Source of the DNA: a virus
Lineage: Duplodnaviria > Caudoviricetes
Strand: one strand, 5' to 3'
IMG/VR virus record: IMGVR_UViG_3300035698_023197
Span: 953 to 64,952 of that record
DNA length: 64,000 nucleotides
A program made the translations under genes and the position numbers. Below, in pieces: positions 1-64,000 of the stretch. Below the pieces are notes generated by a model. It worked only from the letters and a program-made list of their open reading frames with translations. It searched no databases and was not told the DNA's origin. Every line of letters begins with the position of its first letter. The stretch's first letter is position 1.

Positions 1-1120
1 TCTCTGGTGCTCCGTCGCTGGTGAGTGTCTCGTCTGATGTAGGCGAGGATAAAGATGAGGAGGACGAAGGGTCTGTCGGGAGTGTGTAGCCTCGCAGTGG
101 GTACGTACACTCCGATGTTGATGAGGATGATCGCGAACTTGTCGACGAAGTGGATGACGTCTCGTCTCTGCTCGAGGAGCTTGTATTCCCTCCCCCTCCA
201 TTCGGTCCGTCCACTCCTGGGCTTGGGATGCCGAGATCGTCGGCGCAGGCGTCCATGGTGTCGGCGCAAGCCAGTATGTACCGGTAGTTGCAGTGCTTCT
301 CGTCTCTAGCGGAAGGGTTGAGGGCCGACATTTGCCAAGTAATGGTCCTTCTCACCAATCCTTCTTGTACTCCGCTCTCGGCTGGTAGTACCAATAAACC
401 ACCACCGCACGAGGGGTATACGAGCTTTTCGGGATTTGGCTCCGTTGGCGCAATCACAGACCCGTCTCGCTGGGCATATACGACTCTTCGCGTGTATGGG
501 TGTTTCGCCCCCAAGCGGATACTGCCACGGCTGTACGCATGCCCGTCTACGAGTTCATACCCCACGATAGTCTTTTCATCTATCGTCCGTGGCAGAATCC
601 AGGACAAGGGACTGAAGTTGTCGACACCGAGCCTGTCTGGTACGGAAGCGAAAGACTCATCGACATCTAAAATGACTTGTCTACGCAGGTGCAAAGATTG
701 TAGCGCTAGCCTCAAAGGGCCGATACCGTCTGGCCATCCCATATCTGGGTCGATACCGTACCCCCGAAGTTGTGCCTCAGTGACTTCTGATAAGTCTGCG
801 TTTACAAACAGCGTAGCTAGATCGAGTACCGCTTGTTGCAACTGTTTTACGATGTCATGAACCGATCCGGTAGATCCTTGCAACTTTGCCGCGAACTTGC
901 AAGGGTCACCATCTGGATTCCACGTGATTCCGTGAGTGCTTATTACCGGATGTGGGAGCGATACAAGGTCGTATCGCTCTTTGACAGCGCAAAGGATGTC
1001 TGGTAGACCGAACTGAACACCTTCCGAAGCCCATGCACGGGTCCTTGTCGATGGTAAATACAGGGCGGGAGCGATGTTTAGTCGCCCCCGCCCGCCTGAA
1101 CTGTCGGATAATAATGACAC
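1..1120 (-). CDS. Ser-rich hypothetical (probable virion) protein, runs off the window start
   Basis: Not in the ORF track because no stop lies inside the window. GTG at 1120, frame open to base 2 (...NTSSSSRDETSSTSSTSSRSSSSTSE...PTDPSSSSSLSSPTSDE); TAGGTAT motif 5 nt upstream. Confidence 0.75.
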   Translation of the reverse strand, partial: MSLLSDSSGGRGRLNIAPALYLPSTRTRAWASEGVQFGLPDILCAVKERYDLVSLPHPVISTHGITWNPDGDPCKFAAKLQGSTGSVHDIVKQLQQAVLDLATLFVNADLSEVTEAQLRGYGIDPDMGWPDGIGPLRLALQSLHLRRQVILDVDESFASVPDRLGVDNFSPLSWILPRTIDEKTIVGYELVDGHAYSRGSIRLGAKHPYTRRVVYAQRDGSVIAPTEPNPEKLVYPSCGGGLLVLPAESGVQEGLVRRTITWQMSALNPSARDEKHCNYRYILACADTMDACADDLGIPSPGVDGPNGGGGNTSSSSRDETSSTSSTSSRSSSSTSECTYPLRGYTLPTDPSSSSSLSSPTSDETLTSDGAPE

Positions 1121-1128
1121 AGTAATAC

Positions 1129-2343
1129 CTAATCGAGATCGGCAGTCATATCCTCTAGGAGGTCGTCCTCCGGATCTCCTGCGAGGTCCATGTCCTCCGC
1201 CATTGGGTCCATGATCCACGCCATCCACTTTCGAAACGCTTCTGCAAGCGGATTGTCGAGTGCTAGTCTGTCCTTCAGCGACACATCTGGAGTGAACCCC
1301 CAGGAAGCAAGCTGAGCATACCAACCACTGCGGTCGAATTTCTCCTCTTTGTATCCTTTGATGTGGTACTTCCCACCAGCGGATACAATATACCCTCTGG
1401 CCTTCAGAGTGTAGAAGATGGACCAGGCGTCTGAAAGACCAGAAGCCCGGCCTCCGTGTGGTGTGTAAACCAGTGGTATCTCGATCACCCGGTCGGGAGA
1501 TGCGAGTTTGTTTTTAACCGTCTTAAACCCGATCATGATACCAGACTGTGGTATACCCTTCTCGCTGACACGAGGTCCCTTTTTCAAGGAAAATCCGCCG
1601 TTGAAAGCGGTCATGATGCGATAAGACGCATAGAACTTGAGGGCTTCTCCACCGGGACTTTCGTCGTCGACGAAGATTGGCCTGTTTGGGTCCTTTCGAA
1701 TCTGGTTGAGGAAGACCAACGCCGTGTTGGTCTTAGACAACAGCGGGTTGAGCTTCGGGATAGCCTTCGACAAGATCCGTGCCATGGGTGCCATAGCGTT
1801 GTTCTTGGTAAGCTCCGTCTTGGCTTCTTCTTCCGTCTCAAGCGCTTTGAGCGAGTCGACGATGATCAAAATGGGACGGGTGATTTTTTGCTCGCGGATC
1901 GCCGTCAGCATCTTGAGAATGCTGCCGAGGAGTCTTTCGAGTGTAGGTTTGACTTGAATAGTCCATCGGCCTCTCGCTGCCACCAAAGCCGGAGAGGCGT
2001 TGATTTTTGCGTGGTCCATGGCATACTCTTGGTCGTACACGATGCAAATACCGTCATCGTGATCTGCGACAAATGCCTCGAGAGTTTTGAATACCAGTTC
2101 AGACTTGGCCGTCTTGTTTGGTCCGTAAATCTCGGTGATTCGTCCGGTGCCGATACCATCGTTGCCGATTACAGCGTCAAGAACGCTTATCCCCGTGCGA
2201 AGGTGGAACTTCGGGGTGAGGTGGTCCAACTCGTCGCCGTCAACACCAGGTGTGTATGACAACTCATCTACCTTTGGAGCTTCAATAATGCCCGCCAGCA
2301 CCTCTTGGGCGCTGGCGGGTGGCTCTTTCTTTTTAGCCGCCAT
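1129..2343 (-). CDS. uvsX: RecA/UvsX-like recombinase
   Basis: TGISVLD, GRITEIYGPNKTAKS (Walker A), IIVDS (Walker B), FLNQIR, SPGGEALKFYAS, VKNKL RecA motifs. Confidence 0.95.
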   Translation of the reverse strand: MAAKKKEPPASAQEVLAGIIEAPKVDELSYTPGVDGDELDHLTPKFHLRTGISVLDAVIGNDGIGTGRITEIYGPNKTAKSELVFKTLEAFVADHDDGICIVYDQEYAMDHAKINASPALVAARGRWTIQVKPTLERLLGSILKMLTAIREQKITRPILIIVDSLKALETEEEAKTELTKNNAMAPMARILSKAIPKLNPLLSKTNTALVFLNQIRKDPNRPIFVDDESPGGEALKFYASYRIMTAFNGGFSLKKGPRVSEKGIPQSGIMIGFKTVKNKLASPDRVIEIPLVYTPHGGRASGLSDAWSIFYTLKARGYIVSAGGKYHIKGYKEEKFDRSGWYAQLASWGFTPDVSLKDRLALDNPLAEAFRKWMAWIMDPMAEDMDLAGDPEDDLLEDMTADLD

Positions 2344-3446
2344 TAGAGGTCCATGTCAGCCTCCATGGCAGCAAGCTCGTCGAGCACGCTGGCGTCAGTG
2401 GCCGTGGCTGGCTTTGCAGCTGGCTTGGCCTTCGGTTCAGCGGCAGGTGGCTCATCTCCGGGTTGCTCGTCGAGGCTCACCTCTGGTGCGGCTCCGAGTC
2501 CTGGGATTTCGTCATCGTCATCCGCAAATGGGGCGCGCTCTTCTCCCTGTGCGATGTCGTCGGCGTCTGGGATGCCGTCGGCAGTGGTCGTCACTGGTGG
2601 TGGAAGGTCCTTTTCAGGGGCGGGCTTGGCCTTCTTTTCTTGAGGTCCCTTCGTGCCGCCTCCGCCAGTACCTTCTTCGAGGAGTTCCTTGATCAACATG
2701 TCACACGACGTGGTGAGGTCCTCTGCAGTCCGCCAGATGATCTCTTTATCGAGATTGCGGCGATTGGCGAGCAACCGGTCAATTTCGTCCTCATCTTTCG
2801 AGAGAGGGCGTGCTTTCATGTCCGGATCGACCGTATACTTGGTCTGATTCTTCTCCTTCTTCCGGGTAATGTCGAAGTAGTGACCTTCTGGTCCAGTACT
2901 GAACACGCTTGGGTGTTTAGCGAAGGCCCGGAGGATGGGTTCGAAAACCGTCTTCGGTGCATAAAACACTTTGGTAGTGAGTGGCTTCTCGGCGGGAACC
3001 ACGTTGAGGATGAACGACTGACGGTAGTTCAACGCGCTGATGATCTTGGCGACGAGCTTGAGTTTGCGCTCAATTTTGCGACGAGCTTCATCATCTCCTG
3101 CCTGTTTGAGATCGTCGTTGAAGTCACTCTCCTTCTGTCTCCAGTGGTCCCGCTTTTCGCAAAAGGGGCAAGGCTTGCCCGCTTTATCTTGACCGTTGGG
3201 ACAGGTGAATGAGAGGTTGAACTTGCTCTTGCCCCTGGGGTCGGGTCCCCAGTGCTGAACGTGCTTCCTGTACGGAGCTTTCCCCGACTTTCCGAACTTT
3301 CCGGGAAGGACTCTGATTGCGTGCGGGTCCCCGTCTTCAGGAACTTTAAAGACAACCTTGTCTCCAGCTCCCATGTCGCCCAACTCCGCGAGAAGTTCAG
3401 CGGCCAAGTCTTCGTCCATGTCTTCGTCTATTGTTATCTTCGCCAT
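2343..3446 (-). CDS. gp32-like single-stranded DNA-binding protein
   Basis: IRVLP...HW...CP...CPFC zinc motif, T.Y.V OB-fold tail, long acidic C-terminus; coupled to uvsX. Confidence 0.8.
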   Translation of the reverse strand: MAKITIDEDMDEDLAAELLAELGDMGAGDKVVFKVPEDGDPHAIRVLPGKFGKSGKAPYRKHVQHWGPDPRGKSKFNLSFTCPNGQDKAGKPCPFCEKRDHWRQKESDFNDDLKQAGDDEARRKIERKLKLVAKIISALNYRQSFILNVVPAEKPLTTKVFYAPKTVFEPILRAFAKHPSVFSTGPEGHYFDITRKKEKNQTKYTVDPDMKARPLSKDEDEIDRLLANRRNLDKEIIWRTAEDLTTSCDMLIKELLEEGTGGGGTKGPQEKKAKPAPEKDLPPPVTTTADGIPDADDIAQGEERAPFADDDDEIPGLGAAPEVSLDEQPGDEPPAAEPKAKPAAKPATATDASVLDELAAMEADMDL

Positions 3447-3529
3447 GTGTCAGTGTATTGTGTTTGGTGTTTGGTTTGTTGGGCTCAATTTAAGGTTGGC
3501 TTGCCCAAGGCCGAGATGTTACTAGAAAT

Positions 3530-3994
3530 CTAAGTGTTGAGCTTGCGGTCCAACCGTGTCTCAGCACCCATCGAGATGATCATTTCTCTACGGGCATATA
3601 AAGCAAATCGCGCAGATTCCAGAGCATCTGACAGACCCACTAGATCGAAATACTCGTCCCACAATCTGTCGATAGTTGGGTCAGCACGGACGTTATGATC
3701 AACAAGGTCATTCGAGGGTGCCTTGCCTATCTTATCCTCGATAACTTCGCGCAGTGCGAGGAACCGTTTGGATTCCTCCTTCTTGATGTGCCGCTTCATG
3801 CGTTCCACCTTCAGTTTCGCAACCGATGCGGCATACGCCACGGATGCTTGCCAGCCAGCTGCCCACTCGATGTCGTTTCGTACGGCATCGGGATCTATGT
3901 GAAGTAGAGCGTATAACGGGATCTCGTTTCCGTCAATTCCCCGTATAACAGGGATGCTCGCTTTATCAGGTGCGTCTTGGAAGTCAGTGCTCAT
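3530..3994 (-). CDS. UvsY-like recombination mediator
   Basis: Small helical coiled-coil protein (VRADPTI...LESARFALYARREMI) directly upstream of SSB and UvsX. Confidence 0.55.
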   Translation of the reverse strand: MSTDFQDAPDKASIPVIRGIDGNEIPLYALLHIDPDAVRNDIEWAAGWQASVAYAASVAKLKVERMKRHIKKEESKRFLALREVIEDKIGKAPSNDLVDHNVRADPTIDRLWDEYFDLVGLSDALESARFALYARREMIISMGAETRLDRKLNT

Positions 3995-4017
3995 TTGTAT
4001 AACATGTTAGGAGTTCG

Positions 4018-5646
4018 TTATAAACCACCAGTCCAGTGAATTGAGTCTCGCCACCATTTAGGGAACGACATGGCTGCGCGATTATAAAACTGGCGGAATC
4101 CGCCGTCTAGAATGTAAGTCACGCCAACATCCTTGGTGCTGCGGACTATTCGGCCTGATCCCTGCACGAATGTCTGGGCAACCTGCTCGTTGTACCAGTT
4201 GGTATCAACCTCTTTGCGTCTCTTGACCCACGAATCACCGAGATACGGGTACGGCACTTTGGGGAAGATTGCGAATCGCCCAAGATCACCGGGAAGGTCA
4301 ACACCTTCAGTCATGCTTGGTGATAGCAGGATAGTCGGTTCTGGGCTAGCAGCGTGCTCGGCGAGGAGTTCGGCTTGATTCTTCCCGCGACGGTGGCAAA
4401 TAAAGCGCTTCTTGTGGCGGCTCAGCTGTTCGATCATGCGGCAGATCTTGAAGCTATGAGCGTGGATGATCCCCTTCCGGGTCGATGCGTAACTGCCGTC
4501 AAGGATGTCGTCCATGGCGTCGATGATCCTGGGCATCTGCATGGTGATGTTTCCCATGTTGACCGGGGCAGTCCCGCATCCTTTGTAGATGATTCGCCGC
4601 TGATCCTTGTGAAAGGGTGACTCAAGCCGCAGCAGGTCGTAGTCCTCGTCCCAGCCAAACCAGCTGGCCATGCTCTCCGGGTTGAGCAGCGTCGCGGACG
4701 TCACAAGCACTCTGGTGTTCAATGGGGATATGAGCCGCTGAAATATGCCCTTGGCGTAAAGGGGACGCCAGAGGACGTGAGCCTTGGTATCTCCGTCAGC
4801 GTCAACCGCATCAACCACCCACTCGTTGACTTCTCTGGTCCCACCTTCGGTGTCGAAGGAGTCCCACAGCACGTGACCAATCTGGCCGACTTTGGGCTCG
4901 AGCGAGCGGAGCTGGTGCATTTCGTCCTTCGACATCGACTTGGCATCCTTCGAGAATCGGGATTTCAAGATGCCGACCCGCGCCGAGGCGGCAGCAAAAA
5001 ATCGGTCGAGAAGCTGCTCCGAGTCGTCAAGGCTATCCGGTAGATAAAACGAGATGTCGAGGCTGCTGCAATCCGCTGCAGTGATCTCTAATTGGGCGGC
5101 TCCCACGAGGGCGGGCTCCAACTGGTGTCCCTCATCCATGAGGAGCCAGCGGTGCGTGCCTTGCCACTCGGCGTGACCGAGGGTTGCCAGAAGCCATGCG
5201 TAGTTGGCAATTCCACATTTGCTATTCACCATGACATCCGAGCAAGCTTGGCGGTATGGACAAGGGTTTTGGGCTCCCTGCTTCCGTCGACTACACTGGC
5301 CCGATCCCATGCCGCAGTCATTGTAGACCCCCGCTGTTTTTCTGCGAACTTCATCGCAACCGTAGTTGGACGCCCCTTTTACGAGGGGAATCTCTGGCCA
5401 GTCTCGGGCGTACTGATCTTGAAGAAGCTTTTGAGGCGTAAGAATGACCCCTCCTTGGCTGTTTCCTATGCTGACACAGACAGGGCTCTTACCTGTCCCG
5501 GTCGGAGCGTCGATCATGAGGTGCCTGGAATCAGACTCGTTGACGAAGTCAATCATCTCGTCCTGCTGTGGGCGCGGAGACATGTCTTCCCCACAGTCCC
5601 ACTTGATGGGTGGCAGGTCTACTTCGTCTTCTTCTATGGTCGGCAT
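4018..5646 (-). CDS. DinG/XPD-like SF2 helicase with Fe-S cluster
   Basis: PRPQQ, APTGTGKS, Cys cluster (CPY), DEGH, SAT, EGVD, KVPYP, QGSGRIVRS..D.G. Start reassigned to ATG 5646 (MPTIEED). Confidence 0.9.
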   Translation of the reverse strand: MPTIEEDEVDLPPIKWDCGEDMSPRPQQDEMIDFVNESDSRHLMIDAPTGTGKSPVCVSIGNSQGGVILTPQKLLQDQYARDWPEIPLVKGASNYGCDEVRRKTAGVYNDCGMGSGQCSRRKQGAQNPCPYRQACSDVMVNSKCGIANYAWLLATLGHAEWQGTHRWLLMDEGHQLEPALVGAAQLEITAADCSSLDISFYLPDSLDDSEQLLDRFFAAASARVGILKSRFSKDAKSMSKDEMHQLRSLEPKVGQIGHVLWDSFDTEGGTREVNEWVVDAVDADGDTKAHVLWRPLYAKGIFQRLISPLNTRVLVTSATLLNPESMASWFGWDEDYDLLRLESPFHKDQRRIIYKGCGTAPVNMGNITMQMPRIIDAMDDILDGSYASTRKGIIHAHSFKICRMIEQLSRHKKRFICHRRGKNQAELLAEHAASPEPTILLSPSMTEGVDLPGDLGRFAIFPKVPYPYLGDSWVKRRKEVDTNWYNEQVAQTFVQGSGRIVRSTKDVGVTYILDGGFRQFYNRAAMSFPKWWRDSIHWTGGL

Positions 5647-5647
5647 A

Positions 5648-5877
5648 CTAGTGTTTGACTTTTGTGCGCATGTCGTCGATCTCTGCCATTGTGCGCATGT
5701 CGTCGATCTCTGCCATAGATGACAAATCTGGTATCTTGACGACACAGTTTAAGCAGACATCAGCAGTGGTCTTCATCGTTGACCCATTGTGCGGGTGTTC
5801 CCCGTCACGAAGTGTGACTTTGATAGAGTGGTGCGGGATGGGATTATCACAGACGTCGCAAGTATTGTAGTTGCCAT
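5648..5877 (-). pseudogene. Small CxxC...CxxC zinc-finger protein with a 1-nt frame disruption near the start
   Basis: ATG 5877 (TAATG-coupled) gives MATTI. The frame TCDVCDNPIPHHSIK...ADVCLNCVVK...MAEIDDMRTMAEIDDMRTKVKH* is offset by 1 nt. Confidence 0.55.
5663..5716. repeat. Perfect 27-bp tandem duplication
   Basis: TGTGCGCATGTCGTCGATCTCTGCCAT at 5663-5689 and 5690-5716. Confidence 0.97.
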
Positions 5878-6206
5878 TAGATCGACGTTTTGCCCTTGAA
5901 GAGCCCTTTGACTACTTCGGAGATGTTATGCATGGCGGGTGCCACTTCAAAAATGAGGGCCAGCATGTACGAGACGATGCGATACCCCATGAACAGGAGG
6001 TGGAGTTGGATGCCGAGAATGAGGGAAACGGGCGACCAGACGAGCGCCCACCCATCAGCCCAGCCGACTCCATAAAGGACCCCGAAGGTGACGCACAAGG
6101 TCAGGCCCAGCAGTGAAAGAAAAAACTCCCATTTGACAACGATCCGGAGATTCATTTGTTGCTGCTGGGATGGCGGAGGTTGAGGCGGCGGCGGTTGACG
6201 GTCCAT
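5877..6206 (-). CDS. Small membrane protein
   Basis: Two hydrophobic segments after a Pro/Gln-rich N-terminus. Confidence 0.7.
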   Translation of the reverse strand: MDRQPPPPQPPPSQQQQMNLRIVVKWEFFLSLLGLTLCVTFGVLYGVGWADGWALVWSPVSLILGIQLHLLFMGYRIVSYMLALIFEVAPAMHNISEVVKGLFKGKTSI

Positions 6207-6223
6207 GCGTTACTAGAAAATAC

Positions 6224-6256
6224 AAAGGCGAGGTCCCGCGTTTGGAACCCCGCCTT
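6224..6256 (-). terminator. Putative intrinsic terminator
   Basis: Minus strand AAGGCGGGGTTCC-AAACGC-GGGACCTCGCCTT followed by TGTATTTT, just after the 425-aa gene. Confidence 0.65.
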
Positions 6257-6278
6257 GTGGTGTGCTGTGGTGTCTCGC

Positions 6279-7556
6279 TTAGTTGAGGGAAGCGAGAAGG
6301 TCGTTGGCGAACTCGTCGTTCTGTGCCTCGTGGAGTTCGTCCTTGATGTCCTCCTTGGCATCTGCGAAGAACTTGTCCTGATGGTCGGCGTCTTTCTTCT
6401 CGCCATCGAAGAGACCCTCAAGGTCGTAGGAATTGCTGATGGTGGCGCCGACGAAAGCGTGCAACTTCCTTGCGGTGCGACCATCCGTGTGGTGGGTCGC
6501 AACCTCCGTTGCAACGTTCACGAGGTCGTAGATCGAGCAATTCTCGACGGGGACCCGGCTCCGCGCCTTCTGGTTCACTGCGTTGAGGCTGGTGAGACCG
6601 TAAGTGCGGAGGATGTCGCCGCCCAAGTCGTGGAAGGACTTCGCAACGTCGATGGTGTCATCGAGGAAGGTGTTGGTGTCCTCTTCGTCAGGATTACGAG
6701 CCGCGCTGATCAGCTGGAAGAGCTTGTAGAACTCGTCCAGCGAGGATGGGCTGTTCGTTGCAGCCTCGAGCCGCTCACGGAGGGCGGAGTATCCGTCCTC
6801 GTTGTTGTAAGTGGCGAAGAATCGATTCAGGATGGTGACTGGATCGGCGTCGTCACCTGCTCCGGTGCCGAGTTGGATCGAACTCTTGAAGGCCTTGTCT
6901 ATGGTGATCATACTATTGGAGCAGACTTCACGGAGCATCCCGACGTAAGCTGAGGGGTTGCCGTAGCCGTCGATAGGAACTTCGGTGTAAAACTGAGGAG
7001 CGATGACGTCTCCACCGATGTCGAAGTTCGGGATCTCGACGGTCGGCTTGTGCCGAAGGGTGACGATTCCGTCACTGTAGCTGATTCCGGTCACTGCACC
7101 AGTGCCGGGACCTTCCTCGCTGTCGAAGCTGCCCTCGATGGTCCGCATCAGGTCCTGGACGGCGACCCGCTGCTTGTCTGGCTTGGACACCGCCAGTGCT
7201 GACACCACGCCAGATTGGCGGTCAGTTGCCAGTGTCATGGTGATCTCTTTGAGCTTATCCTTCTTGATCGCTCTCTCACAAACCTCTTCAGCGGAGAAGA
7301 GATCGAAGATCGACTTGCCTTGACCCAGGAGTCCGAGGAGACTGGTTTGGAACCGTGGAGTGTAGGCGACAGCCTTGCCGTCAACCACCAGACTGTGAGT
7401 CCGACGATTTTCGTCGTTCCGGCCAATCTCAAGTTGGAGGTCACCGAGGGCGCAGGTGTGGCGGGTCACCGCTGGGGTGGTTTGGCGGATGATGGTTGGA
7501 ACGTCAGCAGCAGTGAAAGACTTGCTGTTGGTGGATGATGGAATGAGACTGAGCAT
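6279..7556 (-). CDS. DUF932/DUF945-like phage protein
   Basis: DG.G....Y...LREVCSN motif and C-terminal SIYDLVN..TE..TH, typical of DUF932; sigma70 promoter upstream. Confidence 0.55.
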   Translation of the reverse strand: MLSLIPSSTNSKSFTAADVPTIIRQTTPAVTRHTCALGDLQLEIGRNDENRRTHSLVVDGKAVAYTPRFQTSLLGLLGQGKSIFDLFSAEEVCERAIKKDKLKEITMTLATDRQSGVVSALAVSKPDKQRVAVQDLMRTIEGSFDSEEGPGTGAVTGISYSDGIVTLRHKPTVEIPNFDIGGDVIAPQFYTEVPIDGYGNPSAYVGMLREVCSNSMITIDKAFKSSIQLGTGAGDDADPVTILNRFFATYNNEDGYSALRERLEAATNSPSSLDEFYKLFQLISAARNPDEEDTNTFLDDTIDVAKSFHDLGGDILRTYGLTSLNAVNQKARSRVPVENCSIYDLVNVATEVATHHTDGRTARKLHAFVGATISNSYDLEGLFDGEKKDADHQDKFFADAKEDIKDELHEAQNDEFANDLLASLN

Positions 7557-7611
7557 GGTAGTAAGTGGTAGTAGTTTGTCATTAGCGGGCTGATTGCCTC
7601 ACTGTGGAACA

Positions 7612-7640
7612 ATTTTACCACACATTGGGGTGTCTGTCAA
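7612..7640 (-). promoter_or_regulatory. Sigma70-type early promoter
   Basis: TTGACA-17 nt-TAAAAT with TG extension. Confidence 0.8.
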
Positions 7641-7743
7641 GTGTCGAGTATACCGGGATTATCTCGGACAATCCGGGGGGTATTTTTTGGGTAATAGAAA
7701 GGGAAAAGCCGAGGGGTTGAGGACCCAAAGAGCAATTCGACAC

Positions 7744-7772
7744 TTGACAACCACCTTCGGCTGTGTTATACT
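7744..7772 (+). promoter_or_regulatory. Sigma70-type early promoter, leaderless
   Basis: TTGACA-17 nt (ending CTGTGT)-TATACT, ATG 6 nt downstream. Confidence 0.85.
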
Positions 7773-7778
7773 CTTGGC

Positions 7779-8999
7779 ATGACGAAACGAGAGAAATTTG
7801 AAGTAATACTCCACGAGGTGGCAAACACCAAGCAGGTGGAAACACGGACCTTTCAAGGGAGAATCCGGACCAAGGTGAACGATGGGTGGGATGTTGGGAT
7901 GATCTCCCAACTGATCGTCTCCCCCACCGGGTCTGGCAAGACCGTAATGGCACTGATTGCCGCCAAGGATTTCGTGATGGAAATCGGACCGAAACTCTAC
8001 GGCTGCAAGCCAGAGGAGATCGGGGTATGCTGGGTTGCGATGCGACGAAACCTTCTCGCACAGACGGAGAAGGCCAACTGGCAACTGCAGTTCGAAGAGG
8101 ACGTCAAACTCGACAACGACAATGTGCTTTGCCCGAATATCGAGTACGTCTCAATGTTCGATAAGGATGCGAAAGAGCGGATGGCGAAATACAAGTACGT
8201 TTTCCTCGTCATTGACGAAGCCCAGCACGATGCGGCGTCAACGATGGTGACACTCCATTCGGAAGTCAAGCCAGATGTGGTGCTTGGCCTCTCCGCCACC
8301 CCGATGCGGTCCGACAACCTCAAGATCTGCTTTCAGCGAGAGATCCGAGATGCGGGCTATCACTTCCTGATCCAGGACGGTTATCTCAGCCAGTTCAATC
8401 ATTGGGTGATGCGGGAATGGACACCGAAGAGTGTCGCCAAGCTTTACTTGAAGACGAGCCAATGGGGCAAGTCGCTCGCCTTCTTCCTGACCCGCGCTGA
8501 GTGTGAGGAATTCGCTTCCTACGTCAGGGACCCTTCTCTGATCGGCCTCGCCGTCGAGGCTCGCAAGGTGGAGATCGTCCACGGCGGCTCCAACAAGGTT
8601 GCACAACTGGACATGTTTGAGCGCGGCGAAGTCGACGTTCTAGCATCAATGGCGGTCCTCACGGAAGGTTTCGATTGCCCGTCGTTGGAATCAGTCTTCG
8701 TTCGGGACACTCGGTCAAAGGGACCATGCATCCAAATGAGCGGTCGAGTCCTCCGCCTCTGGGAGGGCGTCACCAAGAACATCATCCAGTCGGGCGGGAC
8801 GACTTATCCCTTCACCCGGTTTGCCCACGCCAAGACCCAATTCGTGGAAGAGGAGACTGGCAAGTGGACTTCGATCGGGTCGAATGACCGGGTCGACCAC
8901 GTTGTCAAAGACATGATGCACCGGATGGTGTTGGCAGTGCCACCGAAGCTCCCCGACTTCCTGAGCGGCAAGAAGAAGGTGGTCCCGGTTCCTAAATGA
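7779..8999 (+). CDS. SF2 DExH helicase (UvsW/SSL2-like)
   Basis: SPTGSGKT, IDEAQH, GLSATP.R.D, LTEGFDCP, QMSGRVLR. Confidence 0.88.
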   Translation: MTKREKFEVILHEVANTKQVETRTFQGRIRTKVNDGWDVGMISQLIVSPTGSGKTVMALIAAKDFVMEIGPKLYGCKPEEIGVCWVAMRRNLLAQTEKANWQLQFEEDVKLDNDNVLCPNIEYVSMFDKDAKERMAKYKYVFLVIDEAQHDAASTMVTLHSEVKPDVVLGLSATPMRSDNLKICFQREIRDAGYHFLIQDGYLSQFNHWVMREWTPKSVAKLYLKTSQWGKSLAFFLTRAECEEFASYVRDPSLIGLAVEARKVEIVHGGSNKVAQLDMFERGEVDVLASMAVLTEGFDCPSLESVFVRDTRSKGPCIQMSGRVLRLWEGVTKNIIQSGGTTYPFTRFAHAKTQFVEEETGKWTSIGSNDRVDHVVKDMMHRMVLAVPPKLPDFLSGKKKVVPVPK

Positions 9000-11448
9000 C
9001 CGCAGTTCCTCTCTCTTGGGCGATGTCGCCCAAGAGAGCAACGATCTGGGAGAGCTTGCCTTCCATCACTCTCGTCGCCGATTCGGATGTGGTCTTCTCG
9101 TCCACTTTCTTCTTGCGCTCGGCGTGAACCTCTGGCAACGCCCTTTCCGCGATCGGCACCTTATTGTTGAGTGGAGTTAGCTCGGCGTTCACTGAATCTG
9201 CTGATGCACCCGGTACCGTCATACGCCGCCGTGTCAGTTCAGAAGTGTCCAGCCCAGTTCCTTTATTCGACTCCGACCACCACTGGCTTGTTTCCGCCAT
9301 AGACGCTTGCCACTTCGTATCGGCCCGCTCCATGCCTCCGAATTCTGCGAGGTTTTTGACCCGCGAATCTCTGGATAGTTGGCCAAGATCAACCGCTTCT
9401 CCCCTTGCGTACGCGCTCCGCACCGATTCGAGCAAGAAATCGTAGCTGCCGTACATGCCCTGGTCTGTCAGAGCGATATGCAACTGTGACGCGAGCCTGT
9501 GCTGCGTCTGAATGGGGATGGCTTGTTTGGCGATGTTTGCCATACCGCCAATGTCGCCAGACTTGAGCGCATTCACATATGACCCCGAATCGACATTTTT
9601 GCCCTGCTTGGCGAACATCTCCTTGAAACTGGATCGCTCGGCAGCTGTACCCAGCATCTTTTCGGTACGTCGCTCCTCATCCTTGGCATCTTTCATAGCA
9701 GACACCATATCCACGTATCCAACACCGACTTTCGCGATGTTTTGCCCAGGTTTTATCCAGTTGCTGGCAGTGTTTTTAATTCCCCCTACCAAGTTTCCAT
9801 CTCGCTTGAGCCTCTCTATGTCTTCCGCTCCAGAGGCTCGTGTCTCGTTCCTACCTTTTTCAGTGATCGTACCATCAAGTAATTGGTACCCTCCGACGGC
9901 AACCGCGCCGACAGTAGCCGCCCCCACCAACGTAGCACCACCAGCTAGTCCAGCAATACGAGACCCCGCAGCACCTGCTAATCCGGCAGTACCGCGACCA
10001 GCGGCAGCGCCCCCGAGTCCCGCAAGTCGTCCAAGCCCCATAGCTCCCGACGCCAGCGTGGAAGCGACAGTAAGGAGACCGATGGCAGGGAGAAGGTAGT
10101 CCATAGCGAGCTTGACGTTCCTCACAATTGACTCTAGGTCGAAAAAGGTGTCGTTGAGTTCTATCATGGTCGAAGAAATGCGAGCCGTCGCGGCCATGTG
10201 TCCCTCGACTGTAGTGGATAAAGCGTCGGCGGCACTATCTCCAAACCCGGCTGCTCCTACATCCGCTCCTACAGTCGCTTTCAACGCTCCCTTGTTGAGC
10301 TTGTCCATGAGTGCGTCTCCCGAAAATCCTTGAGATCGCAGCTTCTTGATTTCCCCTGCGGCTGCAGCCATGACGGTCATGTCGTGACCCATGGTGTCTC
10401 CAACTGTACGTAAGGCCACTTCCTGTGCCACGGAGAGTATCTTGGCGTCTTGAGGCGATATTTGGCCTAGCGTCGCTTCTTGCTGCAAGTTGAGCAACAT
10501 CGGGGAAATCTTGTTGAGGGCGGCGATCTCGGCTTCCAACACCCGCAATGTGGCACCAGCATCATCCTTGGCTTGCATATCAGCAAGCATTTTCCCTGCG
10601 TCCTCTCCGCTGAATGCGGCTAGCTTAGCAGCTTTCGTATATTGATCTGTGCCGCTCGTGCCTTGGAGTTGCCCGACATACTTGCCAAAATCGACCATCG
10701 CCCGCTCCTCGATGCCGACGTAATTCATCATCTTTTGGATCTGCTTCTCACGTGCATTCACGTCGAGCGACATAATGGTATCCATCCGATCCCCTATGGC
10801 ACGTATCGCATCTGTTCCTTCGAGCCCATATTCAATTGCCGAGGCGGAGATGTTCTGGGTGATCTTCTCGGCGTTTTTGAGCGACTGCTCACCTTGGACC
10901 ATGAGTTGCTTTTGCAACTTCGCCATGTCTTGACTGCCGATATTGGCCAGCTTCTGGGCGGCGGCGACCGACTCCATGTACGACTCGAGCTCCCTGCTGG
11001 GCTCCGTCCAGTTCATCTCCTTCTTGAGAGACTTCATACCCTCCATGAAAGCTCGGGTGATGCCCGTGGCTTCTTCGACCGTCTGCCCTGTGAGAATGGA
11101 ATACTTGGTGGCAAACTGTGCCATGTCATTCTGCGTCTTCTCGATGCCTTTACGGCTATCAGAGAGGAGACGGGAACCACGAAGGGAGACGCGAGCGGCG
11201 TCTTTCCACTGAATGATGTACTTGTCGACGCCAGATGAGAAAGCCTTCAGTCCAATCCCAAGCTTGCCCATACTCACACCAAAAGAGTCTATCTTCTTCC
11301 GTGTGGCCACACTATCATCGCCAAGACTATTGATAGTGTCCTCAAGACTGCCAACCTTCTTCGAGCTCTTGTCGGATGTGGTGCCAAGACGTTCAACTCC
11401 AGCGGTAGCCTTACCGATTTGGTCGCTGAATGATCTGAGTCCCGCCAT
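8992..11448 (-). CDS. Probable tail tape measure protein
   Basis: 818 aa, Ala/Gly/Lys-rich and helical, with Gly/Ala hydrophobic stretches; TACATAT motif upstream. Confidence 0.65.
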   Translation of the reverse strand: MAGLRSFSDQIGKATAGVERLGTTSDKSSKKVGSLEDTINSLGDDSVATRKKIDSFGVSMGKLGIGLKAFSSGVDKYIIQWKDAARVSLRGSRLLSDSRKGIEKTQNDMAQFATKYSILTGQTVEEATGITRAFMEGMKSLKKEMNWTEPSRELESYMESVAAAQKLANIGSQDMAKLQKQLMVQGEQSLKNAEKITQNISASAIEYGLEGTDAIRAIGDRMDTIMSLDVNAREKQIQKMMNYVGIEERAMVDFGKYVGQLQGTSGTDQYTKAAKLAAFSGEDAGKMLADMQAKDDAGATLRVLEAEIAALNKISPMLLNLQQEATLGQISPQDAKILSVAQEVALRTVGDTMGHDMTVMAAAAGEIKKLRSQGFSGDALMDKLNKGALKATVGADVGAAGFGDSAADALSTTVEGHMAATARISSTMIELNDTFFDLESIVRNVKLAMDYLLPAIGLLTVASTLASGAMGLGRLAGLGGAAAGRGTAGLAGAAGSRIAGLAGGATLVGAATVGAVAVGGYQLLDGTITEKGRNETRASGAEDIERLKRDGNLVGGIKNTASNWIKPGQNIAKVGVGYVDMVSAMKDAKDEERRTEKMLGTAAERSSFKEMFAKQGKNVDSGSYVNALKSGDIGGMANIAKQAIPIQTQHRLASQLHIALTDQGMYGSYDFLLESVRSAYARGEAVDLGQLSRDSRVKNLAEFGGMERADTKWQASMAETSQWWSESNKGTGLDTSELTRRRMTVPGASADSVNAELTPLNNKVPIAERALPEVHAERKKKVDEKTTSESATRVMEGKLSQIVALLGDIAQERGTAVI

Positions 11449-11450
11449 GT

Positions 11451-11756
11451 TTATATGTAGTCTTTTACACTATCGTCTAGCAAAGATAACAAGTGGTCTG
11501 TAAGCTCCTGCTCTACCGAGAACGCGGGCCATCGCGGCGAACCAACGCACATCTCGAGCCACAAAACTTCCGCTTCATCGGTGGGGAATAGAAGTTTGCC
11601 CTCTTTGATCTCTATCTTGCGGGGTATCGATCGTAGTACAAGCAACTCTCCGACCGTGGTGTCTTTGCCCGTCACGATGTGGAGGTACTCCTTGAACTTC
11701 TCGCCCAGGAATTCGCGTATTTTCTCCGTCAACTCGCCGTCATCAACCCAGGCCAT
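11451..11756 (-). CDS. Hypothetical protein
   Basis: Start reassigned to ATG 11756 (MAWVDDGELTEK), which removes the overlap with the HNH gene; TAAGTA motif upstream. Confidence 0.6.
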   Translation of the reverse strand: MAWVDDGELTEKIREFLGEKFKEYLHIVTGKDTTVGELLVLRSIPRKIEIKEGKLLFPTDEAEVLWLEMCVGSPRWPAFSVEQELTDHLLSLLDDSVKDYI

Positions 11757-11778
11757 CAGCAGTACTCTACTTATTGGT

Positions 11779-12426
11779 GTGAAATCGATAATCAAACTGA
11801 AAACAGCCCAAAAGCTTGCGAAGGAAAGAAGGATGTGCCATTCTTGTTTCAAGGTCCCTGTGACCACAACCTTGGTATGTGAAAAATGTACCACCAAGAA
11901 GCGTATGAGTAACACCGCGATGCGAAGAATGATGAGACATGTAGTACTCACATACTACAGTAAAACGAAACCACCATCGTGTGAAAACTGTGGGGAGTGT
12001 TGGAGTGGGTGTTTGAATGTAGATCATGTCAACGGTGGTGGGCACCAGCACAAAAAAGAGATCAAAGGTGACTTGTCAACGTGGTTGTATCGGCAAGGAC
12101 TGCCAAGTGGGTATCGAATATTGTGCGCCAACTGCAATCAAAGTGTAGCCTCGTACGGGGGCGATTTGGGTGCGTTGAACGCAGCACGAGAAGATACTAG
12201 GCCTTGGTATGACGAGTTTAATTCAGAAGGTACAAAGCGCAATTGGGGTGTGGTGATAGCCATGCGAATAGATTTGTCTCGTGGTTTTACGTTTGTGCAA
12301 CTAGCCGAAAAATATGGTGGCTCTCCTGGATCTGTGCACTGTGCTTTAAAGAAAAGATGGCAATGGCCTGATAGTATCAACAGTAAGGTAACTGTGGGGG
12401 AGGAAGGTCTACAAAAGGTGAAGTAG
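11779..12426 (+). CDS. HNH homing endonuclease with zinc fingers and C-terminal HTH
   Basis: CHSC/CEKC, CENCG..LNVDHVNGGG..H, ILCANCN, C-terminal QLAEKYG HTH; antisense to its neighbours; start estimated. Confidence 0.85.
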   Translation: MKSIIKLKTAQKLAKERRMCHSCFKVPVTTTLVCEKCTTKKRMSNTAMRRMMRHVVLTYYSKTKPPSCENCGECWSGCLNVDHVNGGGHQHKKEIKGDLSTWLYRQGLPSGYRILCANCNQSVASYGGDLGALNAAREDTRPWYDEFNSEGTKRNWGVVIAMRIDLSRGFTFVQLAEKYGGSPGSVHCALKKRWQWPDSINSKVTVGEEGLQKVK

Positions 12427-13150
12427 GTGCGTCGCCATCCTCTGGGCCATCGCCTCCTGTTTGTCCCGGTCCCGGGTTGTTCGATGGGGTCCCCGGTGCA
12501 CCGCCCGCGCTGACTGGTGCTTCTGCTGCAGGTGATCCGTCGTACGGCAACGCCCCTGCTCCGGTGTCTGTCAGCGACTCGTGTGGCTTTTGACTGAGTG
12601 GCCAGTCCCCAAGCTGAACCTGCTTGGAAGTTATGGAAATGTGGAGTGGGAATGTAGACTGCTGCCACATGTCTGCGGGGTCGACATGGGCGAGGGTGAT
12701 CTCGTACAACACGTTGCGAAAAGTGAACTCGTCTCCGACCCTAGGCCAGTAATCCTGATTCATCAAATGAGCTACCCCAACCCACAACCGAATACCTTGC
12801 ATTCTGACTGGACCTGCCTCATTGCGCTTCAAGTTTGTTTTATCCTGCTCAATTTTGACTGGTATGTCCAAAAGTCTGAGGAATGTCTTGTGTCGGGCGA
12901 CAGGCTCATTGTAGAGCGTATCCATTGCCGTATCTTGGGGGTCCTCCAACTCTTTAAACGTTAACTTTGGGTAGCAAGATTCGTACCACTCCTCCGTAAT
13001 AAACATCGCTTCTCGATAATCGGCAAGTCCCGACATAGCGAATCGATCTATCGTACCATCATTTTTCCAACTAAGGAAAGCGGCAAGTTGATCTTTACTG
13101 CGGAACAAGCCCTTCTCGTAGGCCAGTGCTGGGTATTTGTTGAATCTCAT
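12377..13150 (-). CDS. Putative neck/head-completion protein (gp14-like)
   Basis: DTLYNE and PRVGD...LYEI motifs resemble T4 gp14-type proteins; Pro/Gly tail; start reassigned to ATG 13150. Confidence 0.5.
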   Translation of the reverse strand: MRFNKYPALAYEKGLFRSKDQLAAFLSWKNDGTIDRFAMSGLADYREAMFITEEWYESCYPKLTFKELEDPQDTAMDTLYNEPVARHKTFLRLLDIPVKIEQDKTNLKRNEAGPVRMQGIRLWVGVAHLMNQDYWPRVGDEFTFRNVLYEITLAHVDPADMWQQSTFPLHISITSKQVQLGDWPLSQKPHESLTDTGAGALPYDGSPAAEAPVSAGGAPGTPSNNPGPGQTGGDGPEDGDAPTSPFVDLPPPQLPYC

Positions 13151-13395
13151 AGACGAACTAGTTTCCCTTCGAGGATACCTAGTTTGTCTTGTACTGTGAC
13201 TGGTAACTTCCAATTTCCTTCTTGCAGCAACTTGAACATCGTCCCCCTATTCATGTCGTGCTGTTCTGCAAGCTGCTGCGTGGTCTTCCCTTTTGCGTGC
13301 TCTTCTCGCAATTTCCACACGGTTGCCCAATTCCTTTTTCACCGCCGTGAAATTGCTTATCTTCCCACCAGGGTATTTTCGCTTTCCGTCCGTAT
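13147..13395 (-). pseudogene. HTH fragment related to the C-terminus of the neighbouring HNH endonuclease
   Basis: IPWWEDKQFHGGE[K]RNWATVWKLR...QQLAEQH aligns with RPWYDEFNSEGTKRNWGVV...VQLAEKY; 1-nt shift in an A5 run at about 13335. A 57-aa GTG ORF (13147-13320) remains. Confidence 0.55.
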
Positions 13396-13400
13396 TACAT

Positions 13401-13433
13401 AGAAAGGGCCACACCTTTCGATGCGGCCCTTAA
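13401..13433 (-). terminator. 33-bp hairpin element, copy 1
   Basis: Minus strand TTAAGGGCCGCATC-GAAA-GGTGTGGCCCTTTCT; 10-bp stem with two G-U pairs and a GNRA loop. Confidence 0.7.
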
Positions 13434-13481
13434 TATGCGAACTGTTGCTGATCGTTAAACTTCACAAGGATACGTACTGGC

Positions 13482-14219
13482 CTACAACAGCTCGTTGAAA
13501 GAATCGGGCGTCATCGCTCGGACCCGGGTATCGACAGGTGGTGGGTCGACAGCATCCTTGACGCTGTCTGACGCGGCCATCCATATCTCTCTCGGAGACG
13601 CATTAACCCGCCAGTCCAAAAAGGATACGATCCACACTTCATCCATGTAGTCAGTGATCCCACCGCCATGATGTGCCAGCCCAAGTATGCGGTCTACATC
13701 CAAGATCTTGCTCTTCATGGAGTTGTGGTGAAGCATATTCCTCCACGTATCGAGTAAGCCGCGCCACACCCCATCCTTTGCAGTGAACCACTGGTAATGT
13801 CCTTGCCCAGATTCCTCAGGCCAGTTTATGAAATGCTCTATAGCAGCTGGGAGTTCCTGCAAAGAAATATCGTGGGTGGCCACGTTTTCCCACTCGTCAT
13901 TCCACTCTACCCATCCTGCGTCTTTGGCCTGCGCCATCAGTTTCCCATGCAACTCCTGTCCTTGTTGTATACGAGCGATATATCGTATTTCGTTTGGGTG
14001 GGTAGGCGGCGGCGCACCATTCACTTTTACAGGGTCTTGGGGGCGGTCTGGTAGTATGCGATTCAACACCATCCGCCCCAATTGCCTCATTAAGTCATCC
14101 CACACATACTCGACATGATCTACTGCAACGCGATTGCGCGTACCAGCATATTCGATTGCGTAGAACGACGCCAAGTCCCTACGGGTTATAGATTCTAGTA
14201 ACCGACTGCTAAACTTCAC
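13482..14219 (-). CDS. Hypothetical protein, putative internal head protein
   Basis: GTG start (MKFSSRLLES), TATATAT 5 nt upstream; D..L.L.H motif shared with 53260..54102. Confidence 0.7.
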   Translation of the reverse strand: MKFSSRLLESITRRDLASFYAIEYAGTRNRVAVDHVEYVWDDLMRQLGRMVLNRILPDRPQDPVKVNGAPPPTHPNEIRYIARIQQGQELHGKLMAQAKDAGWVEWNDEWENVATHDISLQELPAAIEHFINWPEESGQGHYQWFTAKDGVWRGLLDTWRNMLHHNSMKSKILDVDRILGLAHHGGGITDYMDEVWIVSFLDWRVNASPREIWMAASDSVKDAVDPPPVDTRVRAMTPDSFNELL

Positions 14220-14229
14220 AAGGATATAT

Positions 14230-14262
14230 AGAAAGGGCCGCATCTTTCGATGCGGCCCTTAA
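14230..14262 (-). terminator. 33-bp hairpin element, copy 2
   Basis: Minus strand TTAAGGGCCGCATC-GAAA-GATGCGGCCCTTTCT, perfect stem. Confidence 0.7.
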
Positions 14263-14288
14263 CACTAAAGGTTGGAATAGAAGGGGTC

Positions 14289-14753
14289 CTATTCGGGCCA
14301 AGTGTTCGGAAGACCACCGATTGGAGTAGAGCCAAGGCCAACTCCGAAGTCTTTTCCGTAGCCGGATTTGCCGATGATGCCCAGTTCGGCCTGCCCAAAA
14401 TAAGGTTTTCCATTAAGCGACATATCCATCCGGACTTTGCCACCACCAGCGGTAGTGACGCGTCCTTGGATTTTGAGCAGGAGCTTGTTCGACTGAACCG
14501 TTGCACGCTGTTGTCCACCAGCAGCAAGAGCAATAACGGATGCGCCGGAAATCTTGGTCCAGGTGGATGCGTCGTCGGACTCGTAGACTTCGAACTCAAA
14601 AGCACGGCCAGTTTGTGGCTCGCCAGCGAAGTTGAGTTCGGTCTGGTCTTGGAAGTTGAGGTCAATCTTACCGACCTTCTCGCGAAGTTGGAAGAGTTGG
14701 ATGTCAGTCAGCGTGGTGCTATTGACGCCGAGATAGGAGGAAGTTGCGATCAT
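14289..14753 (-). CDS. Hypothetical beta-rich protein, probably virion-associated
   Basis: Alternating hydrophobic pattern; followed by the same hairpin element that follows the major capsid gene. Confidence 0.65.
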   Translation of the reverse strand: MIATSSYLGVNSTTLTDIQLFQLREKVGKIDLNFQDQTELNFAGEPQTGRAFEFEVYESDDASTWTKISGASVIALAAGGQQRATVQSNKLLLKIQGRVTTAGGGKVRMDMSLNGKPYFGQAELGIIGKSGYGKDFGVGLGSTPIGGLPNTWPE

Positions 14754-14765
14754 GGTAGTGGTAGT

Positions 14766-15062
14766 TTAGTTATTGTCTGGTGCAAGTTTGAAAAAGATGT
14801 TGCGTCTCCCATTCACCATCCACTGCCTAGCAGTAGCGATAAAGGGATTTTCGTAGGACTCCTGCCGAAGCTTGTCAACAGCTACTTCACGTAGCGTCTC
14901 GAAGTGATCTTCGCCGGGAGGCTCCAGCCGCACTAACAAGGATTTGTCGTTTTCGTCCCACACCATACCAATTACGGCCTGGTGTGTGAAAACCTCTCTT
15001 TCGAAGACTCGCGCAATGCGGTCAACAAAAGGGTTCTTGTCTTTTTTCAATGCTGCTGCCAT
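14766..15062 (-). CDS. Hypothetical protein
   Basis: ATG ORF in the operon; TAAGTAT upstream. Confidence 0.65.
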   Translation of the reverse strand: MAAALKKDKNPFVDRIARVFEREVFTHQAVIGMVWDENDKSLLVRLEPPGEDHFETLREVAVDKLRQESYENPFIATARQWMVNGRRNIFFKLAPDNN

Positions 15063-15134
15063 CTTTGGACTTATACTTATGCCAGATATTGGCTATTAAA
15101 CAAACCGATACCAAAATCTTGGTATTCTCCTGTA

Positions 15135-15503
15135 CTACGCCTGGGTATTCGCCACTTGCTTCATGGCGTCGTCAAATTCTCCGAGAACCTGCTTCACTTC
15201 CAACGCAGCACACATCATCAACTGTTGGTGCTCGAGGGACTGCCCACCAAATGCGCCTTTTTCGTTGGCGTGGACGTACGCCGCGTACAAGTTACGCGCT
15301 GCAGCTGAGGAAACTCCAACCTTCATAGAACCAGGATTTATTGACGGTGCGGGCGGTGGGGTTTGGGCCTCGTTGTTTGATATGTCGGAACTGGTGGGTG
15401 TCTCTGCGGCGTCTGTACTATCTAGTGATTTCATGGTTCTTTGGGATCTATATTCTCTCAGCGCGTTCCAGGGCTTGTGTCCCCACTCATCTTCAACGCT
15501 CAT
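15135..15503 (-). CDS. Hypothetical protein
   Basis: ATGA-coupled to the upstream ORF. Confidence 0.65.
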   Translation of the reverse strand: MSVEDEWGHKPWNALREYRSQRTMKSLDSTDAAETPTSSDISNNEAQTPPPAPSINPGSMKVGVSSAAARNLYAAYVHANEKGAFGGQSLEHQQLMMCAALEVKQVLGEFDDAMKQVANTQA

Positions 15504-15940
15504 GATGTTGTAGAATGTAAACGGAAGAAATCAAAAAGCGCCTCGCAAGACCTCACCCACGAACTGAGTTCGTCGATATCGACGCAAATCTCCATAGTGA
15601 CGGCCTTCTCATAGATGTTGTTGAACACATTCTCAAGCTCTGTTGGATCTGCAAACATATCCTCGATCCGTATCTTGATCTTCTCATTGCGGAGCCGATA
15701 ATCATCTAGGTCGTTTGCGATTACAGTGTCACACCCGATGTCCATCTGGTCGATCAGGTCTTGCTGGGTGTCGCCGAAAAAGAGCGTCACATTACCGAGC
15801 CTCGCCGGGTCGATCTCCATGTTGGCGAGGTCGATTGTGACCACTCCGCCTGTCGACAACGAGTCGATGTCCTTTTCGTTTATCCCGACCGCCAAAATCT
15901 GGCTGTCGCCATCCGTTTCCTCTAATGTGCAGCGTATCAC
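15500..15940 (-). CDS. Hypothetical acidic protein
   Basis: GTG ORF, tightly packed in the operon. Confidence 0.65.
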   Translation of the reverse strand: MIRCTLEETDGDSQILAVGINEKDIDSLSTGGVVTIDLANMEIDPARLGNVTLFFGDTQQDLIDQMDIGCDTVIANDLDDYRLRNEKIKIRIEDMFADPTELENVFNNIYEKAVTMEICVDIDELSSWVRSCEALFDFFRLHSTTS

Positions 15941-15946
15941 GCTTAC

Positions 15947-16741
15947 TTAGAAGCTCAAAAGACCTCTGTTGGCCAACTCTTTCAAAATGACAGCAGCACC
16001 CACTTGTTTGCTGACTGCCGAGCTGCTCCACTTGCCATCCGAGACGTACTTGCCCTTGACATAGTGCTGGGACCCACTCCAAAGGTACGGAGTCGGAACG
16101 TTTTTGTGGTATCGCAGATACCCTGTACCGTTGTATCGCTCGATGGTGTACAACATGTGGTGGACGTTCCAGTCTTTGACGAGGTGGAGTTTGTCGTATC
16201 GGAGAGCGTCTGCCGCGCTGTACTCCCAAGTAAATGGGGGCTTGCCCGTTTTGGGCCTTCCTTTCGGTACCCAGTAGGTGCGCTTGGTCAGTGGGTTGCC
16301 ATTGTGCAGGTGCTTATCGAACCGCAGGCTTGCTTCCATATTGTGAAGCACGGAAATAACGTACCACGGCACTCCGACATTATTCTGAACCTTGGTATAC
16401 CGGGGTATATTTCCCTTGATCTTGTTGGCAGACCAGTTGACTTTTCCTTGCCAATTGCTCCGGACTTTCAGTGTGCGCCACCGTCTCTCATAGTCGCTTT
16501 CCCGGATAGGGACCTTTGGCGACTTGACGACGATTGGTGGGTTGACGTGCGTAGGTACAAACCAGGGGGTCGGCTCTGTCTTTGGTTGACCCGGCTCTGG
16601 GAGCACGTCGTCGAACAAATTCGGAGTTGTTACTCTGGGCGTCGACCCTGGGATATCCGCGTCTGTCTTCGGCGGATCGAACGTCGGGTCATCTTTACAC
16701 CCAACTGAAAGCAAGATTATAAGAAGCGCGAGCGTTTTCAT
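15947..16741 (-). CDS. Lysozyme-family endolysin (COG5526-like) with lipoprotein signal
   Basis: H.ME...F..HLHNG.PL..RT..VP.GRP, ERYNG.GY, PTPYLWSGS..Y..GKYV.DG; N-terminal MKTLALLIILLSVG-C. Confidence 0.85.
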   Translation of the reverse strand: MKTLALLIILLSVGCKDDPTFDPPKTDADIPGSTPRVTTPNLFDDVLPEPGQPKTEPTPWFVPTHVNPPIVVKSPKVPIRESDYERRWRTLKVRSNWQGKVNWSANKIKGNIPRYTKVQNNVGVPWYVISVLHNMEASLRFDKHLHNGNPLTKRTYWVPKGRPKTGKPPFTWEYSAADALRYDKLHLVKDWNVHHMLYTIERYNGTGYLRYHKNVPTPYLWSGSQHYVKGKYVSDGKWSSSAVSKQVGAAVILKELANRGLLSF

Positions 16742-17136
16742 TACTTGTTGAGTATCCAGATGAGAAAAATGAAGACACCGAGGAAGGTGAGGAGGCGTGC
16801 TGTCGGAGTTAGCGCTTGAAAATCATCGACAAACTGCTTTTTCACTCTCGGATCGTCTTTGCTGGTGTAGGCTTCCAATGTCGGAAAAGCGGCGTGGATG
16901 AGAGCCCAGACAGCCAGTACGCTTCCGGTCAATCCGAGAATCCTCATAATGAGCATGTGGACGAAGCTGAAATCGACGGAACGCGCAGACGGGTCAATGA
17001 ACCCGATGACGAGTGGGTAAGCCCAGAATAGGGCTAGCACGACTATCGCTAGCAATGCCTCCTTTGAGTTACGGAAGAAGAGCCAAATAGCCTTGACGCT
17101 ATCTCCGAGTTTGCAATCTTTATCGTCGTCTGACAT
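16741..17136 (-). CDS. Putative holin (3 TM segments)
   Basis: Three hydrophobic helices; coupled to the endolysin gene. Confidence 0.55.
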   Translation of the reverse strand: MSDDDKDCKLGDSVKAIWLFFRNSKEALLAIVVLALFWAYPLVIGFIDPSARSVDFSFVHMLIMRILGLTGSVLAVWALIHAAFPTLEAYTSKDDPRVKKQFVDDFQALTPTARLLTFLGVFIFLIWILNK

Positions 17137-17142
17137 GGTTAT

Positions 17143-17655
17143 TTAGAGTGGTAAGATTGATTTTTTCAGCATGAGTGCACCTGCACCCACCATAACGATA
17201 TTTAGGATACCGGAGCCCCAAAGCCATTTGCTCTTCCGTTTCGCGCTAGCTTCTGCCTTGACGCGCTTCTCGAATTCCTTGTTGTACCAAGATTGCCAGT
17301 GCTTCAGCTTCTCGGTAGCAGCGAGCAATTCGCCTTGTGCCTTCTCGACTTTGAGTTTTAGAGCACTGAAGGCTTCTTCGAGTACCTTGGTTTGCTCCTG
17401 GGCAGCTGCTGCTTGTTTTTGCAGATCTTTGACGAGACCGTCCTCAGGATACTTTTCAACGACCTTTTCGACGGTACGGTATACCGTGTTGGTCTTAATA
17501 GTGGTCGCTTTAACGGCCTCTTCAGCTTTTTTGAGTTCAAGCTTGACAACAGTTGGTTTTGCTACCGGCCCTCGTGGGTCCACTGCCTTCCTGCAAGCGG
17601 ACAGTCCACTGAATGCGAGTACCATTACGATGGCGTATAGGATGTTCGTTTTCAT
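17143..17655 (-). CDS. Putative unimolecular spanin
   Basis: Lipobox LSA-C, coiled-coil middle, C-terminal TM (WLWGSGILNIVMVGAGALML); in the lysis cassette. Confidence 0.6.
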   Translation of the reverse strand: MKTNILYAIVMVLAFSGLSACRKAVDPRGPVAKPTVVKLELKKAEEAVKATTIKTNTVYRTVEKVVEKYPEDGLVKDLQKQAAAAQEQTKVLEEAFSALKLKVEKAQGELLAATEKLKHWQSWYNKEFEKRVKAEASAKRKSKWLWGSGILNIVMVGAGALMLKKSILPL

Positions 17656-17709
17656 CCCACATAACTAGAGAATCCGGCCAATCTGACATCAATCCATGTG
17701 GTGTCAAGT

Positions 17710-17988
17710 CTATTGGGGAGGCGTCTCGGTCCATGCGGCCTGTGTGACCTTGTTGAACTCATCGATGCCGCCGAGTGCTGCCTTCATCACAACCGCTCTA
17801 CGTTGGCGAGTGTTGCCTTCGACGTGTTCAGCGGCAAAGTTACCCAGCGATATGTGCGCACCGTATCCGTTGACTGCCCATGCGGTGCTTGCCCCAACCG
17901 ATACGGTGTACCTACCCATGTGGTATTCGGTTTTGACGTTTGGGGCTCGGGATTTCTCGAGCAATCGGACGAACTGGTGCGTGTTCAT
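17710..17988 (-). CDS. Hypothetical protein (MNTHQFVRLLE N-terminus)
   Basis: ATG ORF downstream of a sigma70 promoter. Confidence 0.7.
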   Translation of the reverse strand: MNTHQFVRLLEKSRAPNVKTEYHMGRYTVSVGASTAWAVNGYGAHISLGNFAAEHVEGNTRQRRAVVMKAALGGIDEFNKVTQAAWTETPPQ

Positions 17989-17999
17989 GCGTTACTTTT

Positions 18000-18028
18000 A
18001 GTATAACACAGGGTTGCGACTTTGTCAA
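18000..18028 (-). promoter_or_regulatory. Sigma70-type promoter
   Basis: TTGACA-17 nt (ending CTGTGT)-TATACT. Confidence 0.85.
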
Positions 18029-18745
18029 TTACTGCAAGAAGCTCTTCGCGTCGAAAGCGTCCGATTCTGGCTCGTTGTCGTCGTGGTTGTATTCTGGCTC
18101 CTCAGGTTCGTCGCCCGGTTGGGTTTCAAACTCCGCACCGGGGACGTCTGGGATGTCTCCAATACCAGATAGGCCCATTGCCTGTCCGAGTGGTTGGGAA
18201 CCGACGCCGTCGAAGAAAGACATCCACGTGATGTTATCTGGGTCCCAAGCGACCGTGCCGAACATGTGGGCAGCGTCAATGTCTTCGCCATCCCAAGCAT
18301 GCAAAATGGCTTGCATGGCGGTCTTGGACTCCTTGGATTGCAACATCGGGTCTTCACCCATGTAAGCTTTGTGCAGCGTAATGAGGTGCTTCAAGACAGG
18401 GCGATTGGTCTTGGCCAAGTTCCGGAGACTGTCTGATGCGGCTTCCGTGGCGGCTTCTCGGAGTTGAGTCTCAAGGTCAGCCGGTATCTCTTCAGTGAGC
18501 CTGTCGAGGATGGTAGTATAGGCTTCCACGAGAGGGTTGCCGCTCGGGTAGCTAAACACTGAACCCTGTTGCAAGTCCGCAATACGGACTGGTTCGAATG
18601 CAGTGTTCATGGCCAACCCACCGTCTTCGAGGATCAAAAGACCCTCATCTGGCGTGCAGTGTCCCGGAGTTCCGTGGCCAGCGGCCCAGTGCTCCAGAAA
18701 AGCGCGTTCAATTGAGTTGACTCGGAAAGTGTCAAGCGTATTCAT
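18029..18745 (-). CDS. Acidic hypothetical protein, putative head core protein
   Basis: Repeated FLE/ILE/LVE/LTE/LRE motifs; TAGGTAT upstream. Confidence 0.65.
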   Translation of the reverse strand: MNTLDTFRVNSIERAFLEHWAAGHGTPGHCTPDEGLLILEDGGLAMNTAFEPVRIADLQQGSVFSYPSGNPLVEAYTTILDRLTEEIPADLETQLREAATEAASDSLRNLAKTNRPVLKHLITLHKAYMGEDPMLQSKESKTAMQAILHAWDGEDIDAAHMFGTVAWDPDNITWMSFFDGVGSQPLGQAMGLSGIGDIPDVPGAEFETQPGDEPEEPEYNHDDNEPESDAFDAKSFLQ

Positions 18746-18754
18746 CGAGAATAC

Positions 18755-19801
18755 CTAGTCATCTTGGGAGGTCTCCAACATTTTCTGCAAGATGGAATCA
18801 ACCGCCAGGTCCTGATAGATGGCGGGAGCCTTCACTTCGTCGAGTGGCCTGATAGGCTTGAAAACCTTCCCCTGCTTTACGAGGATGATGCGGGCTGCGT
18901 CGAAAAGTATGTGGTCCCGGTCGATGAGTGGTTTGGTCACTCTCAATAGGGCGGGCTCCAGTGGAGAGCTTGGCATGTGCGCCATGTGACCGAAGTCGTC
19001 GTAGTAGAATTTGATGAGGTTCTTTTGGCTGGCCCAGGATTGGGCCGTCTCGAGTAGCGCTTCCTTTGCTGCCCCGATTATCACCATCCGACGATCTTTA
19101 TCCCCCTTGATCTTCTTGCGCTCAGCAGAGCGGGCTTCCCCAAAAGGTCTGCGAGTTCCGTTGTACATGACAGGTGATTGATCCCACGATCCAGTCGGAA
19201 GTTTGGCAAAACGCCCCAGAAGCTCGCAGGATATCGCCCAGAACACTGATGGTACCATGAGCGCCCAATCGAAAGGTTTGCCGGAAAAGCGGTAGTGGCT
19301 GGCGAGCGCAAGGTAATCCTTCTCAGACTGGGCAATGTCAGCTCGCACTCTCCGGGTGAAGTGGGTTGGATCAGTCGCGTCTCCGTACATCTTGGAGAGC
19401 CACTCGCGGTGTTCCCGCAAGTATTCCAATGCTGATTCGGCGAACAAGATGGTGTTGACGAAAAAGGGCGTCCGAGACTTCTTGGTGCGATGGAGGTGAG
19501 CACAAACAGCCATCTGCAGGAAGCGAATTACCGCATACTTTCCCTTCAGAGACTCATACTGTTGCAGCCTCTCGCACACCTCCTCATTAGGCATCCACCC
19601 CCCACCCTCTGGCTTATCACCGACGACGGTGATGTGGACCTGGATAAGCCGGTCATAAGTTTGTTTCGCGTATTCTGATGGTGGTGTCACTAACGCAATA
19701 GAACGCAATGACTGCAACCCCCCGAGCGCTAACCCCGCGTAGTCCCGACCGAGACGGTGCGAAGCATCGTCGACGGAGGGAGCTTTAGGTGCTTCGCCCA
19801 C
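18755..19801 (-). CDS. Hypothetical protein
   Basis: 348-aa ORF, no motif recognised; start uncertain. Confidence 0.65.
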   Translation of the reverse strand: MGEAPKAPSVDDASHRLGRDYAGLALGGLQSLRSIALVTPPSEYAKQTYDRLIQVHITVVGDKPEGGGWMPNEEVCERLQQYESLKGKYAVIRFLQMAVCAHLHRTKKSRTPFFVNTILFAESALEYLREHREWLSKMYGDATDPTHFTRRVRADIAQSEKDYLALASHYRFSGKPFDWALMVPSVFWAISCELLGRFAKLPTGSWDQSPVMYNGTRRPFGEARSAERKKIKGDKDRRMVIIGAAKEALLETAQSWASQKNLIKFYYDDFGHMAHMPSSPLEPALLRVTKPLIDRDHILFDAARIILVKQGKVFKPIRPLDEVKAPAIYQDLAVDSILQKMLETSQDD

Positions 19802-20095
19802 CGCCCTCTCTCCCAGAGAGGGTGTTACATTACTGTTGAAAACAGTAATTCAGTCCGCCTTTTACGTGTGCGTACGCGTTTTCCGCGAGCATGAAATGGT
19901 CATTACGCAAAATGAGTGTACTAAGAACGTAAAGGGAAACATAAAAAAAGGGAAAAAAGGGAGACGCGACTACAAGCAGTCGACTTCGTCATAAATGAGA
20001 AGTCGTGTGGTCAACACCAACAGGTCCGTAAGGACCTTTGTAAGGCCCTTACCGCGCGCGCGCGCGCCCGCGCCCGCGCTCGCTCGCTCGCATAC
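19802..20095 (+). other. Hairpin-dense non-coding region (candidate structured RNA or origin)
   Basis: At least six stem-loops, an A/G tract and a (CG)n run in the longest intergenic region of the window. Confidence 0.5.
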
Positions 20096-20165
20096 GTTTC
20101 CTTTCAGCAGCAGATTCGAAATATTGGTGGCTGGTCATGTTATACGGCTTGTTTTCTAGCCTGTC

Positions 20166-21056
20166 ATGGACCCAAACAACATCACGGCCAGGATCATTGC
20201 CGACAGCCAGAACACTCACGGCCAACGACTTACCAGCTTTCTTCTCCGATATCCGAGGTTCATCCATTCGGAATTGATGACGCACCGGATGCTGAGCCGC
20301 AATGCGGCGTCGAGCAGAGCTATCCCAGTCAAGCGGATGATCGCCACTATCAGAGCCAACCCGGCGCTTCCTGAATGGTGGGGAGCCACACAGCGCGGCA
20401 TGCAAGCCAAGGCCCAGGTCGACGAGGCGGCACTGGCCATCTGCAAGGATTTGTGGATGCAACAACGAGACCTAACCGTCGAAACTGTCTCGCAGCTTTT
20501 GGACGCCGGGTTGCACAAGCAGATCGCTAACCGACTCCTTGAACCGTGGAGCCACATCACGGTACTCGTCACTGCTACCTGTTTCAGCAATTTTTTCTCG
20601 CTGAGAGCCCACCCCGATGCCCAACCCGAATTTCAAGTACTGGCCTACAAGATGCTCCAACGATTTTTGGGGCAGTCTCCAGAGGATGTCGCTGAGGGTG
20701 AGTGGCATATGCCGTTCGGCGATCAGATGGACGACAGCATGGACCTCCAGCAGCGGCTCAAAGTCGCCACGGCTCGCTCCGCCCGACTGAGCTACAACAC
20801 ATTCGACGGCGTCATCGACCCACTCAAGGACTACGAGTTGCATGACGATCTGGCAGCTTCTGGCCACTGGTCCCCCTTCGAACATTGTGCCATGGCCGAC
20901 CCTGTCGTCGTTAGTTCCGGCAACTTCCGTGGCGGCTGGCGTCAGTACCGTGCCACCTTCGAACGGGAGAACAGGACAGCAGTCGACCTCGACAGAATCC
21001 TTGCCGACAAGCCCGACTGGATCGACACTGCAGAGCCCGTGGAGGTTGCGGCGTGA
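20166..21056 (+). CDS. thyX: Flavin-dependent thymidylate synthase
   Basis: YPRFIHSELMTHR..SRNAASSRAIP, HKQ.ANRLLEP, LR.H.DAQPE, H.SPFEH. Confidence 0.93.
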   Translation: MDPNNITARIIADSQNTHGQRLTSFLLRYPRFIHSELMTHRMLSRNAASSRAIPVKRMIATIRANPALPEWWGATQRGMQAKAQVDEAALAICKDLWMQQRDLTVETVSQLLDAGLHKQIANRLLEPWSHITVLVTATCFSNFFSLRAHPDAQPEFQVLAYKMLQRFLGQSPEDVAEGEWHMPFGDQMDDSMDLQQRLKVATARSARLSYNTFDGVIDPLKDYELHDDLAASGHWSPFEHCAMADPVVVSSGNFRGGWRQYRATFERENRTAVDLDRILADKPDWIDTAEPVEVAA

Positions 21057-24000
21057 GCGAAGATGATGGCCCAAAGCCGGGGACAACCAACCCGCTATGC
21101 GAAAAGTGTGGCTTCCACAAGCTCTGCAAGAGTCCCTTCCAGACGGTAGCGTGGATCGACAAGAATGGGTCGCCCCACAAGGGCATGCCGCCCGAGGATG
21201 AGAAACCTGAAGAGGGGTGGCTCGCCGTGGTCGGAGACGCCCCGGACGTGCGGGCTGACAATAATAACGACATCCGAGCCAGTGAATCCGTCCGGTTCAT
21301 GGCGAAACTCGCCCAGCAGTCTCTCGGTATCTCGGGTCGGGTCGTCTACTTCCCAACTCTGCGTTGCATGCCCCGCAAGCTGCAGGAGAACGAGCTAAAA
21401 GACGCCAAGCCGACCAAGACTGAGCTTGCTCGTTGCTTCGATAACTTCACGAAGCCATTAATTGAAAAGCTCAAGCCGAAAGGCGTCATCGCATCCGGCT
21501 ACCTCGCGTCAAACCGAGTCATCGGGCGGATGGACTTTCAGAACCTCGTCGGGCGGACCTATAGCTTTGCGGGTGCTCCATCCCGCGCTGTGTGGCCAGT
21601 CGACTATCTGCTGCGCGACACGGCGGGCCAGAAGCAGGAGTTCATGAGCATCTGGCGCGATGCCTTGGATCGGATCGACAATCCGGACCTGAAAAACGTC
21701 TGGAGCGACACGATCGATTATGACTTGGTCACGACGCCCGAAGGGTTGTTGGCCTGGTTTCGCCCGCTCCTCGCTTATTTCAAGGAGCAGCGAGCAAATG
21801 GCGAGCGGGTTGTACCTGTGGCGTGGGACTTGGAGACCTCGTCACTGCACGTCTTCCAGCGAGCGTACTACACAGGTCTGATCTCCTTCGACCACAAAAC
21901 TCAGGCCAATCCGCTGGTCGTCCCGCTCAAATATCCTGGGGCAGACAAGATCTACCGCCGAGAAAATCCGGACGATCCGCGCTCTTGGGAAGAGTGCCTG
22001 ACGCAAATCGACGCGATTTTGAAGAAGCTGCTGGAGTCTCCAGCCATCCCGAAGACAGGCCACAACTTGATGTACGATGAGGCGGGAATCTTCGCCGACT
22101 ACGGGTACGAGCCCAAAGGCTTCTACGCCGACACGATGTTGCTGAACTTCATTCTCCACCCAGAGGAGAAGGGCTTGAACTCGTTGGACGACATGTGTCG
22201 CAAGCTGCTACCAAACATTCCTCATTACTGGGAGAGGTTGTACGCGTATCGGCAAGAACATGAGATCGAGACTTACATGGACATACCAGAGGCGACTCTG
22301 TTTCCGTATGCTGCGTACGATACTCGTGTCACGTCCATGATTCTAGCCGAACTCGAGAAGCAGCTCGACAACGACGAACATGGCGGCTGGTTCATGCGGA
22401 CCACAGAGCCTCCAGAGACGCCGACTTATTCGATGCGGGACTATGCGATCCATGGCAGGAGCGTGCACCACAAACTTTGCGGACACCTGCAGCGGTTTGG
22501 CCAGCACTATGACGAGGATCTCGTCGAGCAGATTTACACCCACTACGACGCCCTGCGCAAAGACTGGGGAGGACAGCTGGCCGAAGATGAGGACTTGATC
22601 CGGTTTGAGACCGAGATGCTGGGACCCACGGCTGGTCCATCCACCGACGCCCACAAGTTGTGGAAGAAGTGGCGCGAGGCTGGTATGCACCGTGCCATGG
22701 ACGAGGCTTTAGATACCCAGAAGCGTGAGCACAAGATCGCTAACGAGAAGTACAAGGAAGATGCCAAGGCGTGGCGTTCTCGGTGTGCCGTCTTCGTCAA
22801 TGGGAAAGTCGCAGAGATGCGAGCAATGCGGAAGGCATCTGGAAAAGAAGATCCCGGCGCGGAAAAATGGAAAGAAGTCCGCACTAAGATGAAGAGCATG
22901 TTCGAGAGGCTGATAGAAGAGCCACCACCGAAAGCCGTCGGACCGAAAGTCGGCGACTTCAAGAAGAATTTCAAAGCGACGTTCGACCTCCCCGAGGGCC
23001 ACATGCCTGAGCACCTGCGCCCTCGCATCTCGTGGTCCAGTGTGCCGCAACAGAAGATGTTCTTCATCGACTTCCTCAAGCTGCCCATCCTCAAAAAGAC
23101 CGAGAATGGCGGTCCAAGCCTCGATGCTGACGTGCTGCTCAAGTATTCGAATCACCCACATGGCAACGACACCGCAAAGAAGCTACTAAGCTGGCGCGGC
23201 ATGGACAAGTTCATCGTCAGTTTCCTGGACCCGATCATAAACTCTGCCGAGACGGAGCCGAAAAAGAAGATCGTGCACGACGATGGGTTGATTCACTGTT
23301 CCTTCGGTGCGGGAGATACGACCACTGGCAGACTGTCATGCGTCGCCCCTTACACTGAACTTAAGACACCTTACGGTAGAATTAGAATTGACGCGGCACA
23401 ACCTGGTATTTTGGTGGACTCAGGGAACGGTAATTACAAGCGTGTCAAAGAAGTTTATTATAAAGGTATCTCCCCGATGTTCCGTGTTACCAACGGGAGG
23501 GGTGACCATCTCGACTGCACCATCGATCACAAACTCCTTACCCCAACGGGGTGGCGGCGAGTTGGAGATCTCTGTGAAGGAGATCTGCTGTTACCAGCAA
23601 ATAACAACGTGGAAGTTGGAACACCCAGTGATCTTGAGCGGTCAAAGGAGGTATCAAATATTGTCCCCGGAGAGCTACCAGACGTTGTACCTTGCTCAAG
23701 CCTTACCCCGCAAATGGTTTGTCGAGAGGGGGGTAAAAACCAACATACTAGTAGTGTCTCAAGCTTTGTACGGGGGGAAAGCGAGCGCAAGGAAAAGAGA
23801 ATTGTGCAGTTCGACTCCGTGGAATCGAGGGTCAAAGAATCCGCCGTCGGTTCTACTGGGGAAAGAAGACCTGGAGAAGATGATACTTTTGGGGCTTCCT
23901 CCAGAAGGGATGGCGAAGATGATGAAAGTGTCTCCGTTTTTGTTGAGTCGCAACTTACAATGGCACGGCTTGGCGGAAGGAGTGGGGAGGCGTCTGGGCA

Positions 24001-26689
24001 ACTTGACAGACGCAGACTGGGTGATGATGGGAAAACTGGAAAATTTCGCCCCAGGGTTGATGGATACAGCGAGAGATTACTTCTGCAACCCGGGTCCTTA
24101 CTTCGACAAGTTGTACGAGGCGCATTTGGCATGGATGGACATGCGGTTACTAATACTAAAGGCCAAGTCTTCGCATTCCTATCACTGCGGGAGGGGAAAT
24201 GTACCGAAAAACCAGATTTGTTGGTCTATCAACCAGGCAGAAGCGTTGCTATCCACGGAATTGTCGAGGCGCGGGATTCAGCACGTGAGGGAATGGCCGA
24301 TGGACAGCGGTCCATCCTCCCGGATGGTAGATTTTCTAATCAACAATGTCGTGGTGGAAATAGATGGAACACAGCACTTAGAGAAGAAAGAAGCGGACGA
24401 TCAAAGAGACGAGGAGTTGCGTTCGAGGGGGTTGGTGGTGGTGAGAGTCCTGGAAACGACGATCAGGAAATCTTCCACCAATTGGGTGGGGGAGACGTTA
24501 CTGCCGTTGTTAGTATTGCCCCGATAGGGGAGCAAGAGGTGTGGGATATTCAAGTAGAACAGGATCACTCGTACGCATCCGGCTCGTTCGTTTCTCACAA
24601 TAGCAAGCGGCCCAATATGCAAGCCATCCCACGAGATGGTCTGGTCAAGAAAATCTACGGCTCACGATACGGCAAGCAAGGTTGGATCATGACGCGAGAT
24701 TATAGCGGGCTGGAAGTTCGGATCATGGCCTTGATGGCGCGGGATGAGGCGTTGCTTCATTCTTTCCGGACTGGTGGCGATCCGCACTTCGACATCACTC
24801 AGAAACACTTCTTCGGGGAGAAGGCCAACGCCAAGGACAAGACCCAACGGTCGATCTGCAAACGAACCCTGTTCGGCAACATTTATGGGCAAGGCGACAA
24901 GGGGCTTTTCGAGATGCTCACGGGTGAGGCCATTATCTCGCCAAACACCGGAGAGCCTGTCACTCTCGAGGAGTGCGCAGAGTTCAACAAGATGTTGTAT
25001 GAGGCATTGCCGGGTGTTGGTGTGTGGACGGACCTTGCACATGAACAGGGTATTCGCCACCACTGGGCGTGTTCGGCCTTCGGGTTTGTGCGACCGCTCC
25101 CAGATCTCAAAAGTTACAAGGCCATGAAGGCCCAGGAAGCAAACAAGTCGTGGGACGAGAGGCAAAACGACCGCCGATTGAGGATGTTGAGCATGGACGT
25201 TTCAAAGGACTTACGCAGGTCCCAAAACATGCCAATTCAGTCCTGTGCATCTGACCTCACAGTATTTGCCGCATACTGGATCAACCGCCAATTTGAGCAA
25301 GAAGGACTCGACACCCGCGTCTTCAATGTTGTACACGATGATATATGGTGTATGACAGAGGATGTACACGTCCTCAAGTGGGGTGATGGGTGGGTGACCC
25401 ACGACAAGTTAGTCGAGGGAGACAAAATCCTCACAAAAAATCCTGAGACAAAGTCTTTAGAATGGCAACCAGTACTGCGCAAAACTTACTTCGGAAAACA
25501 GCCAGTAAAAAGAATAAAGCACAGAACCATTGACGTTACCACAACCTCAAATCACCGATGGCTCGCCGACAATAAAAGCGGGAATACTCGCACACTTCTG
25601 ACATCGGAGTTGGAAAAGCTGTCCGATAGTTCTGGGAGGGTGCACAGAACTGGGGTCAATGGGAATGCGGATAGCGATTACTCCGACGACTTCCTTTCCC
25701 TGGTGGGTTGGGTCATTACTGATGGGTCAATGACGCAACCAAAAAGAGGGGGGCCTCGTGGCTATGTGTGCCAAACCAAAGAGGAGGTGCTGAGTGACAT
25801 GTTAACCACAATAAATCACAATGGTTGGGGCACGGGTAACGTCTCTACAGGCGGTAGCGGATGTTCGAAGATCCACCTTAACGCAGCCACTAGTTTGCGT
25901 TTGTCCTCTATTTTGGAACCGGGATTCAAAACTCTCGACCCTTTATTCATTTGGTCATTATCACAACGTCAGGCCAACGTAGTGTTTAATGCATCGATGC
26001 AAGGGGATGGTACGACCAGAGGAAATGCCAGGTTATTGTATTGCGAGAACGAAAAGGAGGCGCTATCAATACAACAACTTGTGGTGGCTATGGGGTCGTC
26101 GTCTCATGCTTACAAAAGAAAAGGCGAAACAAAACCGCGATCTCTCAAGTGCGGCAGAGAGATCAAAACAAATTTGGGATGGATTGTTCACGTTTACTAC
26201 TCTCCTTACTTCACCAAAGGACGCCTTAACAATTTCGAAAATAGTGTGGAAAATGTGTGGTGTCCATCGGTCGAAAATAGATTCTTTGTGGCGCGTAGTA
26301 AAGGCTTCACATTCATTACCGGCAACTCAGACGTGCCGTGCGACGACGAAGTTATCCCCGTGACATGCATCTACAAAGACACAATGGACCACGTCACCAA
26401 GTGGTTGCCAGATCTGCTCCCCGGGTACGATGCCAGCTGGATCGACATACCAATCATCGGGGAAGCCGAACTCGGCGTCAACCCGAAGGATGCCCTCGCG
26501 TTAGTGGAGGAACCCACAAAATACGACGATACGAAGACTCTTAAACTGCAGATTACTCTGGATGACAACACAGATGACACATATGACGTGTTTTCTAAAG
26601 ACGAAGAAAAGGGATCTGCTATACTGGAGTTTGCGGGGAATGAGAGAGCCATCAAGGAGGCTCTGACGCTCAAACGGATGGTTTTTTAG
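21053..26689 (+). CDS. polA: Family A DNA polymerase with N-terminal UDG-like domain, 3'-5' exonuclease and two inteins
   Basis: CEKC..VVGDAP..RC (UDG-like), DLET/HNL.YD/YAAYD exo motifs, TGRLS|S..PN.Q.IPR, DYSGLEVR (motif A), R..CK..FG..YG (motif B), N.PIQ, VHDD (motif C). Confidence 0.95.
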   Translation: MSEDDGPKPGTTNPLCEKCGFHKLCKSPFQTVAWIDKNGSPHKGMPPEDEKPEEGWLAVVGDAPDVRADNNNDIRASESVRFMAKLAQQSLGISGRVVYFPTLRCMPRKLQENELKDAKPTKTELARCFDNFTKPLIEKLKPKGVIASGYLASNRVIGRMDFQNLVGRTYSFAGAPSRAVWPVDYLLRDTAGQKQEFMSIWRDALDRIDNPDLKNVWSDTIDYDLVTTPEGLLAWFRPLLAYFKEQRANGERVVPVAWDLETSSLHVFQRAYYTGLISFDHKTQANPLVVPLKYPGADKIYRRENPDDPRSWEECLTQIDAILKKLLESPAIPKTGHNLMYDEAGIFADYGYEPKGFYADTMLLNFILHPEEKGLNSLDDMCRKLLPNIPHYWERLYAYRQEHEIETYMDIPEATLFPYAAYDTRVTSMILAELEKQLDNDEHGGWFMRTTEPPETPTYSMRDYAIHGRSVHHKLCGHLQRFGQHYDEDLVEQIYTHYDALRKDWGGQLAEDEDLIRFETEMLGPTAGPSTDAHKLWKKWREAGMHRAMDEALDTQKREHKIANEKYKEDAKAWRSRCAVFVNGKVAEMRAMRKASGKEDPGAEKWKEVRTKMKSMFERLIEEPPPKAVGPKVGDFKKNFKATFDLPEGHMPEHLRPRISWSSVPQQKMFFIDFLKLPILKKTENGGPSLDADVLLKYSNHPHGNDTAKKLLSWRGMDKFIVSFLDPIINSAETEPKKKIVHDDGLIHCSFGAGDTTTGRLSCVAPYTELKTPYGRIRIDAAQPGILVDSGNGNYKRVKEVYYKGISPMFRVTNGRGDHLDCTIDHKLLTPTGWRRVGDLCEGDLLLPANNNVEVGTPSDLERSKEVSNIVPGELPDVVPCSSLTPQMVCREGGKNQHTSSVSSFVRGESERKEKRIVQFDSVESRVKESAVGSTGERRPGEDDTFGASSRRDGEDDESVSVFVESQLTMARLGGRSGEASGQLDRRRLGDDGKTGKFRPRVDGYSERLLLQPGSLLRQVVRGAFGMDGHAVTNTKGQVFAFLSLREGKCTEKPDLLVYQPGRSVAIHGIVEARDSAREGMADGQRSILPDGRFSNQQCRGGNRWNTALREERSGRSKRRGVAFEGVGGGESPGNDDQEIFHQLGGGDVTAVVSIAPIGEQEVWDIQVEQDHSYASGSFVSHNSKRPNMQAIPRDGLVKKIYGSRYGKQGWIMTRDYSGLEVRIMALMARDEALLHSFRTGGDPHFDITQKHFFGEKANAKDKTQRSICKRTLFGNIYGQGDKGLFEMLTGEAIISPNTGEPVTLEECAEFNKMLYEALPGVGVWTDLAHEQGIRHHWACSAFGFVRPLPDLKSYKAMKAQEANKSWDERQNDRRLRMLSMDVSKDLRRSQNMPIQSCASDLTVFAAYWINRQFEQEGLDTRVFNVVHDDIWCMTEDVHVLKWGDGWVTHDKLVEGDKILTKNPETKSLEWQPVLRKTYFGKQPVKRIKHRTIDVTTTSNHRWLADNKSGNTRTLLTSELEKLSDSSGRVHRTGVNGNADSDYSDDFLSLVGWVITDGSMTQPKRGGPRGYVCQTKEEVLSDMLTTINHNGWGTGNVSTGGSGCSKIHLNAATSLRLSSILEPGFKTLDPLFIWSLSQRQANVVFNASMQGDGTTRGNARLLYCENEKEALSIQQLVVAMGSSSHAYKRKGETKPRSLKCGREIKTNLGWIVHVYYSPYFTKGRLNNFENSVENVWCPSVENRFFVARSKGFTFITGNSDVPCDDEVIPVTCIYKDTMDHVTKWLPDLLPGYDASWIDIPIIGEAELGVNPKDALALVEEPTKYDDTKTLKLQITLDDNTDDTYDVFSKDEEKGSAILEFAGNERAIKEALTLKRMVF
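23339..24601 (+). mobile_element. Intein 1 in DNA polymerase (421 aa)
   Basis: Starts CVAPYTELKTPYG after TGRLS; block B CTIDHKLLT; block F VWDIQV; ends SHN followed by Ser. Removing it restores TGRLSSKRPNMQ. Confidence 0.93.
23574..24527 (+). CDS. Nested out-of-frame endonuclease (HTH + Vsr/DUF559-like) inside intein 1
   Basis: +1 frame relative to pol. AE..L...L..RGI...RE, VDFL...VVVEIDG..H....D..RD..L...G..V.R; GGAG 6 nt before GTG 23574 (start inferred; frame is open from 23307). Confidence 0.85.
   Translation: MKEICCYQQITTWKLEHPVILSGQRRYQILSPESYQTLYLAQALPRKWFVERGVKTNILVVSQALYGGKASARKRELCSSTPWNRGSKNPPSVLLGKEDLEKMILLGLPPEGMAKMMKVSPFLLSRNLQWHGLAEGVGRRLGNLTDADWVMMGKLENFAPGLMDTARDYFCNPGPYFDKLYEAHLAWMDMRLLILKAKSSHSYHCGRGNVPKNQICWSINQAEALLSTELSRRGIQHVREWPMDSGPSSRMVDFLINNVVVEIDGTQHLEKKEADDQRDEELRSRGLVVVRVLETTIRKSSTNWVGETLLPLLVLPR
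25349..26326 (+). mobile_element. Intein 2 with LAGLIDADG endonuclease (326 aa)
   Basis: Starts CMTEDVHVL after VHDDIW; TTSNHRW; LVGWVITDG and FNASMQGDG blocks; VWCPSV; ends ITGN followed by Ser. Confidence 0.92.
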
Positions 26690-26717
26690 ATCACCAAACC
26701 ATTCACAAAGCTTTACC

Positions 26718-27266
26718 ATGAATCCGCAACCCACAAAATTACAAACAATCGAGCCCATCACTTTTGATGCCCCCACCACGAAGCGCATTCTTACAGACGC
26801 CCAGCTAGGCAGCGACTTCCGTAGCGTAAAAGACAAGATCCGGTTCCTCTCAGCGAGAGAGATGCTGAAGTATATTCCGTCTACAGGGAAATACGGGGGG
26901 CTTCGAGCCCGAATCGCTCGCGAAGTAGGAAAGAGCCCTCAGTACGTGCACCAAGTGCTTTTCCCCAAAGACAAAAGCAAGACATTCTCCAACACAGGTA
27001 CGGTCGGGTTTGCATACTGGCAAATCTGGCAAGCGCTGGCCGACATCCTCGACAAAGATGATAACGCCGCCACATGGAGAGAATGGAAAGAGATCATCGA
27101 CGATATACGAATAGGGAGCGTCCCTGTTATCGTGAAGGAGCCAGGTACGGCAGTCTTCAAGATCTTGTGTAGCCGACTGAAGGACCAAGGGGTCTTGTAC
27201 AAAGTGAAGACACACCAGAAATGGCCTCACTCCTACACGTTCACTGGTCCTTGCTGCAAAAAGTAG
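26718..27266 (+). CDS. Hypothetical protein with HTH-like segment
   Basis: LRARIAREVGKSPQYVHQVL resembles a helix-turn-helix. Confidence 0.6.
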   Translation: MNPQPTKLQTIEPITFDAPTTKRILTDAQLGSDFRSVKDKIRFLSAREMLKYIPSTGKYGGLRARIAREVGKSPQYVHQVLFPKDKSKTFSNTGTVGFAYWQIWQALADILDKDDNAATWREWKEIIDDIRIGSVPVIVKEPGTAVFKILCSRLKDQGVLYKVKTHQKWPHSYTFTGPCCKK

Positions 27267-27274
27267 CTATCCTT

Positions 27275-27535
27275 ATGGGACAAGCAATTCGACTCGGTGA
27301 CAGTCTTGACGACGGCGGTGCTGCTATGCAGACGCCAAATCAAAACGTCATCATAAATGGGAAGCGGGCCGTAGTGGTCGGCGGATACGTCGCCTCCGCG
27401 AAGGATGGCCCGCTTCCCGTGGTAACTGGCAGTTCGGACGTGTTTATCGGTGGTAAAGCCGCCGCAAGGACTGGTGACACCGACGTGTGTGGCAATGTGT
27501 TTGACGGTGGCAGTCATGATGTCTCGATAAACTGA
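27275..27535 (+). CDS. PAAR spike-tip protein (gp5.4-like)
   Basis: AIRLGD, V.INGK.A, GSS.VFIGGKAAARTGD...CG....GS.DV; start reassigned to ATG 27275. Confidence 0.9.
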   Translation: MGQAIRLGDSLDDGGAAMQTPNQNVIINGKRAVVVGGYVASAKDGPLPVVTGSSDVFIGGKAAARTGDTDVCGNVFDGGSHDVSIN

Positions 27536-27574
27536 GTACTCTCAACGGTGTCTATATTTGTTTTCTAAGTCATC

Positions 27575-28366
27575 ATGGCCATTCAGACCAACCTAGATAA
27601 CGCAAAAGTAGCACCCATCACCACCGAATTCAAACTGCCCAGCTGTGGTTTGATGTACAAAGAAAAGTTTGGCCCGCTGGTGAAAATCAAGCCATACTCC
27701 TTTGGTACCGAGCAGATCTTGATGACGAATCTCACGAGTGCCGAGAAGATGGCCAGCGTTGTCGGAGATTGCGTAGACCTTCCAAACGGAATGGTACCCA
27801 ATGATCTTTTGTTTTACGACATTCTCACTGTCCTCGCTATCGCTCGTGGCCTCACATATGGTGAGGTCTATTCTTTCAAGTCCGAATGCCCCGAGTGTGC
27901 GTTTAAGGAGACACACCAAGTCAAGGTGCCTCACGAGCTTCCCATCAAGACATGGGAGAAATATAAAAATAGAGAAGAATTGGATGCGGCCATGGAGTTC
28001 GTACTCCCTCACGCCACGGACAAGATCCGGATTAGACATTTTACGGTGGCTGATGAAGCCGAACTCAACCGGATAGCTGCGATGTCTGCAGCTGCCTCGA
28101 AGACGCCAATCGATGAAGAGCGGTACATCACGCGGCTTGCCATGCACCTGGTCACGGTAAACGGAGGGTCTCCGGACACCGTCGGAGAGGCGAAAACATA
28201 CGTCAAGCGGTTGAGAGGCCCGGACATGGTTGCGTACGAGGACGGAATCAACGAGAACCGTTGCGGTGTGGTCTTCGCGTGGGATGTCTTGTGTGGCGGA
28301 TCGGCGTGCGGTCACCAATACGAGGCTGTCGTACCGATGGCCAGTTCCTTTTTTCGTCGAGATTGA
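27575..28366 (+). CDS. gp26-like baseplate hub / tail assembly chaperone
   Basis: LPS.G..Y, R.LTYG..Y....CP.C, second Cys pair and terminal FF typical of T4 gp26-like proteins. Confidence 0.75.
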   Translation: MAIQTNLDNAKVAPITTEFKLPSCGLMYKEKFGPLVKIKPYSFGTEQILMTNLTSAEKMASVVGDCVDLPNGMVPNDLLFYDILTVLAIARGLTYGEVYSFKSECPECAFKETHQVKVPHELPIKTWEKYKNREELDAAMEFVLPHATDKIRIRHFTVADEAELNRIAAMSAAASKTPIDEERYITRLAMHLVTVNGGSPDTVGEAKTYVKRLRGPDMVAYEDGINENRCGVVFAWDVLCGGSACGHQYEAVVPMASSFFRRD

Positions 28367-28433
28367 TCCGGGTGACCCTGCGGGTCGCACCCCCACTTCT
28401 GCCGCGCTAGAAAGGCATATCCATAACCGGTCG

Positions 28434-28580
28434 ATGATAACGCAGATCGCGATGAATCTTCCTGGGTCAAGCCTTAAAGATCTGGAAGCCGCACCTCTCA
28501 CGACTGTTTTCGCATACTATACCGAGGTCGCCGACATCCTCAAGAAACAACAACCTGCCCATACAGGGAAACTGTTTTAA
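28434..28580 (+). CDS. gp51-like / tail chaperone downstream ORF (possibly a frameshift extension from 28353)
   Basis: SLKDLE..P.....Y pattern directly after the gp26-like gene; frame open across the TTTTTTC site. Confidence 0.55.
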   Translation: MITQIAMNLPGSSLKDLEAAPLTTVFAYYTEVADILKKQQPAHTGKLF

Positions 28581-28588
28581 CTTGAGAC

Positions 28589-28620
28589 TTGACAAACGTC
28601 CCCATGTGTGGTGGTATACT
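28589..28620 (+). promoter_or_regulatory. Sigma70-type promoter with 20-nt spacer and extended -10, leaderless
   Basis: TTGACA-20 nt-TATACT (TGGTATACT), ATG 6 nt downstream. Confidence 0.65.
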
Positions 28621-28626
28621 ATTGGT

Positions 28627-28926
28627 ATGACGAACGCAAAAAATAAGATGAGAGTCCACCGGTACGCCCTAACTCTTGGAATTGACAACGCTAAGAATTT
28701 CAAAGACGACAGGTTCGGGGGTGGGGCATGGAAAATCACGGTGAAACTTGACGACGGCAACAGAGTCTGGGGGACGCTCCCACGGGCGTTCGAGGATGAA
28801 GTGGGCCGAGGCGATCGCATCCAGTTTGAAGCTGGACTGAAGATCTCCCATGACGACACTCACTTCGGGTTCTTCAAGCGGCCAACCAAGATGAAAGTCC
28901 TGGGATTGGCGACCGCAACAGCGTAA
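28627..28926 (+). CDS. Small OB-fold-like early protein
   Basis: K..V..DDG.RVWGT.P...GD.I.F...FGFFKRPTK; start reassigned to ATG 28627. Confidence 0.65.
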   Translation: MTNAKNKMRVHRYALTLGIDNAKNFKDDRFGGGAWKITVKLDDGNRVWGTLPRAFEDEVGRGDRIQFEAGLKISHDDTHFGFFKRPTKMKVLGLATATA

Positions 28927-28930
28927 TCGC

Positions 28931-29497
28931 CTAAGGGGCGGAGACGATGTAGGCGTCGGTGACAGCGAAGATCACCTGAAACGACACGTGAGTCCCGTCC
29001 GCGTCCATATCGAAGGCGTTGTATTTGACATCAACAGGCCATATGCCCTCAAGGCGTATGGCCTGTTTTGCGTTTATAGGTGTATCCACGCAACCGTTGC
29101 TCCTTCTGCCGGGAGCGTAAAGAACGACAGAGGCCGATCCGATAATCCGGTTGTATAGCCCGACCGTGTCGGAGAAGGGGTTGTAGACCGCTCCCCGCCA
29201 CCGTGTGAAGAAACGTAGCGCCGTTGTGCTTGTGGTTGCACGGAAAACCAAAGGGACTTGGCCCGCGTGTTCCTTGAGCCCAGGCACCGGAAAATAACTG
29301 TTCACCATCGCATACTGAGCGACCTGGACCGGGTTTGAAATCTCGGGGATGCTTTGGATGGCATATTGGCCCAGATCCGGCATGTGGTTGCCTTCGTTAT
29401 CCGTTACGGCCAATTCGAAATGGCTTTGGCGGAGGGGCTCGAGCCCTAGATCGTTGCCCTCACCGAGCCAGACGTCGCTTGCTGATTTGAGTAGCAT
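28931..29497 (-). CDS. Tail-tube-like protein (gp19/gp54 paralog)
   Basis: EPLR..HFEL, W...VYNP....G, L.G.WP..V....D motifs shared with 42626..43195. Confidence 0.75.
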   Translation of the reverse strand: MLLKSASDVWLGEGNDLGLEPLRQSHFELAVTDNEGNHMPDLGQYAIQSIPEISNPVQVAQYAMVNSYFPVPGLKEHAGQVPLVFRATTSTTALRFFTRWRGAVYNPFSDTVGLYNRIIGSASVVLYAPGRRSNGCVDTPINAKQAIRLEGIWPVDVKYNAFDMDADGTHVSFQVIFAVTDAYIVSAP

Positions 29498-32358
29498 TAG
29501 TAGGAGAGTCGGAGGAAAGGAGCAGCGGCACAGACACCAGTTCCACTTCCTCCACCGTTGAGAATGGTGGTGTTGTCGTACGTAGAACGTGTCACGATCT
29601 GCGTCGAGGATATTATCCGGTCTACCACTGCGTCATGTTCTCCCAAAGCGTTAAGGAAGGTCACTCCTGTGAAGTAGAGACCCTCGTTGAGTTGCAGATT
29701 CGTGGTGCGGGTCATGGTGACTAGAGCAGCCCGGGAGCTCGTGGCGGTGCCAGTGTCTGTGGCGACGAATGTTGCGGTGACGATAACCCGGTCAGTGCTG
29801 GTCGAAACGACGGTGTGATCCCCGTTGTAGTTGGTCGATCCTGTGACTGTAAAGACGTCCCCTGCTTGCCAGACCGGGTGAACGTTGGTCGCCATGTCAA
29901 AGGCGATGTTGCCGAGACCGACGTCGATCACTGCTGTGAACGCCTCGCCGAAGGCCGACGCTGCTGTTACGTTCTCGGCTTGCCCACGCAAGGAGCCAAG
30001 ACCAGAACCACCTGGGACACAATGCAAGAAAATGTCGATGTCTGATGTCGATCTGACTCGGAGAGTGGCAAGCGCCGTGTGAAGGCTTTGAAGGGTAATG
30101 CTACGATCGCCGACGCCAGAAGCGAGTAGTTGCCCCGCCGAGATAGATGGGATGGAAACGTTGGCAGCAGGGGCGTCTCCGGGCCGTGGGGTGGAAGATA
30201 CCAAGAAAGTGAGCTTTCGGGGCTGGGACACCAGAGAGCGAGAGACGCCAGCGATGACGGCTGTCACATCAGAAGAAAAAGTTTCCGTGATTTGTACGAC
30301 GTTCGCTGATGTACCCACCACCTCGTATGTGCCATCATAGACACCACTAGTCTCGGAAATGGTGACGACATTCACTTTGTTGGTGCTACCGGCGAAAGCG
30401 TCGCCACCTGCCAATTCGCCGAAGTTGCCCACTGTCGTAGTCAGACCCAAGGTGCCACCACCATCATCAGCGATAGAAGCAACAGCATAAGCCCGTGTCT
30501 CCCGTTGCATCAGAGCGATTTGAACATCGAAGTTGTCGGTATCGACGGTAGAAATAACTGCCCAATCGATCTCGTGCTGAATGTTGGTGACTTCACCCCG
30601 TGAATGGCTGATGATATCCCACCCGGTGGAGTACGGAAACAACGTGATAGACTCGTTTGGTCGTACGAGATTGAGAGCATCTCTATTGATCGACATCCCC
30701 TGCGGGTTGACGAGAATAGACTGTGACCCTTCGGAATTGTCTCGTTTGATAACAACTTCTGACTTCGGATAAGTTGCCGGATCGCCCAGTGTAATAACAA
30801 GATTATTAGCAGAAGCGGCGGCGAAAATAACACCATCTCCAGGTAACACAGTGTAGTCTGTGGCCACAGTAACCTCAACACCTCGTGTGAGTACCCCACC
30901 TTTGTCTTTGTAAGCCAGTGTGTCTTGCACCGAACTATGGAACAGGCCTCCAGCGTCCGACGCGAGTACCGCTAGGTCGAGTCCAGCACCCATGACGACG
31001 GAGCCGTCGACGGGGAGCAAGCCATGCAACCCAAGGATGGCTCCGGTCATTGTGCCACCCGTAAGCGGAAGGCCTCCCCCGCTGCCCGTGAATAGGTTGT
31101 CTACATACTCCTTTGTTGCAGCATGTCCGTTGGCCGTTGGCGCATCGGAGAGGGTAAGGAGACCCGTCATGATACCACCAGACAATGATACCTGCAACGC
31201 CAATTGCGTTTCAACCCAAGATTTGGTCGTAGCCTGGGTGGCCACCACAGGATCGCCGCTGAGGTTGAGACTTCCGGTCATCGTGCCGCCCGTAAGAGGA
31301 AGCATCAAGTCGGCGTAAGCCTTGTTAGCAGCCATACCAGCCGCCGTCGGCGTTCCGAACAGCGTCAAGTTGCCCGTCATCTGGCCTCCAGCGAGAGCTT
31401 GTTGGTCCACGTAAGTCTTGGTCGAGGCGTGTAAACCGCTGGTGGGAGCTCCGGAGAGGGTAAGAAGACCCGTCATCGTGCCGCCGAGTAGCGGCACCAT
31501 AATATCCGTGTAGGCCTTGGTCGCTGCTTGGAGGGGCTGAGAAGGGCTGGCGTGGAGCAACAAGGCTCCGGTCATCGTGCCGCCAGAGAGTGGCACACCC
31601 GCTGCGGCGTCGACGTATTGTTTGGTCGCCGCCTGAAGAGACGCCGTCGGATCTGATGCCAGCAGCAACGATCCGGAGAGCGTACCACCTGTGAGAGCGA
31701 GTTTGCGGTCGGCATACTGTTTTGGTACAGCGTGCAGGGCAGATGTCGGGTTGGTGTGCAGGCTCAGGAAGCCAGTCATCGTATCACCAGCAACGGTGAC
31801 TCGTGCTGTCAAAGCATCTGTCAAGCCGGTAATCTTTCCTTGGGAGATGCTGTCGACGTTGGCGTCTTTAATAAGACTCCCAACCCACACCCCAGACTCT
31901 TTGACGAAAAGTCCACCTTCAGGGACCGAGGCAAGATCTACTCCAAGGAAAGCCGTCGGTTCAAGAATCGAAAGAACGGTCCATTTTGTGGTGTCGATCC
32001 CTGGCCGAGTTGCGGAGTTGACGGAGTTGACGATACAGACGTATGTGAGACCTGCGTCAGATACAACCCAACCCGACTGATAGATGGCCTCCGAAACCCA
32101 ATCGCCGCCCCAAATGAGACCCTTTCCTCGGAAAGTTGGGAGTGTCTCGTCGACTATCTGCGCCAGCTTTACAGCAGACACCGTAGATGAGATTATCCCT
32201 TTTTGAGCTTGTGAGACAGCAGTTGGGTGGAGAGAAAGGCCGTCGATGACGACGCTAGCTTCCGATGAGATGTCAACTACCTGTTCCTTGCCCGCAAGGT
32301 CGTAGTACTGGACGGAAACAATCTGCTCGAGATTGTTTGTGATATTGAACGTAGGCAT
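29497..32358 (-). CDS. Tail fibre-like virion protein with GGTMTG/AATK.YVD repeats
   Basis: About 7 tandem ~33-aa repeats; beta-rich distal domains; start ATG 32358 or TTG 32364. Confidence 0.75.
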   Translation of the reverse strand: MPTFNITNNLEQIVSVQYYDLAGKEQVVDISSEASVVIDGLSLHPTAVSQAQKGIISSTVSAVKLAQIVDETLPTFRGKGLIWGGDWVSEAIYQSGWVVSDAGLTYVCIVNSVNSATRPGIDTTKWTVLSILEPTAFLGVDLASVPEGGLFVKESGVWVGSLIKDANVDSISQGKITGLTDALTARVTVAGDTMTGFLSLHTNPTSALHAVPKQYADRKLALTGGTLSGSLLLASDPTASLQAATKQYVDAAAGVPLSGGTMTGALLLHASPSQPLQAATKAYTDIMVPLLGGTMTGLLTLSGAPTSGLHASTKTYVDQQALAGGQMTGNLTLFGTPTAAGMAANKAYADLMLPLTGGTMTGSLNLSGDPVVATQATTKSWVETQLALQVSLSGGIMTGLLTLSDAPTANGHAATKEYVDNLFTGSGGGLPLTGGTMTGAILGLHGLLPVDGSVVMGAGLDLAVLASDAGGLFHSSVQDTLAYKDKGGVLTRGVEVTVATDYTVLPGDGVIFAAASANNLVITLGDPATYPKSEVVIKRDNSEGSQSILVNPQGMSINRDALNLVRPNESITLFPYSTGWDIISHSRGEVTNIQHEIDWAVISTVDTDNFDVQIALMQRETRAYAVASIADDGGGTLGLTTTVGNFGELAGGDAFAGSTNKVNVVTISETSGVYDGTYEVVGTSANVVQITETFSSDVTAVIAGVSRSLVSQPRKLTFLVSSTPRPGDAPAANVSIPSISAGQLLASGVGDRSITLQSLHTALATLRVRSTSDIDIFLHCVPGGSGLGSLRGQAENVTAASAFGEAFTAVIDVGLGNIAFDMATNVHPVWQAGDVFTVTGSTNYNGDHTVVSTSTDRVIVTATFVATDTGTATSSRAALVTMTRTTNLQLNEGLYFTGVTFLNALGEHDAVVDRIISSTQIVTRSTYDNTTILNGGGSGTGVCAAAPFLRLSY

Positions 32359-32383
32359 CGGCAATAAATACCGCCCTCGTCAC

Positions 32384-34375
32384 TTAGCTCGCTTGTTCGC
32401 GTGCTCGCTGGGCGATCCGCACGGACGGATGGCTTGCCGCTTCCGTTATGGGGGCCATTGACTCGAGGACGCCAGAGTCCATGGCCTCCTGAAGCGCTGC
32501 CTTATGATCAGCGAAGTCGATGACACCATCATTAGCTGGAGGGGGGCAGCTTTCGTCGAGTTTGTACTTGGACATGTTGTACTCGTCAGCCTCGACCAGT
32601 GAGACCTTCCCGGAAGAGTGAATGCGAGAAGCGTTTTCAAGAATCAAGCTGATGTTGTACTGGATGCCTGCAACTTTTTCGTCCAACTTATCATCAGCCT
32701 TTGAGTCTTCGTCGTCTGATTCAAGCAAGTTTGCCCGGCGCGTTTTGTGCGATTTGATTCCCTCGACCAGTTGATTGAGAGCCCTGTTGGCGCGAGTCGT
32801 AGAAGCTAACTCCTCTGGCGGCTCACCACCTTCGGGTCCTCCCAATCCATCGTCACCAAGTCCAAGGTCGTCGCCGAGAGCGCCAAGATCATCGCCCGGG
32901 GGCATACCACCTGGTCCCATTCCGCCCGGTCCCATTCCGCCCGGTCCCATCTCATCTTCACCATCGTTGCCAATAGCCTTGTTTATCGAAACAGCGAGCT
33001 TTGCGACATCAATGAACTTGCGCGGCAAGTGGAGGTATTCCTTGAAGACGAGTTCGATGATCTCGCGATTTGGGATTTCCAGGGCCTGGCAAATGTCGAC
33101 CAGCGAACGGGAAAGGTTGACCTGAGTCTCCATCGCGGCTGCATTGACTTCTTCTTCGATCGATGAGATCTTGGACATCCGCACAGTGATCTTGTATTGT
33201 TCGGGGTCAACACCCTGGAACAGTAAGTGGAGTTGCGCCATACGGTGGAAGCCGGAAATGAGAGGCCGTCGCAGCACCCGCACCATCCGAGCAAACCGGA
33301 TATCTTGCGATACCAAAGACCCTTGAGCGAGTCCGCCTCCGTCATCTCCGTGGCCAACATACGCTTTCGGCACACGGGCTCCACCAAAGAAACTCTTCGT
33401 CAGGTACTCCAAGTCGTGGACGTCCGGGACGTCGCGGTCTCCGTCCATCTTCTGAACCTTGGTGTTGGTCTCCTCCGACCGGACTGGCAACCACAAGATC
33501 GAGTCGAGTGCCGGAACGTCGAAGCGAGATTGGAACGTGCCCTGTTCCGGGTTTACCATGATATTGTGGCGCATCAGCTGTTTGAAGTTGTTAATGGTCT
33601 CCATGGCCTCCATGACCGTCTGGTTTCCAACATCAACAAACACCACGTGCCGGTTGGGCATCGTGTGAAGACGGTACATCACCATTTGGTCAGTAGCCAT
33701 CTTGATTTTCCGATACAGGGAAAACAAGTGATCGATGATACTCTTGCCGTACTCGGTGTCGGTATCTGCAATGCGGCGGAAGTGAAGGAACTCCCATGGT
33801 GCGAAAACACCCTCGTCGGACTCGAAGATAATGTCCTCTTCTTTCGGTGTGCCACCTTCCCACTTGAAGCCCAGGAGGCGACGGGTCGTCGGGTCCCACA
33901 GTCGCTTCATCGTGTGGTTTTTGACACCGACAACCTGTTGGATACCTTTGTCATTGCGGAGGATGCGCCGGAAGTCGTTGCCCGTGCCGCAGGTGTTGAA
34001 CGCGATGGAGTAAATGTAATCCTCAGAGCGGATTCGCTCGAGCATTTCGTTGAGATCTTCCTCAACTTTCGGGTCGTTGCATTCGTACCAAAGAGACTTG
34101 CCGCTGCTGATGTCCGGTTGAGTGGACTCTTCCGCGTAAAGGTCGATGATAGGCTGAACCAAGTCATGGTGCGACATCTCCTCCATTTCCTGGATGTGAG
34201 CGCTAGGGTCCTTCGACCCAAGAATGTATCGTTCCTCGAAGTCGTTGAGTTGGGACATTTGCCCCACATCGGTATGGTTGTACCGATCGACTTCTTGCCG
34301 CGTAAGGTTGACAGGGCTGGCCTCGTACCAGCCGAATGTCTTCCAAAGATTGTATCTGATGCCGTTGTTAGCCAT
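32384..34375 (-). CDS. Portal protein (T4 gp20-like) with long C-terminal extension
   Basis: YR...P.R.VF.VDVGN, D..WLPVR, D.EY......RVP.AY, DIRF.R.V..L. Confidence 0.93.
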   Translation of the reverse strand: MANNGIRYNLWKTFGWYEASPVNLTRQEVDRYNHTDVGQMSQLNDFEERYILGSKDPSAHIQEMEEMSHHDLVQPIIDLYAEESTQPDISSGKSLWYECNDPKVEEDLNEMLERIRSEDYIYSIAFNTCGTGNDFRRILRNDKGIQQVVGVKNHTMKRLWDPTTRRLLGFKWEGGTPKEEDIIFESDEGVFAPWEFLHFRRIADTDTEYGKSIIDHLFSLYRKIKMATDQMVMYRLHTMPNRHVVFVDVGNQTVMEAMETINNFKQLMRHNIMVNPEQGTFQSRFDVPALDSILWLPVRSEETNTKVQKMDGDRDVPDVHDLEYLTKSFFGGARVPKAYVGHGDDGGGLAQGSLVSQDIRFARMVRVLRRPLISGFHRMAQLHLLFQGVDPEQYKITVRMSKISSIEEEVNAAAMETQVNLSRSLVDICQALEIPNREIIELVFKEYLHLPRKFIDVAKLAVSINKAIGNDGEDEMGPGGMGPGGMGPGGMPPGDDLGALGDDLGLGDDGLGGPEGGEPPEELASTTRANRALNQLVEGIKSHKTRRANLLESDDEDSKADDKLDEKVAGIQYNISLILENASRIHSSGKVSLVEADEYNMSKYKLDESCPPPANDGVIDFADHKAALQEAMDSGVLESMAPITEAASHPSVRIAQRAREQAS

Positions 34376-34428
34376 AATTATCCAAAGTCAAAAAGAACGC
34401 GGTTGCCTGTGCTGTCCACAGTCATTAG

Positions 34429-34645
34429 CTATTTAGCTTTAAAGCTAAAAGAATTTTTGGCTTTTAACGCGTTTATGGTTGAATTGTCGGGTTTCGTATA
34501 CGCTGCAAGTAACCAGGGTTCTTCTGTAAGGGTTTCTTGAAACCATTTGATGTGTTCAGCGTCTTCATAGTCATGCTGGTCTTGTACCTGTTGAGGTACC
34601 TTGTTGCCAGTTTTCCAGCAGCTTATCGAAAGTATCCACAGTCAT
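34429..34645 (-). pseudogene. Frameshifted small ORF flanked by 15-bp direct repeats
   Basis: MTVDTFDKLLENWQQ, then +1 frame VPQQVQDQHDYED...FKAK*; TCCACAGTCATTAGC at 34415-34429 and 34635-34649. Confidence 0.5.
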
Positions 34646-37026
34646 TAGCAGCGCTTCGTTGCAGCCACTTTCACGTCGCCGTTGATAGTCAGTGTTCGTA
34701 CGGTCACCTTTTCACGGGAACTCGCTTGGATGCGTTCAATGTCGGAGTCGACGGAGGAAAAATGGACGCTATATTCGGTGACGCCATTCGTCGATGCCAC
34801 GATGCGTTCGATTTCGGACCGGAGCAAATCTTGCTCGGGAAGCAACACATAATCCATGTAGCGAATAATGCGGCGGACGATGTTATCAGAAACGATGGCG
34901 TTGGCCTCGCGGAACTCGATATAAATGTCGGTGGCTGCTTCTAGTTGCCAAGCGATCGGATAAAAGTCAGAACTGAGTACCTCAGCCTTATCAACGTCGT
35001 ATGAAGCTTTTGCTCCCATATCGCTGCGTACGGTGACGAGGTTGCTCGAGATGGTGGTGATGATGCCGACCGTGGGAGTCTTCCCGTCTTGGACGATCAT
35101 GATCAAACCGCCGACGCACAGGATAGAGACGTTGGTGACGGTGAAAGAGACGGCACCTATCACCACCTCCGTGGCGAGTGTGGTCTTGAAAGGCTGTTGA
35201 ACAGTATTTACGAAAAGTTCATGCTCGTCGGTTGGGTGGACGTCCGATGGTGGCTCCAAGAGAACGTGTTCGACACCTTCGACGTCTGCAACTGCATCGT
35301 AAGCACCGCCGATCCGGTAAGGACAACCTGGAGTGAATGCGGTAAAATACGCGCTCACGGCAGTGGCGATACGCTCTTCCATGGTACGCTCGTCGATATC
35401 GAGAGCATACCGGTACCGGATGATGAAAGGCAAGTGGGTGCTGATGCCGTCGACGATGAGCACTTCATCTGTAATCATCTTGCGCTTATTGAGGTATTCC
35501 AGCAAGGCCCGCTTGAGGGGGAGCGACGGTGGAGCAAGTTGACCGTTGACACCTTCAGCCCAAGCGTATACCCAAACCAGGTTGTTTTCTCGTGGCACCG
35601 CATTTCGGTGAAGAACCCCGGTAGCGAGCTTGATCCGGCCCGCTGTGCGGTCCACAAAATTCGAGGCCAGATAAGCGTAGTCGTCGACGGTGACGGCACG
35701 GTCATTAGACCGAATAAACGCCGGGATGTTTTTCTTGGCTGTCGTGACGCTTTCACGGTCTTGACCGCCTTTGCCCGTCGTATAATCGTTGCGGATGAAG
35801 ACGTTGCCTACGGAGGTCGGGAGAGTAGTGTTGAATGCACCTTGCGCCACGTTTCCGTCTGCGCCTCCGCCGACCCTGTACGACACGGTGACGACGGCAT
35901 TACTCGGTACCAAAGACCCGAAGATACCATCGCCGAATGTGACCACCAGACGATCAATCTCATCAAAATCAGTCGAGTATGCAAGGGAGGTCGAGGTTTC
36001 AAAGAGCAAGGAAAGCGTCTCGGTCCAGGCAATGCCATTTACGGTGACATCAACACCAGACTCGGCGATGTCACTGAGAAGGCCGGGCTGTTGAGAGGCG
36101 ATAAAAGCTTCCGATGGTCCAGACGTGACGGGGTAAAAACTGGCCTTTATTTCCCAGTTTTTCCGGTCGTCGGTGTCTAGAGGTGCTGCGAACGACTCTT
36201 GCCGGGACTCGCCTTGAGTAAGTTTGATGTTCCGGTTCTCGATGGTCCACTTTCCTTGCCAAGTCTCGGTGCCAAGCCAAGGTCTATCCAGATAGAGTAC
36301 CGCCCTATCTGCGGCGTCGTCTGGAAACTTGCTAATACCGACGATAGCGTATTCGTCCAGAGATTGTCCCGGGGAAGCTCCGAACACACCTGCAGCATAC
36401 TGAGCGCCAAGCTTCAGGATGTGGCCTTCTGAAGTCGTGGTACCGAAGTTGAACGTACTATTGAACCGGACACCGTCAGTATTCACCAGCACCACGTAAG
36501 CTTGGTTTGGTACAAGTTGGACCTGTGCTTTTACTGATTCCAGTTGCCCGGTTGTGTCGAGGTTCCGCGCCAAAATGTCGCCGTAGCTGGAGATAGCTTC
36601 GACGGGAGTGAATCTACCTGGTTCGATGCGGTAATCACCCGCCACCTCCCAAGTGAGACCATTTGCGGACCGGATCTTGGTGCCCGACGGGATATTAATT
36701 TCCTCTGGGTAGATGGGTGGGCTGGCTGCTTCGGCATATACCTCGATGCTGGCCGAAGTAGACCTGCGAAGGCTGTACCCGGTTAGGCGGACGAAGTGGA
36801 GCAAAGACTCTCTGTGTACCAGGGTCTCTAAGAAGGATTCTTGCGTTTGCGCGTCCAACAAGAAAGACATCATCGTCGCATCGTACGCGATGAGTTCCAG
36901 CAGCACCGTGCCGAGGTCTCCAGCGAATAACGAATTCCAGACGTCGGGAGCAACGCGCTTGACGTGTTCTTGAAGCGCGATGACGTTCGAATCAAAGTCG
37001 CGGGCTGTATAGTCGATCTTTGGCAT
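34645..37026 (-). CDS. Baseplate wedge protein (T4 gp6-like)
   Basis: DYTARDFDS, LLELIAY, E.FLET, FGDG.FG..P, Y.VGGG..GN, GG.D.ES, RAVT..DY. Confidence 0.92.
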   Translation of the reverse strand: MPKIDYTARDFDSNVIALQEHVKRVAPDVWNSLFAGDLGTVLLELIAYDATMMSFLLDAQTQESFLETLVHRESLLHFVRLTGYSLRRSTSASIEVYAEAASPPIYPEEINIPSGTKIRSANGLTWEVAGDYRIEPGRFTPVEAISSYGDILARNLDTTGQLESVKAQVQLVPNQAYVVLVNTDGVRFNSTFNFGTTTSEGHILKLGAQYAAGVFGASPGQSLDEYAIVGISKFPDDAADRAVLYLDRPWLGTETWQGKWTIENRNIKLTQGESRQESFAAPLDTDDRKNWEIKASFYPVTSGPSEAFIASQQPGLLSDIAESGVDVTVNGIAWTETLSLLFETSTSLAYSTDFDEIDRLVVTFGDGIFGSLVPSNAVVTVSYRVGGGADGNVAQGAFNTTLPTSVGNVFIRNDYTTGKGGQDRESVTTAKKNIPAFIRSNDRAVTVDDYAYLASNFVDRTAGRIKLATGVLHRNAVPRENNLVWVYAWAEGVNGQLAPPSLPLKRALLEYLNKRKMITDEVLIVDGISTHLPFIIRYRYALDIDERTMEERIATAVSAYFTAFTPGCPYRIGGAYDAVADVEGVEHVLLEPPSDVHPTDEHELFVNTVQQPFKTTLATEVVIGAVSFTVTNVSILCVGGLIMIVQDGKTPTVGIITTISSNLVTVRSDMGAKASYDVDKAEVLSSDFYPIAWQLEAATDIYIEFREANAIVSDNIVRRIIRYMDYVLLPEQDLLRSEIERIVASTNGVTEYSVHFSSVDSDIERIQASSREKVTVRTLTINGDVKVAATKRC

Positions 37027-37060
37027 AATGATCTCAGATATTTAGCGTTCTTTATACCTG

Positions 37061-37480
37061 ATGGATAACTTTGTCATTACACAAAAGGACTGGGAGATCG
37101 AACGCGATCGTCTGGTATCGGACCTAAAAAGCGGTGAGTATGCTAACACAAGGGCTGCTGAGTATGGAATCTTAGTCCCGATGGAGAGTTTCTTCCGGAT
37201 GTATTACTGTTGCTTGGCCTTGGGTATGCGCAAGTCTCCTGAGCATCGGGGCGATATAGTGAGAGGGGGACACAAGTTCTTGCAGGACCTAGCATTGTGG
37301 GTTGAACGCAGTCTCGACGACGGCGATCATTCTGACAACGATGAGCACGAAGCTTCTGTCAGAAACGATATGAAAGGTCTCAACGCCGTGTTGGACGTCC
37401 TCACCTGCCAGCTTCCTCCCGAAGGCACAGTAGAAACCCCCAAAGACGATGGTAACGCTAAAGACACTGAAACTGCATAA
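37061..37480 (+). CDS. Hypothetical protein
   Basis: ATG ORF overlapping the start of the Rad50-like gene. Confidence 0.6.
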   Translation: MDNFVITQKDWEIERDRLVSDLKSGEYANTRAAEYGILVPMESFFRMYYCCLALGMRKSPEHRGDIVRGGHKFLQDLALWVERSLDDGDHSDNDEHEASVRNDMKGLNAVLDVLTCQLPPEGTVETPKDDGNAKDTETA

Positions 37481-39320
37481 CCTCTTCGGTATCAAAGACG
37501 CCGAAGTCCAACTGGATAACCAAGGTCTAGTCGTCGTGTGCGGCGAGAATGGTTCTGGTAAGTCTTCCATCTTCATGGAAGGCGTCTTTTATACTCTATA
37601 CGGCCAGAGTTTCCTGTACGGCAAATCGCCCGGGGCTTCGGTCGTCAACCGCCACGGCGGGAAAGGGGGATATGGCATCATGACTCTCGAAGTCGACGAG
37701 GTGGAGTACACCATCGTGCGAGCCAGAAACCATAAGCCCTACCGCACGGGCGTCTCCCTGTTTCAGGGGGAGATATCGAGGGACAACGACCTTACGGACG
37801 TCAAAAACCCGCAAGGAGCTATCACGAAGCTTCTGGGATTACCCGCCCGAACCTTCGCCATGTCGGTGATGTTCCCTGCCGAAATCACGCGGTTTCCAAG
37901 TATGGGAGATGGTGAGAGAAAGGCCGTACTCGACGACTTGCTCGAAACCACGGCTCTAGATATGGCTCTGGAGATCACAAAAGGGAAGGTGACACTCCTC
38001 AAGGAGAAAGTCCGACAAACCGATTCCAAGCTTGATTCGGCGCAGACCTTGTTTAATACCTTGCAAAATGAGCTTGTCGAAACCGAGCAGTCTGCCAAAG
38101 GGTGGGCGGGAGAGCATAAAGCCCGGGTTGCTGGGGCTATGGGAGAAGTAAAAGCGCTCAAAGTCGAACTTGTGGACCTCAAAGAGAGTGTCGAGGGAGT
38201 GGAAGCGGCTGCGGCAGAAGACACCGCCCGATATTCTGACCTTCTGGAGCGCTCAAAGCGCGTCGGAGATGCCGTCCGTGACAAGAAAGGGGTCCTCCGC
38301 GAAGATATGAGCAGGTTGGAAACTGAGTACAACGCTCTCGAAAGGGAGCGGAGGGCGGCGGAGAGTCGGAAAAGAAAAGTCGAAGGCCTCATCGCGGCTG
38401 ACAAGTGTCCAACCTGCGGCAACGACACGGACTGCACCCATTTGCACCAAGAAGTCTCGGACGCCGAATCCGAAATCGAAAAAGCCACAAAGGCATCGAC
38501 GGAGACAGCAAAGCATCACAGCGAAGCCTTGGCACATTATCAAGGCGACTTCCAAAAGCAGGTTACAGACGCAGATGATCTAGACATGGAAGCCCGTATG
38601 GCGGGCCGGGATGCGACAGACTCCGCGACTGCTGCGAGTGATGTGACCCGAGAGGTCGACACCATCAAAGCCCGCCTGAAAGCGAAAATCGAAGGAGCTA
38701 AAACGACGGCTCAAGAGACCAACCCACACACTGGTGGTGTCGAACGCCTGAGCGAAAGACTCAAAGAAGCCGAAAAAAACTGTGTTGTCCTGCACAACGC
38801 TTTGGGCGAGTTTGCTGCCGAGTTATCAGATGAGGAAATCCTGCAAAAGGTTTTCGGTCCGAAGGGTGCACGCCTTGCCATGATGGAACGGGCGATCCCG
38901 ATGCTCAACTCAGAAGCTGCCCGAATCGCGGCGGTTATGGGAACGTCAATCAAGGTTCAATTTGCCCTACGGAAGGATGGGGAGGCCTTCGCCGGATCTC
39001 TGCAAGTGGATGTCGACAACCCAGACGGGGCGGCAATTTACAAAGGGCAATCTAGGGGCGAGAAGCGAAGGGCGGACTTACTCATCTTGCTCTCTCTGCT
39101 GCAGTTGGCCATCTCTCGGGGTCGGCGATCTTTCCGGCAGGTATTTTTTGATGAAGCCTTCGAGAGCATAGACGAAGCTGGGGAAGAAGCCGTTATGCAA
39201 GTCATGAGGGATATTTCCAGACACTGTACCAGTGTCTTCACTATCAACCACACTGCCGACCGAATTTCTTCGATGGCCGATAAAGTGTGGACTGTCAAAG
39301 ACGGAACCATAGCAGCATGA
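37449..39320 (+). CDS. Rad50/SbcC/gp46-like recombination ATPase
   Basis: GENGSGKSS, coiled coils with CPTC hook, SRGE signature, FFDE Walker B, H-loop INH. Confidence 0.93.
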   Translation: MVTLKTLKLHNLFGIKDAEVQLDNQGLVVVCGENGSGKSSIFMEGVFYTLYGQSFLYGKSPGASVVNRHGGKGGYGIMTLEVDEVEYTIVRARNHKPYRTGVSLFQGEISRDNDLTDVKNPQGAITKLLGLPARTFAMSVMFPAEITRFPSMGDGERKAVLDDLLETTALDMALEITKGKVTLLKEKVRQTDSKLDSAQTLFNTLQNELVETEQSAKGWAGEHKARVAGAMGEVKALKVELVDLKESVEGVEAAAAEDTARYSDLLERSKRVGDAVRDKKGVLREDMSRLETEYNALERERRAAESRKRKVEGLIAADKCPTCGNDTDCTHLHQEVSDAESEIEKATKASTETAKHHSEALAHYQGDFQKQVTDADDLDMEARMAGRDATDSATAASDVTREVDTIKARLKAKIEGAKTTAQETNPHTGGVERLSERLKEAEKNCVVLHNALGEFAAELSDEEILQKVFGPKGARLAMMERAIPMLNSEAARIAAVMGTSIKVQFALRKDGEAFAGSLQVDVDNPDGAAIYKGQSRGEKRRADLLILLSLLQLAISRGRRSFRQVFFDEAFESIDEAGEEAVMQVMRDISRHCTSVFTINHTADRISSMADKVWTVKDGTIAA

Positions 39321-39910
39321 TACATCACGAAATGCGGAAGCGACTGTACGAAAGGGCCGGAATCTCGCCTATTCAAGACATGACGTTGAAAGATGTCGAA
39401 CATGCGCAATGGTCCCCGGAGTTTGAGCGGCTGATGGATAAGCGGTGGGCGGGCCAATACCACAAGGGAAAAGTGAAATCATGCCCCACATTTATCCGGT
39501 TGATGAAGAATCGACTCACGATGGGTGCACTGCGTTATGGATTATCCGACGATCCGCACAAGAAGCATTACGCTTGCCTCAAGTCAATGAACGAGCGGTT
39601 GTTGATGTGGCGCAAACTCGGAGATAATGAACTCCTCGTGGACGTGGCCAATATGGCTCTTTTGACTTTCGTTGAGGGCGATCACCCAGAAGCCCATATA
39701 CCAAGAGATTTTGCTACCAGGGTCTATTACACGAATTTCTTGATCAGGGCTACGTTCCATAATCCGGGGTCGTACTATACCAACCACGGTGATAAAGGCG
39801 AACTCGTGGATATCGCGTGCAAAGCGATGGGTGTCTTCCTGAAGAATAACCATCCGAAGGCCCACTTTGGGTCGGTTGGCGAGAATAGTCCTAAGGCGAC
39901 TCTTCGGTAG
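39317..39910 (+). CDS. Hypothetical protein, possibly all-alpha NTP pyrophosphatase-like, internally duplicated
   Basis: M.NRL..G..RYG, G..ELLVDVAN.A...F...HP.AH repeated as G..GELVDIA..A...F...HP.AH. Confidence 0.5.
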   Translation: MIHHEMRKRLYERAGISPIQDMTLKDVEHAQWSPEFERLMDKRWAGQYHKGKVKSCPTFIRLMKNRLTMGALRYGLSDDPHKKHYACLKSMNERLLMWRKLGDNELLVDVANMALLTFVEGDHPEAHIPRDFATRVYYTNFLIRATFHNPGSYYTNHGDKGELVDIACKAMGVFLKNNHPKAHFGSVGENSPKATLR

Positions 39911-40064
39911 CCTCTTCCTCTTCCGTTGAAAAGGCAAGGTCTTTCTTTTTGAGCCCACGTCGACGTACCACTCGGTCATCAACGATCTCACCAGATGCGG
40001 TGATGTGTTGGGGTCTGCCCTTGCGGTGGGCGAGGCGTTCAGCCTTCCTCTTGGCACTAGCCAT
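39891..40064 (-). CDS. Small basic protein
   Basis: TAATG-coupled start, MASAKRKAERLAHRKG. Confidence 0.55.
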   Translation of the reverse strand: MASAKRKAERLAHRKGRPQHITASGEIVDDRVVRRRGLKKKDLAFSTEEEEATEESP

Positions 40065-41740
40065 TAGGCGCAATCAGGACACTGACACTTGCCAGAATTA
40101 CCGCAGTCATTGCAAAAACGCTCACTATCATTTTTGCCGTGGCAACTGTAGCACTCGATTTCTCGTGCACCGTTGCAAGATCCGCAGCGCTCTTCGCTAT
40201 CACGAGGACCTCCGGACTCGTTCACCATGAGAGCGCCATTGGCCATCTCTTGTTCGATCACGGAGTCACGGACGATGGCAATACGACCTTCATCATTCTC
40301 GGAGAAAGAGGGATAGTACATTATGACAGCCTCTTCACCGTCTTTGCCGTCCCGTGCTTCTTTCACCATCCCAGGATACTGCTTCTGTAGACCGTCAGGA
40401 AGTTCACGGGGGCGAACAGATTCGAAAAATTCTTCATCGCCTTCATTGCAATCAATGCAAAGTCCAGCCTCGCCACAACTGTCGCATATTGAACGTTCAC
40501 ACCTTTCGCAATGGTCCATCTCGTCTTCGAACCCCTCGTTTCCGCAAGGGCATCCAATAAACTCTCCTTCCAGCATGGCGTTGAACGCATCAGCAGACTC
40601 CCCAAAGTGGAGGTACTCGTCCTCACTCTTTACACCAGCTTTCTTTTTCAGCTGTTGGACGCGCTTGTAAAGCTTGTCGTGCGTCTTGTTGGAAGCGGAC
40701 TGCATCTGCCGATTGAGCTTGCGAAGTAGTTTCAGCGTATCTTCTCGGGATGCTTCTTCTATGTCGTCGTCATCGTCTTCTTCACCGGAGAAGTGGAACA
40801 GGATCTGCTCGATGTCGGTAAGGTACTCGTGTGTGATCTCCTCTTTTTCGATAGACATCTGCAGCCACTCGATGGACCAAATGCCGGTGCCGCGAATCTC
40901 GTCGTTGGATGATCTCGCACGAAAGTGGATGTCGCCGGGACGATTCATCGCCTGTTCGTCGGTGTAGTTACCCTCCCAAGCTTGGAAAATCAGCGTGTCC
41001 CCGGTTTTATTGAATTGGTCCTGATCAGCAGTGATCGTGATACGATCTTTTTGGAGGAATGCCTCCAAGTCTTCGAGATACTCTTTGTCGTTCTCAAATT
41101 CCGGCTCGTCGTGGTGGTCGCCTTTCTCGCCCCAACTCTCGCCGACGGTGTAAGGATCTTCGTCTTCTTCGACGACTTCTTCAGGAACAGTGTAAACGGT
41201 TTTACCTTCGAGGAGCATACCACCAATATAACACGGATTCGACGGTTTGTCAAGTTTCCGTACAATACCAAGCCAGTTCTGCCGCTCTACGCCTTCACCA
41301 TAAACGCCAGGAAGTCCCCGTGTCGTTTCCTTCTCGCTGCCATATGCACTGGGGTTCTCATCTTCTTCCTCATCTCCAAGCGCAACGTCGTCCTTCGGGA
41401 TGCTGGTGATGCGGTTCGGATTTTCCGGGTCCACAACGTCAACTTCGCGACCGTCGCTGCGGACAACCTGAAGCTTTTGGATCTCACCATCAGTGACGCG
41501 AGCGACCTCTTGGCCGGGTTGATGCTCATCGTCTACCCCGTAGGCCTCAGACTGAAGGCCGATGATCGGGTTTGACTCTAGTTGCTTGCGCTTGCGCGAT
41601 TCAACGTAGTAAAAACCGTTGTGGGTGTTGGATACTAGGAAACCAGTACTGACAGCCTCATTGATCTGAGCGTCATTGTATCCGTGAGATAAGAGGCGGG
41701 CACGAGACCACGCTCCGTTGATAGTGATGAGAGGTTTCAT
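40064..41740 (-). CDS. Acidic multidomain protein with C-terminal zinc fingers, putative head core/cargo protein
   Basis: Many [LIV]xE[SAG] motifs; Cys clusters, including DnaJ-like CxxCxG repeats. Confidence 0.7.
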   Translation of the reverse strand: MKPLITINGAWSRARLLSHGYNDAQINEAVSTGFLVSNTHNGFYYVESRKRKQLESNPIIGLQSEAYGVDDEHQPGQEVARVTDGEIQKLQVVRSDGREVDVVDPENPNRITSIPKDDVALGDEEEDENPSAYGSEKETTRGLPGVYGEGVERQNWLGIVRKLDKPSNPCYIGGMLLEGKTVYTVPEEVVEEDEDPYTVGESWGEKGDHHDEPEFENDKEYLEDLEAFLQKDRITITADQDQFNKTGDTLIFQAWEGNYTDEQAMNRPGDIHFRARSSNDEIRGTGIWSIEWLQMSIEKEEITHEYLTDIEQILFHFSGEEDDDDDIEEASREDTLKLLRKLNRQMQSASNKTHDKLYKRVQQLKKKAGVKSEDEYLHFGESADAFNAMLEGEFIGCPCGNEGFEDEMDHCERCERSICDSCGEAGLCIDCNEGDEEFFESVRPRELPDGLQKQYPGMVKEARDGKDGEEAVIMYYPSFSENDEGRIAIVRDSVIEQEMANGALMVNESGGPRDSEERCGSCNGAREIECYSCHGKNDSERFCNDCGNSGKCQCPDCA

Positions 41741-42303
41741 TGTCCTAGACCTAAAGCGTCCGCAACATCTTCCGGATTTTCGGGCTCCGGTGGGTTCATT
41801 TCGTCTTCTTCCTCCTCCTCAGGCTCCTCCTCTGCAGGGGGCTCCTCCGGAGCAGGTTCTTCAACTTCCTCTTCGTCTCCAAAGTCCGTTTCAGCCCCTT
41901 CCGGGTCGATGCGGTTGTGGAGTTCTCTCATACCAGAAATAAGCTTGTCAACGTACGTCCTCAGAGCTTCAGATGCTCCTTCTCGTACGTCTTCCAAGGA
42001 TGATGCCACGCGTTGGGCTTCAGCCCGCACATCATCGTTAGTGATCGATGTGTTGCCAGCGTCAAGTTCGTGTTGCTTCAGGATGCCGAGCATACCCTCA
42101 ACGAACATACGTTCGCTAGACTCCGGGGGGAGTTCCACGAGTTCATCGCGCTCTTGAGTGAAAAACTCAACGGCGGAGATCCAGACCTCGTTGTACGCTT
42201 GAATAGCCTCGCCAGCCTCCTCATGGAGAGGACGACGCGCCTTGTACTTATAGCCGAGAGTGTAATTCTGGCTCTTTTTCCAATAAGCTTCTGAGATGCC
42301 CAT
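41737..42303 (-). CDS. Acidic hypothetical protein
   Basis: MGISEA N-terminus, Glu/Pro-rich tail. Confidence 0.7.
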   Translation of the reverse strand: MGISEAYWKKSQNYTLGYKYKARRPLHEEAGEAIQAYNEVWISAVEFFTQERDELVELPPESSERMFVEGMLGILKQHELDAGNTSITNDDVRAEAQRVASSLEDVREGASEALRTYVDKLISGMRELHNRIDPEGAETDFGDEEEVEEPAPEEPPAEEEPEEEEEDEMNPPEPENPEDVADALGLGQ

Positions 42304-42324
42304 ATGCTTTTGGGGGAACCTAAA

Positions 42325-42591
42325 TTAGGACGTTTCCTGCTCGATCATCTTGATGAGCTTGGATGAATCCTCAATGAGATTGGCTCCGTCTTCCAAGCTG
42401 CGATAGACGAGTCCCAAACGCGTGGTCGGGAAAGCGTACTTGCTTTTTGGAGAAGCGTGGTGCTCGGCGGCTCCAGCAAACTTGTTACCTTTAACAGGTT
42501 TCCACCCAGCCCCAGCAAGTGGGTTCTTGATGGGCTTGGAGTCAAGTGGATTGACGGACGGATGAGCTTCTTTGAGTGATTTCTTGGCCAT
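42325..42591 (-). CDS. Small hypothetical protein (MAKKSLKEAHPSV)
   Basis: TACGTAT upstream. Confidence 0.65.
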   Translation of the reverse strand: MAKKSLKEAHPSVNPLDSKPIKNPLAGAGWKPVKGNKFAGAAEHHASPKSKYAFPTTRLGLVYRSLEDGANLIEDSSKLIKMIEQETS

Positions 42592-42625
42592 GATGGAAAA
42601 AATACGTAGTTCTGAAAAGTAAGAC

Positions 42626-43195
42626 TTAGCTTACCATCTGCGCGGGATAAGCCCGATCAACGGACAGGGTCATGGTAACGAGAGCGTTAGTGCCCTCGTC
42701 ATCGTGATCAAGATCGTCGTAGTCGAGAGTACTTGGAAAAACACCGTCGAGACGCCAGACCCGGTTGCGGAACGACTGAGCGTCTACCGTACCGGGGCAA
42801 GAGGAGTTGGCCATTCCAGGAGGAAGGAGGAAGATGTCAGCCTGACGCTTGTAATCCTTGGCATAACCAATAGCGCCAGTGTCTGGGCACCAGACCTGCT
42901 TGAACCAGCTTGATAGCACCGGGATGACTTGTCTGTCGATGTAGTCGTGATAGACTGCCGTCTGATCCGCGAACGGAGTCACAGAACCAGCGTACTTCAT
43001 TGTCTCGTTGAAGTATTTGATTCCTTGGACGTTAATCGAAGGTGGCGGCACCGTGGCGCTTTTCAGCGAGAGCACCAACGTCTCGGAGTCACCAAGGCCG
43101 TAGATGACGAGAGCGTAGTTACTCTTGCGCTGAGGTTCAAAAGAACCCCCTTGGTGAAGGAGGACGGACCCTGCGAATTCGCTTAGCGTAGTCAT
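42626..43195 (-). CDS. Tail tube protein (gp19-like)
   Basis: FEPQR..N, KYAG, W...V..P.TG..G...DYK, W.L.G.FP; follows the sheath gene. Confidence 0.9.
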   Translation of the reverse strand: MTTLSEFAGSVLLHQGGSFEPQRKSNYALVIYGLGDSETLVLSLKSATVPPPSINVQGIKYFNETMKYAGSVTPFADQTAVYHDYIDRQVIPVLSSWFKQVWCPDTGAIGYAKDYKRQADIFLLPPGMANSSCPGTVDAQSFRNRVWRLDGVFPSTLDYDDLDHDDEGTNALVTMTLSVDRAYPAQMVS

Positions 43196-43229
43196 GTGTT
43201 AATACGTAGTGTGTGGCAGACTGTGAGTC

Positions 43230-45638
43230 TTACTGGGTGTCGACCGCAAGGCCGTTGTTGTCGAGGGCAATGAACTCGTCAACGTTTGCACCAGAGGCGA
43301 GCAACGTGAAGTCGAGGATGATCTTCTCTGCAGATTTCACCGGGATGAGGTAGATCTTGGCGACCATCTCATTGTTGTTCCGGCGACTTGGCGTGTTCGT
43401 GGTTTCGTCGCAAACGACCTTGTACCACTCGAGTGCTCGGCGTCCCTTGAGTCCCTTGAGGAACGGGTCGACGAGGTTGATGAACTGACCCCAAAGAATG
43501 GCGTCATTCTGTTCGAAGACCAGTTTGCGGGAAGCGGTCGAAACGGACTTCTCGATGAAGAACAGGAGACGGCGTACGTTGACCCGGTCCAGTGCGGACG
43601 GGTGGCGTTGCAGTGTACGTTGACCGTAAACCACAATGCCGTCGTTGCTGAATTTCTGGATCGGATTGATCGCGTTACCGTTTCCGGGACCGTAGAAGTA
43701 GTCGACGTCGCCCTGGGTGACCTCGTACTCGACGCCGATAGCGTTGGGGACCTGGCCTCGGATGATACCGGCAGGGGCAAACCAGGTCTCACCAACTTCG
43801 TCGTTGTAGGCGATGATACCAGGCACCACGCTCGATGGTGGCAACCAAAGCTCGCGGCGAGTGTAAGGATCGTACTGCTTCACCCAAGGGTAGTAGAGCG
43901 CGGCCCGGTTGGTAACAAAAGCAGCATGCAACCCGGTGTAGTCGCCTTGGCCGTTGTGCCAGTCGGTGACTTCCTGAGGTGTGAGGCCGAAAGGAGGATC
44001 GAAAATACCAAGGCAATCATTCCGTTCGTCGAGGATGGCGATTTCTTCCACCAACACTCCGGCCAAGGAAATACCCGGCACGGTCAGCATGTTGATATCG
44101 TATCGATCTGAACGGCGGAAGTTTTGCAGTCCCTTGTACTGGCCAGTGATGGCGTTGATGGTGCCGATGTACTCAGCGCTTGAAGGATTGGCTCCGTTGT
44201 ACCCAAGAGGATTTTCGAAGGTAAGAGCAGCGGAAGTGTCGCTATCTTCGATCTTGACCTGAGTTTCCAGCCCCATGATGAGACGTGGGTTATTCGGGAA
44301 TTTGAGGCGATCGTAGGTCGACATCGGCTGTTCACCGCTAGCACCAAGGTACTCAGCGTGCACGTAATTCGAGATCTCGGTAGTCGCGGTGCCAACCACC
44401 TTATCCCAGTAATTGGCGCTCGAAGGATCGTAGGCGATGAGGTTTTCGAACACTTCCACCTGACGGCTCTGATAGAGGACGACGAGGCGTTTGGTGTGAA
44501 CTCCAGAAGCGGCCCAAGTTGAGCCAGTAGCGTCAACGAAAGTACACTTGTAAACGACACCGAAATGATTGCCAGAGTTGTTGTCGATGTAACCAAGTTC
44601 TGCACCTGTAGTGATCACCCCGGCGTAACCGGAAACCACGACGTTGGTAGAATCTGTGACAGTGTCGACGGTGTAGTTTCCATCGTAAGCCGAAGTGCCG
44701 TTGATAGTGACACTGTCGCCAACGTTGAAACCAACAGTAGACCCAACCGTCAAGGAGAGGTCGCCGCTGACGTCAGCAGTAGCAGAAATGGCAGAGGCAG
44801 CAGAATCAAAGTTGACGCCGCGAGTGTCTCCAACTCGGGTACCTTCCACGGTGGAAAGAGCGAGCAGGTCAATCTTGGTGTCTACCGAAGTCTTGCTTGG
44901 TGCCACGCCCTGAAGGGGGACACCATTGGTGCTCTCGATTGGGTCGCCAGTGGCCGGATTGAGGTTCTGGAATTGGCCTCCATCCTCGATCCTGACTTGA
45001 ATACCTTGGCTGGTACCGAAGTTGGCGTGTTCACCAGGGTCTTTGGCGGTAAATTTGACGATACCGTTGACCAGTCCGTTGCGGCGGTTGTAAGCGAAGA
45101 CTTCACCGGGAGTGGCTGCACCAGACTCGGCGGAATGATCCACTTTAGAGTCGCTGGTGTTGGAATCGTCGTACACCGAAAGAAGAGGAATGTTGACGGT
45201 GATGACATTTCCGGTGACGTCCAACGCTTCAGCGTTGGCTGTAGAAGGCTTGCCCGTCTGAGTAAGGCGAACAAAGTCTCCTGCTTGGATTGGGTGACCG
45301 GATGCAACGGTGAAGCTGTAGATGCGACCTTGGACGTCGGCAGCGCCGAGTGACTCAATAGTGGTGACACCGACGTCGTACTCTTTTGCTACCCGAACGT
45401 ACCACAGCTGATTGCCACGGCGGAGGTAGTTGAGTGCGGCGTGAGGACCGTACATGTTGACATCGGGCTCGCCAAACGTTTCGAGGAAACGCTCTGGAGT
45501 GGTGATGAGGGTGGGCTCGTTGAGAGGACCGCGCTTAGCCGCTCCTACCATACCCACAGAGGTCTGGATTAGGGCTGCGACGTAATCGCTAAAATCTCTC
45601 TCAAGAACGTAGACACCGGGAGCAATGAACTGGGGCAT
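43230..45638 (-). CDS. Contractile tail sheath protein (gp18-like)
   Basis: PGVYV.E.DFS, GP...P.LIT, YYPW, WFAPAG..RG, INPI, G.RTL, RVNVRRL, FE.ND. Confidence 0.96.
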   Translation of the reverse strand: MPQFIAPGVYVLERDFSDYVAALIQTSVGMVGAAKRGPLNEPTLITTPERFLETFGEPDVNMYGPHAALNYLRRGNQLWYVRVAKEYDVGVTTIESLGAADVQGRIYSFTVASGHPIQAGDFVRLTQTGKPSTANAEALDVTGNVITVNIPLLSVYDDSNTSDSKVDHSAESGAATPGEVFAYNRRNGLVNGIVKFTAKDPGEHANFGTSQGIQVRIEDGGQFQNLNPATGDPIESTNGVPLQGVAPSKTSVDTKIDLLALSTVEGTRVGDTRGVNFDSAASAISATADVSGDLSLTVGSTVGFNVGDSVTINGTSAYDGNYTVDTVTDSTNVVVSGYAGVITTGAELGYIDNNSGNHFGVVYKCTFVDATGSTWAASGVHTKRLVVLYQSRQVEVFENLIAYDPSSANYWDKVVGTATTEISNYVHAEYLGASGEQPMSTYDRLKFPNNPRLIMGLETQVKIEDSDTSAALTFENPLGYNGANPSSAEYIGTINAITGQYKGLQNFRRSDRYDINMLTVPGISLAGVLVEEIAILDERNDCLGIFDPPFGLTPQEVTDWHNGQGDYTGLHAAFVTNRAALYYPWVKQYDPYTRRELWLPPSSVVPGIIAYNDEVGETWFAPAGIIRGQVPNAIGVEYEVTQGDVDYFYGPGNGNAINPIQKFSNDGIVVYGQRTLQRHPSALDRVNVRRLLFFIEKSVSTASRKLVFEQNDAILWGQFINLVDPFLKGLKGRRALEWYKVVCDETTNTPSRRNNNEMVAKIYLIPVKSAEKIILDFTLLASGANVDEFIALDNNGLAVDTQ

Positions 45639-45711
45639 AACAAATTATGATTTTAGGTAGTTGTGTTGCTTTCTATAACAGAACCAATCAACTTCACGAA
45701 ATACTTAAAAT

Positions 45712-46476
45712 ATGAACAAATCGAAAATCAAAGACTTTGTAGAAAAATGGGAACCGTGCCCTTACCAAGGGTTTAGTTTGTATGTTATTAGTAACCTTGG
45801 TAAAGTGTGCCGCGTTAAAAACAATGTAAGGCTTGCGCCCTTGACGCCGCAAGAGGGTGGAGGGAAAACTGAATGATCTCGACGATATCTCGTTGTCACT
45901 TTATATGGCGTCAAAAAACGGAAAATGTTCAAACTTCATCGTCTTGTGTACGCTGCTTTCAATGGGATGATAACCCCGGAAGACGTTGTAGATCACAAGG
46001 ATCGGAACAAACGCAACAATCATCTTTCCAATATAAGATTAGTAGATAATAGGGGCATACAAAAGAACAATTCATCAGGGTATAGGGGTGTCGCCAAGAA
46101 GAATGGCCTGTGGGGTGCTGTTATTGGTAAACTCAAAAAGACTGTGTATTTGGGTCAATATGGCAACCCTATTGATGCGGCTTTGGCTTATGACTGGGAA
46201 GCTAGAAAACTGTGGGGGAATGAGGCAGCACTGAATTTTCCCGATAAAATCCCAGACAATCATATTGAAAATCCAACCCCCACTTCAAAAGTAACACTCA
46301 GCACAAATTCGACAGGTTATCGTGGTGTAACTTGTCGATATCGGGCCACAATTTATCACGAAGGTAAACAACGCCATTTGGGGTACTTCGACTCCCCCCA
46401 AGAAGCTGCTCTAGCTTATAACGAAGCAGCATTAAGGTTGAAAGGAGATAAAGCCGTATTAAACGACATCGACTAG
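45712..46476 (+). pseudogene. NUMOD4-HNH-AP2-AP2 homing endonuclease with in-frame TGA at 45874
   Basis: E.W.P...Y.ISNLG.V (NUMOD4), HRLV..AF, VDH.DRNK.NN..SN.R, two SG/TGYRGV..LG.F..AA.AY domains; ATG 45712 is in frame with 45925; AT-rich. Confidence 0.85.
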
Positions 46477-46504
46477 ACGGTCGACGGGGATGGAATTAGA
46501 CGGG

Positions 46505-47623
46505 TTAAACCGAAAGGGAAGAGCTCGACGACGCGGAAGATTCAGAACTGGAAGAAACAGACGATAGAGAAGACAAGGACGAGGCCGACGATACTGACGA
46601 CGCCGACGAGGTAGATTGTGAGGATGAAGAGGAGGAGAGGCTGGAAAGAGAACTCAAACTCGAAGAAGATGAACTCAAACTCGAAGAAGATGAACTCACA
46701 CTGGATGAGCTGGAAGAAGAAATGGACGAAGAGGACGAGTTGGAAGAAGACGAATTGGACGAAGAAGACGATGAAGTTACGCTCTCACTAGAGGAAGACG
46801 ATGAGGAATTAGCATCTGCTTCTTGATATTGGCGTCTGTTACCATCGTTGTATAACCACCGTATGTTTGCAGAGGTAAGCGCTGTGCTCCAGAAAGTGCC
46901 TTCATCCACTTTTCCTTTCATGTAGGTTGTCCCGACACGGCCAATGTCTAAAGACGGTGCCACAATTTCTGTACCACCAAAAGTGGCCACACTCTGAAAG
47001 ACTCCATCGACGTATAACTTTAAAAGGTTTCCATCACGAACGCCTACGACAAAGTGCCAGTCGTCATCAGCGTACGCGGCAACCGAAGACGCTTGATACG
47101 ATGGACTTTCCATCCTGAATCTGAATACATCATCGGGTGTCTTCATCAGCGTCCACGCCCTCTGAGATGAGGTCCACTGGGATATGATACCACCAGAAGT
47201 TCCGAGGTTGTGATTGACCCATATACCAACGGTAAAGTCGGCCTGGTGTATTATGTTCGGAAACGATAATCTGTGAAGACGTGCGGTTGATGATACGAGT
47301 TCTGCAACACCGCCAATACCATCTGTAACACTATTAACGGTTCCATCCTTCAGCAGGGGTTGCGCCCCGAAGGCACCAACGTGAGAGTCTACCCATGTAC
47401 TCGGGCTCCCCACATCATCCAAAGCCCACCACGCCTTGAGTTCTACTGTACCAGGACTAATGATAGAAGATAACGAGGATGACGAACTATTACTAGAAGA
47501 ACTGCTACTATATGAACTGCTACTCGAATCTGATGAGGAAGAGGAGGACGAAGAATATACCACACCCGCCTGACCCTCTTGCCAGTGGGCTCCGAGTAAT
47601 GGTCTTACGCGTCGATAACTCAT
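46505..47623 (-). CDS. LamG/concanavalin-like domain protein flanked by poly-Ser tracts
   Basis: FTVGIWV, WHFVVGV.DG..LKLYVDG, IG....KG.VDE..FW..ALT; two long Ser tracts. Confidence 0.85.
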   Translation of the reverse strand: MSYRRVRPLLGAHWQEGQAGVVYSSSSSSSSDSSSSSYSSSSSSNSSSSSLSSIISPGTVELKAWWALDDVGSPSTWVDSHVGAFGAQPLLKDGTVNSVTDGIGGVAELVSSTARLHRLSFPNIIHQADFTVGIWVNHNLGTSGGIISQWTSSQRAWTLMKTPDDVFRFRMESPSYQASSVAAYADDDWHFVVGVRDGNLLKLYVDGVFQSVATFGGTEIVAPSLDIGRVGTTYMKGKVDEGTFWSTALTSANIRWLYNDGNRRQYQEADANSSSSSSSESVTSSSSSSNSSSSNSSSSSISSSSSSSVSSSSSSLSSSSSSLSSLSSLSSSSSSQSTSSASSVSSASSLSSLSSVSSSSESSASSSSSLSV

Positions 47624-48051
47624 CCTCCTATAGTAGCCCCCGGAAAGAGTATGGCAACCTGAATGTTGGCGTCATCCTCTGCTTCAGATTGGGTGAACCC
47701 GGAGCCAGTGACATCCCACTCGAAACTCCAGTCGTCGCTGTTGATACGGGGATAAGTCACGTTGAAAGTAAAGATCCAAGATTTTTCGGGGCTACCATCC
47801 TCAACCAAAATGAAGATACCATCCTCGGTCAGTAGCGGGATGTCATTTTCGCCGTCTAAAGTGACTGGGGCTGCAGCTTTGATAGCTTTTGCCAGTATCT
47901 CACCCGCAATAGTCAATTCGTATGTGTAAACGTCGACTCGCTCTAGTGTTCCGTCCTGAACGAGCGGGAACGAGGAGACGAAGTCACGAATCACTACCGT
48001 ACCATTCTGGTACGCGAGCAAAACGTACGTGTTCTGTTGATCAGTCAGCAT
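47620..48051 (-). CDS. Hypothetical protein, probably virion-associated
   Basis: LLTEDG..ILVED motif; ATGA-coupled to the LamG gene. Confidence 0.6.
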   Translation of the reverse strand: MLTDQQNTYVLLAYQNGTVVIRDFVSSFPLVQDGTLERVDVYTYELTIAGEILAKAIKAAAPVTLDGENDIPLLTEDGIFILVEDGSPEKSWIFTFNVTYPRINSDDWSFEWDVTGSGFTQSEAEDDANIQVAILFPGATIGG

Positions 48052-48403
48052 TCAACATTTTCGCAAAGTGTTCCACGGACTCGTCATACGGCATATCCAC
48101 GGCTTTTGCCCAGTCTGGACCGCGCCGAGACAACTCTGCCCGAGTGTTTGCAATCTCTGCCGAACGGTCGATGGCGAGATCGTCATTGTCAAACCGGAAA
48201 CCGTCTGCAAGGCTCATTAGTTGTTCCAAGTTGTAGACAACCGTGCCGTCATCCCCGTACAGTGTAGGACCCATACCATCCTCCTCTGTGAAAAAAGCCT
48301 GTATGAAAGTACCACCACCTCTGGAACCGTTGCGCCGAGCGAGGGGTGCCCCTTGCCAGTCTGGGTTGTCAAAAAACTCAGTGCTTTCATTTACGTTTTT
48401 CAT
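48041..48403 (-). CDS. Hypothetical protein (MKNVNES)
   Basis: TAGCTAT and AGGAG upstream. Confidence 0.65.
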   Translation of the reverse strand: MKNVNESTEFFDNPDWQGAPLARRNGSRGGGTFIQAFFTEEDGMGPTLYGDDGTVVYNLEQLMSLADGFRFDNDDLAIDRSAEIANTRAELSRRGPDWAKAVDMPYDESVEHFAKMLNAD

Positions 48404-48429
48404 CTCCTATAGCTACTTTCTTTAGAAGG

Positions 48430-49059
48430 ATGAGCATCAAGATTGCCTACATAGACACCGAAACTAGTGGCACTGACCCCAACATCCATGGTATCACGCA
48501 GATCAGCGGAGAAATCGTCGTAGACGGAGTGATCAAGGAGGATTTCGACCTGCGACCACATCTCTTTCACGGTGACAAGGTGGAGCAAGAGGCTATGGAT
48601 GTGACGGGTATGACGGAAGTTGCTATCAGGCAAAGGCCGATGACTCCTGTTGACGCGCATGACGCGATGGTGGAAGTCTTGAAACGGCACGTCAATCCAT
48701 TCGACAAGAAAGACAAGTTCGTCTTTGTGGCATACAACGCGAAGTTCGATTGGGATTTTTTGCAATCGTTCTTCACGAAATGCGAAGACGAGTATTTTGG
48801 ATCGTGGTTCTGGTGGCCCCCAGTATGCGTCGCTGTGCTTACCATGAACAAACTGTTTCCATGGCAACGAGCAGGTCTAACAGATATGAAGTTGGCGACG
48901 CTGGCAGATGCTTTGGGGCTCGAGGTCGACCCGGAGAAGCTTCACGAGGCCGGATACGACCGGTACTTGACCCGTCTCTTGCACGAGTTGGTTGGCCACA
49001 AGGTGCCTAAAGCGATCTTAGACGTGGTCGAGCCAGCAGCGGGAACAAAACTGCTCTGA
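48430..49059 (+). CDS. DEDDh 3'-5' exonuclease (DnaQ-like)
   Basis: IDTETSG, VAYNAKFD, HEAGYD; start reassigned to ATG 48430. Confidence 0.9.
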   Translation: MSIKIAYIDTETSGTDPNIHGITQISGEIVVDGVIKEDFDLRPHLFHGDKVEQEAMDVTGMTEVAIRQRPMTPVDAHDAMVEVLKRHVNPFDKKDKFVFVAYNAKFDWDFLQSFFTKCEDEYFGSWFWWPPVCVAVLTMNKLFPWQRAGLTDMKLATLADALGLEVDPEKLHEAGYDRYLTRLLHELVGHKVPKAILDVVEPAAGTKLL

Positions 49060-49449
49060 CCCCGCGTGAGATACGACTTCTCCGGTCAACGTGCAGTCGT
49101 CGCACCGTCCGAGAGGTTGATCGGGGTTGACTCCAGCCCACCAGTCGTTGATGCGGTCCGGGGCACGCCTCATGATCTCCCTTTCGGCAGCTTCGGTGTC
49201 GGGTCCCCGGTTGGTGGTCGGCGTGACCTCCACAGGATTACCCTCTTTGTCGGTGGCCTTCAGCAGGGAAAGGGAAATCCAGCCGCGAGCTTCGCCGTGT
49301 TCGCTATCCTGGGCGTATCCTTCAGCACGGCCTTTGAACACCATCGTGATCTTATAGAGCGTACCAGACTTCGTCGACCGAGCGTATCCGTACGGGAAAA
49401 GTTCGGAGACCGGAGATTCGACCAGCAAGAGGAAATGGTTAAGATTCAT
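49018..49449 (-). CDS. Hypothetical protein (MNLNHFLLLVES) with C-terminal CxxC pairs
   Basis: TACGTAT upstream; CDDC and CSRC. Confidence 0.65.
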   Translation of the reverse strand: MNLNHFLLLVESPVSELFPYGYARSTKSGTLYKITMVFKGRAEGYAQDSEHGEARGWISLSLLKATDKEGNPVEVTPTTNRGPDTEAAEREIMRRAPDRINDWWAGVNPDQPLGRCDDCTLTGEVVSHAGSEQFCSRCWLDHV

Positions 49450-49464
49450 TCTTCGATACGTAGG

Positions 49465-49716
49465 CTACTGGTTCATGCAGCACTTTTTGAACTTCTTGCC
49501 CGACTTGCATGGGCAGGGACTGTTCCGGCCAGCTTCTGACTTCGATGATCCGCTCATCAATGCGTTTTGGATGTAGATACCATCCGGGGAGAGCCAGTTC
49601 TTCAGGAACCTGTTTGGTTTCCGGATCTTGGACAGTGGCCTTTCGGCGCTAAACCAGACCAACAACTCCCCGAGTTCCGGGTCTTCGACTTCAAACGGTA
49701 TCGGTGCGTCGGGCAT
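49465..49716 (-). CDS. SEC-C motif protein
   Basis: GRNSPCPCKSGKKFKKCC; start uncertain. Confidence 0.75.
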   Translation of the reverse strand: MPDAPIPFEVEDPELGELLVWFSAERPLSKIRKPNRFLKNWLSPDGIYIQNALMSGSSKSEAGRNSPCPCKSGKKFKKCCMNQ

Positions 49717-49798
49717 TTCGTGGGTGGGGTAGGTCGATGTTGTCGTCAAGGTGTGGAGTGCTCACGATGGTGAACCGTACTGCGGGGGTGACGGAATC

Positions 49799-50227
49799 TC
49801 ATACTCTGGTAAGGTGCTTCGGAATCGATGCCATAAGAGCATCAAATTGAGCGTGCTCGGTACGGATTCGGTCAACTTCGGGGAAGTCAGCGGGAAAGTT
49901 GTCCGGGTTGGACCATGTATTCACCCATTTCTTCTCTGGGGAGACTTTGATTTCTTCTTGCCCGTCGTAGCAGTAAGAGGGTTTGCCCAAAGTCTTGGCC
50001 ATCCAGATGCAAAAAGTATGCGCTGGATCGTAGCTCCCATAATCGCAGCCAGCGTAGGTACCATCAACGTCGTTACAATCTGTATAAGACAACTCTTCCA
50101 TGCGCGGATTGACACTATATTGCCACGGATCACCCGGAGTAACGGGGTCCTTTTCCAAGGCCTCCAAGAATCGAGCCACCACCGGGCGCTCGCTCGTTGT
50201 CAGGCGGACGTAGACGCTATACCCCAC
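49799..50227 (-). CDS. Hypothetical protein
   Basis: Start reassigned to GTG 50227 (MGYSVYV). Confidence 0.6.
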   Translation of the reverse strand: MGYSVYVRLTTSERPVVARFLEALEKDPVTPGDPWQYSVNPRMEELSYTDCNDVDGTYAGCDYGSYDPAHTFCIWMAKTLGKPSYCYDGQEEIKVSPEKKWVNTWSNPDNFPADFPEVDRIRTEHAQFDALMASIPKHLTRV

Positions 50228-50462
50228 AACATGCCCTTTCGTGCGAGTCTTCAATTTCACGGGCAATCTCAAACGCGGCTTGAGACTCTTCGGATGCCGG
50301 GGCGATCCTTCCGATGACGTTTTGCGGGGCTCTCTTGAGGGGTCTGTTGGAGGCCTTGGCCTCAAATTCGGCGGCGAATGCCGCGTCGTCCATCAGGTCG
50401 CTCGTGTCTTGGTGGGTCGGGAAAGCTTCCCGCATGTCTTGTTTGGTTGCTGCTGCTATCAT
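50217..50462 (-). CDS. Small early hypothetical protein
   Basis: ATG 6 nt after a -10 box. Confidence 0.65.
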   Translation of the reverse strand: MIAAATKQDMREAFPTHQDTSDLMDDAAFAAEFEAKASNRPLKRAPQNVIGRIAPASEESQAAFEIAREIEDSHERACCGV

Positions 50463-50468
50463 AATAAT

Positions 50469-50497
50469 AGTATAACACAGACTTGAGGGTTTGTCAA
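50469..50497 (-). promoter_or_regulatory. Sigma70-type early promoter, leaderless
   Basis: TTGACA-17 nt (ending CAAGTCTGTGT)-TATACT. Confidence 0.85.
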
Positions 50498-50503
50498 GTC
50501 CTC

Positions 50504-53260
50504 TTATGACAACAATTTGAAAAACGACTCGACAGTTGTCATAGGCTTGATAGGCTTGAAAACATGTTTCTTACCGAGCGCACTATCAGGGATCTCATCC
50601 ACGCTGGCGACAACCGGGCCACCAAGAAATTTGGCGGCGTAATCTGCCCACACAGCTTGTTGGCGGCTGTTACCCTCGTTGGCAAGCTCTTCTTTGGCAA
50701 AAGCTTCTATACCTGAGGGTAATCTTTTGGTAAGATTCGGAAGGATGTCAACGAGGCGGTCGTCTAGCTCGTCATCCGAAAACATGAAAGCATCTCGCTC
50801 CTCTTCTGTGAACGTCTTGCACAAAGCATTCTTGAAAGCCGCGAAAATGGAGCGCATTCTGGTTATTCTATCGCGTATCTCCGGTACCTTGCCACAATCA
50901 TCAGCAGTGGGACCCTCATTTCTTAAGACTATGAGCATTCTCTTGGCCACATCCTCGATCTCTTCACGTCCTGACTCATCGGCTTCAAGGTATGCACGCA
51001 TGAAGGGGATTGTCGCCCCGAATCCAACTATTTTTGCAGAACCTGTGGCCTTTTCCAGTATACCTCGCACTGCGGCGGCGGCTTGCCACGCGGTCATTCT
51101 AGATGGACTATCCACATCCTCACTATCTTCGTCAGACACTTCGTCTTCATCTTCGTAGGAAAACTCGTTCAGCCCCTTCATCACCTGTGCAGCCCAATCT
51201 TCAGGGACGTCTTCGTATACGTTTTCATATACAACAAACAAGCGATCCAAGGGAACACGGACTCCTGTGAAATCGGGATCAGTCGATGCATTTACGTACT
51301 TGTAATCGTCTCGAATCAGGTACATGGCGACGAGAGACTCCTCATTTTGTACCGGAATCAGTCCCTCAGAAGCAGCTTTGTGCATATCTGAGGATACTAT
51401 AGCGTCCTCCTCGTAGTAAGCTAGATACTTTTCCGCTAACGCTCGCGCCATCGGAAAATTGGCAAACTTCGCCATACCACGCAATAAGGGCTCAGAGTAA
51501 CTTGGTAAATCAGCTGCAGTAATCCCGGGAAGGTGACTACCGCCTTGCAGCCGTATATCTGGTTCGCCGTTCTTGAAAAGGACGCTGATACCAACCGTGG
51601 CTTTCGCGCCTTTTCTTTTGTTGGCTGGATCGCCTTTGTATACCAACACGTAATCCGCCACGTGCACCCCTTGCATGCCGCAATATTCTGAACTCCGAGA
51701 GAATAATCCTGCACTGCGGGCTTTTTTGTGCTGAGATTTCGCGATTTTCGACCACGCATTGTGTCGGGGATTAATAGTCCAGCGGTCGCCATTATACTTG
51801 TGCTGGATCTCTTCAGCGTAATCATACTCTGGCGAGGGGGACTCGTCGTCGCCCCCGTGCCATGGGGCCGGAATACTTTTAAGAAAGTCCATGTCGACCT
51901 CCAGTTGTGCGGGATCTAATTCGGGCTTGAAAGCGGACATCTCATAAACTCGCCATTCGTTGTCTTGCCATAGTATGGTTGGAGATGTATTTGAACTACC
52001 CAGCTGACTGAATCTAGTTGCGATTTTAGTTGTTTGGTGATAGTCTTTACTTACTGCAAATTCGGCGTCCTTTGCGGCCATCAGAGCAACCTGGTTTTTC
52101 TCCCAATCATCAGTGTCGAAGATAATTTGGGCCAGGGCAGCAGACGCTGGTTTATATTCTCCGAGCGCCTCACGCGTGTGGCTGTTCAGTATCTTGTCAG
52201 ATTTTCCTTTACCACCTTTACCCCATTTGTCAATAGTCTCGTCGCGAACGGCTACAGCTTCCATTTCGGGCCAAAATTTGATAATACCAGCGGCCTGTGC
52301 TTGTCTCGCCCATTCCATCGCGTACGACCCACCACCCACCAAAATTCGGTGACCGACTTGGGGTGGTAAGTTTTCTTTTTTCGCTAGGCAATACTTGACA
52401 GCCTCCTCGTTGTCTGTCATCCACCATTCTTTATCGATGCGGTTGAACATCACCTTCGGACTTCTATATACCGTTGCGAAGTATTTGTCGCGCTTCGGTG
52501 AAGTGAACATCGCCTTCGTGTTTTCTAGTTTTCTCGGTAGTTTCTCTTTCAAGATGATCGACCGATCAATGGCAATAGCAAAGTGTCGGTATGCAACAGC
52601 AGGGTCCATCACTGACGATAACGCAGTCAAAAGCACGTTTCTCGGAGTGCCCCCAATGGGTGTATCTGAGGGGTTGCGGATTTCGATGCGGCCATTGTCA
52701 ATGTGCGCCAAAGCTACTCTTTCACCGCCTTGCATGAACATGTACAATGGTCCACCTGAAAGATAGCCACGAGAATAGTGGGGGTCCTTCACACACCAGT
52801 TAGTGCCCTTGCAAGCTGCCGTCGCCGCTTGCGTCGTTGTGATTTCGAAGATCTGTTGGTCGTCAGTGGACAGGATCTTTTTGATGCCCGATGACGTAAG
52901 GTCTTTTTCGATTTCCTTCCTGGACCGAAAATCAGCAGCAAGAGTCTCCACAGCACGCCACAACGCAGGGAAAGTCTTGAATGCGGCGATGCTACGCTCG
53001 ATATTAGCGTCACCCGTAACAAGTCGCTGGTAATCGGTGAGTGTTTCCTTCGACTTCGGCCCATCCTCTGGGAGTCGCAGGTGGCCTTTCTTGACCTGAC
53101 CGACAAGCCACTGCGCGTACGCACCGTTGGGGGTCGGATCTGTCTGATCTATGACGTCGATAACCTTCTCGACAGTCCAATCGAGTTGCTTCGCCAGCAC
53201 TTCGGCTTTTTTCTGGGAGATGCCCTCCGAGAGCATTCCTGTGAATGTGTCTGTATCCAT
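50504..53260 (-). CDS. Large hypothetical protein, putative internal head/ejected protein
   Basis: DPTP...Y..WL, GT.WC, Y...GPLY motifs of the kind seen in large-phage proteins; MDTDTFTGMLSE N-terminus. Confidence 0.7.
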   Translation of the reverse strand: MDTDTFTGMLSEGISQKKAEVLAKQLDWTVEKVIDVIDQTDPTPNGAYAQWLVGQVKKGHLRLPEDGPKSKETLTDYQRLVTGDANIERSIAAFKTFPALWRAVETLAADFRSRKEIEKDLTSSGIKKILSTDDQQIFEITTTQAATAACKGTNWCVKDPHYSRGYLSGGPLYMFMQGGERVALAHIDNGRIEIRNPSDTPIGGTPRNVLLTALSSVMDPAVAYRHFAIAIDRSIILKEKLPRKLENTKAMFTSPKRDKYFATVYRSPKVMFNRIDKEWWMTDNEEAVKYCLAKKENLPPQVGHRILVGGGSYAMEWARQAQAAGIIKFWPEMEAVAVRDETIDKWGKGGKGKSDKILNSHTREALGEYKPASAALAQIIFDTDDWEKNQVALMAAKDAEFAVSKDYHQTTKIATRFSQLGSSNTSPTILWQDNEWRVYEMSAFKPELDPAQLEVDMDFLKSIPAPWHGGDDESPSPEYDYAEEIQHKYNGDRWTINPRHNAWSKIAKSQHKKARSAGLFSRSSEYCGMQGVHVADYVLVYKGDPANKRKGAKATVGISVLFKNGEPDIRLQGGSHLPGITAADLPSYSEPLLRGMAKFANFPMARALAEKYLAYYEEDAIVSSDMHKAASEGLIPVQNEESLVAMYLIRDDYKYVNASTDPDFTGVRVPLDRLFVVYENVYEDVPEDWAAQVMKGLNEFSYEDEDEVSDEDSEDVDSPSRMTAWQAAAAVRGILEKATGSAKIVGFGATIPFMRAYLEADESGREEIEDVAKRMLIVLRNEGPTADDCGKVPEIRDRITRMRSIFAAFKNALCKTFTEEERDAFMFSDDELDDRLVDILPNLTKRLPSGIEAFAKEELANEGNSRQQAVWADYAAKFLGGPVVASVDEIPDSALGKKHVFKPIKPMTTVESFFKLLS

Positions 53261-54102
53261 TAGTTCAGTGTTGAGTCAAAGAGTGCAACCGCACTTGCAG
53301 CGCGGATCATTGGGATGAAGGTTTCGTCGTAGCTCGGAAGCTCGTTGGTACTGGCCTTGATGATGCGGGCCACCTGGGGTGAGACCACTGGCAAGAAGTC
53401 TGCGGCGGACTTCATCGCGGCACGGCGGTCGAGGTCGGATTTGGTGACTTCCATCTTCTCAAGCTTTTCTCCGAGTGTTGCCGAATTGTGCTCAAGGTCG
53501 TAAAACTTGTCGATGGCACCGAGTAATGGAACGAGATTACCTGCGTCGAGCTTCCTCTGTAGTTCCCTCGCGGCGTAGCATATGGTAGACCATGGTTGGC
53601 CCCCAAATCGTTGCCCCAATGACTCTCCGGCTTCGTCGGCGTATCCTGTGGTCTGCCACATCGGGTCTTCGAAGAGGTCGCCGAGTTCTTCCCAACTCGT
53701 AAGTTCCTCAGCAGCGTCCCCGCGAGCCCGAACACCATCAGCGCTCCAATCGTGGGCATTTTGGAGCAAAACTTGCCCGAGTTTCATCCGGGACTGAGAT
53801 TGTTTGAACCACTTCCACGCTTCCACGTCAGGAATGACAAAGTGTTCGACTGAGTGGGTTGCCTCCGCGATCCCAGCATCCCACGTATCACTGAGAAGCC
53901 CAGCCGCCACTTCCTTGGCTGATTCTTCTAGCATCCAGTCGATGCGCTGGGACCGTCCATGGGAGGAGATCTGGTCGATTCGATAACCGTAGGTCTCCCG
54001 ACCAGAACCAAGGTCCCACCACAGCGCGTACAGCGCGTAAAAGTCCATCATGGCCGTTGCCCCGTCGGCTGGAAGGGTGTAGGTAGCTTCTCTTAAGTCC
54101 AT
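53260..54102 (-). CDS. Hypothetical protein (MDLREA), paralog of 13482..14219
   Basis: DFYAL..L, FGG.PW..I, ID..YDLEHN. Confidence 0.7.
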   Translation of the reverse strand: MDLREATYTLPADGATAMMDFYALYALWWDLGSGRETYGYRIDQISSHGRSQRIDWMLEESAKEVAAGLLSDTWDAGIAEATHSVEHFVIPDVEAWKWFKQSQSRMKLGQVLLQNAHDWSADGVRARGDAAEELTSWEELGDLFEDPMWQTTGYADEAGESLGQRFGGQPWSTICYAARELQRKLDAGNLVPLLGAIDKFYDLEHNSATLGEKLEKMEVTKSDLDRRAAMKSAADFLPVVSPQVARIIKASTNELPSYDETFIPMIRAASAVALFDSTLN

Positions 54103-54929
54103 TTTGTATAATTAGCTGATGACTGGGGTGTACGCCAGAATTCCAGACCTGGGTCGGACCACTTTTTGGCGAGGGCTGTTCCCAGTACGCTGCTTGCGTC
54201 GGTAGGGACACGTTCGACAACCCGCCGAATGGTGTGGAGGTCAACAGAACCGTGGACGGAATCATCCTCATGGGTGTACTGCTCCACATTAGTCCAGTCC
54301 CAGTCGATTTTTTTCTCGATGTCTAGGAACTTGTAGACCTTCTTCATGGTGTTTGTTGGGAACTTCGTCAATGCATCGAAATCGACGAAGTGGAGCCTAT
54401 TCCCATACCTCTTGTGCATGGCGTCTTTGAGCCTATTATATGCTAGACCGAAAGGGCTTTCTAGTCGCATCCAGTCGTCGATACGACCTTCGATTGTCTG
54501 GCCCTTCATGTAGTCGCCGTTATGCTCTCCGATGGCGACTTGCCTACGGTGGATCTTCTCGAAACTAGAGAAGATCTGGGCGATACAACGAACGGGGACT
54601 AGGATTTTGGCCTGATGCCCCAGAGCGAACTCCAGCATTTCCAGCAAGGAAATCCACCCACGACCTTTGTCGATGATGATATGGCGGTCAGTGTCATGGT
54701 AGTCATGCAAGATTCCCCAAAGCACCCGCTGCAGGTTCTTGGGATCAGCCAGAGACTTGGCGGCTTTGTGTTCCGTCAGCTTTGCCCAGTGGTTCTTGAC
54801 GCCAAACATGACGTCGTGACACCCACTGGTTGGCGTGGTGTGGATGTTGGGATCTTGCGCCAGCATGTTGGCCAGCAAAGTGGAGCCCGAACGCGGCAAG
54901 CCGCAGATGAAGTAGATTTGTTTTGGCAT
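54093..54929 (-). CDS. Sulfotransferase-family protein
   Basis: GLPRSGSTLL PAPS-binding loop, IDK.R.W, VR....SS, P...MK.VYKFL. Confidence 0.88.
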   Translation of the reverse strand: MPKQIYFICGLPRSGSTLLANMLAQDPNIHTTPTSGCHDVMFGVKNHWAKLTEHKAAKSLADPKNLQRVLWGILHDYHDTDRHIIIDKGRGWISLLEMLEFALGHQAKILVPVRCIAQIFSSFEKIHRRQVAIGEHNGDYMKGQTIEGRIDDWMRLESPFGLAYNRLKDAMHKRYGNRLHFVDFDALTKFPTNTMKKVYKFLDIEKKIDWDWTNVEQYTHEDDSVHGSVDLHTIRRVVERVPTDASSVLGTALAKKWSDPGLEFWRTPQSSANYTKWT

Positions 54930-55306
54930 TACCGTTTGAGTGCACGTTGGCGGCGGACTTCTCCGAGTGAGACGTTGCGGCGGGAGGCTTCAGCCTTCAC
55001 CGTTTCGCTCTGGTGGGTGGAACTGAGAGGAGCGATGCGAGGTTGTGTCTCCGTCCATCCCGTGTGATATTTCTTGTAAGCAGGGCAGATTACTCCACGG
55101 TGGTCGAGGAGAGCGGGACAGCCGTTGCAAGCATTTTGGGCGGATGCAGCCATGACAGCGTTGAACGTCTCACCATGCGCTTCATACGCTTCGGAGAGTT
55201 CCTTCAGATTATCGGCCCGGGTTTGGATGCACCCGGCAGTGTGGAGTTCTTGGAAAGTGCCTCTGAGTTTTCCGTTTAAGTTAGGCTGTGGAGATGTGTC
55301 TTTCAT
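54929..55306 (-). CDS. Hypothetical protein
   Basis: Coupled ORF with Cys motifs. Confidence 0.6.
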   Translation of the reverse strand: MKDTSPQPNLNGKLRGTFQELHTAGCIQTRADNLKELSEAYEAHGETFNAVMAASAQNACNGCPALLDHRGVICPAYKKYHTGWTETQPRIAPLSSTHQSETVKAEASRRNVSLGEVRRQRALKR

Positions 55307-55515
55307 ATTTTTGTGTCAGTTGCGGTTGAAAACAACCATTTTCCTGTGTTACAAAATTCGATAAGCAAGGGATCGTTATTATCGACTTCGGTGGGGTTCA
55401 TGGCGGGGCTGCAAACGCAACCATCCATTCTCGTGACGACGCCGTCAGACACTCGGAGCTTTCCGAGCATCGTGCAGTTGACGCCATCCCATTTTACAAT
55501 CTTTTCGTTTTCCAT
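55303..55515 (-). CDS. Small early hypothetical protein
   Basis: ATG 5 nt after a -10 box. Confidence 0.65.
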   Translation of the reverse strand: MENEKIVKWDGVNCTMLGKLRVSDGVVTRMDGCVCSPAMNPTEVDNNDPLLIEFCNTGKWLFSTATDTKI

Positions 55516-55520
55516 ACCCT

Positions 55521-55549
55521 ATTATAACACAGACTTGGGCACCTGTCAA
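55521..55549 (-). promoter_or_regulatory. Sigma70-type early promoter, leaderless
   Basis: TTGACA-17 nt (ending CAAGTCTGTGT)-TATAAT. Confidence 0.88.
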
Positions 55550-55555
55550 GTATAC

Positions 55556-55587
55556 AAAAAAGGGCGCACTCGCCCGAGTGCGCCCTT
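55556..55587 (-). terminator. Intrinsic terminator
   Basis: Minus strand GGGCGCACTC-GGGC-GAGTGCGCCC-TTTTTT, after the OMP gene. Confidence 0.88.
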
Positions 55588-55609
55588 CGTCTTTGTTGAT
55601 TGACGGAAA

Positions 55610-56173
55610 CTAGAACGTCAATCGGACACCAGCACGGAAAGAGTGGGAGTCATTGTTGGCGTCCGTGTCGAGCCAAGTATAACGATAATCTGCGAAGAGA
55701 CCGAGCAGGGATGTCATCCGCCAGTCAATACCAACACCAGCGTGCGGGCCGAAATCGTCGGTATTGAAGTCGTCAACGTCTGCGAAGGTACCACCGTAAC
55801 CCGCGAAGGCGTACGGAGCGATTCTTGCGCTTTCAATGGGGTACCGGAGGATGACAAAGGCGGAAGCCGTGTAGACGTCGTCTCCGTCGCCTTCTTCGGT
55901 GTAGTATCCGCCATCAACCCCAACACCAAAGTTGTTCGTGAAAAACTTCGTGAAGCCGATTCCTCCGCCATACGCTGCCGGGGCTCCGCTCTTGGAACCG
56001 CGAAGGTAGCCAGCAAAGCCGTCGATTTGAAATTCTCCAGCGAGGAAAACAGGGTCAGAGACGACACCGACGGGCTGCGTTACGTCAGCCCCAGTGATGG
56101 AAGAATCTCCTGCAGAAGCAGGGAGAACGGCGGCGAGAAGCAGCAAAGCTGCCAGGTGTAGTGGTGATTTCAT
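55610..56173 (-). CDS. Outer-membrane beta-barrel protein (8-stranded, OmpA/Ail-like)
   Basis: Signal peptide ending ASA-G, amphipathic strands, PY...G.G, C-terminal GVRLTF BAM signal; AGGAG SD before ATG 56173. Confidence 0.88.
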   Translation of the reverse strand: MKSPLHLAALLLLAAVLPASAGDSSITGADVTQPVGVVSDPVFLAGEFQIDGFAGYLRGSKSGAPAAYGGGIGFTKFFTNNFGVGVDGGYYTEEGDGDDVYTASAFVILRYPIESARIAPYAFAGYGGTFADVDDFNTDDFGPHAGVGIDWRMTSLLGLFADYRYTWLDTDANNDSHSFRAGVRLTF

Positions 56174-56209
56174 AACTCCTATAGAAAGTTGCAAAATAGG
56201 TGAGGAAAT

Positions 56210-56659
56210 CTAAAAGTCTCCGTCAGCCACCTGGACGCAGGTATACCCCAACTCTCGCCACTTGGCTGTCATAGAGTTCCGATCTTCGAAGATAAGATCG
56301 GGGATTACGTCGGATTTGGCCAATAGGTCAGGCTTCATGACGATATCGTGACGGCGGTCTCCATCACCTCTCATGAACAAGACAGTGTCAACGTAGTGAT
56401 CGTCCATGCCCAAATGCAAAGTGAGCCAGGCTACAGTTTTTTCACGCACTGACTCTCTGCGACCAGTGAGAAAGAGGATGTTGGACGTGAGGCCCATTTG
56501 CTTGCAGACATTCACAATTGGGGTGTTCGGCGTATCCTCGTCGCAACGGTCGTAAAACTCATCCCAATCGGGGGGTGTGCGCGATAAGCAGTCTACTCTA
56601 TTGCTCACCTTAGTGAGGGTTCCGTCGATATCAAAGACGATGTTCATTGATTTTGGCAT
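56210..56659 (-). CDS. HAD-family phosphatase (PNKP phosphatase domain-like)
   Basis: FDIDGTL, LTGR.E..R..T..WL, MR..GD.R.D...K, EDR, QVA.GDF. Confidence 0.88.
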   Translation of the reverse strand: MPKSMNIVFDIDGTLTKVSNRVDCLSRTPPDWDEFYDRCDEDTPNTPIVNVCKQMGLTSNILFLTGRRESVREKTVAWLTLHLGMDDHYVDTVLFMRGDGDRRHDIVMKPDLLAKSDVIPDLIFEDRNSMTAKWRELGYTCVQVADGDF

Positions 56660-56660
56660 A

Positions 56661-56912
56661 CTAGGTTCTGAGGGTATGTTTCATTATGATGACTTCCCGG
56701 TCTATTTCCTTTTGCAACTCGATAGCCTTTTGTTTGGGTATATCGAAAATCAACGGGAGATCTTCCGTGGCTTTCGCTAAGTCCGCGAGAATCTGCGTGG
56801 CGTCTGACCCCTTCCAGGACGGAAGGCACACCGGAGGCGCAGGGAGAGGCAAAGGAGATACCAAGGCGGCGGCAGCGCCGAGTGTGGTATGAAAGAAGCT
56901 GCGCCGTTTCAT
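56661..56912 (-). CDS. Small protein with twin-arginine-like signal
   Basis: MKRRSFF....GAAAALV; contains LQKEIDREVI. Confidence 0.6.
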   Translation of the reverse strand: MKRRSFFHTTLGAAAALVSPLPLPAPPVCLPSWKGSDATQILADLAKATEDLPLIFDIPKQKAIELQKEIDREVIIMKHTLRT

Positions 56913-57094
56913 CCCTCCTTTTCGGGGTGTCCGTCCAATTCCGTTCTTTTCGTCGAAGTCAACCCTTCCATGAACTCCATAGTTTCACTATCGACGAGTG
57001 CTTTAACATGAAGATGACAGTTATCATTCATCCACTGCTGCAAAGGCCTGGCAAGGGCCTGAAGCTCAAGTCGTTGTTCGTTTGTTATTTTCAT
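56909..57094 (-). CDS. Small hypothetical protein
   Basis: ARPL..W.N.N.H.H..V pattern; start reassigned to ATG 57094. Confidence 0.6.
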   Translation of the reverse strand: MKITNEQRLELQALARPLQQWMNDNCHLHVKALVDSETMEFMEGLTSTKRTELDGHPEKEG

Positions 57095-57272
57095 AAGGAT
57101 GTAGAAACTATGAGGATTCAAATTTGGAAACCCGCCCTTCTTCTAGCATTCTCCGCGCTTCCTCATGTCTAGCAGCAGCGTCCAAAGCATTGCAATTGGC
57201 GCACATTAGAACGCAAAAGAGAATGCTTATTGATCACCAAATATCCCAATACGGTGAACTGGAGGTGAATAC

Positions 57273-57305
57273 AGAAAGGGCCGACTCGCGAGAGTCGGCC
57301 CTTAA
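57273..57305 (-). terminator. 33-bp hairpin element, copy 3, after the major capsid gene
   Basis: Minus strand TTAAGGGCCGACTC-TCGC-GAGTCGGCCCTTTCT. Confidence 0.7.
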
Positions 57306-57332
57306 AGTGAATTGAGATTCAGGCTGCGGAGC

Positions 57333-58769
57333 TTAGGAACCGAAGCTGGCGCTCATGTTGGTGAGCGTGATGCGCGAGTAAAACTTCGTATTCACGGACT
57401 TTTTCCCATACTGGGACGCGAAGCCTTTCCGCGAGATGAAGTCGTCAAGCGTAATCAGCGGAGTGCTGAAGAGCAAGATCCAAGGCGCGAAGATGTATCC
57501 GGTACGAACGAAGTCGTTACCCTTGTAACCGAGCAGGGCTTCTGCAATCGGGTAGTGAGGATCGGAGTAGATCTTCATGCGGCCAAGCGAACCAGTCTGC
57601 GCGACACCTTCGATCTCGGCTTTGTCACCTGCGGTAGGCTCAAACTGAGGAAGGGTCTCGATGATGTTGGACGCCTGGATGCCTGCGAGCATCCAGTTGG
57701 CTTTCACGCGGTTTGTCGCACGCTGAATGAAGCTCGAAGCAGTAACCATCGCGTCAACGAAGGAAAGCTTGTGCTCAGTGTACGAGATGGTCGAACCGGC
57801 AGGAATGTTTGCCGACCAGTTAACCACACCAGCCCCAGCCTGACGGCGAAGGTCTTCGATGATTTCCCGGTCAATTTCCCACTGGAGGTGGTTCGCGATG
57901 GCGGTAGAAACGATGTTCTCTGCGTTGACCTTGTGAAGAGCCTCGAGAGCCTGTGCGGCCTCTGTGCTCCAACGTCCACGCAACTTACGTTCCTGAGTGA
58001 AGATAGGCGAACTGGAGATCTCGAAATCGACCTGCTGTGCGTCCTGGTTCAGTTCAGGATTGTAGTTGTAAGTAACTTCGATGGTCTTGGAAGCTCCAAG
58101 ACCCGTTCCGTTGCTCAATTCACCCGTGTTGTAGTTGATGTTTCCAACAACTGCAGAGGCGGATGTGAGGATGTTGCCGTTGGCGTCATCAGAGAGAACT
58201 GCGGGAGTTCCACCAGAATCGACGGTAATCGTCAACGTGCCCGGCATAACCGGGGTGTAGGAGAGGGCTTGGCCAGAAACAAAAGCTCCACCGCCAGTCG
58301 TACTTCCGACGAACTCATTCTGAACGCGGTCGGACGAATCCAGCATGCGGTCAGCGTGTCCGGTACGAGCATCCCAGATGTGGGCACCGCGAGCGGTGTC
58401 ACCTTTCTGTTGGCCAGTAACGAAGTTCATGTAGAAGACGAGACCAGAAGGGCCTTCGAGAGGCTGAACAGAAACGAGGTCCTGTGCAATCAAGTTCTCC
58501 GAAACAATACTGAGGAGTGGGAAGGCGAACTTGTCAAAGTTGCCGACTTGCATCGTGGTGGTGGCCTCATCGAGGTCCATCCGGCTCAGCTTGTAGTTTT
58601 CAAGCATCAGGGTAACGAAGGCTCTCTTGGTATCGGACTTGATGCCCTCAACCATTTCCTTCCAACCTTTTGCTTCCAAGAGGCTCTGCTTCGAAGTCAC
58701 TCCCATAGGGGTTTCAGCAAGCTGCATCCCCCGGGCGATCGTACGAGCGAGTTGTCGTGAATCAATCAT
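57333..58769 (-). CDS. Major capsid protein (T4 gp23-like)
   Basis: LIA.DLVSVQP..GP.GLVFY, RKL...WS.E.AQ.L...H, EIDREII, LGYKG, G..FAP, G..S.YG. Confidence 0.96.
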   Translation of the reverse strand: MIDSRQLARTIARGMQLAETPMGVTSKQSLLEAKGWKEMVEGIKSDTKRAFVTLMLENYKLSRMDLDEATTTMQVGNFDKFAFPLLSIVSENLIAQDLVSVQPLEGPSGLVFYMNFVTGQQKGDTARGAHIWDARTGHADRMLDSSDRVQNEFVGSTTGGGAFVSGQALSYTPVMPGTLTITVDSGGTPAVLSDDANGNILTSASAVVGNINYNTGELSNGTGLGASKTIEVTYNYNPELNQDAQQVDFEISSSPIFTQERKLRGRWSTEAAQALEALHKVNAENIVSTAIANHLQWEIDREIIEDLRRQAGAGVVNWSANIPAGSTISYTEHKLSFVDAMVTASSFIQRATNRVKANWMLAGIQASNIIETLPQFEPTAGDKAEIEGVAQTGSLGRMKIYSDPHYPIAEALLGYKGNDFVRTGYIFAPWILLFSTPLITLDDFISRKGFASQYGKKSVNTKFYSRITLTNMSASFGS

Positions 58770-58814
58770 TAGTTAGTTTGGTATAATTTGGTAATTTGGT
58801 GGTGCTGAAGAAAA

Positions 58815-60815
58815 TTAGCCTTTCTTCGCGTTATTGCGCATCCTGACTGCAGGGTGAACTGCTTCCTCGATGGCCTCCTTATGGGACCGTACGGGGCGTT
58901 TCTTCTGTGCTGGCTTGTTGCCTTCGGCCAAAGGTTTGCGGCGACGTGCACCCAGATTGCGGGATTCCATCTTCCTCTTACCCCTGGCAGGAGCGGCTTT
59001 CGACTTGGCTTCTTGGACGAGTTTTCCGAGTTGGGTCCAAGTCTTGACTCGTGGGAGGCGACCTTTGATCGTCTCGTAAAGCCCAGGATCTTTTGCCCTC
59101 ATCAGGTGAACGCCCAAAGACACCATGTCTTTGTTGTATTTCTCAGCCAGTTCCCGAGCAGCCGTCATCGCTTCCGATTCGTTGACGCTCGAGGCTTCAC
59201 CAGCCCCTTCGGGCAAGTTACTTTTGAGTCTCTTGTGAGCTTCCAGCATGCGAGCGGAAGTCAGTGAAAGTTTCTTGATGTTGCGGCGAAGCTTGACATT
59301 CTCACGAATGAGACGCTTCACGCGCTTCTTGGATTCGATGGGCATGTCGTCCGGCATGTCCATGTCAACGTCTTCGTCGCCGAATTCGCCTTCTGCATCC
59401 TCTTCAGGGCAGCACTTGTCAGCGAGAACTTCGAGTTCGTCGGCAATCCCCTGACACTCTTCGTCTTCGGGGCAAGCGTCGCGGAGTTTCTCAGCTGCGG
59501 TAGTCAGCGTAGCGCGGACTTCTTCAGGAGTGTCACCACCTGCACCAGGGTCTTCGCCACCAGCTTCGTCGGGTGCCGGGGGGCCTTTTGGAGGACCTTC
59601 CATTGCGTCGTCGGGACCAGCGGGAGGACCAGCGGGCATTTCGTCCATCTCAGCGATGAATGTGTCGAGTCTGGCGTCGAGCGTTTCAGCGAGACCACCA
59701 ACGGCGGGATCTTGAAGCTTGATTTCGTAGATCTCGCGCTTCAGTTGATCAACAGAGTCGAAAAAGGCGGCTTTTTCTGAAGCCTTGAGGCCCGAGGTTT
59801 TCATCTGAGTCAGTTGGATGACTTCAGCCTGCTTCCGCTTCATTTCAGCGAGTTTGTTCATAGTGGTAGTGGTATGTGGTGCGTTCGGTGTGTTGGATTG
59901 GGCAGGCTTGCCTTCCTCCAGATTAGCAACGTGCTCTTCGATTGGGAGTCCGTTATGCCAGAGGGTTGCTGGGGTTTCCCCGAGTGTCCAACTGGCGAAA
60001 ATTCCACGAGCATGACCTTCGTTGGTCCCCTCGTAAACTGTCTTCTCGTCGTCGCCTTTAGTGATCCGTACTTCGTACGTATTCTCTTTGACTTTGATTT
60101 TCTTGTTTTTGAGTGACGTACCCTTCTTCTTCTCGCCACCACCCTGACCGTCGCCGCCAACTTCCTTTTCAGTAAGGCTGGCCCAATCGGAATTCTTGCC
60201 CGCTTCGATCATCTTGGAAACGTCGCCATTGTCGCGAGCTTCTTGGACGAGAACGGGGAGGGCGCGAGCGACTGATGGAGAGAAAACAACATCCCAGGTC
60301 TCGCACTCGTAGTCTTCGTTGACTTCGTTGACGCCATTACCGATATCAGTAACAGTGCCATTACCACGGGAAGAGACGCCAAATTTGACGCGAGCTTCGA
60401 TGAGTGCCTTGAGGACTTCTCCTTGTGGAGTGCCTTCGAGGACCTCATAAGCGCCGATGATGTCACCTTCTTTCAGTTCACCACCGGACTCGGCGATTTC
60501 GATAGGAGATGCGAACCGTGCTTCAACCACAACGTGGGAGACTTGGTCCATCCGGGTTTGGCCGTCTTCAGGGTGCTCGATCATTCCGAGCATCGCACGC
60601 TCTGACAGCCGATTTTGGAAATCGGTAGCCTGACCGCTAAAAAGCCTTTCCCAAATTGTCTTCGGGTAGATCCGACCGTTCTGATTCTGGTCGATGTAGT
60701 TTTGAAAGACACCCTCGACTCGCATTGCGGAGGGCTTTCCAGAGCGCTCCACGAGTGATGGTTTCCCAAGCGGGCGAAAAGCGTAGTTTTCGACTAGAGA
60801 GATTGGCTTGTTCAT
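58815..60815 (-). CDS. Prohead protease (gp21-like) fused to a scaffold/core-like region
   Basis: N.NGR.YP, LG..EHP, VSH, TP.G, GVSSRG.G, WDVV..PS, then about 470 aa of coiled-coil/acidic sequence. Confidence 0.9.
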   Translation of the reverse strand: MNKPISLVENYAFRPLGKPSLVERSGKPSAMRVEGVFQNYIDQNQNGRIYPKTIWERLFSGQATDFQNRLSERAMLGMIEHPEDGQTRMDQVSHVVVEARFASPIEIAESGGELKEGDIIGAYEVLEGTPQGEVLKALIEARVKFGVSSRGNGTVTDIGNGVNEVNEDYECETWDVVFSPSVARALPVLVQEARDNGDVSKMIEAGKNSDWASLTEKEVGGDGQGGGEKKKGTSLKNKKIKVKENTYEVRITKGDDEKTVYEGTNEGHARGIFASWTLGETPATLWHNGLPIEEHVANLEEGKPAQSNTPNAPHTTTTMNKLAEMKRKQAEVIQLTQMKTSGLKASEKAAFFDSVDQLKREIYEIKLQDPAVGGLAETLDARLDTFIAEMDEMPAGPPAGPDDAMEGPPKGPPAPDEAGGEDPGAGGDTPEEVRATLTTAAEKLRDACPEDEECQGIADELEVLADKCCPEEDAEGEFGDEDVDMDMPDDMPIESKKRVKRLIRENVKLRRNIKKLSLTSARMLEAHKRLKSNLPEGAGEASSVNESEAMTAARELAEKYNKDMVSLGVHLMRAKDPGLYETIKGRLPRVKTWTQLGKLVQEAKSKAAPARGKRKMESRNLGARRRKPLAEGNKPAQKKRPVRSHKEAIEEAVHPAVRMRNNAKKG

Positions 60816-60892
60816 TAAGTATAACTATACTCAAGCAATGAACTATCTTTCTCTAACTCAACAAACTCCCGGACGTTGGGAATTGTCTGTAT

Positions 60893-61249
60893 CTACACCA
60901 ACGGCATATGGTTTACTGCCGTAGTTGCTGCAACCGTAACGGGGTTGACTTTTATGAGAACTTGGTTGAAAGACCAAACGTAGTCGACGATACCATCGAC
61001 TTTATCCTTTGGGACACCAAACTTGGACACCAGCATAGCGTTAGTGTCGGGACCGTGAAGGAATCTGTGTGACTCTTCGTTGGCAGTCGTCACTTTGAGA
61101 ATGCGACTATGGGCCATTTTCTGCAGCAGAATCTGACCCGTGGGAGGGGTGCCGATAGGCTTAGAAGAAAGCTTGTAATAGTCAGCTTCCGGCTTCCCCA
61201 TGATAGAGGGGAGAGAGCCAGAGTTTCCAATGCTTTCAGCGAATCCCAT
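60893..61249 (-). CDS. Hypothetical protein
   Basis: ATG ORF; TAATTAT upstream. Confidence 0.65.
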   Translation of the reverse strand: MGFAESIGNSGSLPSIMGKPEADYYKLSSKPIGTPPTGQILLQKMAHSRILKVTTANEESHRFLHGPDTNAMLVSKFGVPKDKVDGIVDYVWSFNQVLIKVNPVTVAATTAVNHMPLV

Positions 61250-61257
61250 ACCGATAA

Positions 61258-61416
61258 TTAGTGGGGACGGTCCTTAAACCCCCGCAAGACGATTGTGGGA
61301 GACTCGAAGTCGTTCAGTATGAGGACGTGATCCATTTGATGCCCCATCCTCCTCACATCAGCGAGGAACGCGTCAACATTGGGACTTTCCAGAAGCTGAC
61401 GAGCCAGCGCGTTCAT
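61258..61416 (-). CDS. 52-aa hypothetical protein (MNALARQLLES)
   Basis: Below the ORF-track cutoff; TAATG-coupled; fills the gap exactly. Confidence 0.55.
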   Translation of the reverse strand: MNALARQLLESPNVDAFLADVRRMGHQMDHVLILNDFESPTIVLRGFKDRPH

Positions 61417-61817
61417 TACAGATCCGAAAGTTTTGACCTGCCTTTGGCGATCGACTCTTTGATCTGTTGGACCAGTTGGTAAGGCTGGTCTGCGCGAAAT
61501 CCGATGCGGCCAAACTTGATCACGTAAGATCCGGCATCAAACCTGCCGTGTTTCCTCACATAAGCAACAATCTCTTCGTCTGCGCCTTCTGCGGCGGCGG
61601 CAAGGCGTGCGCGGCGTTCTCTGCGGCCTTCGGAGGGGACAGGGGCAGCGACAGGATCGGCAACGGGGGGAGCCTCAACAATCGGAGGAGCTTCAACAAC
61701 TGGCGCAGGGGCTTCGACAATCGGAGGAGCCTCAACTGGTGCAGAGACTTTCTTGGCGGCAGCGGTCTTTTTGGCTGCTGCTCTTTTCTTGGCGGCGGCG
61801 TTCTTTGGAGCGGTCAT
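61416..61817 (-). CDS. Ala/Lys- and Pro-rich small protein
   Basis: AAAKK repeats and VEAP repeats. Confidence 0.65.
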   Translation of the reverse strand: MTAPKNAAAKKRAAAKKTAAAKKVSAPVEAPPIVEAPAPVVEAPPIVEAPPVADPVAAPVPSEGRRERRARLAAAAEGADEEIVAYVRKHGRFDAGSYVIKFGRIGFRADQPYQLVQQIKESIAKGRSKLSDL

Positions 61818-61821
61818 AAAG

Positions 61822-62538
61822 TTAGAAGGTTACGGTTTTGAAGAGTTCGGTGAGGCCATCTTGCACACTTTGTTCAGTGACCCGCAAGCTTCCATTTTGG
61901 GAGCAATATTCGGCGAAAGCATCCTCATATCGGTGGAGGCGCTTGCCAGAATAAGCACTGGAGAGAGGTTGGAGAGAGTACGGGCGTCGACCCTTGACGA
62001 AGTCAGCCGTTGGGGGATATGTCGTGAGGTCGAGTGTTCCGGCGACGATATGGCTCACGGCGTTTGCCGTCAGGGCGTTCAACACGTGGATGGTTTGCAA
62101 CCGTTCCGAGGCGTCGTGGAATCGGGCCAAAATCTCTTTGAACTTCATCCGGCCATCCAGCAGTGCCATAACCTGATCCATGACAGACCGATTTGGATAG
62201 ACGTACTTTTTGGCCCACTGGAGTTTCTGTTGAGAAGCCAAGTGTTTGTGGGCGTACCGCTGACCAAGACCGCGATAGACGAGGATGTCCGGCCTATCCC
62301 CAGACGTGAACGCCATCGGGTAGACGTAGATGACGTCTTCTGTGGGGTGATAATAGACAGGCTCCCCACCAACAGTCTTCTCAGTGAATCGGAGTCCTTT
62401 GAGACCTCGATGTGCCTTGGATAACTTGAGCGAGTCGAGCCGTCGGAAGACATCAGGGAGTGTGGACGCCAGTGCCGTCATACGGCGCATGAAGTCCGGA
62501 CCCGATCCGACGAAAGTTGGTGTTACTGGTAATGCCAT
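61822..62538 (-). CDS. Hypothetical protein
   Basis: Start reassigned to TAATG-coupled ATG 62538; AFAE motif near the C-terminus. Confidence 0.65.
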   Translation of the reverse strand: MALPVTPTFVGSGPDFMRRMTALASTLPDVFRRLDSLKLSKAHRGLKGLRFTEKTVGGEPVYYHPTEDVIYVYPMAFTSGDRPDILVYRGLGQRYAHKHLASQQKLQWAKKYVYPNRSVMDQVMALLDGRMKFKEILARFHDASERLQTIHVLNALTANAVSHIVAGTLDLTTYPPTADFVKGRRPYSLQPLSSAYSGKRLHRYEDAFAEYCSQNGSLRVTEQSVQDGLTELFKTVTF

Positions 62539-62975
62539 TAAACAAAGGGACCAGATTCTTTTAGCGGTTTTTTCTTCGCGGTTGCGTCGAGTTTCTTGAG
62601 CAGTCCCTTCGGAAGACAGGCGCTGGCAGTAGTGGAGCAATCTTCCTTGAGAGTGTTCGGCTGGAAATTGGGGCGTGATTCGGTGACGTGAGGTTGTGGT
62701 CCACCGTAAGGCTTGTTGGTCGTGATGTCAATGGTGGAGACTTTGAATTTCTCCGGACCGTCTGCAATGCCTTCGCCACCGTGAGTGTCACCTTCTTCAG
62801 GGAGCTTATCCGCTTCCTGAATCGTGTCGTCGGCGCGGCCAGCATAAAGGTTGGTCGCAAGTTCAGTTTCGGTCAACCCCGTGTAGTCTTTCCCTCCGTG
62901 GGAAAGGTGGAACAGGTTGAATTGGCCATTCCACCTAGCTGCGTCGGCGAGATCTCGTGCTTCTTGTAAAGTCAT
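62538..62975 (-). CDS. Hypothetical protein (MTLQEA)
   Basis: Repeated LQE/LTE/IQE/VTE/LKE motifs. Confidence 0.65.
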   Translation of the reverse strand: MTLQEARDLADAARWNGQFNLFHLSHGGKDYTGLTETELATNLYAGRADDTIQEADKLPEEGDTHGGEGIADGPEKFKVSTIDITTNKPYGGPQPHVTESRPNFQPNTLKEDCSTTASACLPKGLLKKLDATAKKKPLKESGPFV

Positions 62976-63826
62976 ATCGTGTCGTGTTTTTGAATGTCTG
63001 TCAATTCCTCGTCTTCGTCGTCATCTGCGTGATCGAGGGGAGCCTTGGCTCGTGGAGAATGGGTACGTGCTGGGGTGACCGCCATGCCGCAGGTGCTGGA
63101 CATTTCGCCCAAAACTTCTTCCATCCGCAGGTCAACGTTGCGTACCCCATCGACGTAGTTGCAAATAAGGCTATCGAGCGTCTCATTCAAAGTCGGTGAC
63201 GCGCCGTCCAGCCGTTCGTCATTCAAATGGTCGGGGCGACCTTCACCAAGGAATCCTCGCACTCCGCTTTTGCTGACTACGAAGCCGAATGGCAAACCGG
63301 ATTCGACGAGCGCGGCAACGGCCTCAGCGACTTTACGACGCTGAGATTTGGTTTTGCGCCGGAACTTGTATAGGGAGTGATTCATTTCCGCCACATAACT
63401 AAGGCCTTCATAACCCCCATCAATAGCGGCCATACTGGGACCGTCCGCTAGCAGGGCATCGACGCCAAAATGAAGAGGGTCGGGCAAGTCATCAACCGGA
63501 AACCATCCCCAACCATCTGTTTCCCAGTTAGTGACCGGGTCGAACTCTTCCTGGACGACGACAAGGAAGTTGTGGTACGTGTAACCACTGTCGGGGGCGA
63601 TGTTGACCAGAAGCGGGCAAGTGGGAAGACCAGAAATGTCGTACTCCGCCTCTTCCCTAACCTCGCGAACTAAGGTCTGCTCCGGGGTTTCGTTGACGTC
63701 GCAGCCTCCTCCCCAGCACCCCCACGTGCCAGGCTCAGACGAAGTCATAGACCGTTTTTGCAAAAAGATGCGGCCAGTGTTTACTGACTTGAAGATGCAA
63801 CCAGCACCTTTGTTGGTTCGACTCAT
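62972..63826 (-). CDS. Nudix hydrolase with C-terminal extension
   Basis: GGGCDVNETPEQTLVREVREE Nudix box, E.....W....LP.PLH. Confidence 0.88.
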   Translation of the reverse strand: MSRTNKGAGCIFKSVNTGRIFLQKRSMTSSEPGTWGCWGGGCDVNETPEQTLVREVREEAEYDISGLPTCPLLVNIAPDSGYTYHNFLVVVQEEFDPVTNWETDGWGWFPVDDLPDPLHFGVDALLADGPSMAAIDGGYEGLSYVAEMNHSLYKFRRKTKSQRRKVAEAVAALVESGLPFGFVVSKSGVRGFLGEGRPDHLNDERLDGASPTLNETLDSLICNYVDGVRNVDLRMEEVLGEMSSTCGMAVTPARTHSPRAKAPLDHADDDEDEELTDIQKHDTI

Positions 63827-63835
63827 TGTCGATAC

Positions 63836-64000
63836 CTAGCGAGGGACGGGACTAGCCCACACAGACCGGGGGTAGATCTGGAGTCCGCGATTATTATCGT
63901 GTGTAAATTCGTTGACGGCTTGCTTGACGCCCCACTTGCGGCTTCCATAATCGTGACCCATAATCACGCCGCCCGGTTTCACCTTCGACGCCCACGCCGC
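63836..64000 (-). CDS. C-terminal part of a class I SAM-dependent methyltransferase (Methyltransf_24-like)
   Basis: W..KVKPGGVIMGHDY....GVKQAVNEF; truncated by the window end. Confidence 0.75.
   Translation of the reverse strand, partial: AAWASKVKPGGVIMGHDYGSRKWGVKQAVNEFTHDNNRGLQIYPRSVWASPVPR

Follow-up and report, generated by a model that had tools for sequence, protein, structure and literature searches.

Late genes of T4-type phages are transcribed from promoters built around TATAAATA at the -10 position, which is read by gp55 together with gp33 and the gp45 clamp. The middle and late promoters of the Thermus phage phiYS40 are reportedly leaderless, and the term "bidirectional promoter" occurs in a study of phage rV5 (PMC3606486). 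In Deinococcus-Thermus, ORF-adjacent -10 boxes give leaderless mRNAs, according to the part of the published account drawn on here (PMC12340547). Seven free-standing endonuclease genes of T4 are presented, in the portion of the corresponding study used here, as cassettes that lack a promoter and rely on those upstream, and that same portion describes no bidirectional late promoter for T4 homing endonuclease genes (PMC2988022).

In the window considered here (the whole 64,000-nt stretch that was analysed, DNA of an uncultured T4-like phage), a sequence-only reading had placed a self-complementary hexamer, TANNTA, in four divergent junctions, and checking the sequence confirmed all four copies and the eight start codons around them. 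Junction 11756/11779 spans 22 nt (CAT 11754-56, TACTTA 11768-73, GTG 11779-81), junction 37026/37061 spans 34 nt (CAT 37024-26, TATTTA 37039-44, ATG 37061-63), junction 48403/48430 spans 26 nt (CAT 48401-03, TAGCTA 48410-15, ATG 48430-32), and junction 45638/45712 spans 73 nt (CAT 45636-38, TACTTA 45702-07, ATG 45712-14). The first three gaps are indeed tiny, and the hexamer stands alone in them but not in the fourth, where a second copy, TAGGTA, lies at 45654..45659 (minus strand, reading cTACCTAa, with the sheath ATG 45638 lying 15 nt further on). The probability of a TANNTA in each gap, in the order given, is 0.017, 0.029, 0.021 and 0.067 at the genome-wide rate, and 0.09, 0.15, 0.11 and 0.32 at the non-coding rate.

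Overall, TANNTA occurs 65 times in the window, compared with ~66-72 in Markov simulations and 195 expected from base composition. The 40-nt territories upstream of gene starts, which amount to ~4% of the sequence (2,597 of 64,000 nt), contain 21 of these 65 copies; the corresponding shares are 4-10% for 15 composition-matched control patterns (pooled 180/2,568) and 6-18% for other TA-Nk-TA spacings. By our home-made gene models, 22 of the 68 genes in the window, about a third, start within 16 nt of a TANNTA; a two-start junction is accordingly expected to carry one ~54% of the time, and 4 of the 6 divergent junctions in our gene list do. The hexamer thus goes with gene starts in general and not with divergent junctions in particular. 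Several copies lie 0-3 nt from a start codon (major capsid gene, 15940, 17136), and these cannot act as a -10 box for that ORF.

For comparison, we used four usable relatives (G001-G004) from an alignment-based scan of viral contigs in which 80 loci were kept; relatives are rated 23-45% complete, and a full genome in this family would be expected to measure ~150-200 kb. Near-identity searches of a phage collection and a single-protein scan of viral contigs returned no match, and the capsid protein has only relatives of <35% identity in the phage collection. Across the record and these relatives, 67 of 269 copies of the oriented 7-mer TANNTAT are followed at 4-7 nt by the ATG or GTG of a frame of at least 60 codons (15/33 in the present record, and 14/98, 23/75, 6/17 and 9/46 in the other genomes), compared with 24 of 785, a background level, when the hexamer is followed by A, C or G. 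This T-rule is highly significant over the five genomes (Fisher p = 5e-24). With a stricter definition of the start, the counts at 4-7 nt are 52/269 for TANNTAT, 12/785 for TANNTA without the T and 419/31,554 for controls, and without the T the hexamer does not rise above the controls, whether at 4-7 or at 9-20 nt. Among 58 sites flanked by a gene start on one side only, 20 have the start 5 nt away and 17 have it 6 nt away, and a T follows the hexamer in 76%, whereas the mirror-image base, an A before the hexamer, is found in 19%. The consensus of these sites is cTAnnTAT, most commonly as TAGTTAT and TAATTAT, with TAAATA in 2 of the 58. The 8-mer GTGAAGTT is not enriched in its own right, with 4 copies, a number reached by 22 of 100 shuffles.

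No -35 conservation was detected upstream of TANNTAT, no position between -50 and -2 exceeding 0.18 bits. The same genomes also carry sigma70-type promoters, for which the consensus is TTGACA-N17-TGnTATAAT with an ATG 5-8 nt after the -10 box; for exact TTGACA-N17 matches, the start lies 5-8 nt past the box in 19 of 24 cases across three genomes. Since TANNTAT shares this register, we read it as a -10 element without a -35 partner, and consider it moderately likely, from sequence comparison, that it is a T4-late-like promoter giving leaderless or near-leaderless mRNAs. The hexamer would be the central part of an oriented element, (c)TA-N2-TA-T, placed at -10, from which transcription would begin at the start codon or a few bases before it, yielding mRNAs with no leader or a very short one. 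TANNTAT would thereby form a second promoter class with the same geometry as the sigma70-type one, possibly recognized by a phage sigma factor or a modified host polymerase.

The distribution of the element across genes is consistent with this reading. TANNTA precedes genes for late virion proteins (prohead protease, tail tube, gp6-like baseplate protein, fibre and sheath), as it does in their orthologues. The earlier description of the hexamer as promoter-like and start-proximal is supported. The box is retained before the gp6-like gene, together with its T, in 5/5 genomes, and before the fibre gene, 5-6 nt from the start, in 4/4; sheath orthologues in two relatives have TAGTTAt at 18 and 25 nt, and no box is conserved at the major capsid gene. 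Sigma70-type promoters are found ahead of a helicase gene in the present record and a ligase gene in G003, and structural genes lie behind TANNTAT. The box also occurs 5' of small genes, with no timing assigned, at 14753-18745. PHROGs comparisons of 65 window ORFs and of 78 of the 84 referenced G003 ORFs (88 gene calls), both genomes being fragments, gave no match to gp55-, gp33- or gp45-like proteins or to a late sigma factor. The sequencing runs containing the record's DNA are labelled salt lake metagenome and comprise DNA contigs only, with no RNA run listed.

An alternative, which we regard as unlikely though worth weighing, is that the box acts on RNA, either as a Shine-Dalgarno-independent signal for translation or re-initiation or as a nuclease site at which polycistronic mRNA is trimmed ahead of start codons. 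A usable Shine-Dalgarno sequence is missing in most genes, many boxes sit in 3-20-nt gaps within what look like operons and take in the stop of the gene before, and a strand-specific T would suit RNA as well as DNA. The register of TANNTAT is, however, identical to that of bona fide -10 boxes with a -35 partner, and the spacing to the ATG is not fixed, the box of the sheath orthologues lying 15-25 nt upstream. One box, tttcTATATAt, also directly follows a terminator-like hairpin (14225..14262, minus strand) and lies 5 nt before GTG 14219, a position that leaves no space for another promoter before this start. To our knowledge, no translation signal of this kind has been described.

The sequence-only reading had proposed instead that one hexamer fires in both directions, i.e., that the self-complementary core is a shared -10 element on which both divergent neighbours depend. 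We find this improbable, since the unit is the asymmetric TANNTAT, and a box that requires a 3' T points one way: none of the four junction hexamers has a T on both sides, nor do most of those flanked by starts on both sides across the five genomes (T on both sides in 2 of 20, one of them next to a doubtful 66-aa TTG ORF). The control-level frequency of the T-less hexamer likewise goes against sharing. Other divergent junctions are organized differently, with a pair of overlapping hexamers, both followed by a T of their own, in the compact G003 junction 40395-40420, and two separate sigma70-type promoters at junction 7556/7779 (7612..7772; minus strand 7640-7612, plus strand 7744-7772, with ATG 7779 6 nt beyond the plus-strand one). 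Some observations do favour sharing. The possibility that the plus-strand genes have promoters of their own inside the neighbouring coding sequences had been raised, and no separate strong one was found there for 37061 or 48430; 24% of the one-sided sites lack the T; a single G003 aTAATTAt has a start on either strand, at distances of 4 and 5 nt; and the hexamer at 45702 has a start codon 4 nt away on each side (ATG 45712 and GTG 45697). A promoter that works both ways from one palindrome would have been out of the ordinary, but the evidence goes against it; bidirectional firing is not supported.

Returning to a one-way -10 element, the T-rule would assign each junction hexamer to a single gene. 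At 37026/37061, cTAAATAt (37038..37044, minus strand) lies 12 nt before the ATG of the gp6-like baseplate wedge gene (34645..37026, minus strand; phrog_219, E 1.4e-31), which it would serve; on the plus strand, the same site reads TATTTAg, 16 nt before the ATG of a 139-aa ORF (37061..37480) without homologue in the four relatives. In these relatives an SbcC-like gene itself adjoins the gp6-like junction where the 139-aa ORF stands here, and TANNTAT points towards the gp6-like gene at this junction in 5/5 genomes. At 48403/48430, gTAGCTAt (48409..48415, minus strand) would serve a 120-aa ORF (48041..48403, minus strand), 6 nt before its ATG; the plus-strand form, TAGCTAc, is 14 nt before the ATG of a DEDDh 3'-5' exonuclease gene (48430..49059), a start supported by an exonuclease domain that begins at residue 8. 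At 11756/11779, TACTTA plus T (11768..11774, plus strand) lies 5 nt before GTG 11779 and would serve the ORF opening there, and the minus-strand TAAGTAg is 11 nt before ATG 11756. This ATG opens a 101-aa ORF (11451..11756, minus strand; weak coding score) upstream of an 818-aa gene (8992..11448, minus strand) with orthologues in G001 and G003 and its own cTACATAt 5 nt before the ATG. An atlas gives, as a lead only, a tape-measure-like identity for the 818-aa protein, which speaks against the idea, considered at first, that either this or a 918-aa protein might be a phage RNA polymerase; PDB sequence searches with both were empty.

The fourth junction is less straightforward. The tail sheath gene (43230..45638, minus strand; phrog_23, E 4.7e-76) faces a free-standing NUMOD4/HNH_3/AP2 endonuclease gene (45712..46476, plus strand), which occupies a single reading frame interrupted by a TGA at 45874-76 and matches HNH_3 (E 4.3e-11), AP2 (E 1.8e-8), NUMOD4 (E 1.8e-4, below the cut-off) and phrog_99 (E 1e-45). 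Contigs of 4 runs over 34000-50500, where depth is 0-5 in most bins, contain no joint lacking the HNH gene and no TGA variant. TACTTA (45702..45707) lies 4 nt before the HNH ATG; it is followed there by A, not T, which counts against the T-rule reading. On the minus strand it reads tTAAGTAt, 4 nt before GTG 45697, the start of a mini-ORF of 14 codons whose end lies 14 nt short of the sheath ATG; a mini-ORF of 15 codons stands ahead of the portal gene. By the T-rule, this copy would act leftward, and it may be shared by both directions.

Both genes at the TACTTA junctions had been called HNH genes starting 4-5 nt past the hexamer, and the spacing is as described (5 nt to GTG 11779, 4 nt to ATG 45712). 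The HNH assignment holds by domains for 45712, apart from the broken frame. The 11779 ORF (11779..12426, plus strand), which matches nothing directly in PHROGs or, with E values of up to 10 allowed, in Pfam, is best called HNH-like, on the basis of a CxxC..DH..N..CxxCN motif and of a relative: the columns C..C..DH..N..LCxNCN are invariant in 4 homologues, one of which (G003 1527-2162) matches PF01844 (E 8.5e-5). Residues 8-18 align with the homologues, which favours GTG 11779 over ATG 11833.

These otherwise unrelated genes share a 5' module consisting of TACTTA, 4-5 nt, the start codon and an identical 15-mer, AAATCGATAATCAAA right after GTG 11779 (11782..11796, plus strand) and, as a second exact copy, AAATCGAAAATCAAA at 45718..45732 (plus strand). 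In a pattern search, on which this module rests (a MAFFT alignment misaligned both 5' regions), the exact 15-mer was found only at these two 5' ends. The module pattern is absent from viral contigs, and the matches to contigs of runs X1 and X3 are confined to 45699-45732. Four metagenome matches to the module look like chance, the start codon not being in place. Both genes are sporadic and absent at the same locus in relatives: tblastn against G001-G004 returned no homologue of 45712-46476 and, for 11779-12426, nothing beyond a 29.5% match in G003, where it lies at another locus. Insertion of the HNH genes at resident late promoters, as had been suggested, is disfavoured by the shared 5' module. 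From these sequences, the two genes probably brought their own box and did not borrow a resident one, each carrying a copy of the element inside a portable 5' module. That two unrelated genes have this module in common suggests that cassettes for expression can be exchanged between homing endonucleases.

A broader scenario, of which we are doubtful, is that uncultured saline-water T4-like phages run most late genes from a 7-nt, -35-less TAnnTAT starting on the start codon, and that endonuclease genes travel with a cassette of ~34 nt comprising promoter and first codons. The 45702 hexamer would then double as the -10 element of a divergent leaderless mini-ORF unit feeding the sheath gene, i.e., one real two-way core made by endonuclease insertion at a resident promoter. 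Chance, finally, is a very implausible source of the pattern: A/T-rich spacers and TAA/TAG stops could create TANNTA at gene boundaries, the pattern is degenerate (16 hexamers) and six or seven copies take in the stop codon of the preceding gene, but the non-coding DNA, at 51% A+T, is not rich in A/T, enrichment is 3-5 times lower for matched controls and for other spacings, and the T-rule holds over five genomes at the significance given above.

If the box is a promoter, these phages would use a two-class grammar, sigma70-type and TAnnTAT, in which both classes adjoin start codons. Such a grammar would correct start calls, for instance in favour of ATG 32358 as the start of the fibre gene and of GTG 14219 as that of a neighbouring gene, would predict gene timing in uncultured phages, and would imply a factor that reads a -10 box with A at -7 and T at -6.

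Among known systems, T4 late promoters are similar in being short A/T elements without a -35 box, directly 5' of late structural genes and often over the preceding stop, and the last six bases of the T4 late octamer fit TANNTA. They differ in that the consensus here is cTAnnTAT and not the octamer TATAAATA (or NATAAATA), TAAATA being rare, and in that the present box lies 5-6 nt from the ATG, a spacing that leaves no leader and no Shine-Dalgarno sequence. Compared with what the consulted part of the Deinococcus-Thermus account describes, and with phiYS40, the -10 box likewise stands a few bases before the start without a ribosome-binding site. The TTGACA-N17-TATAAT promoters of this phage family fit that description exactly, whereas the TANNTAT class does not fit TANNNT, and the present case is known from sequence alone. 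As in the T4 endonuclease genes, so far as the portion of that study used here describes them, the HNH genes are free-standing between essential genes; unlike them, two unrelated HNH genes here have in common a 5' module of which the box is part.

The hexamer TANNTA is strongly enriched upstream of genes, far beyond chance, yet it marks gene starts generally. It occurs 65 times in the window where base composition predicts 195, and 21 of the 65 copies lie entirely inside the 40 nt upstream of the 68 gene starts in our own gene models (4% of the window; binomial p = 2e-9 versus the pooled rate of the controls). The corresponding share was 4-10% for 15 composition-matched patterns and 6-18% for other TA-Nk-TA spacings; the non-coding DNA of the window is not A/T-rich. 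The excess is also present in all four uncultured relatives (G001-G004), and these counts confirm the observation across the whole phage family. About one-third of genes have TANNTA within 16 nt of their start, so a junction with two starts is expected to contain one roughly half the time. Four of six divergent junctions in the window do, the remaining two being wider gaps; the 7556/7779 gap, which lacks TANNTA, holds two separate sigma70-type promoters, back to back.

The base after the hexamer is decisive. Across the five genomes, an ATG or GTG with an open frame of at least 60 codons lay 4-7 nt past TANNTAT in 67 of 269 cases (15 of 33 in this record), against 24 of 785 for hexamers with A, C or G in the next position (Fisher p = 5e-24). 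With a stricter start definition, T-less copies at 4-7 nt (12/785) were at the control level (419/31,554), and at 9-20 nt they were near it (30/785 vs 911/31,554). Because T-less TANNTA falls to control level, the functional unit is an asymmetric 7-mer, which is not its own reverse complement; the hexamer is the core of this directional, promoter-like element. Among 58 sites gathered from the five genomes as facing a long ORF in a single orientation, the hexamer-to-ATG spacing was 5 nt in 20 and 6 nt in 17, and the following base was T in 76% (11/12 in this record). The preceding base was C in 45% and the mirror-image A in only 19%; positions further upstream show no conservation.

This polarity bears on the proposal, made in the sequence-only reading, that one self-complementary hexamer fires both ways in tight divergent gaps. 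All of its hexamer and start coordinates proved correct, and each hexamer is alone in its gap except at 45638/45712 (73 nt), where a second copy, TACCTA on the sheath strand (45654-59), lies 15 nt upstream of the sheath ATG. At 11768, the + strand reads cTACTTAt, 5 nt before GTG 11779 of an HNH-like ORF, and the - strand TAAGTAg, 11 nt before ATG 11756, which fits the + gene. The other three fit the - strand: 37039 (+ TATTTAg, 16 nt before ATG 37061; - cTAAATAt, 12 nt before the gp6-like ATG at 37026), 48410 (+ TAGCTAc, 14 nt before the exonuclease ATG at 48430; - gTAGCTAt, 6 nt before ATG 48403) and, by the T rule, 45702 (+ aTACTTAa, 4 nt before the HNH ATG at 45712; - tTAAGTAt, 63 nt before the sheath ATG). 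The hexamer is thus real, start-linked and family-wide, but since the element is directional and none of the four junction copies has T on both sides, two-way firing is unsupported at three junctions and unproven at 45702. Of 20 two-sided hexamers across the five genomes, only 2 carry the T in both orientations, one of these facing a doubtful ORF, and tight divergent pairs in the relatives rely on a pair of boxes. The G003 junction, CAT-AATAA-TAAGTAGTTA-TTATT-ATG, contains two hexamers that overlap by 2 bases; each carries a T of its own and stands 5 nt from the ATG that it faces. In favor of two-way firing, the upstream promoters that would have spoken against it were sought for the + genes 37061 and 48430, and no separate strong promoter was found. 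The idea also stays alive at 45702: read on the - strand, this hexamer has its T and is followed after 4 nt by the GTG of a 14-codon mini-ORF, which ends 14 nt before the sheath ATG and has a 5' end similar to that of the 14219 gene. Mini-ORFs of 10-15 codons precede portal (34378-34425, -) and sheath (45653-45697, -), and the gp6-like gene in G002 and G004; they start at or within 4 nt of TANNTA, stop 2-14 nt before, or overlap, a major late gene start, and may represent leaderless uORF-to-gene coupling.

We infer that the directional TANNTAT is a promoter. The family has unmistakable TTGACA, 17 nt, TGnTATAAT promoters; by script, the start codon lies 5-8 nt past the -10 box in 19 of 24 with exact TTGACA, and adding the 41225 promoter (ATG 6 nt past its -10 box) raises this to 20. 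Their transcripts can apparently have no leader, and TANNTA stands in the same register to the start as these -10 boxes. Sigma70-type promoters precede helicase (window) and DNA ligase (G003) genes, and TANNTAT precedes structural genes. The box is retained in orthologous late genes: the gp6-like gene has TANNTAT on its own strand in 5/5 genomes; the fiber gene box is kept 5-6 nt before the start in 4/4, favoring ATG 32358 as the real fiber start in the window; and TAGTTAt lies 18 and 25 nt upstream of sheath in two relatives. One TANNTA directly follows a terminator-like hairpin, leaving 15 nt before GTG 14219. Against a promoter, several hexamers adjoin the start codon or include the upstream stop codon. 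No conserved capsid gene box was found among the genomes compared, nor a gp55-like gene in the window record or G003, both fragments.

The hairpin (GGGCCG...CGGCCC + TTTC) has three copies (13396-13476, 14212-14262, 57268-57305), two followed by TANNTA; at the 13460 copy, an 11-codon ORF repeats the opening codons of the 14219 gene. A near-perfect TTGACA-N17-TATATT promoter (41216-41253, -) inside a 558-aa ORF (40064-41740) lies 6 nt before in-frame ATG 41218, where an internal start could yield a 384-aa product. For 49018-50497, both the coding scores and a sigma70-type promoter (50497-50469, -) located 6 nt upstream of ATG 50462 suggest reading on the - strand, and the + ORFs at 49066-50475 might then not be genes.

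The two endonuclease genes are from different families. The NUMOD4/HNH_3/AP2 gene (45712-46476, +) is one frame interrupted by a TGA (45874-45876), which separates its NUMOD4 part from its HNH_3/AP2 part; contigs aligned there, at thin cover, showed no variant. The ORF at 11779-12426 (+) gave no direct HNH match in profile searches; it shares the invariant columns C..C..DH..N..LCxNCN with four homologues, including one (G003 1527-2162) that matches Pfam HNH at E 8.5e-5, and homologue alignment reaching residues 8-18 favors the proposed GTG 11779 over ATG 11833. Both genes begin with TACTTA, 4-5 nt, a start codon and AAATCGA(T/A)AATCAAA, a 15-mer with exact occurrences only at these two 5' ends. 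Contigs from two runs (one per run, thin) match the window only at this 5' module (45699-45732), between unrelated flanks, and neither gene has a same-locus homologue in the four relatives. Rather than having borrowed resident late promoters, as had been supposed, the genes would on the simplest reading carry the box within their own portable 5' cassette, given the common module and a 15-mer found only there.

The window (bases 953-64952 of the 64,952-bp record) encodes T4-like virion proteins, all on the - strand where mapped here: Gp23-type capsid (57333-58769), Gp20-type portal (32384-34375), prohead protease (58815-60815), sheath (43230-45638), tube (42626-43195) and gp6-like baseplate wedge (34645-37026), along with PAAR and hub proteins. 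Also present are ThyX, a UvsX/RecA-like protein, SSB, helicases, an SbcC-like protein and a family A DNA polymerase of 1,878 aa (21053-26689, +), interrupted at residues ~789-1183 by an intein-like insert (Intein_splicing E 1.6e-8, slightly short of the Pfam cut-off); no terminase was seen among annotated window genes. A helicase gene (4018-5745, -) has a perfect 27-nt tandem duplication near its 5' end (5662-5715), and 54093-56194 (-) holds sulfotransferase-family and outer-membrane beta-barrel (OMP_b-brl) genes. Across the whole window TA is strongly depleted and most genes are missing a usable Shine-Dalgarno sequence, which suggests a host using SD-independent initiation. The relatives, retrieved through the gp6-like protein (42-44% identity; 45-92 kb; G+C 44-63%), are rated only 23-45% complete, so all five records are probably pieces of larger genomes. 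No close match to the window was found in the phage collection searched; runs containing this DNA are labeled salt lake metagenome, with no RNA runs among them.

T4 late promoters follow the same logic as TANNTAT. A '-10 next to the ORF' promoter mode has been described in Deinococcus-Thermus (PMC12340547), and the scheme proposed here combines that mode with T4 late logic. In T4, according to another account (PMC2988022), intron-encoded endonucleases have their own promoter immediately upstream, and several free-standing endonuclease genes are promoter-less, whereas the HNH genes here carry a box in their 5' module. Promoter boxes close to the start codon are a known kind; what is new is this particular box, the way it is paired with leaderless promoters of the sigma70 type, and the cassette common to the two HNH genes.
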